Of a stretch of DNA of 31,750 bases, positions 1 through 31,750 are shown one piece after another. Both the position numbers and the translations under genes were made by a program. Position 1 is the first letter of the stretch, and each line of letters opens with the position of its first letter. The stretch is from a virus (lineage: Duplodnaviria; Caudoviricetes): the IMG/VR virus record IMGVR_UViG_3300020042_000990, positions 1-31,750 of that record, one strand, 5' to 3'. The notes under the pieces are model-generated. The model had not been told where the DNA came from. It saw only the letters and a list, made by a program, of their open reading frames with translations, and did no database searches.

Positions 1-4
1 GGTA

Positions 5-3000
5 TCAAAAACGGTTTGGTAGGAGTCTGGTTTTATCGCTTGCCTCCCTGTAAAAAGTAGACAGCCCAATCTGAATCTTCTTGATCGCGTCCAGTTGCTT
101 GCGCTTCTCCTCAGCGCTCATTGTGGACGCCTGTACTGCACGCGACGCAGCAGTCAACTTGTCCATGTTTGCCTTGAACTTGTCGGCCATCTCCGCCTCA
201 AGGTACTCGTTGCCGCGCCGTTGTAGCAGGTCTTTAGCCTCCGCTGTGCGGCCATCGGTAATCATGCGCTTGACGCTGTTGCGGACTTTGATGTCTTCAT
301 TGAAGCGCTCGTACACGCTGTTGATGATGCCGCCAGCATCGTTTGGCTGGAACGCCCCGCCAACGAGTGGGTACTCGGACAAGCGTTTGACGGCGTTCTC
401 AGGGGACTCGGACTTAGGCACGCCCAGACTGACGGCATGCAGGAAAGCCAGACCCAATGTGCCCGTGTAACCACTGACAAGTTGCTCAAAGATTACAGGC
501 GAGATGCCCATCGTCTTACCCAGCGCTTTGGAGATGTCTGCCGTGTTGGCCCGGAACTGCTCTTCTGGCAGCAACTCTTTCTCCCGCGCAGACAAGATGT
601 CTCGACCTGTGTAGAACGACTTGCCAAGCCCTGCTTCGATGGCCGGTTTCATTACCTGCGGGATGCCGTAGGACGAGCCGCCCGGAATCGTATTGAGCAG
701 AATCTGCTTGAACGCTTTGACCGCTTCTTCACCGCCGTTCTTGGAGGTCATGGTGTTGTACAGCGCCTCTGGCACCGCCTTGAAGATGTAGCCGATCTCA
801 AACGGCAGGGGGATACGCACCGGCTCTGACACGCCGGGGATGCGGACAAACCAGCTACCATACTTCTGGTCTGGGGTGGCGTTCTTGTAGGCTTCATCGT
901 CCTCCATAGCCGCTGCGTAAAGCAAGGTGGCCCCCGCCATAAAAGCGCCGCGCTGCAACAACTTGGCCTGAATATTCAGTCTGTCGTTAAACGGCAGGTT
1001 GCCCGTCATGGCCTTGTACATCACGTTTAGACCTTGAATCTGGGCGTTGAAGAACGGGATGAGCGCGTTGGCTGCGTGGATGCTTGGTGATGCCCCGCGC
1101 TTGTTAAAGTTCATTGACTCCAGCGCCAGCAAGGTGGCCTCCATCTCAGACAACCCTTGGGAGATGTAGCTGTTGTACTGCGCACGGCGAGTAAGCGCGT
1201 CTAACTCCATACCCGTAGCCTCAAGCGCCCCCAGCGCTTTCATCCAGCCGGGTTTGCCGTCGTTGATGGTGCGCAGAATCTGGCTGATGTCTTCCGAAGA
1301 GCCTGTCATGTACTGACTGCCCACAATACCGCGCTGCTCCAGCGTGCCTTTGGTTGCGCTGTTGAGCTCCCGCAGAGCGCCGAACACAGGCGTGAAGTTA
1401 GCGCCCGACAAGATTGGAGCGGCCAGCGAGTCACGGAACAACTGCTTTGCCATGTACAGCGGGCTTAGGGTGATTGCTTTGCGCAGAAGCTGTGCCGGGA
1501 CTGCCATAGCACGCAGCAGCACTGGCATCTGTGTGGGGATGCCCTCCATACCCTTTACCAGAACATCAGCGGGCACGCCCGTGTTGAACTCCTTATTGCC
1601 AATTTTGATTGTCTCTGTGGAGATAACAGCGTAGCGATCTTCGCCGTCTTCTCTAAACTTAACCACATCTGGGCCAGCGGTCTTACCCACGATCTTGGCG
1701 GCGTTCAGACTCACCAACTCAAACACGGCGTTCTTTGTTGCCAGATTGCGCATCGCCATGTCCACCAACATGTTGGTGTTTTGTACCGAGCTAATCATGA
1801 AGTCCAGAATAGGCTTGTCGCCACCAACCAGTTCTTTCAAGTGCGGCTGATCGGCAATGTTGCCAAGTTTGACGGGCGTTTCACCACCAATAAGCAGTTG
1901 GGCCACGCCATTTTGCTCCCGATAAAACGGGATGTAGTCGTTAGACGCGGACAGCATTGCTGCCGTGCTCTTAGATATAGCGCCGCTGCTTGCCAAGAAC
2001 TGAATCATGTCCCGGTTGTATGCGTTGTACTCGTCTCTGGCTTGGTCGAACACCTTCTTCAAGGCGGCGTTGCCCTCAACGGCTTTCATAACATCGGCCA
2101 GCATGGCCTCTGTAACGTCTTCACCAAAGTTCAGCGCGGCCAGACCCTTGTTCTCAGCGCGGAGTGCGGCCAAGTACATGGTGAATGTGCGGTTGACGGC
2201 CTCGCCGTTACCAACGTATGGCTGCGCGTCTTTGAGAATCCTGATGACGTTCTTGATGTTCGCGCCTTCTTTACTCTCAATGATGTACTCTTTGCGGCCA
2301 TCAGCGCGGGTGATCTCCTTACGGATAGGGGCACCGTTCTCGATGGACTGCTGCACCATGTGCATACGCTGGTCGTACTGGCGCAGATACATCAGCATCT
2401 GGGAGCCCTTGAGCTGATCCATGTACTTGGCCAGACGCTCAAAGCCAGCAAAGCGGTCAACCAGCATGGTCTCAAATGAAATCCCAGTGGCGGCTGCTCT
2501 GATCTTCTCAAACATTGTCTTGTTCTTAGCAACAAACTTGTCAGTTGTTCTACCAAGGCGCTCCATCTCTGGGTTAGCGTACGTTGGTTTTCTAGAAAAC
2601 AAGATACCTGCGGCTTGCCCAATTGGGTCAATGTTGGCCCCAACAACAACGGAAACGGTATCCAAATCACCGAAGTCCACGTAATTAAACGTCGATTTGT
2701 TGGTGACAGGCTTTCCTCGTGACACGCCGTCCAAAAACTTGTTACCTGCCACGCCTTCTGCAAAAAGCGCAAGTGAGGTAGCTCGGTCGTTTTTGTTAAG
2801 TCCGTCAGGGCTTAGCGCTCTTGATAGCGCTGTGTACACGTCCTTACCTCTTGGTTCTTCGCGCAGTATTCTCCAGAAAGTTTGGGTCTGACTGGTTGTC
2901 ATCTTGTCAAGCACTCTGGCAAAGGCTTCTTCAACGACACGCGATTGCTTATCTGCCGGGGCGTCCCACAGCAAGTAGTCTACTTCTGGGCGTGTGCGTA

Positions 3001-6000
3001 CTGTGCGCAGCATGGTGCCTGTTGGCTGCGGCACTGGCGGCGCTGTTGGTGGGTTAAACACAAAATCAGCCAAGTCCAACTTGTCCAAGGTCGCAAGAAT
3101 GCGCACGCTATCTTTGTAATACGGAGATTCGCCGCTAAACAGCTTTTTGTGCCGTTGAGCGTTTTCGCGTACAGCTTCTATGGCATCTTTTACACGTTCT
3201 TTAAAAGGGGCGTCTGGGTTTTTTGGGTACTCTGTTAACTCAAACAGTACATCCGCCCCTGTTCTATCAGTATCGGTGTATTCAGGAGTCGGTTCATGGT
3301 ACGTGTACCCTTTGTACACAGGTTCGGTAGTAACTGCCTGAAACTTGCTGTAGTCGAGAGAATCTAGCCACGCTTTTAGCTCGGTTTCAAGTGCGGACAC
3401 TTTATTCCGCTCTGGTTTGGGCAGACCTGCCCGAAAAGCTGCAACATTCTGTCGAGCCATTGCTGCGGTAAAACGAATTGGCCTAGCAAGCACCATACCG
3501 GGGCGAACACCAAAATTTTGCATTTGTTTATTGGCTAGTTTTTCCAAAATAGTCTTGAATTCTTTTGCAGGAGAATCGTATAGACGGACGCCAAAGCTAA
3601 CGCGGCTCTCGTACTCCGCCAAAGCCGAGCGCATTAGGTCTTTAAACTTTGCTGGTACGCCGCCTGTATCACCTATAGGAATTAAAAAATCCTCTTCGAC
3701 AAAACCGTTAAATTTAGGCGCTTGCGATTTTTTCCACCGCTCGATCTCAGGCAGTGCATTCCACGCTGGCAACGCTTTTTGCGCTCCAATTCCCTGATAT
3801 CTTTTGGCAACATCAGTAGTGTCGCCCGTGTAAGTTCCGTAACTAAACGCTTGCGCACCTTCGCCGGTGCCCATGTACTTAAAGTCAAACGCGTCAAACT
3901 CTGCGCGTGTTCCGTGCCAAGTTCCCTTGAGCTCCAGTTGCGCAGCGCCGTGGGCCAAATTAACCAAGTCGCCAACAGTCAGTGAGTCGGAGTCAATGCC
4001 AAACTTCTTCAACACGTTCTTGAACGCTTTAAAGATTATTTCCAGCCACCTGTTAACAGCGCGGCCATTCTTCACCCCGTCTGGAGACACGCCCCTCTGA
4101 ATGGCTTCTTCTATAGCGTAGGCCAACAACTCATCGTCTACTTGATCTTCCGGTGTCTTTGCGGCCTCAACGCGGTTCATGGCGGCTTGGCCAATTTCAG
4201 ACTCAATTGATCCGTCTTTTTTAGTAGCCCAGTTCTTTACAGTCTTTACCAGCGCGTTGTACTCGCTGGCGTTAAAGAAGTTTCTGAACCCGATGTGTGC
4301 GCCAAGCTCGTGCAGCAGCACGCCAAGTCCGTGACCACGGCCAATGTTGTCAGCAATTAGGTACGCTTTGCCGTCAGCAACAAAACCTTTGGCATCATCT
4401 GGGATGACTTCAATAAAATTACCTGTGTCGTTGGCTTCTTTTGCGTTCTGGTAAATGGTTACCTTGCCACGATTTGTAACTGACTCGCCCATAGCCGTGG
4501 TGAGTTCTTTGTTGAGGTCTTTCTTGCTTTGCCCATCAACATTAACGCCACGCGAAAACTGAAACTTCTCAACTGCGTCCAGCTTAGCCTGCGCGGCGGC
4601 TTCCCGTTTGCGCTCAGCGGCGGTCTTGGTAGCGTCTACCGCATCCTTTAGCTCTTGCAAAGCATCTTCCAGACGGGTTTCAGCCGCGTTTGCCTTTACC
4701 AGCAACGCGGGACTCTCTGTCGTCCGGGCCACGCTCAACATCTGCGTAATCTTGAGTGCTTCTTCTCGCGCATCAGAAACTTTTTGGCGCAACGAGTCGA
4801 GATTGGCCTCCGTCATTTCTTTCTTGCTGATCGGCACATTGCGTGACTTAGTGCCGCGAGCCTCGGACAGAGTTTGTTTGGTCGAAGTCCGGCCTTCCCC
4901 GGCTTTGCTTTCTTCAGTACCTGCACGGAACTGTGCTGGCGCAGCAGTCTCTTCGCGTGTGACGGGACCGATGGCACGTTTATTTTGTTTTTTCTTCTCT
5001 GTTTCAAAGGCAGCTTGGGCCTGCGCACTTTCGGCACGAACACTGACAGCCGCAGCTTCGCGTGCATTCTTGGCAGCATCATCAAGCGCTTTGCTTTCTT
5101 TTGCTTGCTGGGCTGTTAACACCTGCACACGCTGGCCACCAACAAGACGCTCTACGCCTTTGATACCGGCGCTCTGGACTGTAGCCAGACGTTGCTCCAG
5201 ATCACGTTTCTCTTTAGCGGCTTTGGCGGCTTCTTCGCGGGCAAGCGCATCAGCGCGATCAGCCACCTTGCGTTGTTCTTCGGCGGCACGAGCAGCAGCG
5301 GCAATGTCTGGCGGCGCAACTTCCTTGCGCCTAGCCACCAAGTCAGCCACGTTTTTTTGCAAACGAGCCAATACGCGAAACTCAAACTTAACTTTGTTGT
5401 CGGTGTGTGCTGCGGCCACTGTAGACGTTGTATCTAACTCGGCGTTGGCCTCGTTCTGCATAGCGTCAATCTGCGTGCGCGAGTTTGTGACTTCTTTCAG
5501 CAGCGCATCAATTCGGGCTTTACTGTCAGGGGAAATGCCTTCGGCATCAGCAGCTTCGTACCGTTTTTGCAGCGCAGCTTCGTTTTCCGCCAGTAATTTT
5601 TGAATTGCTGCAATCTTTGGGCCGAGCGCTTCACGCGCCGCTTCCCGTTTTGCATACCTGTCCACCATAGCCCGTTCCACAGCGTCTTGCAGTTTGTCGC
5701 GCTGCTCGGTTTCAAGGTCTTTGGCTTCACTGATACGCGCAGCCAGTTTGTCTTTTGTACGAGCGGCGGCAGTTGGTTTAGGCGCTACGCGGGCAGCGTA
5801 TGTATCGATGGCGCTGAGCAAGTCCTTCCGCATTTTAATAAGCTGTGCGGTAAGGGTTTTATATTTAGCAGTTGCCGGTGCGCCTTCTTGCCTCAGCAGT
5901 TCGTTTTCTTTGTTTGTAGCGTCAATCCAAGCGTTGTACCTGTCTTGCACAGCTTTTGCAGCTTTGTATCTTTTGTCTGTAGGGTCGGCCTTTAATTCTT

Positions 6001-9000
6001 CAAAAGTAGACGCACGCGACACATACTTACCAAGGCTTTCGCCCACTTTAGGAAAGGCTATGCTCAGCCACTTTGCCCCTTCCATGCCCGACTGGGCATC
6101 GGCAATCTGCTTATTAAATACAGCAATCGCTTCGCTGCGTTGCTTCATTACGTCGGAGTAGCGGTTGGCTTGCTTCAGTGCATCGGCAGCACGGGCTATT
6201 GCGGCACGGGCTTTCAGCACCATTGGTGAGCGGTTAAAACTCTCCGGCGTGGCTCGAATCGTACCGAACTGCTTGGAGGGGGCAAACATCTCCTGCTGAC
6301 CCTCAACTTTACCAACCGTCTCACTGCCTTGCTCTAGCTGACGGTATGCTGCAAGCGCGTCGTTAATGTCCTGCACGTAGCCCGGCTCTTCTTGCAGCGC
6401 GGTGGCTTCTTGGCGGCGACCCGGCTTGGTTACATCCCGCTCCCTGACAGTTTTAGCGCCAACCATGCGGCCAGACAACACCCGCTCCGCTTGTGCCTGT
6501 ACGGCGTTCAGCAAGTTTTCTGACGCACGCCCGTTTTCAATGACAGCCTGCGCTTGCGTCAAGGCGGTGCGCACATCGTCAGGCATCTCTCGGGTGAGCG
6601 CCTTGGTCAACATGTTGCCAACGTAATCGGACTGACGCCGCAGTTGTCCCGACAGCGTTTTGGCCTTCTCGCCTTTAGTTTCAGCCGTCTTCTCGGCTTC
6701 TGTAATGGCAAACTGCGTCTTGAGCAGCGGCTCAATCTTCTCAGCCCGTACATCGACTTGGCCCAGTCTGTCTCGAATCTGGTCAAGCTGGTCTTTCATT
6801 ACCTGCACGGCCTGCGGGTACGCGCCAAACCTGTAACCCTCGATTGGGCGTGAGTCAAAGACTTTGCGCTGCTCGTACCGGGCTTCCCTTACTATTTTGT
6901 TTGCCCGCATCTGCGCAGGCTCAACCATCACCGCCTCAGATGTGTCGCGTTTCGGTTCGTTCTGGACGCGCTTAATCCACTCATTGAAGGTGTCGTAAAG
7001 TTCTGACGCGGCCTTGACGGCTTCGTCTGTGGTCATAGCGGGCTGGCCGTTGGCACGTCGGTGGGTGGCGGCTTCTTGCAGCACTGCCTTAATAAAGTCT
7101 GCCCGTGCTTTTTCGGAGCGGGTAACCAAGCCTGCCTGAGTGCTTGAGGCCATCTTATCTTCGCTCAGCACCTCGCCTTTGCGTAGTCTGTCAAGGCTCT
7201 CCTCCACGGAGTTGAGCGCTGCTTGCTGATCGTTACGGGAGCGCAAGACCGACTGGGCGTACGCGCCACTGGCCTCGTCCTGCTCAAACTGCTGGAGCTG
7301 TTCAATGGCTTGATTGCCACGCCCAAAAGCAGCAGATGCTGCGGAAGACTCCCCAGCACGTTTAGCAGTGATGTAGTCCTGCTCTGCCGTATCAATTGCT
7401 TTGGTCAGCGTATCGATGTTGGTCTTGATGCGCTTGGCATCGCGTGATGGCTTGATAGCTGGATTGACCGCTACAACAGGCTGCTGGCCTTCCATTGCTT
7501 TCTCAAAGATTGGGTCAAGGTAGTCAAAGTTGGCTTCGCCGGTTGTGCGAATCTCTTCCTCACCCTCCATCGACGCTTTTAGCAACGCTAGCGGGTCTTT
7601 GTCTTTCGTGGTCTTCTGCGCTTTGAGGTCTTCGGTGCGCTGCGCCATCTCTGTTTTGGCAACGGCGGCTTCTTCTTTGGCGGTAGCTTCAAGTTTCAAC
7701 TTCATCGAACCGCGAACAATGCTTTGATCCCTTGCTGTCAGACCGGGCAATTCTGTTTGATTGTCCACGATAGCCTTTGCCATGCGCGGGTCGGCCATCA
7801 AGTAGTCAATGTAGTCGGGAGCGTCCTTCTTAATATCCCCCGTAAAGATCATCTGCTCTTTAGATACCGCAAGGCGGTCAGCGGCGTATTCTTCCGGTGT
7901 CTGGGTTTCTGGCCCCGGCGCTTCCGAAGGCACAACAGGTTCAAATTGCTCTATGCCAGCTTCGGCCAGTCGCGCAGCGGCGGCTTCCGGCCCTGCATTT
8001 AATGACGCCCCCCGCTGCTCACGCGTGCGCGTAGCCGGTTCCGGTGTACCCATCGTCTCCAGCATGTACTCTTCAGGCGTCATGCCTGCAAGACGGGCAG
8101 CTTCTTTCTCTTTGGCAACGATTGGCAGAACGCGGTTGTACTCGTTGGCAAGCGGCTCGGCGTCTTTAACCAGCTTATTTAGCTGCTTGTTTAGGGCTTT
8201 GTTAAATTCTGTGTCTGCCAGCTCAGTTGGAGAGCCCTTCTCTATTTTGCGAATCTGCGCTTTCAGGGCGGCTTTCTGTTTCTCAAATGCTTCGTAGTCC
8301 GCCACTACCTTGCGGGCGTAATCCGGCTTCAAACGCTCAGCGGCTTCGTCTGCAAGACGCTTTTCTTCCTCAATCCGCGCTGCTTGGGCTTCTTTAAACT
8401 TCTCGCCTTCTGCGGCTCTGGCTTCGCCACGACGCTCAACGTAACGGCCAGCAGGCGACAACACGCCGCCAAGAACCGCACCGCCGACCAAGCTGTCCCA
8501 GTACTCAGCCCGCGCCTTCTCGTCCGTGATCTCCAACCCAGCTTGCGCACGCTCCAAAACTTGTTGCCCAGCTTCAGTCAAAGCTCCGGCAGTCATTGCC
8601 TTGCCTGTGGCGGCGGCGTAGTCTTTGGCAACTTCTTTGAGGCCCTGCTCCGCAAACTTCTTGGCAGCAGCACTGGATACTTCTTTCCCACCCGCAGACA
8701 GAATGTTGCGGATACCCGGCAGCATCTTCAAGCTGATTACATCAAGCGCAGCCTGTGGGATGGCGGCTAAAGCCGCAGCACCAAGATCGGTTTGTCCCAG
8801 TTTGAGGTTCTTGTCCTCGTCCAACTGACGCTGCAAGTTGGAACCAGTGAACTGGGCGGCAGAAGCCGCACCCGCAGCCGTACCCCCAAGAACTGACGCG
8901 CCAAGAGCGCCCAGACCGAGAGCGCCAGACACAGGGGCCGAAGCAGCCGCTCCACCCGCGATCAGGGGCGCTGCCATGTATGGCAGGGAGCCGCCTAGCA

Positions 9001-9334
9001 ACTCAGCGGTTTTAGTAAGTGGGGCTTCGCCAAAAGTTGCTGTGGGCTTGAAGGTCTTCTTCTGGTACTCCTCTTGCTCCTGCATGTACTTGGCAGCAGC
9101 TTCTTCGTCCATGATGCCGGTTTTGCCAGCGAGCGCAGCGAGGCCGGACTTGAGTCCAGAGTAACCTGCTTTAAGTGCGGGGGTGAAGCCTGATTCCGGG
9201 CCTTCGCCGGGGGCTTGTGCTTTTGGAAATGAATCCGGGTACATCCGCTGCGCACGGGCATACGCTTGCTGCGGGGTCTCGCCCTCCCTGATAGTTACCG
9301 AATTGCCGTCTGGTAGGGGGAGGTATTGAGCCAT
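5..9334 (-). CDS. Giant (3109 aa) polyvalent internal virion or ejection protein: Gly/Ala hydrophobic N-terminus, long coiled coil, zincin-like metallopeptidase motif, ART-like domain, C-terminal LPD38-like domain
   Basis: Uninterrupted ORF. Motifs seen: LLHELGAHIG...DELLAY (about 4115-4312); WHGT..EFDAF...GTGEGAQAFSYGTY...GNKFLDG...NYVDF (about 2660-3920); RIPLPFEIGYIFK...GKSFYTGRDI near the C-terminus. It is the last gene after three ejection-type genes. Confidence 0.85.
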   Translation of the reverse strand: MAQYLPLPDGNSVTIREGETPQQAYARAQRMYPDSFPKAQAPGEGPESGFTPALKAGYSGLKSGLAALAGKTGIMDEEAAAKYMQEQEEYQKKTFKPTATFGEAPLTKTAELLGGSLPYMAAPLIAGGAAASAPVSGALGLGALGASVLGGTAAGAASAAQFTGSNLQRQLDEDKNLKLGQTDLGAAALAAIPQAALDVISLKMLPGIRNILSAGGKEVSSAAAKKFAEQGLKEVAKDYAAATGKAMTAGALTEAGQQVLERAQAGLEITDEKARAEYWDSLVGGAVLGGVLSPAGRYVERRGEARAAEGEKFKEAQAARIEEEKRLADEAAERLKPDYARKVVADYEAFEKQKAALKAQIRKIEKGSPTELADTEFNKALNKQLNKLVKDAEPLANEYNRVLPIVAKEKEAARLAGMTPEEYMLETMGTPEPATRTREQRGASLNAGPEAAAARLAEAGIEQFEPVVPSEAPGPETQTPEEYAADRLAVSKEQMIFTGDIKKDAPDYIDYLMADPRMAKAIVDNQTELPGLTARDQSIVRGSMKLKLEATAKEEAAVAKTEMAQRTEDLKAQKTTKDKDPLALLKASMEGEEEIRTTGEANFDYLDPIFEKAMEGQQPVVAVNPAIKPSRDAKRIKTNIDTLTKAIDTAEQDYITAKRAGESSAASAAFGRGNQAIEQLQQFEQDEASGAYAQSVLRSRNDQQAALNSVEESLDRLRKGEVLSEDKMASSTQAGLVTRSEKARADFIKAVLQEAATHRRANGQPAMTTDEAVKAASELYDTFNEWIKRVQNEPKRDTSEAVMVEPAQMRANKIVREARYEQRKVFDSRPIEGYRFGAYPQAVQVMKDQLDQIRDRLGQVDVRAEKIEPLLKTQFAITEAEKTAETKGEKAKTLSGQLRRQSDYVGNMLTKALTREMPDDVRTALTQAQAVIENGRASENLLNAVQAQAERVLSGRMVGAKTVRERDVTKPGRRQEATALQEEPGYVQDINDALAAYRQLEQGSETVGKVEGQQEMFAPSKQFGTIRATPESFNRSPMVLKARAAIARAADALKQANRYSDVMKQRSEAIAVFNKQIADAQSGMEGAKWLSIAFPKVGESLGKYVSRASTFEELKADPTDKRYKAAKAVQDRYNAWIDATNKENELLRQEGAPATAKYKTLTAQLIKMRKDLLSAIDTYAARVAPKPTAAARTKDKLAARISEAKDLETEQRDKLQDAVERAMVDRYAKREAAREALGPKIAAIQKLLAENEAALQKRYEAADAEGISPDSKARIDALLKEVTNSRTQIDAMQNEANAELDTTSTVAAAHTDNKVKFEFRVLARLQKNVADLVARRKEVAPPDIAAAARAAEEQRKVADRADALAREEAAKAAKEKRDLEQRLATVQSAGIKGVERLVGGQRVQVLTAQQAKESKALDDAAKNAREAAAVSVRAESAQAQAAFETEKKKQNKRAIGPVTREETAAPAQFRAGTEESKAGEGRTSTKQTLSEARGTKSRNVPISKKEMTEANLDSLRQKVSDAREEALKITQMLSVARTTESPALLVKANAAETRLEDALQELKDAVDATKTAAERKREAAAQAKLDAVEKFQFSRGVNVDGQSKKDLNKELTTAMGESVTNRGKVTIYQNAKEANDTGNFIEVIPDDAKGFVADGKAYLIADNIGRGHGLGVLLHELGAHIGFRNFFNASEYNALVKTVKNWATKKDGSIESEIGQAAMNRVEAAKTPEDQVDDELLAYAIEEAIQRGVSPDGVKNGRAVNRWLEIIFKAFKNVLKKFGIDSDSLTVGDLVNLAHGAAQLELKGTWHGTRAEFDAFDFKYMGTGEGAQAFSYGTYTGDTTDVAKRYQGIGAQKALPAWNALPEIERWKKSQAPKFNGFVEEDFLIPIGDTGGVPAKFKDLMRSALAEYESRVSFGVRLYDSPAKEFKTILEKLANKQMQNFGVRPGMVLARPIRFTAAMARQNVAAFRAGLPKPERNKVSALETELKAWLDSLDYSKFQAVTTEPVYKGYTYHEPTPEYTDTDRTGADVLFELTEYPKNPDAPFKERVKDAIEAVRENAQRHKKLFSGESPYYKDSVRILATLDKLDLADFVFNPPTAPPVPQPTGTMLRTVRTRPEVDYLLWDAPADKQSRVVEEAFARVLDKMTTSQTQTFWRILREEPRGKDVYTALSRALSPDGLNKNDRATSLALFAEGVAGNKFLDGVSRGKPVTNKSTFNYVDFGDLDTVSVVVGANIDPIGQAAGILFSRKPTYANPEMERLGRTTDKFVAKNKTMFEKIRAAATGISFETMLVDRFAGFERLAKYMDQLKGSQMLMYLRQYDQRMHMVQQSIENGAPIRKEITRADGRKEYIIESKEGANIKNVIRILKDAQPYVGNGEAVNRTFTMYLAALRAENKGLAALNFGEDVTEAMLADVMKAVEGNAALKKVFDQARDEYNAYNRDMIQFLASSGAISKSTAAMLSASNDYIPFYREQNGVAQLLIGGETPVKLGNIADQPHLKELVGGDKPILDFMISSVQNTNMLVDMAMRNLATKNAVFELVSLNAAKIVGKTAGPDVVKFREDGEDRYAVISTETIKIGNKEFNTGVPADVLVKGMEGIPTQMPVLLRAMAVPAQLLRKAITLSPLYMAKQLFRDSLAAPILSGANFTPVFGALRELNSATKGTLEQRGIVGSQYMTGSSEDISQILRTINDGKPGWMKALGALEATGMELDALTRRAQYNSYISQGLSEMEATLLALESMNFNKRGASPSIHAANALIPFFNAQIQGLNVMYKAMTGNLPFNDRLNIQAKLLQRGAFMAGATLLYAAAMEDDEAYKNATPDQKYGSWFVRIPGVSEPVRIPLPFEIGYIFKAVPEALYNTMTSKNGGEEAVKAFKQILLNTIPGGSSYGIPQVMKPAIEAGLGKSFYTGRDILSAREKELLPEEQFRANTADISKALGKTMGISPVIFEQLVSGYTGTLGLAFLHAVSLGVPKSESPENAVKRLSEYPLVGGAFQPNDAGGIINSVYERFNEDIKVRNSVKRMITDGRTAEAKDLLQRRGNEYLEAEMADKFKANMDKLTAASRAVQASTMSAEEKRKQLDAIKKIQIGLSTFYREASDKTRLLPNRF

Positions 9335-9365
9335 ATTTTTTCCGAATTGTGCGGCGGGTAATCAC

Positions 9366-9391
9366 CCCCATGCAGGCCGAACTGCACGGGG
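9366..9391 (-). promoter_or_regulatory. GC-rich RNA hairpin in the leader of the giant gene
   Basis: Minus strand reads CCCCGTGCAG-TTCGGC-CTGCATGGGG: a 10-bp stem with one G-U pair and no U-tract on either strand. Confidence 0.55.
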
Positions 9392-9398
9392 TACGGTC

Positions 9399-9407
9399 AT
9401 TCTATAA
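9399..9407 (-). promoter_or_regulatory. Putative -10 element (TTATAGAAT) upstream of the giant gene
   Basis: TAGAAT hexamer at the start of the 74-nt intergenic gap, with similar motifs in three other gaps. No clear -35 box. Confidence 0.4.
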
Positions 9408-9408
9408 C

Positions 9409-10950
9409 TTACGGGAGCGCTTTACCAGTAGGCGTGTTTGACGGTTGCAGCAACATACTTTGCATTTGCTGCTTAACCAACGCGGCCAGTGCCGGGTCTG
9501 TGCTCTCTAAAAGTTTAAGCGCTGTTGGGTCTTTGGCATAAGCGGTTATTAAAGAGGACAGCCCTTTTGAATCCGTCCCCATAAGTGCTGAGTACCTTTT
9601 GAGACCGACTTCCAAATTACCTTTACCAAGGTCACGCGCCATGCGCTCTATGCCGGAAGGCATATTGGCAACACGTTCTCTGGACTGGCGATCAAGTGCT
9701 GATTGCTGAATTGCTATATCGTTTGCAATTCCAGCGCGGGCATCCGTTCGGTTCTCACCGTAAATCTTCATACGGGCATCAATCTGGTACTGCTGCCCAG
9801 CCAATGACGCGTCCCGGATGTCTTTGTTTGCGGCGCGAACGGCACTCTTGTCCATCATGGACTGGTTCTGCTTCAGTTCGTCTGTGCGATCACGGGCCTC
9901 GTCCAGTTTTTCCTGCGCCGCTTTCAGGTCTTTGATGCCGGACTGGTACTGTTTGAGACCCACACCCGCACCTTGAGCAATACCAGCAAGCCCGGGACCG
10001 CGAGACTGCATCATTGCCAGACCCGCTTCGAGTAAAGCCATGCCGGTGTTGGCATCTTTGGACTTGTCCAACTCGGTTTGACGTTTGTTAGTACGCTCTT
10101 CCCGGCCTTGAAACTGGTTAGCGCGAGCTGCAATATCTGCTTGCAGTTCTGTTTTGGCATCAGTTGCGCCTTTGTTGCGCTCGCGTACAAGTGCGTCCAT
10201 CGCCACCTGCTCGGGATTTACGGTTGGCCCCATTGCTGTTTGTGCAGCCTTCAACCGGTCAAGGTACGACAAGCCTGCCGGAGCCGCAGGCGCAGGAGCA
10301 CGGGGAGCGCCGGTACCCGCACCGGGCGCACCAACAACAGGAGGAATTTCAACTTTGGGAACAGGCGGTGTGTCAGATGTAAGGCCCGCAGGGAAACGAA
10401 CATCTCCACGGGTAAACCCTTGGTCAGCCACAAGCTGTCTGTTACGCGCAGTTTGCTCTGACAAGGACTCCGGGGCTGGCACAACCCTATTAGCTTCCGC
10501 CTGCTCTTGTAAAGACTCGAAGCGTTTTTGCTCAACGGGGGTTATGTTGGACCGCAGCCACCTTTCAAACGCGCTTCCGCCGGATTGAAAATGCTGCACG
10601 TCACCGCCATCCCCAAACGCCACAATGCCACCCTCGGCCATGCCCTGCATGTTGGGCGCTGGGAGAGCGCCGATACCCACATCTTCTGGCATGGGCTGGG
10701 CTTGCGCTTGGGGCATTTGAGGCTGTGGGGGCGGTGCCATCATCCCGGCAATACCCTGATCGACCACTTTGGGCTGCGGTGCCATACCTTGCTGGCCCTG
10801 CGCGGCATCGCGCATCTGCTTGCGGCGGTTGGACTCGGACAGCGCCAGCGACACCGTGTACGGGTCGTTCTTGTGCATCATGGCGTACTGCTGCAACGCT
10901 TGATCTGGCATCTTGGCCAGTTGCGAGGTAATCTGATTGACGTTAATCAT
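9409..10950 (-). CDS. Putative internal virion or DNA ejection protein (513 aa)
   Basis: Q/P/M-rich N-terminus, triple MAEGG-FGDGG-FQSGG motif, coiled coils, Gly-rich hydrophobic patch (GMALLEAGLAMM...GLAGIAQGAGVG). Lies between the nozzle-like gene and the giant gene. Confidence 0.65.
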   Translation of the reverse strand: MINVNQITSQLAKMPDQALQQYAMMHKNDPYTVSLALSESNRRKQMRDAAQGQQGMAPQPKVVDQGIAGMMAPPPQPQMPQAQAQPMPEDVGIGALPAPNMQGMAEGGIVAFGDGGDVQHFQSGGSAFERWLRSNITPVEQKRFESLQEQAEANRVVPAPESLSEQTARNRQLVADQGFTRGDVRFPAGLTSDTPPVPKVEIPPVVGAPGAGTGAPRAPAPAAPAGLSYLDRLKAAQTAMGPTVNPEQVAMDALVRERNKGATDAKTELQADIAARANQFQGREERTNKRQTELDKSKDANTGMALLEAGLAMMQSRGPGLAGIAQGAGVGLKQYQSGIKDLKAAQEKLDEARDRTDELKQNQSMMDKSAVRAANKDIRDASLAGQQYQIDARMKIYGENRTDARAGIANDIAIQQSALDRQSRERVANMPSGIERMARDLGKGNLEVGLKRYSALMGTDSKGLSSLITAYAKDPTALKLLESTDPALAALVKQQMQSMLLQPSNTPTGKALP

Positions 10951-10959
10951 GGTTTACCC

Positions 10960-12063
10960 TTACGCCATTCTTGAAATTGCCAACTCAGCCAGACCGGCAG
11001 GGCGGTCTACTACTGCGCCGCCTGCGGCACCAAACAACCCAAGTTTAGACGCGCCAAGCGCTGCCGTACCCAGACCCGTTGCGGTGGACAAGGCCGATGG
11101 TGGAGGCTGATAAATCTGCGATGACGACTGTGACAGGGGCAGACCACGCAGCATGTCGGATTGAAAGCCCAACTGCTTGTACGGGTAGTTCTGCTGGTTC
11201 AAGAAGTCTTGATACCGTTGCGACAGGATGTTCTGTTGCTGCTGCTGTTGCTGCGTGCCATACGATTGCTGGAGCTTGTTGATGTCCATGCCCTGAGCAA
11301 ACTGCTGTTGGCCAAGCGTGCCCATCTGACCGGCACCTTGCAGCGCGGTTTGAATCCCTTGAAGACCAAGACCTGCACCGTACTGTTTGGACTGCTCTCC
11401 AAGCTGTTGCGCTTGCAGGCCAAGGTTAGAGCCAAACTGTCTGGATTGCTCTCCGTACTGTTGCGCTTGCATGCGACGGGCTTGGTCGGCGTTGTATTGG
11501 GCTTGTGCTTGATTGTACGCGTTCTGTAAACCTGTGGCTTGAATGTCGCCTTTTTGCATAGACAAATTCCGGGCAGCTTCCGCGTCCATAATTGCTTGGC
11601 GGGAGCCACCAAATGCACCTGCACCGGTAGCTTGAGCGTTGCGTCCTTGAGTGGCAATGTCGCCTTGACGTTGGGCTTCTCGTTGCTGGATGTCAACAAC
11701 ACTCTGCATGTACGGGGACATGTACTGCTGCGCGTCTTGTTGCCCAAACTGCCCGCCTTGAAACTGTGTCGGGGTAAAGCCCGTTTGAAACGTAGAGGGG
11801 TCATATCTTGTGTTCAAAGCACCTAGCGTAGCTGCGCCAGCATACTGCCCACCAAGACCCGTCAAGCCAGAAGTTTGCATACCCTGCGCACCTTGGAACG
11901 CCTGCTGCTGCATTGGGGTAAACCCTGCAATCCTGTCGGCACCATAGGTTTGATACGGGGTTTCTGTTAGCGCCTCTGTCTTACCCAGCAGTTTCTCAAC
12001 ATACGGCTTTGCGTAGTCGGGGATGCTTGTCTGCGTAATCTGTGTTTGTGTTGGCTCTGCCAT
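10960..12063 (-). CDS. Putative DNA ejection or pilot protein (367 aa, Gln-rich)
   Basis: AAGGAG RBS. YMSPYMQSVV and GAFGGSRQA motifs, Gln-rich helical body, hydrophobic Gly-rich C-terminus (ATGLGTAALGASKLGLFG), as expected for podovirus ejection proteins. Confidence 0.7.
   Translation of the reverse strand: MAEPTQTQITQTSIPDYAKPYVEKLLGKTEALTETPYQTYGADRIAGFTPMQQQAFQGAQGMQTSGLTGLGGQYAGAATLGALNTRYDPSTFQTGFTPTQFQGGQFGQQDAQQYMSPYMQSVVDIQQREAQRQGDIATQGRNAQATGAGAFGGSRQAIMDAEAARNLSMQKGDIQATGLQNAYNQAQAQYNADQARRMQAQQYGEQSRQFGSNLGLQAQQLGEQSKQYGAGLGLQGIQTALQGAGQMGTLGQQQFAQGMDINKLQQSYGTQQQQQQQNILSQRYQDFLNQQNYPYKQLGFQSDMLRGLPLSQSSSQIYQPPPSALSTATGLGTAALGASKLGLFGAAGGAVVDRPAGLAELAISRMA
11360..11470 (-). repeat. 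18-aa tandem repeat (2 copies) in the Gln-rich protein
   Basis: QAQQYGEQSRQFGSNLGL followed directly by QAQQLGEQSKQYGAGLGL. Confidence 0.8.
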
Positions 12064-12093
12064 TACATGCTCCTTGCGGGATTCGTCACTTGG

Positions 12094-14067
12094 TTATGCG
12101 GGCAGCAGTTTTGCTGCGCGGGAGTTCGTTGCCACTTTGTCTTTGCCAACTGTTTTCTTGCGGGCTTTCTGCACCCGGTCCATCATGGCGTACAACTGAC
12201 GAGCGCCCGCTTCGGTGGAGCCGTTACCCAGCTCAGACACAATGCGTGCGGGGATTACAAACTCACCATCGGCAAGACGGGCTTGCTGTTTCCGGCCAAT
12301 CATTGCAGGGATAGAGTCAGACACACCATCGCCGGGGCCACGCAATAGCCTGCCACCGTCAGAGTAATCGCCAAGGTTATACGTACCACCTTGGGCTAGC
12401 GCAAGTAAACCGCCGTTGGCTAACGCCATTAGACCGCCACGAGCCGCGTCTTCAACGCCACTATCATCGTTGGCAACGGAGTCAGTATCGACGTTACTAG
12501 CTGCTGCCGCAGCTTCCATACTGGCTTGTGACATCGCTGGCCCGGTTGTGCCACCTTGACCATCATAGTCGCCCTCTTGGTCGCCTAAAGTACCCATCAA
12601 GCCGCCGCCGTACGTATAAGACCCCGGTATTGCATCGAGGTCGTTATCTTGAACATCTTGGTTCCTACCAGAAACAATTGAGTCGTTAAGCGCTGTCCCC
12701 CTGCCTTCCACAGGCGCATAGTTATTTTGGCCCACTTGCTTGCCGCCAAACATATTTGCAAGATAACCAAGTGCAATGGGGGCAAAAGCGCCGGGAACCA
12801 TTCCTTTTATGGCGCCTGTTCCTAAAGCGGTTAAATTTGTTATAAATGCGTTTTTTGGGTCTGCGAAATACTCCGCTCTACCTTTGTCAGACAGTGCTGT
12901 CCACGCAGGGTTTGGATCAACGTTGGGGTCGCTACTTCCGCCGGAGTCAACAACAGCCCCGGACGGCAAAATAGTTGTGGCCCCTTCCCCACTGGGTTTG
13001 GTGTAAAGCCCCGTCCGAGGGTCGTAGATGTAACCGCCAACGGAGCCACCCGCTGCCATATACTCCGGGCCGGGAGCCTTGTATGGGCTAAGCGCTGTGT
13101 ACTGATCGTTAAAATATTGACGCTCTCTGGACGACATTGGGTCGTTTTCGGTACGGTCAAAAGCACTGGGAACTTTGGTACGGGCGTACGTGTAGGGGCG
13201 GATCATGCCCGGACTTTGCGGAGTCGGAACTTTTTTGTCATCCGAGGAGAGCGCAGCGATACCAAGTGCGCCAAGCGGCATGGCGTTCTGTTTGGCAAAC
13301 TTTAACGCCGCGTCGGAGCTAGAAGTAACGGCGTTGTATCCCGCACCAAGCCTGTCCATTGGGGTTTTATTGGCCAAGGCCTTGGCAACTGCTTGTTGCT
13401 GATTTTGTTCGTTCATAAACGCAGCAGCGTTCTGCTCACGTACGGTTTGCGCGGCCAACTCGGCGGGACTAAGTGTTGGCGTAACGGTTTGGACACCTTG
13501 CGCTGCGTTGACTGCGGGTACTGTCTGGACCACTCCTGTTGGATAGTAGGCGCTGGCCACTTCATTTGTCGTGCTACCAAAAAGATTGGGGGTTGCTGTT
13601 GCAGAAACCGCACTTGGAGTAGCCGCTACAGGAACTGCTTGAGGAACAATAGATTCTGCGGCAACTTGTGGTGCGCCTGCGCCAGCGGCGGAAGAAATTG
13701 CGCCCGTACCTGCGCCCATTAGACTTTCACCTAGTCCAGAGCCGCCATAAGCACCCAGACCGGCCATCAAGCCTTTTTCTAAGCTGCCGGAAGTAAGAGC
13801 AGTAATGCCGCCAACTGTCAGGCCCGCCATAGTGGAAGACATCAACCCAAAACCGGCAGGGCCAAGCGCAAAGCCCGCCACCATCGGCAAGATATTTTTC
13901 AAGAAGCCTGCTTCTGCCAGACCTGTCTCTGGATTGATGGTCAACGTGCCGCCGTGTTTGAGGGCAAGCGCTTGCAGACCCGCGACTTCTTCGGGAGCCA
14001 TGTGGACCAGCATGGAGTCTGACCCGCGACCAAGCGAAGCAAGTCCTTGTGCAGTTTGTTGGTTCAT
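12094..14067 (-). CDS. Putative internal virion or ejection protein (657 aa) with a tape-measure-like C-terminal module
   Basis: GAGGA RBS. N-terminal GRGSDSMLVHMAPEEV...INPETGLAEA motif, Gly/Ala hydrophobic stretch, low-complexity middle, C-terminal GPGDGVSDSIPA...ARLADGEFVIPA. Confidence 0.7.
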   Translation of the reverse strand: MNQQTAQGLASLGRGSDSMLVHMAPEEVAGLQALALKHGGTLTINPETGLAEAGFLKNILPMVAGFALGPAGFGLMSSTMAGLTVGGITALTSGSLEKGLMAGLGAYGGSGLGESLMGAGTGAISSAAGAGAPQVAAESIVPQAVPVAATPSAVSATATPNLFGSTTNEVASAYYPTGVVQTVPAVNAAQGVQTVTPTLSPAELAAQTVREQNAAAFMNEQNQQQAVAKALANKTPMDRLGAGYNAVTSSSDAALKFAKQNAMPLGALGIAALSSDDKKVPTPQSPGMIRPYTYARTKVPSAFDRTENDPMSSRERQYFNDQYTALSPYKAPGPEYMAAGGSVGGYIYDPRTGLYTKPSGEGATTILPSGAVVDSGGSSDPNVDPNPAWTALSDKGRAEYFADPKNAFITNLTALGTGAIKGMVPGAFAPIALGYLANMFGGKQVGQNNYAPVEGRGTALNDSIVSGRNQDVQDNDLDAIPGSYTYGGGLMGTLGDQEGDYDGQGGTTGPAMSQASMEAAAAASNVDTDSVANDDSGVEDAARGGLMALANGGLLALAQGGTYNLGDYSDGGRLLRGPGDGVSDSIPAMIGRKQQARLADGEFVIPARIVSELGNGSTEAGARQLYAMMDRVQKARKKTVGKDKVATNSRAAKLLPA

Positions 14068-14095
14068 GGAGTCCTCTGAAATCGGGGGTGGGTCG

Positions 14096-14104
14096 AGTTT
14101 ATCA
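14096..14104 (-). promoter_or_regulatory. Putative extended -10 promoter (TGATAAACT) before the ejection-protein module
   Basis: TG-n-TAAACT overlaps the upstream stop codon and is followed by a short leader containing the RBS. Confidence 0.4.
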
Positions 14105-14416
14105 TGGTACTACCTTTAACACGTTTGACGCTGATGTGTCGTAGTAAACGTCCCCAGTTTTGAGCTTGCCTAATGCTAGGTCCGCCTGTGTTGGAAGACT
14201 GACACGCAAAGTCCCAACGGTTACTCCGGGCTGGCTAAAACTGAGCGCAGTGGTAATCTTTCCGGCAACATTTTGCGTAGACGCCAGCATAGAGCCGGGG
14301 TTGTCTAGCTCGTTAAAGTACAGGCGTATGGAGCTAATCAACGCCTCCATATACTGCGGGTCGTATTCAGCCGGTGGGTTGGGTAAGCGCGGTGCGCGGA
14401 CTAGGGGGTTGCTCAT
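14102..14416 (-). CDS. Small putative tail protein downstream of the nozzle-like gene (104 aa)
   Basis: Closely coupled ORF. Pro-rich N-terminus, helix IRLYFNELD, beta-rich end GDVYYDT...LKVV. Function inferred from position only. Confidence 0.6.
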   Translation of the reverse strand: MSNPLVRAPRLPNPPAEYDPQYMEALISSIRLYFNELDNPGSMLASTQNVAGKITTALSFSQPGVTVGTLRVSLPTQADLALGKLKTGDVYYDTSASNVLKVVP

Positions 14417-14418
14417 TT

Positions 14419-16593
14419 TTACCTTCTTCCGTCTGGACGCACGTCAATGGATGGCACGCCAAGCTGCCACTGCACGCCAAGCCCGTCGGAGCTTATTTTG
14501 AACGCCATCTGCCTGCCACGAACACGCACGTAGATGATCTGCGTAAACTGCTGCACCGTATAGTTTCGCTGTGCCTGATAGTTCTGGGTACTTGTAACGG
14601 CTGGAGTTGCGGCAGTGCTGTAGTTTGAACCGGGGTTCTGTCGTGGTCGCATAGTGAAAGTAACCGACGGATTATTAACAGACGAGCCATCAAACGTAAT
14701 ATCTGGAACCATCCGCCAAACAAACCCGTAGTTGTGCCCGTCGCCAATGTCAAAATCAGCGGACTGAATGTACGAACTAATAGCCGATGGCGGGTTGGTT
14801 GTGCCGTCATCTACACCATTCTCGTGATACACAAGTTTGTTACCGTAGGTAGTTGCCATAGGCTGAATCCGCAGAGGACTGTCTATCCACGCAGTACGGG
14901 CCAGAGTTCCGTAAGACCAGACTTTTTCAAGGTAGTTATAAATAACATAACTGTCAATTGTTGTTGACCCTGATGAGCAGTAGTACCACCAGACTTCATT
15001 AAATCCCTCATTGGTCCCTGAGAAAAACTGGAACGACTGAGATAAATTTATGTTGCCGTAAATATACTGACGAAGTGGGCAGTACAGCGTTTCCACCCGG
15101 CCAGAGTATATGTAGAACTTGTCTACACCCATCCAGTAAACAACATTGTTTGCCGTGGCCGTTGCGTTTGGACTAACAATGGATAAGTTGTCTGCAAGCA
15201 GTTGAAAACCCCATACATACGGGGGGCCAAGGTACTGCATGGAATAAATGGCGGCGTCCGTCCAGACCAAAATCTCTTGCCGAGCCTGTAGGGCGGAAAC
15301 GATCTGGGATCCGTGACTGAGTGTGTAGCTGCCTGCTTGGTTGGTAATAGCGGGTGTCCACTGCGTATAGTCTGATTGGTCTGACCAGCGTATCAGCATG
15401 GGGTTCTGGGTAGCGGAACCGTAGTCGTTTACACCAAAGCAAAGAACAAAGCGTGAAGCGTCCGACACCATGACAAAGTTACAGATGTCTGGGGTATCCC
15501 CGGCAGTGAGTAAGATTCCCCGGTCGTAAATATTTGGATTGGCGTTGGTGTTCCAGTAGTACAGCCCGCCGCCTCTTGGATTAAAGATCAAATCTTCGCC
15601 GTAGTTGGACTGACTCCAAAGACGAAGCTGCACGCCGATGCCAACACCAGAGGCCGCTGGTGATCCCCAACCTGTGCTTGTGTACCCGGTAGTAATGCCG
15701 CCCCAACCGCCAGCGCCCCAACCGACGTTTTGTGTGTAAACAGCGGAGCCGGTTGTGATTTGATACGCAGCCACTGTAGCCCCGCCGCCATTGCCGACAT
15801 CCGAGGCATTTGCTGCAATGGTAGAAGTGATTGTGTAAATGTTGTTGCTGGTAACAGTGGCTACGCGGTACTCTTTGTTAAGCACGGTAGCGGTAATTCC
15901 TGTGGTCAAAGCAAAAGTTTGAGTTCCTACCCCCACAGTTGTTATGTCAATTGCAACGCCGCCGGATGTTAAAGAAAGTTTGCACGAAGCTGCGGGTGTA
16001 TTACTATTAACAACAAAATAGGTAATGCCGGTTGACAACCCTGCTGGCGCGGATGTAGTTGTAAATAATTGGAGTGTTGTTCCGTTTGCAAGTGCCGTGG
16101 TAAAAATAATTGTGTCTGTAGCTATATCGGCTGTATAAGTTTGGGTGCTTAAGGCAATAGCGCCACTGTACGTAACAAAGTCCCCAGCTTGCGCCCCGTG
16201 CCCGGCATTGGTAACTGTTAGGGTGGTCGAGCCGTTAGCGGCTGAAAAAGTTACAGCCCCCGGAGCGGTGGTGAGTCGGATAGGGGTGATGTCGTAGAAC
16301 GTGCCACCCGTATCACTCTGGATGTAAAACTTGAGGTTAGTTCCAATGCCCAGCAGGTTGTAGTTAGACAGTGTGATCCAGTTCCACAAAGACCGGCAGA
16401 CGCCCCAGAACGATCCCGCAGGCGGAGCCAGCGTAGCATTTGATGTGCCCGTATCAGCAACCCATCCGCCAATCTTTTCTGGATAGCCCGAACGAAAACG
16501 AACTTTATCCATCTCAAAGTACGTGCCCTCGTTGGCAAGCGTAGTTGACTCTCGGTTTACACCGGGACGAAGTTTAAGTTTTTGCAGTGGCAT
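14419..16593 (-). CDS. Tail nozzle or stabilisation protein (T7 gp12 / P22 gp10-like beta-propeller) with inserted beta domains (724 aa)
   Basis: N-terminal LRPGVNRE...VRFRSGYPEKIGGW, propeller-type W/Y-rich blades (IRWSDQ, VYWMG..FYIYSG.V, EVWWYY, YNYLEKVWSYG), C-terminal RVRGRQ...DVRPDGRR. Size and position before the ejection genes fit. Confidence 0.75.
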   Translation of the reverse strand: MPLQKLKLRPGVNRESTTLANEGTYFEMDKVRFRSGYPEKIGGWVADTGTSNATLAPPAGSFWGVCRSLWNWITLSNYNLLGIGTNLKFYIQSDTGGTFYDITPIRLTTAPGAVTFSAANGSTTLTVTNAGHGAQAGDFVTYSGAIALSTQTYTADIATDTIIFTTALANGTTLQLFTTTSAPAGLSTGITYFVVNSNTPAASCKLSLTSGGVAIDITTVGVGTQTFALTTGITATVLNKEYRVATVTSNNIYTITSTIAANASDVGNGGGATVAAYQITTGSAVYTQNVGWGAGGWGGITTGYTSTGWGSPAASGVGIGVQLRLWSQSNYGEDLIFNPRGGGLYYWNTNANPNIYDRGILLTAGDTPDICNFVMVSDASRFVLCFGVNDYGSATQNPMLIRWSDQSDYTQWTPAITNQAGSYTLSHGSQIVSALQARQEILVWTDAAIYSMQYLGPPYVWGFQLLADNLSIVSPNATATANNVVYWMGVDKFYIYSGRVETLYCPLRQYIYGNINLSQSFQFFSGTNEGFNEVWWYYCSSGSTTIDSYVIYNYLEKVWSYGTLARTAWIDSPLRIQPMATTYGNKLVYHENGVDDGTTNPPSAISSYIQSADFDIGDGHNYGFVWRMVPDITFDGSSVNNPSVTFTMRPRQNPGSNYSTAATPAVTSTQNYQAQRNYTVQQFTQIIYVRVRGRQMAFKISSDGLGVQWQLGVPSIDVRPDGRR

Positions 16594-16598
16594 AATTC

Positions 16599-16607
16599 AT
16601 TTTCTCA
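16599..16607 (-). promoter_or_regulatory. Putative extended -10 promoter (TGAGAAAAT), possibly producing a leaderless mRNA
   Basis: Motif ends 5 nt before the ATG at 16593, and no good Shine-Dalgarno sequence is present. Confidence 0.35.
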
Positions 16608-16611
16608 CGTA

Positions 16612-17034
16612 TCAGGCAAAAGGTCGAGTGCCTGCTTTGTCTATGATAAGCGCCTGTCTGCGTGGGGTTCCGTCTGATGTGTTTGTCACGCTGATGTGCG
16701 TCCAAGCATCGAACTCACGGATGATCTGGTCAAAGGGTAAACCCGCAGCAATGACTGCCCTGACCACAGCATCAGGGGTCATACCGGGAACACGGAAGTC
16801 ACAAGCGGCTCCTACCCTATGTTGGCTGGAGTCTTTTGAACCAACCGAATCATTCACGGCCTTAGACCGGAACCCAGAGTTAATCATGATCGGCTTGCCG
16901 TCCAGCGCTTCTTTGACCTGCTCTAAGAACTCCGCAAGTCGTTGTAGGTTGGCGGTCTCGGCTTCGTTTGGCGTGTTGTCAAACTGCCTGTGACTGGTGG
17001 CGGTCAGTTCCGCAAGAGTGAAGTGTGGTGTCAT
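16612..17034 (-). CDS. Endolysin, peptidase M15A (Peptidase_M15_3) Zn metallopeptidase (140 aa)
   Basis: HFTLAEL start, INSGFRS...N..VG...SQHRVGAACD and WTHIS zinc-ligand motifs. ATGA overlap with the holin candidate. Confidence 0.9.
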   Translation of the reverse strand: MTPHFTLAELTATSHRQFDNTPNEAETANLQRLAEFLEQVKEALDGKPIMINSGFRSKAVNDSVGSKDSSQHRVGAACDFRVPGMTPDAVVRAVIAAGLPFDQIIREFDAWTHISVTNTSDGTPRRQALIIDKAGTRPFA

Positions 17035-17516
17035 TTTTTGCTCAACAAATCTGTCTTAGCCTGAGATCCTGCGGATGACCCAAAATAATACGCAATGATG
17101 CCCGTCCAAGCTGTGCCGAGACTTCCCAACATCATCAGGATGGCGGGGTTGCTGCTGTCCACTTTTCCAATGAACATCATTACCATAATTCCAAAAAAGC
17201 CCAGTGTGACTGTGCCTGCAAGTATTGGGGGCATCAGACTGCGGGTCTTGGACTGCATGTCCCGCGCTGATTTTCTATCCTCAACTTCCAGCTTTTCAAA
17301 GTTAAGACCAAGCTCCTGCGCCTGCTTTTGCAATTCAATCTCGGCAATCTTGACCTGAGCAATCTGGTCTGCCGTCAGCTTGTTGCTGGAGATCAGGTCG
17401 CCAACCTTCTCAGGATCAACGCCAATTGCTTTTGAGATGGCAGACACCGCCATGCCAGCCAGTGGGCCACCGAGTGCGGTAGCGATTGTCGGTGCGATTT
17501 GTTTTAGCCAGTCCAT
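17031..17516 (-). CDS. Putative holin (GTA 3TM-holin-like, 161 aa)
   Basis: Hydrophobic N-terminus (IAPTIATALGGPLAG), coiled coil ending EDRKSARDMQ, two TM helices and a YYFGSS tail. Directly upstream of the endolysin. Confidence 0.75.
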   Translation of the reverse strand: MDWLKQIAPTIATALGGPLAGMAVSAISKAIGVDPEKVGDLISSNKLTADQIAQVKIAEIELQKQAQELGLNFEKLEVEDRKSARDMQSKTRSLMPPILAGTVTLGFFGIMVMMFIGKVDSSNPAILMMLGSLGTAWTGIIAYYFGSSAGSQAKTDLLSKK

Positions 17517-18124
17517 TAACTTTTACTCCTTGATAGCATAGTTGCGGCGATCAACAGCATCGCACGGGTTTTTTCCATGTTGTCAGGCGGTGAGGCCCAT
17601 CCAACGGTGATCTGTCCTACAAATCTGCCCGGTTCGGGCGGAACGCTGATGCGGCATGTGTAGCCCACACCCTTCTCGATATACCAGATGCCCATCTCGC
17701 TCTGTGCGCTTGTGTATTCGCCACAGGGCACTTCGTTTGCCATGAGCTTGACCACATCGGCGTTGTTGGCTGAGTTCTGTGTAAACAGCCCCACGTCCAA
17801 CCCGTCGTTTGTCTTGTCCCGCCCATCTCTGGTGTAAGCCCTGTGCAAGATGCGAGTCCCAAACATTGAGTTCACCTTAAACACAGCAACAATGATAGCG
17901 CCTGACTGTTTAAACAAATGCGCCGCTGCGTCTTCAACCCTGTCCTCGGCAATGCTTGGAATCTTCTTAGACTCCTTGTACGCCCCTATCAGCAACTCTT
18001 GATTTGTATATACAAAGTACCCTGCAAACGTAAGCACTGCCATCAACACCATCGCAAACAAACGGAACGGGCTGGATACATACTCCAGCACTTTGTCAAT
18101 GATGCTTAACTGCTCTTTGCTCAC
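17516..18124 (-). CDS. Single-pass membrane protein with a GAF-like C-terminal domain; T4 T-type holin candidate (about 202 aa; ORF track starts at 18145)
   Basis: Amphipathic N-terminal helix, one TM segment (FRLFAMVLMAVLTFAGYFVY), then SGA...AV and GQITVGW...AATMLSRSK with two Cys. Located in the lysis cassette. The GTG start just after the upstream stop was preferred. Confidence 0.6.
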   Translation of the reverse strand: MSKEQLSIIDKVLEYVSSPFRLFAMVLMAVLTFAGYFVYTNQELLIGAYKESKKIPSIAEDRVEDAAAHLFKQSGAIIVAVFKVNSMFGTRILHRAYTRDGRDKTNDGLDVGLFTQNSANNADVVKLMANEVPCGEYTSAQSEMGIWYIEKGVGYTCRISVPPEPGRFVGQITVGWASPPDNMEKTRAMLLIAATMLSRSKS

Positions 18125-18126
18125 AA

Positions 18127-18606
18127 TCAGCACCGCCCGCCGCACTGCTCAAAGATGCCAAAGACAAAGTACAAAATTATTCCCAGCATGGCGGTAAACA
18201 CCAGTCCTAGCAATGCCAACTCAATGACTTCATCAATTTCTTTTTTGCGTCTTGCAGCAAGTTCTTTTTCTCGCCTAGCATCATGAGCAGATTCGACATC
18301 CATCGCCGCTGCTCTGGTCTTAATCTTGTTCCAAACATCTATCTTGCCAGCCTGCATAAACAACAACTGCAACTCATCTTCAAACCGCTTAGCCTGATCG
18401 AGCGCCATCTCAATTTGGATGGCAGTCCCCATCGATGATTTGGACTTCTTGGCCTGTACCGCAGCCTTGGTCGCCGTGGACTTCGCATCAAAATACTTGC
18501 CCAGTACAGGCCCGAGAGAGCTCACGTCATCAACAGTCTTGCTGACCTTCTTGATTAGCGCAACCGCTGCCTGTATCCCCGCCAGTGCCGTTAGCGGGTC
18601 AATCAT
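18127..18606 (-). CDS. Membrane protein with a C-terminal TM helix in the lysis cassette (159 aa), function unknown
   Basis: GGAGG RBS at 18613-18617 supports the ATG at 18606 (MIDPLTALAG). Helical body and C-terminal TM LALLGLVFTAMLGIILYFVFGIF. Confidence 0.75.
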   Translation of the reverse strand: MIDPLTALAGIQAAVALIKKVSKTVDDVSSLGPVLGKYFDAKSTATKAAVQAKKSKSSMGTAIQIEMALDQAKRFEDELQLLFMQAGKIDVWNKIKTRAAAMDVESAHDARREKELAARRKKEIDEVIELALLGLVFTAMLGIILYFVFGIFEQCGGRC

Positions 18607-18763
18607 TTTCAACCTCCGCTACTTTCTTTGGCGCTGGTTTGTTTTTCTCCCGCCACTGTAGGCACCAAACCGATAATCTGTCAGACGACCAACTCCACCG
18701 CACGCACTCAAATACGGGCGCTGGCGCTTGTGCCACTGGCGGCGTAGGCGGTAAGGCGTCCAT
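18599..18763 (-). CDS. Small 54-aa protein missing from the ORF track (Pro-rich N-terminus, C-x-R-W-x-W...C-x-x-W core)
   Basis: Translated by hand: MDALPPTPPVAQAPAPVFECVRWSWSSDRLSVWCLQWREKNKPAPKKVAEVEND. It fills the only large gap and its stop overlaps the next start region. RBS is weak. Confidence 0.65.
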   Translation of the reverse strand: MDALPPTPPVAQAPAPVFECVRWSWSSDRLSVWCLQWREKNKPAPKKVAEVEND

Positions 18764-18797
18764 CAGGGGCTTTCAACTTGTTTGGCTCAGTTAAAAA

Positions 18798-20066
18798 TTA
18801 AGCGCCCACTTTGGCTTCCAGTGCTTCGATACGAACCAAAGCCTCTTGTAAGGCAGCGGTCAGCAATGGCACTAAATTAGAAGAATCAACAGCTTGGTAT
18901 TTTGGTTTGCCGTCTTCATACACGGCATCTTTTTCACCGCTGACAGCTTGGGGAACAACTGCTTGTAATTCATGCGCAATAAATCCGTCAACTGTTCCAG
19001 CCTCTGGATGGCTTATCCAAGTATAGGTTTTTGGAGCAAGCTGCTTGAGTTTGGCTGTTGCGTTGGATAGCGGCGTTACATTTTGTTTAAGGCGGTAATC
19101 AGAAGCAGAATAATAGTTAACGCCAGCACCACTAAGCTGTACATATCCGTTAGTGGTTACAGAAGGAAGTACCCCATCATAAAACACTATTAATGTCCCA
19201 CTGGCTTGATTAGTTGCAGCCGCAAAAGGCACTCCCGCACCATTATTTTGTCCAACAAAACCTGCACCCGAACTGGTGGGCGGTTTTGCGTATGCCGAAT
19301 AACCAGCAGTTGCTGTTATGCCAAAACCATTTATACCGGTAAAAGAATTTGTTGCACTGAGTGTAGGAATGCCCGCACCCGCCAAAGAGGACGAGCCTGT
19401 ACCGCCATTTCCAACGGGGAGTGTGCCACTCACATTGCTACTCAATGAACAGTATGCTGTGGACGTAGAGCCTGTACCGCCGTTGGCAATAGGGAGTGTG
19501 TTGGTTACTTGACTATTCAAGCTCACATTTGACAACGACCCGCCGAGTGTCAAATTACCAGAAGAGGTAACTGTGCCAGTTAATGTAATGCCGTTTACAG
19601 TGCCTGTTCCAGCAACGCTAGTTACTGTGCCTGAACCGGGGGAGGGCAAACTAAGCGTGCTAAAAACGGTTCCGTTGGTAAAAACCATCGTTTTGTTGCC
19701 TGCGGCTATTGTGAGTGCTGCGCCCGCTGGAGTTGTGTTGCCCAACACTGTGGAGTTGTAGATCGACGCTGTGTAGGCGGTGTTGTTGTAAATGATGTAC
19801 GTCTTCTCCTGCGGCGGAGCGTAGACGGCAAAAGCCGCGCCGGTTGTGGTGGTCAGTTCAATAACCGCATTTCGCGCTTCGTCAGCCGCGCCGTCCAGCG
19901 CAGTAAAGGCTTGGTTTGCCGAGGTAACGGACACCGTTGTGTACCCAGCAATAGCCGACTCGATTAGCGTGCCCAAGTTGCTGTTGGTCGTAGTGTTCCA
20001 CGTACCGGCTTGTTCGCCAGCGCCAATCAGTTCAATTCGCAGTGAGGGGGAGTAGGTACTTGGCAT
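18798..20066 (-). CDS. Tail fibre or spike with C-terminal intramolecular chaperone (peptidase S74) (422 aa)
   Basis: AAGGA RBS. N-terminal MPSTYS..LRIELIG.GEQAGTW..TTN.N, TLP(I/V)xNGGTG shaft repeats, SDYRLKQNV...GFIAHELQAVVPQAV...LVPLLTAALQE. Confidence 0.9.
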   Translation of the reverse strand: MPSTYSPSLRIELIGAGEQAGTWNTTTNSNLGTLIESAIAGYTTVSVTSANQAFTALDGAADEARNAVIELTTTTGAAFAVYAPPQEKTYIIYNNTAYTASIYNSTVLGNTTPAGAALTIAAGNKTMVFTNGTVFSTLSLPSPGSGTVTSVAGTGTVNGITLTGTVTSSGNLTLGGSLSNVSLNSQVTNTLPIANGGTGSTSTAYCSLSSNVSGTLPVGNGGTGSSSLAGAGIPTLSATNSFTGINGFGITATAGYSAYAKPPTSSGAGFVGQNNGAGVPFAAATNQASGTLIVFYDGVLPSVTTNGYVQLSGAGVNYYSASDYRLKQNVTPLSNATAKLKQLAPKTYTWISHPEAGTVDGFIAHELQAVVPQAVSGEKDAVYEDGKPKYQAVDSSNLVPLLTAALQEALVRIEALEAKVGA

Positions 20067-20087
20067 AGGTGTCCTTTAGTTCCGGGT

Positions 20088-20096
20088 ATTTTCGCA
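20088..20096 (-). promoter_or_regulatory. Putative extended -10 promoter (TGCGAAAAT) before the S74 fibre and lysis genes
   Basis: Nearly identical to the motif at 16599-16607 and located in an intergenic gap upstream of the RBS. Confidence 0.35.
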
Positions 20097-20103
20097 GGTT
20101 TCT

Positions 20104-20631
20104 TTAAGTGGGTGCAACCCAGTTAGGGTCATTAGGCCAAGTCATTGTCCACGGAAATCCTGCCTGCGCTGTGATGTCGCGTAGTGCTTGACGGTATGTA
20201 GCCCATGCAGCCTTGTCAGCAGTGCTGTCGGCAATCTGTGTCCAGTCGCTGTCTTTGAGCAGTTGTGTACGCGAGTTGCGTACTGACGTGGCTTGTTCTG
20301 CGTCCTTCATGGCCTTGTATGCAGCTTCATTCTCAGCCGCAGTCTTGGCAGGGGTTGTGTCTGTTGCAGCGGTGTCTGTGAACACAGGGCCGAGGATGTA
20401 CTTGGTGTACCACTTGCCAGCAATCTGCTCCACACCAGAGCGTTGGCTGTACTGATAGACCGTGCCGCCTGTGGCTTGTGGGCCTTCAAACACGATGTCG
20501 CCAGCAGGGTCGCTGACGTAGGTGTTAAGCCACTCTTGGGTCAGAGGGTTAGATGGCAGGTTCTGAGCAAAGCGAGTACGGAACTCGCCCTCATACATAA
20601 CTTCACCAGTTGAGCGTAAACGAATTTCCAT
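20104..20631 (-). CDS. Tail fibre assembly chaperone (175 aa)
   Basis: AGGAG RBS. C-terminal R..R..LL..SDWTQ..D...W..YRQALRDI..Q.GFP....WP signature. Follows the paired fibre-like genes. Confidence 0.8.
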   Translation of the reverse strand: MEIRLRSTGEVMYEGEFRTRFAQNLPSNPLTQEWLNTYVSDPAGDIVFEGPQATGGTVYQYSQRSGVEQIAGKWYTKYILGPVFTDTAATDTTPAKTAAENEAAYKAMKDAEQATSVRNSRTQLLKDSDWTQIADSTADKAAWATYRQALRDITAQAGFPWTMTWPNDPNWVAPT

Positions 20632-20643
20632 GATGTGCTCCTA

Positions 20644-22695
20644 TTAAGCGATTGCGAGAAAGATGTAGGTTGCAGAAGTTACGTTGACGTCTGTTGCTGA
20701 TAGCTGATTAACAATAAACCCTGTGTTGTCAGTATCCACGCTGTCGTCTGTAGTGACTTCAGCGGCTGTTGTGTTGAGGCTGAGGTGCGGATCATTACCT
20801 GCAACAATTCCCCGTGCGCTGTCCCAGACGTACCAATCACCGGGCAAGTCTACACGCTTAATCATTACGAATCTTGACCCTGCTGTGAAGCCGCAGTTGA
20901 TGGTCTGTGATGAGCCGTTGCCTGTGTAGCTGCCTACTTTGGAGACACCAGCGCAAGTTGCAAAGAGGTAAGTGACGTAATTAACTGAAACCGTGTTTGT
21001 AATGTTTGTGCCAACACTAAAAACAGATGTGGTTGGCGCGGTTGCATTCCAGTACGTTGAGTCTGTGCCTACATTTGTATCGCTACTCAGAAATAGATAA
21101 TTACTAAACCCACTTGGCAGATATGTGCAGGCAACTGTCCAGTTGCGAGCTACGCCGGTACGATTTTTTCTAATAATTAATTCGGGTGCTATACCCAAAC
21201 CATGTGTAACCGTACCTGCAATTCCCGTCCCTGTATCGCAAACCTCATCAAAGAAACCGGGGGCGCGGGTCATCGCATACTGAGCATAAGTAGCGCCAGA
21301 ATAATTTAAATAACCTTGAACAAAATCAGCGCCAGTTTGAAAACCAGTATTTAAGAAACCCTGCAAACAAAATGTCCCCGACGTAGTTGCCTCGACATTT
21401 GTATTAGCTGATTGCAGTATTTGAGAAACACCTCGCAATTTATCAAAGAATACTGTTCCATAAGCAGAAGGATTAGCTGTACGTGGGAACGACATCAATA
21501 GGTCAGGATTTGTTCCAGTAGTCACTACAGTTGGGTTTGTCCCTGAACCTGTACGAGCCAAAGGCGCAAACACACTCGTACCCACAGTAGGAGTCTTCAT
21601 CGGCCCACGGCGTATGGCTATGTAGATGTGTTCTGTGCTTGCGTCTAAGTTACCACCTACACAATCAAACCCTGTTGCAGTTGGATAAAACGCAGTTGCT
21701 GCACCGCCTCCTTCAGCGTCAGTTACGTTAGGGTTTAAATTGCGAATTTCAGTTTGTGACCAGCCACGCATGATGTCGTATATTGTCCAATACCGTGCTG
21801 CAAGGTTAGGTTTATATAGCCAAAACTGTGGCTCATACCCAAGGTTCACACTGGCATTACCACTACCATCAGTAGTAAATGACCCACACGAAATACCATT
21901 GGTTGAGCCACCACCAGAAACAGGGAAGCCTCCTGCGTTATGGGCGAATAGGTAGGCTACGTAGGTTTGACCAGCACCATTAACACCTCCACTACCCCCA
22001 ACTGTAAATTGTGTTGCCGTAGGTTCTGTATTATTCCAATAATTAATAGTAGTACCAGCAGCGGCTGTTGAATTTAAGTTTATATATTTTGTAGCACCTA
22101 ATGAACGATGGTAAACAATCCAGTCATATGGCCCAGCATCAATGCACTTAACAATAATTGTTCCGGGCAATGAACCAAGATTGTGAGCAATGTTTTGTAC
22201 AGCATTACCAGAAGCACCTGTATACGTCACAACATCAAAAAACTTTGGCTGTTCACGGAATGTCCATGAGACGTAATTACGACTTGACCCGTTAATTTGA
22301 TTATCGCCAAAAGCCCAAGTAAATCCGTTGGAATTAAAAGGATTAATGTAAGTTGACCCTGTATATGCTGCGTTTGTCAAATTTGACTGGAGTAGACTGC
22401 TGCCGCCTCGAACAGTGTCAAACAAGGCGTGGTTTGACGAAAAATCCCGTGTCTTAGCCCAAACCAACCCCCCTTTACCCGCCAAATCAATCCCATTGGT
22501 AATGGTTTGTGTAGATCCATTACCTGTATAAAGATAAGTCGAGAACACATCCTCAATGAACATGGGTGGGCTGGGCCAATTGCCTGCTTGTTGGGCTTGC
22601 TGTTGTTGGTCGAGCGTCCAGATACCCGAAGCTGCCGAAGATGTTGGCGCTACTGGAGACTTCGTGATAAACCCGCCGCTGTACTTTTGACTCAT
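20644..22695 (-). CDS. Putative receptor-binding or fibre protein, paralog A (683 aa, six beta-rich units of about 100 aa)
   Basis: SGIWTLDQQ N-terminal motif. Units start at FSTYLYTGNG, FFDVVTYTG, ISCGSFT, VFAPLARTG, FFDEVCDTG and VSKVGSYTGNG. Ends YIFLAIA. Confidence 0.75.
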   Translation of the reverse strand: MSQKYSGGFITKSPVAPTSSAASGIWTLDQQQQAQQAGNWPSPPMFIEDVFSTYLYTGNGSTQTITNGIDLAGKGGLVWAKTRDFSSNHALFDTVRGGSSLLQSNLTNAAYTGSTYINPFNSNGFTWAFGDNQINGSSRNYVSWTFREQPKFFDVVTYTGASGNAVQNIAHNLGSLPGTIIVKCIDAGPYDWIVYHRSLGATKYINLNSTAAAGTTINYWNNTEPTATQFTVGGSGGVNGAGQTYVAYLFAHNAGGFPVSGGGSTNGISCGSFTTDGSGNASVNLGYEPQFWLYKPNLAARYWTIYDIMRGWSQTEIRNLNPNVTDAEGGGAATAFYPTATGFDCVGGNLDASTEHIYIAIRRGPMKTPTVGTSVFAPLARTGSGTNPTVVTTGTNPDLLMSFPRTANPSAYGTVFFDKLRGVSQILQSANTNVEATTSGTFCLQGFLNTGFQTGADFVQGYLNYSGATYAQYAMTRAPGFFDEVCDTGTGIAGTVTHGLGIAPELIIRKNRTGVARNWTVACTYLPSGFSNYLFLSSDTNVGTDSTYWNATAPTTSVFSVGTNITNTVSVNYVTYLFATCAGVSKVGSYTGNGSSQTINCGFTAGSRFVMIKRVDLPGDWYVWDSARGIVAGNDPHLSLNTTAAEVTTDDSVDTDNTGFIVNQLSATDVNVTSATYIFLAIA

Positions 22696-22704
22696 GTTCT
22701 GTCC

Positions 22705-24750
22705 TTACGCAATAGCCAAGAAGATAAAGGTTCCAGCACTTGCATTGATGGCTGCTGGCGCTGTACTGCTGATCTCAAAGCCTGAGTTTGCGGTGTCAAT
22801 GTAGTCAGTACCTGTCACTTCAGCGGCTGTGCTGTTGAGCAGGAGATAGGGATCGTTACCGGCTACGATGCCACGGGCAGAGTCCCAGACATACCAATCG
22901 CCAGTGCTGTCTGTGCGTTTAATCATCACGAAGCGGCTACCTGCTGTAAATCCGCAGTTAATTGTCTGCGTTGTGCCTGTTCCTGTGTATGAGCCTACTT
23001 TAGATACACCAGCGCAGGTTGCGAATAGGTAGGCAACGTAGGTTGTACCTGATGTATCAGATGCGCTGTTGTTACCACGGACAGAAAACGTTGTACTTGT
23101 ATCAGCTACATCCCAATATGCAGCGTTAACTACTACAGCGGCATCGGTGTTTAAAACTGCGTTATTGGCTCTAGCACCAACCCCCGTAATAATTGAGCCG
23201 CCTACAACCCAAAAAACAGTTCCCGAACGAGACTTAATAATTTTTAATTCGGGAATTACGCCAAGATTGTGTGTTTGACTTGTTCCTACTCCCGTCCCCG
23301 TATAGCAAACCTCATCAAAGAAGCTCGGGGCGCGTCTGAAGTTCCAATAAGCAATACTGGAAGTTATCCCAAAAAGCGGGTTATAGAAATTATCAATTAG
23401 CGCGGTATTGTTGGCAAGCCCCATACCGTTAGAAGTCCACACATATTCTGAAGTATCTCTATCTGTTTGCAACGCTGAGCCGCGTGTAGTGCTTGTGCCA
23501 CGAAGCCTGTCAAAAACATTAGTGCCTGAGTTGTCTATTTTGCTTCTTTGGGCGCTAATTGAAAGGTCGACAGGAAAGTTTGTAGTGACTACTGCGTTAG
23601 CGGACGCATTTTGGGCAACAGGCGCAAACACACTCGTCCCCAACGTAGGCACTTTCATCGGGCCACGGCGTATGGCTATGTAAATTTGTTTTTGTCCAAC
23701 TCCATCATACGGGGCGGCTGTAAATCCTGTAGCTGTTGGATTTACAAAACCACTTAGCGGTATTTCGGCTGCTGTTGTATTTGGAGAAAGTTTTGGGCAG
23801 GGTGTTCCACTATTGGGCCATCCGCGCATGGTGTCAAACATAAACCAATCTGATGTACCCGGCCCAGCAAGTTTAACAATTAAAAACTGTGGCTCGTACC
23901 CAAGATTTATGTTTTGTGTAGTTCCATCTTCTGTCCATGTACCACACGAAATCACATTGTCCGTACCTAACAGGCCAAAGCCTCCTGCGTTATGGGCGAA
24001 TATATACGCCACATATGTGCCGCCTGATGCGTTAACTGAGGCGTCAGTGCCTACGCTGAAGACTGAGGATGTTGGTGTTGTTGAGTTCCACCACGTTGCA
24101 CCTGTGGCTGCTGCGGCTGTGCTGTTTAAAACAAGGTATTCCGTATTTGCAAGGCTACGATGATAAACAGCCCAAGCTGCCGTTGTGTCTAAGCGCTTGA
24201 CAATAATACTGCCGGGCACTGAGCCAAGACTGTGGGCAATTGTGCGGTTAGCTCCTGTGCCCGTCCAAGTCACAACATCAAAGAACTTTGGTTGCTTGGC
24301 AAATGTCCATGAGGCGTAGGTAGAACCTGAATTATTACCACCGCTATATGATTGAACAACAAATCCAGTTGTACTTACAGAATTTACAATATCATTTGCA
24401 ACAGATTGTGCAGATGTATCATTGCTAGTAAGGGTATTTTGAATTCCTCTAGTTGTATCTTGTAAATAATGGTTGTATGTTGCACTTCTACTTTTTAACC
24501 AAACAAGTCCACCCTTGGTAGATAAATCAATTCCATTGGTAATAGTCTGTAATGCCCCTGTGCCCGTATAGAGAAAGGTGCTAAATACATCCTCAATGAA
24601 TTTAAGCGTAGGTTGCAAAGGCCACAAACTTGCCGCCGTCAACTGCATCTGTTGCTCTAATGTCCATACGCCAGACGCAGTGCCTGACTCACCGCCCGTG
24701 GTTGTAGGCGGCGTTGCGGAAATGACCGCGCCCTTGTAGCGATTGGACAT
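22705..24750 (-). CDS. Putative receptor-binding or fibre protein, paralog B (681 aa)
   Basis: Colinear with 20644-22695 over its full length (SGVWTLEQQ, FIEDVFST, IYIAIRRGPMK, YLFATCAGVSKVGSYTG, IFLAIA). Confidence 0.75.
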   Translation of the reverse strand: MSNRYKGAVISATPPTTTGGESGTASGVWTLEQQMQLTAASLWPLQPTLKFIEDVFSTFLYTGTGALQTITNGIDLSTKGGLVWLKSRSATYNHYLQDTTRGIQNTLTSNDTSAQSVANDIVNSVSTTGFVVQSYSGGNNSGSTYASWTFAKQPKFFDVVTWTGTGANRTIAHSLGSVPGSIIVKRLDTTAAWAVYHRSLANTEYLVLNSTAAAATGATWWNSTTPTSSVFSVGTDASVNASGGTYVAYIFAHNAGGFGLLGTDNVISCGTWTEDGTTQNINLGYEPQFLIVKLAGPGTSDWFMFDTMRGWPNSGTPCPKLSPNTTAAEIPLSGFVNPTATGFTAAPYDGVGQKQIYIAIRRGPMKVPTLGTSVFAPVAQNASANAVVTTNFPVDLSISAQRSKIDNSGTNVFDRLRGTSTTRGSALQTDRDTSEYVWTSNGMGLANNTALIDNFYNPLFGITSSIAYWNFRRAPSFFDEVCYTGTGVGTSQTHNLGVIPELKIIKSRSGTVFWVVGGSIITGVGARANNAVLNTDAAVVVNAAYWDVADTSTTFSVRGNNSASDTSGTTYVAYLFATCAGVSKVGSYTGTGTTQTINCGFTAGSRFVMIKRTDSTGDWYVWDSARGIVAGNDPYLLLNSTAAEVTGTDYIDTANSGFEISSTAPAAINASAGTFIFLAIA

Positions 24751-24764
24751 CTGTAACCCCTATC

Positions 24765-25160
24765 TCAACTTATCACTTCGTAGGAGATACTGTATGTGAT
24801 GCCACTGGCTGTACCGGATGTGACAGTAATTGATGTGCCTTCCATCAGATATATCGCCGTGGTTTTGTCAGTCACGATCAACGAAGCATCAGCAGGGACA
24901 GACACTGTGGACACGATTGGGTACGCCGTACCGCCCGAAGGAGCAGAGCCTTGAGCTACAGCGCCGTTACTGTAGATAGACACGGTGGTGTCCACTGCCG
25001 CAGAACCGTTTACGTTGGCAGCAACAATCTGGTTAATCTTGAACACCTGACCGCTTGAGGCGGCATTAGGAACAAGAACAACTGCGGCTGTACCCGAGGG
25101 GGTGTAATAAGTTGTTGTGCCTGACGCTGTGGTCGCGGCGAAAAGATTTGGATTTGCCAT
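24765..25160 (-). CDS. Small beta-rich virion protein of the fibre module (131 aa)
   Basis: TAAGGA RBS. MANPNL start, KINQIVAANVNG, VPADASL and SYEVIS motifs, Thr/Ser/Ala-rich, flanked by fibre genes. Confidence 0.7.
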   Translation of the reverse strand: MANPNLFAATTASGTTTYYTPSGTAAVVLVPNAASSGQVFKINQIVAANVNGSAAVDTTVSIYSNGAVAQGSAPSGGTAYPIVSTVSVPADASLIVTDKTTAIYLMEGTSITVTSGTASGITYSISYEVIS

Positions 25161-25175
25161 GATAGTTCCTTAAAA
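25152..25175. repeat. 24-bp exact direct repeat, copy 1 (stop-RBS-start junction)
   Basis: ATTTGCCATGATAGTTCCTTAAAA, identical to 27185-27208. Confidence 0.9.
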
Positions 25176-26192
25176 GCCAAAGACCATTGCGATTGCCGTT
25201 GCCTTCGCTTGAGATACACCAGAAGCCGCAGGTGCGGTTGATTGCCAAGTTGTGCCGTTGCTTGTCAGCACATTACCGTTTGTGCTTGGCGCTACAAACA
25301 AAGGAGCAGATGTACCGTTACCTAAGATGACGTTGTTAGCTGTTAGGGTAGCCAAGCTTGTGCCGCCGTTAGCTACTGGAAGAGTCCCAGTCACGCCCGT
25401 GGTTAGCGGCAATCCAGTTAAGTTAGTTGCTGTCCCGCTACTTGGTGTTCCTAATACACCGCCATTGACAACAGGTGCGCCAGCAGTTCCCACGGCTACG
25501 GCTAAAGCAGTTGCTACGTTAGCGCCTAATCCACTGACGCCAGTGGAGATTGGAAGACCTGTAATATTGGTTGCTGTGCCACTAGAGGGTGTTCCAAGTG
25601 GCCCACCATCTTTAATTAGCATTGTCCACACACCGCCATGAGCAAAGTACATTGCGGCTGTAGAGTGAGCGTGTGCTATTGCTCCATGATATGTACTAGC
25701 AGACGGAAATGATGCTGGGTCATTCCAATAAAAAGGAATAACTGACCCTGCTGATGGCGCTGTAATTGCACCATCGTCAGCTATCGTCACCAAAGACGTT
25801 TGGATTATGTTTCCGGCTGTCGTGTCAAACCGTGTAATAGCATTATCTGAAGGAACAATACTTCCAGTCGTATTGCCGTATATGGCCCGTCCAGCAGGGT
25901 AGGTTACAAAGACATCTTTAGTGCCAGCAGAAAAACTTAACGCCGAAGGCTGTGTTCCTGAGCTATTTGCTAAAACAGTTGTCCGAGCTAAGGTCGTTCC
26001 CGAAGAGGTGTATGTACCAATGCCCACCTCCCACTCGTTGCCTATCTGGGCTGCAATGGTGTAGTAGGTTGTGTTGGCATTACCAACTACCGCAAAGGAT
26101 TGAAACCCAGTAGTTGCGCCGCCAAGCGTAATAGTCCCCGTACCAGTTGTGGTGGTGGTCTCCTTTACGCGGTCTGCAATAACTATAGCCAT
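25170..26192 (-). CDS. Tail fibre protein (340 aa)
   Basis: TAAGGA RBS. DRVKETTTTTGTG...WEVGIGT...GTKDVFVTYPA N-terminal domain, duplicated GGxLGTPSSGTATNxTGLP, GTLPVANGGT, C-terminal KATAIAMVFG. Confidence 0.8.
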   Translation of the reverse strand: MAIVIADRVKETTTTTGTGTITLGGATTGFQSFAVVGNANTTYYTIAAQIGNEWEVGIGTYTSSGTTLARTTVLANSSGTQPSALSFSAGTKDVFVTYPAGRAIYGNTTGSIVPSDNAITRFDTTAGNIIQTSLVTIADDGAITAPSAGSVIPFYWNDPASFPSASTYHGAIAHAHSTAAMYFAHGGVWTMLIKDGGPLGTPSSGTATNITGLPISTGVSGLGANVATALAVAVGTAGAPVVNGGVLGTPSSGTATNLTGLPLTTGVTGTLPVANGGTSLATLTANNVILGNGTSAPLFVAPSTNGNVLTSNGTTWQSTAPAASGVSQAKATAIAMVFGF

Positions 26193-26233
26193 ATGTATCC
26201 TTATTCTGTCTCAACTAAAGACCTGTTAAAAGT

Positions 26234-26680
26234 TTAAGAAGTATTGACCAAAATCCAGTAAACGGGAAAAACAGTTCCGACGCTCCCGTTTGCTTGAACT
26301 CCAGACAAAGCAATTGATTTTAAAGCTACAACGGTTCCAACATTTCCGGATGCCGAAACTCCTGTTAACGCAAAATCTTTCCCGAAAGATGCCGTGCCAA
26401 CCGCCCCAGATGCAACCACACCTGATAGCGCAACCGTGGTAGAAGGAACAACTATTCCAACTAAGCCTGCCGCCGCATCGGTAGAAAGTGCTTGGCCTTC
26501 TGCGTAAGTTACTACTCCAACAAGACCTGAAGCTGCAACTCCTGTCAACACAAATGACGCATTCCCAAAAGAAACAGTCCCAACCGCTCCGTCCGCAGAG
26601 ACTCCCGTCAGAGGAGTCGATACTAACGTCTGATTGAGCGCAGAAAATGGAGCTTCTGCAAATGCGGATATGCCAAACAT
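26234..26680 (-). CDS. Repeat-rich putative virion fibre or whisker protein (148 aa), probably C-terminally truncated
   Basis: MFGISAFAEAPFS start, six repeats of about 20 aa of type L(T/S)GVxAxGxVGTV. The frame continues 10 codons past the stop to a second TAA at 26201-26203. Confidence 0.75.
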   Translation of the reverse strand: MFGISAFAEAPFSALNQTLVSTPLTGVSADGAVGTVSFGNASFVLTGVAASGLVGVVTYAEGQALSTDAAAGLVGIVVPSTTVALSGVVASGAVGTASFGKDFALTGVSASGNVGTVVALKSIALSGVQANGSVGTVFPVYWILVNTS

Positions 26681-26701
26681 TACGGCCTACACCGCTTCGG
26701 G

Positions 26702-27193
26702 TTAAGTTGTAGCCAAGCGAATTAACGCTGCTGCTGTTGTGTTTGCAGGCATTGTTAGCGAAAACGAGCCCGCCGTAACAGTCTGCGAACCAAACGTGTG
26801 AACGCTGATGGCCTTATTACTCTGAGTTGCGTTGTAAAACAACACGCAATCAAACGCCGTTGACAAAGTCACTGTTGTAAAGGTCAAGCTAGCTGAGGGC
26901 GTAAAAAACGCCACGCCTGCTGTTGCCGATGTATTGGTTGAAGATGGCGCTGTTGCATTTGTTACTGTAATACCACCAGCGGTATAGTTAGTGCCAGACA
27001 CTTCACCTGTTGCCGTGTAAACAGTGGTTGCCGCATTGATTGTTGCCGTCGTCAAATACAAAGCCGCTTTAAGCGTGTCTGTAGTTGGTGAAGTCAGGCT
27101 GGTGCGAGAGATAAGCGTTGCAGTGCCAAGCTGGTGCTCGCCAACCATAAGCTGTTGCATAAACGAAGTACACATTGATTGGGTATTTGCCAT
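26702..27193 (-). CDS. Putative virion structural protein (163 aa), paralog of 27394-27819
   Basis: TAAGGA RBS. MCTSF..LM.G, LKAALY.T.AT..A.TT.YTATGE, YTAGG and ALIRLA are mirrored in the paralog. Confidence 0.75.
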   Translation of the reverse strand: MANTQSMCTSFMQQLMVGEHQLGTATLISRTSLTSPTTDTLKAALYLTTATINAATTVYTATGEVSGTNYTAGGITVTNATAPSSTNTSATAGVAFFTPSASLTFTTVTLSTAFDCVLFYNATQSNKAISVHTFGSQTVTAGSFSLTMPANTTAAALIRLATT

Positions 27194-27208
27194 GATAGTT
27201 CCTTAAAA
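27185..27208. repeat. 24-bp exact direct repeat, copy 2
   Basis: Identical to 25152-25175. Confidence 0.9.
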
Positions 27209-27394
27209 AGATGCCACTGAGCTAGTGAGCGTTACGGTTTTCTTTAACTGAACATGCGCTGAACGATGCACAAGTTCGCCATCCAACCAATACTCCACCC
27301 AAGTGGTGTACTCGTTGTCATTATCAACGAAACCTTCTTTTTTTTCAAGAAGAGTCTCGTCCATCTCGCCTTTGGTTGTGGTTACAAGTGCCAT
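27203..27394 (-). CDS. Small acidic hypothetical protein (63 aa)
   Basis: TAATG coupling with the upstream gene; its stop forms the next RBS. WVEYWLDGELVHRSAHV core. Confidence 0.75.
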   Translation of the reverse strand: MALVTTTKGEMDETLLEKKEGFVDNDNEYTTWVEYWLDGELVHRSAHVQLKKTVTLTSSVASF

Positions 27395-27819
27395 TACGCT
27401 ATCCTTATGATTGCTGAAGTGTTTGATACAGCGGGGAACTGTACCGTGAATGTTGCAGTTGAAGTCTTATCTGCACCGAAATCAAGCACACAAACTGCGG
27501 GGCTTCCGCCGCCATTTTGATAAATCAAAGCTCCGCGAGCGGTTAGCGCCGAAGTCCAAACTGCGTTGTCAAATGAGATATAGGCGGTGCTGCCTGAGTT
27601 GCCTACCGTGGGAGCCTGCGCAATCGTGAGTGCCAGTCCACCAGCCACGTACCCAGAAGCCACAGTTTCGCCCGTAGCCGTATAAGCCGTGGTAGACGCA
27701 TCAAGTGTGGCTGCATTGGTATAGAGTGCAATATAGAACGTCCCCGAAGTAAAGTTGAACGTACCGTTCATCAACCCAGTCTTAAAGACATTGCAGGAGA
27801 AGTTGCCTGTGAAAGCCAT
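27394..27819 (-). CDS. Putative virion structural protein (141 aa), paralog of 26702-27193
   Basis: TGATG overlap supports the ATG at 27819. FK..LM.G, FYIALYT..ATL.A.TTAYTATGE, ARGALIY, VLDFG.DK and AIIRIA motifs. Confidence 0.75.
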   Translation of the reverse strand: MAFTGNFSCNVFKTGLMNGTFNFTSGTFYIALYTNAATLDASTTAYTATGETVASGYVAGGLALTIAQAPTVGNSGSTAYISFDNAVWTSALTARGALIYQNGGGSPAVCVLDFGADKTSTATFTVQFPAVSNTSAIIRIA

Positions 27820-28556
27820 CAACGCACCCCGTTATTCTGCGGCAAAGGCGCTTGACGGTACTGACCACTGCGATATGCGTCGGATCGCTCAAGTCCATCA
27901 CCAAGACGTTGAGCCAGTGCAAGAGCTTCTTTGTACTTACCGTCGTATAAGCCAATGATGTCCGGCTCACCCTTCATAAAGGTATATGCCTCAACCAGCG
28001 AGCCATACAACAGAACGGTGTCAAAGTTATCGCCCAGCCAAGTTGTAGTTGCCGTAGTGATTGACTCGGGGTAGTAGTAGTAATGCAACTCTACGTAATA
28101 CGTAGCATCAGGTGTTGGGCCAAGAATAAGAGACAGCTCCGTTGTAATTGCTGAATTGAGAATTGTTGGGCCAAACAAAGCATAATATTTTGGCTCGCCC
28201 GTGTCATTTGGGGTTGGGTATGCTTGCCTGATGAAGTTTACATCCTTATTGAGTAAGTACTCAAACGTGCCCGTATCCAAGTTTGCATTAGTTACACCCG
28301 TTACCAACGCCAAGGAATACACAGACAAGAAATCATTTGGTAAAGATATGTACTTGTTGTTTGCCGTGATTGCAGAAAACATATTCTTACGAATGGACGG
28401 GAACTGAACTGAGTTGTATATACGTTGTTCAGCCTGCGTAATGAAGGTATTGATCTGCGTGGTTGCAGATACAGTAGCTTGACTCGCAAGGTATACATCG
28501 GGGAACTGATTCTCCGTGTATGTCTGAATCGTGTTATACAACGTCGTGTAATTCAT
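27819..28556 (-). CDS. Head-tail adaptor-like protein (T7 gp11-type fold inferred, 245 aa)
   Basis: Helical N-terminus (FITQAEQRIYN), beta insert with LP.DF, GEPKYY and GPTPD..Y, helical C-terminus LLYGSLVEA. ATGA overlap with the upstream gene. Confidence 0.65.
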   Translation of the reverse strand: MNYTTLYNTIQTYTENQFPDVYLASQATVSATTQINTFITQAEQRIYNSVQFPSIRKNMFSAITANNKYISLPNDFLSVYSLALVTGVTNANLDTGTFEYLLNKDVNFIRQAYPTPNDTGEPKYYALFGPTILNSAITTELSLILGPTPDATYYVELHYYYYPESITTATTTWLGDNFDTVLLYGSLVEAYTFMKGEPDIIGLYDGKYKEALALAQRLGDGLERSDAYRSGQYRQAPLPQNNGVR

Positions 28557-28819
28557 GCCATCGGGCCTCGTGCCATCAGACCTTTAGTAGCTGCGCCAGT
28601 ACCACGGACTTTGATACCGTCGGTTTTGACTTGCTTATTGTCAACATTTTTGCTGATGTTGCCAACGCTCATATTGACCGTGTCAGCTTTGCTGCGGTTT
28701 GGCTCTTTGCCGGGGGTGGAGGAAATTTTCATTGCCTTACCATCCATAGTGTGTGGCTCGGCATAGACACTTGCGCCGCCAACTTCTTTACCGTCTCGTT
28801 TCATGCTGAATTTAGCCAT
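28553..28819 (-). CDS. Small basic protein (88 aa), possible internal head or DNA-binding protein
   Basis: TAATG coupling, K/G/M-rich, C-terminal GIKVRGTGAATKG. Confidence 0.75.
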   Translation of the reverse strand: MAKFSMKRDGKEVGGASVYAEPHTMDGKAMKISSTPGKEPNRSKADTVNMSVGNISKNVDNKQVKTDGIKVRGTGAATKGLMARGPMA

Positions 28820-28998
28820 TATTTGCCCCTTTGGTTGGCTACTTTAGCCATACCACGACCCATACTCATCATCATCTCATTGGTCTTGCCGCCTTTGGCT
28901 AGCTTTGTCATAGGCTTGCCGGGATGAAGCCTTTTCTCGTGCTTATGCACGGCTCCAGCCATCATCTTTTTGTCCTGTTTTAAATCTTTCTTGTCCAT
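28819..28998 (-). CDS. Small basic protein (59 aa)
   Basis: TAAGGAG RBS at 29005-29011 supports the ATG at 28998. K/M-rich, HKHE..LH and LAKGG motifs. Confidence 0.75.
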   Translation of the reverse strand: MDKKDLKQDKKMMAGAVHKHEKRLHPGKPMTKLAKGGKTNEMMMSMGRGMAKVANQRGK

Positions 28999-29008
28999 CA
29001 CTGACTCC

Positions 29009-29398
29009 TTATGTCGTTGCTATTGTTACTGTACCAAGTTCCACAACTAAAACCAAGTTATTTGGGGTCAAAACCGAGTCAAAACTGGATGAACCACCGA
29101 CTGGGTTCCACCCCCACTGAAACACTCGACTACCGCCTCCGTTGTATCCATCAGCTAGATCACCAGAAACTTGATAGCTTGTATCTGGCCTTGGCTCACG
29201 CACTGCCTGAGGATCACTTACCGGATACATACCCAACTGAAGCTGCGGCTGATCTGGATCCCAGCAAGATTTGCAGACTTTGATGTTGTATATCTTGGTT
29301 TTAACAACCTGCTTACGCAACTCCTGCAACTTGTACCGCTGCCCACACCTGTCGCATTCAGCAATTGAATATTTACCTGAGGCAAATCTAGTTGGCAT
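29009..29398 (-). CDS. Zn-ribbon protein of the structural operon (129 aa)
   Basis: GAGGTG RBS. CDRC...CKSC cysteine pairs, followed by PQLQLG and DPQAVREPRPD. Confidence 0.8.
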   Translation of the reverse strand: MPTRFASGKYSIAECDRCGQRYKLQELRKQVVKTKIYNIKVCKSCWDPDQPQLQLGMYPVSDPQAVREPRPDTSYQVSGDLADGYNGGGSRVFQWGWNPVGGSSSFDSVLTPNNLVLVVELGTVTIATT

Positions 29399-29406
29399 AG
29401 CTCACC

Positions 29407-30330
29407 TCAGTAGAACAACTGCCTTGGGACAAACCGCTCTGGGGCTTTCTCACGGTCTTCTTGGGATGCCAACAGCCATTGCTGCTCGTACTCACCTTTT
29501 AAAAATGCTACACGATCAGGAGAAACTTCAGGCCGCTTAGAACCGACGTAAAACGCCAAACCAGCCACCATACAAGGAATTAGACGGAAAGGGATGTCTT
29601 GCACGTTCACGCCGTTGCCAGCATCATGAAGTCTACGCAGTCTCCAATACACAAAGGTGTAGTCCCCACCAGCATTCGGAGTAGGCCAGACATTGATACA
29701 GGGCAAGTTTTGCGAATAGATTGCCGCGCCAGTTGTATGCGCCGCTGCCGTGGTGTAGTTCTGCCCACGGGTGCAATTTATTAAGCTGTTACCGTCTACG
29801 TTGGTATAGCCAATCGTCTCGGAATCAATCTTGATAAACCCTGTAGTAGTTAACCCTGATGTACTGCTAAGCACGATCGTTGTTGCAGTGCTGGTAATTG
29901 TGCCATTTAGAGTAACCGAAGTCACATTTGTCTGCGCCGTTTGACGATTAATCCACACCTCGATTGGACGCCCAGTCGTAAGTTTGTTTGGAATGGTGGA
30001 GTAGGTAGGCTCAGAGATACGGCTGATGTTGACGTCTGTCTGATTTGATGCCGTACCGTTGTTTTGTCGAATGACATGGTCAAGCAAGTCAATCGTGTCT
30101 TCTGGGAGTGGGTACACCGCCTGCCCAGTCACAAGTGCGATCGCGCCTTCTTCCACAGTCCACAAATTGATACCACGATTCGCCCACTCAATTGTCAACA
30201 GGTTCAGTGAACGGCGTGCCGTACGAAACTCATAGCCAGTACGAACCTCTAGACCCGCCCGCTCATACGCTTCCTCGATCATCTCATTGAGATCAAGGTT
30301 AAACGAGTTGGAAGAGGATACGTAAGCCAT
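29407..30330 (-). CDS. Second head-tail adaptor-like protein with an inserted beta domain (307 aa)
   Basis: Helical start (IEEAYERAG...ARRSLNLL..EW.N), YPLP, GRP and WPTP....Y motifs, helical end CMVAGLAFY. Thr-rich insert at about 29710-29930. Confidence 0.6.
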   Translation of the reverse strand: MAYVSSSNSFNLDLNEMIEEAYERAGLEVRTGYEFRTARRSLNLLTIEWANRGINLWTVEEGAIALVTGQAVYPLPEDTIDLLDHVIRQNNGTASNQTDVNISRISEPTYSTIPNKLTTGRPIEVWINRQTAQTNVTSVTLNGTITSTATTIVLSSTSGLTTTGFIKIDSETIGYTNVDGNSLINCTRGQNYTTAAAHTTGAAIYSQNLPCINVWPTPNAGGDYTFVYWRLRRLHDAGNGVNVQDIPFRLIPCMVAGLAFYVGSKRPEVSPDRVAFLKGEYEQQWLLASQEDREKAPERFVPRQLFY

Positions 30331-30677
30331 TATCTAAATCCTGCTGTTTTCTTTGCTATGCCTTTTGGCTGCGCTACGAATTGTTTTCCGGCTTTTTTGC
30401 CAGCGCGTTTCGCACGCGTTGTCGCAGCGTACTCAGCAGGGCTAAGACTTTTGATCGCAGCTTTTGGAAGGTATCGCTCACCTGTGTCAGAAGATTTTTT
30501 ACCACTTTTAGTTGTCCAATCTTGTTTGCCCCAGTCCTTTAAAGACTGTTGCGGTTTAGCCAACCCACCACCTGCCATCTTCTTACTTGCGCAATGCGCC
30601 TTTTCTGAAAACCCTTTTGGGCTATCACAGTTAATAGACGCTTTGCGCTTGTCAGACCATTTAGTCACGATACCCAC
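30330..30677 (-). CDS. Basic protein (about 112-115 aa; start may be the GTG at 30668): KWS..C..PKGFS..AHC module plus a DUF5872-like C-terminal half
   Basis: Very Lys-rich. SLKDW..QDW.TKSG, GERYLP.AA and GKQFV motifs. TAATG coupling to the next gene. Confidence 0.75.
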   Translation of the reverse strand: MGIVTKWSDKRKASINCDSPKGFSEKAHCASKKMAGGGLAKPQQSLKDWGKQDWTTKSGKKSSDTGERYLPKAAIKSLSPAEYAATTRAKRAGKKAGKQFVAQPKGIAKKTAGFR

Positions 30678-31092
30678 CGCCAGCAGCCTTGTACCGTTTA
30701 GCCATGACCTGTGCTTTTCTCGCGCTCCATTGCCCTGCGCCTGTACCTACGATTGCCGCAGCTTTGACGCTGTTGAAGATACGTTTGCGTAGCTCAGGCT
30801 TGGTGTAGTTACCCGCCTCGTTTACTTTGGATTTTGTTTCTCCGCCCTCTTTATAAGAGGCTGTCTTAGCTGCGTTGGCAAAGTCATTTTTCTTTGGAGC
30901 GCCCGACGAGCCCGCGCTGCGCATCTTCTCGCCAGAGCCTGCGGCTATCCGTTTTTTCTTGGCTGCAATGTTGGCGTACAAACCGCCCCCCGCATATGTC
31001 TCCACATCTTGTGGATCATCAGTACGCTTAATGGTTTTGCCCTTGGGCATCTTAGAAGGGCTGATAGCACCCATACCACGAGAGGACATCAT
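30661..31092 (-). CDS. Basic multi-module protein (143 aa)
   Basis: Three segments (SSRGMGAISPSK; GLYANIAAKKKRI..GSGEKMR; NYTKPELRK...GQWSARKAQ...YKAAGGGY) joined by YAGGG and YKEGG. Confidence 0.8.
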   Translation of the reverse strand: MMSSRGMGAISPSKMPKGKTIKRTDDPQDVETYAGGGLYANIAAKKKRIAAGSGEKMRSAGSSGAPKKNDFANAAKTASYKEGGETKSKVNEAGNYTKPELRKRIFNSVKAAAIVGTGAGQWSARKAQVMAKRYKAAGGGYRD

Positions 31093-31095
31093 GAT

Positions 31096-31662
31096 TTAGC
31101 ACACCTTTCCGCGAGTCTTACCTCGCTGAGCGATACCATCGGCGCGACTAGAAACTGAGCCACCTTTTTTAATGCCATATCTTTCTTTGCCTTCTTTTTT
31201 AGCTTGTTCCCGGCCTTCCATACTGAATGTCTTATCCAAATAGTTACCAATGCCTCTAGGTATACTCATGACGGCATCCCCTATGGCTGCACGATTGGCA
31301 ACTTTTTCTTCGTCAGTAGCGCCCGGTGCAAAATTTGTAGAAACTTTTGATGTGGGGGCAACTTTTTTTACGGGAGCAGCTTCGTTTGCTGGAGCAACTT
31401 CTTTTACAGGATCAGCTTTTTTTGCAGGCGCTGAGTCTTTTACAGGATCAGCTTTTTTTGCAGGCGCTGAGTCTTTTACAGGATCAGCTTTCTTTGCAGG
31501 CATTGAATCTTCGCCCCTACGCCGTAACCCCTTGTCTGCATTCAACAAGTCGCGTAAAGATTTATCTTCGCCATACTGACTTTTAAAATCAGCAAGCTCT
31601 TTAGCAGACACCATGGCCTTGCCATCTTTGACTTCACGATCTGGTTTGGGTGTGTATGCCAT
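31096..31662 (-). CDS. Lys/Ala/Pro-rich protein with a tandem repeat (188 aa)
   Basis: TAAGGAG RBS at 31668-31674. Three PAKKADPVK repeats. C-terminal IKKGGSVSSRADGIAQRGKTRGKVC. Confidence 0.8.
   Translation of the reverse strand: MAYTPKPDREVKDGKAMVSAKELADFKSQYGEDKSLRDLLNADKGLRRRGEDSMPAKKADPVKDSAPAKKADPVKDSAPAKKADPVKEVAPANEAAPVKKVAPTSKVSTNFAPGATDEEKVANRAAIGDAVMSIPRGIGNYLDKTFSMEGREQAKKEGKERYGIKKGGSVSSRADGIAQRGKTRGKVC
31400..31501. repeat. 36-bp in-frame tandem repeat, about 2.8 copies
   Basis: TCTTTTACAGGATCAGCTTTTTTTGCAGGCGCTGAG at 31400 and 31436, with a partial copy (one mismatch) at 31472. Confidence 0.95.
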
Positions 31663-31671
31663 GATTACTCC

Positions 31672-31749
31672 TTAGCAGGCTTTGCCGCCCATGTTCATCT
31701 TGACCATTTTGCCTTTGGTTTTGCCTTTTGTAGCAACACCGTCAGCGGC
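31672..31749 (-). CDS. 3' end of a basic protein entering from beyond the window
   Basis: Translated by hand: ...AADGVATKGKTKGKMVKMNMGGKAC-stop. The stop forms the TAAGGAG RBS of the next gene, and the motif matches the end of 31096-31662. Confidence 0.75.
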   Translation of the reverse strand, partial: AADGVATKGKTKGKMVKMNMGGKAC

Positions 31750-31750
31750 T

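Follow-up and report, generated by a model that had tools for sequence, protein, structure and literature searches.

In phage T4 the targeting peptide of internal proteins is N-terminal and is removed by the phage gp21 protease. Di-glycine sites are cut by the ASFV protease and by C39 leader peptidases, and C39 systems have a single N-terminal leader ending in GG. The T4 internal proteins themselves are diverse, small and unrelated, with only a short terminal peptide in common (PMC3012670). Adenovirus AVP has the consensus (M/I/L)-x-G-G, with a hydrophobic residue at P4 (PMC4246237). The lambda tape measure gpH is cleaved to products of ~78 kDa and ~14 kDa, for which a 2025 account still gives enzyme and site as unmapped, and gpH* is placed at roughly residues 1-710 (PMC12617516). 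Protein gp45 of crAss001 (cargo protein C1) has been proven to be cargo of the virion, and its gene follows that of the nozzle/muzzle (PMC10172136).

We analysed a window of 31,750 nucleotides from a virus of the Caudoviricetes (IMG/VR record IMGVR_UViG_3300020042_000990), in which a first-pass annotation had noticed hydrophobic-x-x-Gly-Gly peptides in eight otherwise dissimilar proteins and had proposed that head cargo is built as GG-delimited polyproteins, or uses the motif as a loading or ejection tag. As in AVP-type, ASFV and C39 substrates, a hydrophobic residue lies upstream of Gly-Gly. Features are listed in Table 1; proteins are named by the first coordinate of their ORF.

Table 1. Motif-bearing and comparison features of the window
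Feature	Coordinates	Strand	Evidence or remark
Giant 3109-aa LPD38 protein, same cluster	5..9334	-	PF18857; negative control without motif
Predicted ejection protein 2 (513 aa)	9409..10950	-	follows the phrog_4287 gene; motif enriched in family, 35 vs 8
Motif cluster MAEGG / FGDGG / FQSGG	10576..10641	-	GG kept in 13, 11, 5 of 13 homologues
Predicted ejection protein 1 (367 aa)	10960..12063	-	phrog_4287 DNA ejection protein, E=4e-15
GAAGG, degenerate motif copy near C-terminus of 10960 protein	11017..11031	-	
Hook-bearing putative cargo protein (657 aa)	12094..14067	-	
Hook module (residues 568-657), invariant Asp and Glu	12094..12366	-	homology to tape-measure module
Tandem AARGG / LANGG / LAQGG / YSDGG heading hook	12352..12447	-	GG kept in 0, 11, 35, 41 of 42
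MAAGG, conserved island within variable sequence of 12094 protein	13045..13059	-	
88-aa basic protein: C-terminal variant of tag's second half, without GG motif	28553..28606	-	
60-aa basic protein with LAKGG (28888-28902)	28819..29001	-	LAKGG kept in 12/12
Small basic protein with MAGGG (30564-30578)	30330..30677	-	MAGGG ends where phrog_14910 starts (residue 38)
Three-module basic protein	30661..31092	-	phrog_16028 (residues 37-79), phrog_17747 (85-142)
~25-residue C-terminal tag headed by IKKGG (31159-31173)	31096..31173	-	alignment A5
End of 5'-truncated ORF: tag's second half, then MNMGG (31684-31698)	31672..31749	-	

The motif and the proteins that carry it

Three of the genes lie between the nozzle gene and the giant protein, the position taken here to define podovirus ejection proteins. 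The 10960 protein was assigned by its phrog_4287 match and the 9409 and 12094 proteins by position only; the three products are likely carried inside the head of a short-tailed phage. The 9409 protein, which had no Pfam or PHROG match, comprises an N-terminal cap, a triple motif cluster and a long charged/Ala-rich body. In the 10960 family the ORF reaches at least 600 aa in 28 of 55 representatives, and those examined by eye have a motif cluster where the added part joins; at the GAAGG site of 18 short homologues, GG is kept in 14, [AKS]xGG in 13 and a hydrophobic residue at -3 in 9. The 12094 protein runs from a conserved N-module (its comparison with the hook was not significant) through Gly/Ala-rich hydrophobic stretches and a variable middle to a motif cluster and the C-terminal hook. 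GG of its MAAGG is kept in 40/42 homologues although flank identity is 0.24; five non-motif GG sites deeper in the variable region are kept in 0-2 of 42. Motif counts in the giant protein were 3 vs 2.4 in the window and 0 vs 1.5 in five relatives.

The motif-bearing proteins of the small-gene array are basic. In the 30661 protein the order is N-module, YAGGG (30982-30996), phrog_16028, YKEGG (30841-30855) and phrog_17747; the start of the 30330 ORF upstream of MAGGG is uncertain. The tag-bearing protein (31096-31662) has 188 aa, and in the 31672 ORF, cut by the window end with 25 codons visible, MNMGG lies three residues before the stop. The C-terminal tag was absent from the first-pass list. 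Headed by the motif, a tag of ~25 residues closes 100 of 293 dereplicated array proteins from at least 40 families, and the variant at 28553..28606 recurs in 22 representatives of its family (~31 in the family). The array thus resembles the T4 system in sharing a short peptide among otherwise unrelated small proteins, although the T4 targeting sequence is N-terminal and the tag is C-terminal. Among 333 array motifs, 44 lie at most 5 residues from the C-terminus and 8 at most 6 residues from the N-terminus; they occur internally, several to a protein or at the C-terminus, unlike the single N-terminal leader of C39 systems. Comparison of the tag with PDB sequences gave chance matches only, its comparison with the hook was not significant, and 11 small-gene families had no significant match to the crAss gp45 inserts.

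All 15 peptides named by the first-pass annotation are present in their ORFs on the minus strand, and 13 fit hydrophobic-x-x-GG; GAAGG (10960) and AARGG (12094) lack M/F/Y/L/I at -3. Across the eight proteins GG alone was not enriched (31 vs 27.8 shuffled), whereas [MFYL]xxGG occurred 15 times vs 4.4 expected (0/2000 shuffles); in the remaining 21 window ORFs it was not enriched (11 vs 10.0). Because the eight-protein set was a post hoc choice, enrichment was retested on homologues dereplicated at 80%, with the window left out. The motif again exceeded expectation, at 202 vs 24 in the 30661 family, 248 vs 82 in the 12094 family, 35 vs 8 in the 9409 family, 139 vs 74 in the 10960 family and 13 vs 1.6 in the 28819 family, and was not enriched in portal (1 vs 6.3) or nozzle (9 vs 53) homologues. 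As a counter-example, the loose pattern exceeded expectation in the 26702/27394 family too (36 vs 5), as it did in a few small families.

Across relatives the consensus is [MFY]-[AK]-x-G-G-x-[VATL]. Before GG, M/F/Y has a frequency of 0.37 at -3 (background 0.10) and M/I/L/V of 0.13 at -2 (background 0.18); the -3 residue of the motif is M/Y/F in 70%, and position-specific selection was seen at -3, -2 and +3. The tandem arrangement described earlier was borne out, with commonest spacings of 5, 8, 9 and 11. The proposed siting in flexible regions did not hold, since disorder propensity in motif flanks does not exceed that elsewhere in these proteins (0.117 vs 0.123). As for the suggested companion G-[IL]-x-x-[LM], it is enriched in the three families of the ejection cluster, the small basic families have none, and only 82/301 copies lie at most 15 residues from a motif; on this distribution and distance we rejected it as part of the same code. 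GLMAL and GLLAL merely overlap the second Gly of the motif.

In five near-complete relatives the motif occurred 38 times in the ejection cluster (3.7 expected) and 33 times in the small-gene array after the capsid gene (2.6 expected), and was absent from capsid, portal, nozzle and giant protein. Fibres showed no enrichment (34 vs 36). The analysis supports a shared protein-level code, apparently confined to predicted internal proteins and located at module seams. Cultured or named relatives are HTVC023P, MinM2, Caulobacter RW, DSL-LC04 and CRP-902; apart from DSL-LC04 matched to itself, protein identities stay under 60%. Relatives share with the window phage the gene order of adaptors, nozzle, hook protein, ejection proteins and large protein; all the named phages carry hook and motif except CRP-902, which has neither. 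A literature search that reached few subscription journals turned up neither an account of the motif nor mapped cut sites.

Motif copies at module borders

The claim that motifs mark module borders was upheld: three PHROG family borders coincide with motifs in the window, and 1906/7077 internal alignment ends lie at most 10 aa from a motif, vs 653 for random positions. In counts taken over redundant loci, a motif stood at the seam of fused copies in 58/60 cases for module C, 10/10 for module B and 103/128 for the tag, and on stand-alone copies in 0/23 for DUF6321, 3/57 for the phrog_14910 type, 0/9 for the tag and 1/5 for module B. Apparent fusions of the phrog_14910 type had it in only 2/14, and one copy, LKHGG, lies inside a conserved N-module. 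Stand-alone modules without a motif weaken a pure loading-tag reading. What survives of the GG-delimited cargo proposal is a seam code in predicted internal proteins; its analogy with AVP and C39 does not.

The hook module and virion proteins of other phages

The hook matched a tape-measure-type profile (hhalign, 98.5%); over its motif-headed core, with conserved Asp and Gly-Glu, a tape-measure-type profile scored 27 bits against residues 568-620. Single matches included the Douge TMP (E=2e-7) and the JBD30 TMP (E=0.09), and 77/89 hook members had PHROG tape-measure matches at E<=0.1. A DSL-LC04 hook copy is matched by 602 phage records, and of the 60 that were listed almost all are tape measures; the hook profile is matched by 14,115 clusters at 50% identity. 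Motif-headed modules homologous to the window hook occur in the hook region of JBD30 gp46 (PMC11445458) and Douge gp16 (PMC13033339); for JBD30, both the hook and the cleavage were predicted by that paper's authors (PMC11445458). In long-tailed phages the module is loaded in the tail tube and a second motif stands behind it, so that tape measures have the motif on both sides, whereas the podovirus hook has an extra C-terminal helix and sits at the protein end. The AlphaFold model of the hook has a mean pLDDT of 57 (below 50 in the motif region), so fold searches cannot decide on a protease fold: Foldseek gave no match at E<=0.001, and the VIA-wide best Z was 3.1. A complex predicted between the hook (A1, residues 20-101) and the tag (A5), run without controls, scored 0.00, and we draw no conclusion from it.

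Against lambda gpH 733-782 the hook gave 36% by hhalign (E=4e-4 pairwise; 5.3 bits without the lambda row), a weak indication of homology to the gpH C-terminal region; a hook-lambda match at E=1.6e-9 is circular. A cut computed before A734 of FATGG in gpH would give 79.8 and 12.5 kDa.

The motif recurs along crAss001 gp45, and in 21 homologues of this protein A-x-G-G occurs 91 times vs 19 expected. The resolved gp45 pieces fall between motifs, and the portal-bound piece seen by cryo-EM begins at residue 425, the Ala of N-A-F-G-G (PMC10172136). Such a start speaks against cutting after GG. Another piece (214-245) spans the portal, whose bore is ~25 A (PMC10172136), and twelve gp45 linkers would probably not fit beside DNA there. 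The crAss001 authors modelled gp45 as uncut, the motif goes unmentioned in the main text of their paper, and none of the four gp45 mass-spectrometry peptides quoted in the text spans a motif (PMC10172136). The portal-bound domain (PF25725, 425-552) compared with the hook at 0.3-1% by hhalign, not significant with these shallow profiles, and PF25725 had no Pfam match in 35 hook-family members; an ESM Atlas lead between the two stood at 0.83.

Possible functions of the motif

Our tentative reading, to which we give slightly under an even chance, is that the motif is a maturation cut site before Ala/Lys, with separate address modules. The cut would separate the hydrophobic residue from the Ala/Lys next to it and would not come after GG. 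Motif-bearing proteins would be packaged in the head, with conserved modules at their ends, namely the C-terminal tag of ~25 residues, the hook and the N-terminal caps, as loading addresses; seam cutting inside the assembling particle would release cargo from its address and split fused modules before ejection, and tag plus seam cut would act like T4's targeting peptide plus maturation cut. The set M/Y/F is that of a chymotrypsin-like P1, although proteases are not usually so strict about GG-x-V on the prime side. The seam counts, the alignment ends near motifs, the start of the crAss001 portal-bound piece and the computed lambda masses count in favour of a cut; motifs close to C-termini, LKHGG, the phrog_14910-type fusions, the uncut gp45 model, the intact MRDGG of lambda gpH, the weak lambda homology, the placement of gpH* at roughly residues 1-710 and the protease searches described next count against it. 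The candidate enzyme would be the hook, with its invariant Asp/Glu, or a host protease. By Pfam, no maturation protease was found among the 80 and 97 ORFs of two near-complete relatives, in which peptidase-like matches were confined to an M15 endolysin, a sub-threshold SprT-like match and a terminase intein; Pfam and PHROG found no prohead protease in head genes or whole records of relatives. The first-pass annotation had likewise seen none in the window. C39 peptidase was found in 0/5 near-complete relatives, the control being positive in 7/14 genomes, and a host C39 is possible. AVP needs a hydrophobic residue two places before the first Gly, and the window motif has it three places before; with this register one residue off, and A-F-G-G kept with the downstream domain in crAss001, the AVP analogy fails.

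A credible alternative, which we rate at clearly less than even, is that the motif is never cut and that a short beta-turn-beta element binds the hook (or the portal or inner shell), gathering cargo by avidity. Such a handle would suit tandem copies 5-11 residues apart, copies at extreme C-termini, motifs on both sides of the hook in tape measures, the failure to find a protease in near-complete relatives, the AFGG ordered on the crAss001 portal and an MRDGG that is intact in the resolved residues 818-849 of lambda gpH (PMC12617516). Of 102 hook-bearing loci, most of them retrieved by searching with the hook, 98 have the motif in the two ejection proteins (215 vs 30.7), as against 1 of 18 hook-less CRP-902-type loci (1 vs 4.1), a co-loss confined to one lineage with 8 clusters at 80%. 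A hook-dependent cut would be equally compatible with this co-loss, stand-alone modules mostly lack the motif, as does the giant protein, and in Caulobacter RW, which has a hook, neither of the two ejection proteins contains a strict motif.

We consider it rather improbable that the motif is a passive hinge, a tolerated linker retained at fused or shuffled modules and read by nothing specific. Its seam location, the commonness of Gly-Gly as a turn and the free variation in copy number would fit such a linker, but selection is position-specific, the same consensus recurs in tape measures and in crAss gp45, the fibres and the giant protein are modular yet do without it, and the hook-less lineage as a whole lacks it. 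We rate it very improbable that the motif arose by chance in Gly-rich genes or is a repeat at the DNA level (a recombination site): the eight window proteins have no excess of GG as such, and the first Gly codon is GGC/GGT in 96%, but non-motif GG pairs have a similar first-codon bias (88%), and the use of 14/16 Gly-Gly hexamers and all Ala codons, with enrichment that holds out of sample, largely refutes this explanation.

Returning to the cut-site reading, we regard as doubtful its broadest form, one maturation system common to short-tailed phages, crassviruses and long-tailed phages in which the hook acts as or recruits the protease. A hook of ~55 residues would then lead to cutting between the hydrophobic residue and A-x-G-G at the seams of all ejected proteins, which would account for lambda gpH cleavage and for where crAss001 gp45 is split, and the tag would be a portable head-loading address. 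If the seam is a cut site, the lambda tape measure is predicted to be cut between F733 and A734; the motif offers a residue-level, cheaply testable prediction for cuts in lambda gpH and crAss001 gp45, and the tag might be put to use to load proteins into phage heads. The clade is abundant, to judge from the clusters matching the hook profile, and includes HTVC023P-type pelagiphages among its relatives, and the motif bears on how ejection proteins find their way into heads and are set free, a subject poorly known beyond T4, T7 and P22.

The Gly-Gly motif in putative internal proteins

The window is an entire record with its virion-module genes on the minus strand, and family searches of it found two SU10-type adaptors, tail fibres and an M15 endolysin. 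In related contigs the terminase, portal, GroES-like, scaffold-like and capsid genes lie directly upstream of a small-gene array, where the window stops; because of this combined gene content, we assign the record to a short-tailed phage. Among its relatives in the phage collection are HTVC023P, CRP-902, DSL-LC04, MinM2 and Caulobacter RW. The GroES-like gene lies within the head module of relatives (L145:4752-5186 and equivalents), and one large terminase contains an intein (L605:1-2202, G1209). Position, one family hit and composition suggest that the motif-bearing proteins are internal.

All 15 peptides named in the first-pass annotation were found in the window; 13 fit the hydrophobic-x-x-Gly-Gly pattern claimed for them, but two do not. 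In the eight proteins said to carry the motif, Gly-Gly alone occurred at the chance level (31 versus 27.8 expected); the loose form [MFYL]xxGG occurred 15 times versus 4.4, and in the other 21 proteins 11 times versus 10.0. Because the eight proteins had been picked after the fact, the enrichment was retested on 160 IMG/VR loci, dereplicated at 80% and with the window left out. Enrichment held in the homologues of 30661, 12094, 9409, 10960 and 28819 (ORFs named by coordinate), and was absent from the portal, nozzle, fibre and giant-protein families of the same set. Enrichment of the loose pattern extended to the 26702/27394 family (36 versus 5) and a few small families, so that its looseness reduces specificity. 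The two window members of that family (26702-27193 and 27394-27822) are phrog_644 paralogues; each has a Y-x-A-G-G site, and neither is cargo-like.

The consensus was [MFY]-[AK]-x-G-G-x-[VATL]. When a strict pattern was scored in every one of the 470 ORFs called in five near-complete relatives, it occurred 33 times versus 2.6 in the array and 38 versus 3.7 in the ejection cluster, with 0 versus 2.7 in core structural proteins, 0 versus 1.5 in the giant protein and 14 versus 9.3 in the rest. The motif is conserved at the protein level: 14 of 16 possible Gly-Gly hexamers are used, with a first-codon bias common to ordinary Gly-Gly pairs. Gly-Gly of MAAGG in 12094 was kept in 40 of 42 homologues (flank identity 24%), versus 0-2 of the same 42 for five non-motif Gly-Gly sites in its variable region, although aligning islands this short is itself partly biased towards the motif. 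AARGG, listed among the motif sites of this protein, was not kept, and the supposed location in flexible regions is not specific to the motif, its flanks being no more disorder-prone than the rest of the proteins that carry it.

Module seams and a C-terminal tag

The proposal that motifs mark module borders agreed with the PHROG borders in window proteins 30661 and 30330 (table). Internal alignment ends gathered at motifs (1906 of 7077, versus 653 for random positions; 0.127 at motifs versus 0.040 at other Gly-Gly sites). In the 10960 family, 28 of 55 representatives are at least 600 aa, and the long members inspected as examples have a 9409-like body attached through a motif cluster. Among redundant loci, modules fused behind another module had a seam motif in 58/60 (module C), 10/10 (module B) and 103/128 (tag) cases, whereas stand-alone copies had one in 0/23 (DUF6321), 3/57 (phrog_14910-type), 0/9 (tag) and 1/5 (module B). 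The phrog_14910-type module disagrees, with a motif in 2 of 14 apparent fusions from redundant loci, which is probably start-calling noise.

The motif occurs in 150 of 293 dereplicated array ORFs, and 100 of the 293 carry a tag of ~25 residues, typically at the C-terminus, that was missing from the first-pass list (motif-x-V-x(2-6)-R-A-D-G-[CI]-A-x-[KR]-G-K-T-[KR]-G). Window copies lie in the 31096 and 31672 ORFs, with a motif-less variant at 28553. The 31096-31662 ORF also contains three near-identical Lys/Ala/Pro-rich 12-residue repeats of histone-like composition.

Coordinates of features in the window and in related loci (L numbers)
Feature	Location	Strand	Basis or remark
Nozzle/stabilisation protein	14419	minus	family match
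DNA ejection protein	10960	minus	phrog_4287
Giant LPD38 polyvalent-type protein	5-9334	minus	family match; motif absent
phrog_16028	residues 37-79 of 30661		PHROG match; bounded by YAGGG and YKEGG
phrog_17747	residues 85-142 of 30661		PHROG match; bounded by YKEGG
phrog_14910	starts at end of MAGGG in 30330		PHROG match
Carriers of alternative ~100-residue module	L421:7865-9202, L430:7862-9229, L432:7691-9199		hook-less lineage
CRP-902 gp72, 68, 66, 65	L405:445-1755, 2614-3360, 3619-4155, 4155-5696

The hook module

The last ~90 residues of 12094 (the hook) are conserved and widespread, with invariant Asp and Glu, and 602 phage records match its DSL-LC04 copy. Profile comparison shows the hook and a tape-measure module to be homologues (hhalign 98.5%; Douge, E=2e-7; JBD30, E=0.09), and the authors of the JBD30 study predicted a "hook" there (PMC11445458). 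The tape-measure version is bracketed by two motifs, in which Ala at -2 from Gly-Gly is kept better than any other variable position (93% and 91%). In the lambda tape measure gpH, a comparable core lies between FATGG (733) and YATGG (778); profile support for this link is weak. The crAss001 cargo protein gp45 carries the motif; profile comparisons did not demonstrate homology between its portal-bound domain and the hook.

The motif is present in the pair of ejection proteins at 98 of 102 loci with a hook versus 1 of 18 hook-less CRP-902-type loci, a single-lineage contrast that leaves out L206, L243 and L404 (hook missed by the caller) and five loci with <4 kb upstream. Caulobacter RW has the hook, and the strict motif is absent from its two ejection proteins.

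The N-terminal module of 12094 (13900-14055) is highly conserved, with Asp ten residues before Glu as in the tape-measure hook; the profile comparison between the two was not significant. Some members of the hook-less lineage have, in place of the hook-protein gene, one that ends in another conserved module, with Cys/His/Trp; this module might serve as a substitute reader or enzyme. In CRP-902, which lacks both hook and motif, four proteins share the N-terminal start M-A-N-P-[VI]-K and a similar hydrophobic pattern, possibly an alternative T4-like address.

A possible release site or docking handle

Of the di-glycine systems offered as analogies, C39 leaders are excluded by the motif register. 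The register likewise rules out the adenovirus consensus (PMC4246237). Pfam searches of two near-complete relatives found no maturation protease, and none of five had a C39 peptidase.

We propose that the motif would act as a release site at seams, with separate modules serving as addresses. We lean slightly and tentatively to this reading, at a little under even confidence, because the motif is distributed at seams only. The crAss001 study (PMC10172136) resolved a portal-bound piece of gp45, residues 425-552, and a second piece, 214-245, in the tail; in its authors' model, 179 uncut residues bridge the portal. The first piece begins at Ala of N-A-F-G-G and ends seven residues before FAYGG; this start argues against a cut after Gly-Gly but fits either a cut before Ala or no cut. 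Twelve such bridges, beside DNA in a portal bore narrowing to ~25 Å, would seem hard to fit. According to PMC12617516, cleavage of lambda gpH yields pieces of ~78 and ~14 kDa, with site and enzyme both still to be established; the computed products are 79.8 and 12.5 kDa for a cut before A734, and 84.6 and 7.7 kDa at the second motif. That the motif is instead an uncut docking handle is a serious, if lesser, possibility: the terminal MRDGG of lambda gpH was resolved intact, 44 of 333 array motifs lie ≤5 residues from the end, copies in tandem would favour avid binding, and the phages' hosts come from several phyla.

Release at seams, with addresses kept apart, would work much like the T4 targeting peptide and its maturation cut (PMC3012670), but this phage is not a member of that system: unlike T4, it has a C-terminal tag, and no protease was found in the relatives searched. 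We found no description of the motif in the literature searched; what appears to be new is the C-terminal tag, the contrast between stand-alone and fused modules, the co-absence of motif and hook, and the predicted cut before Ala.
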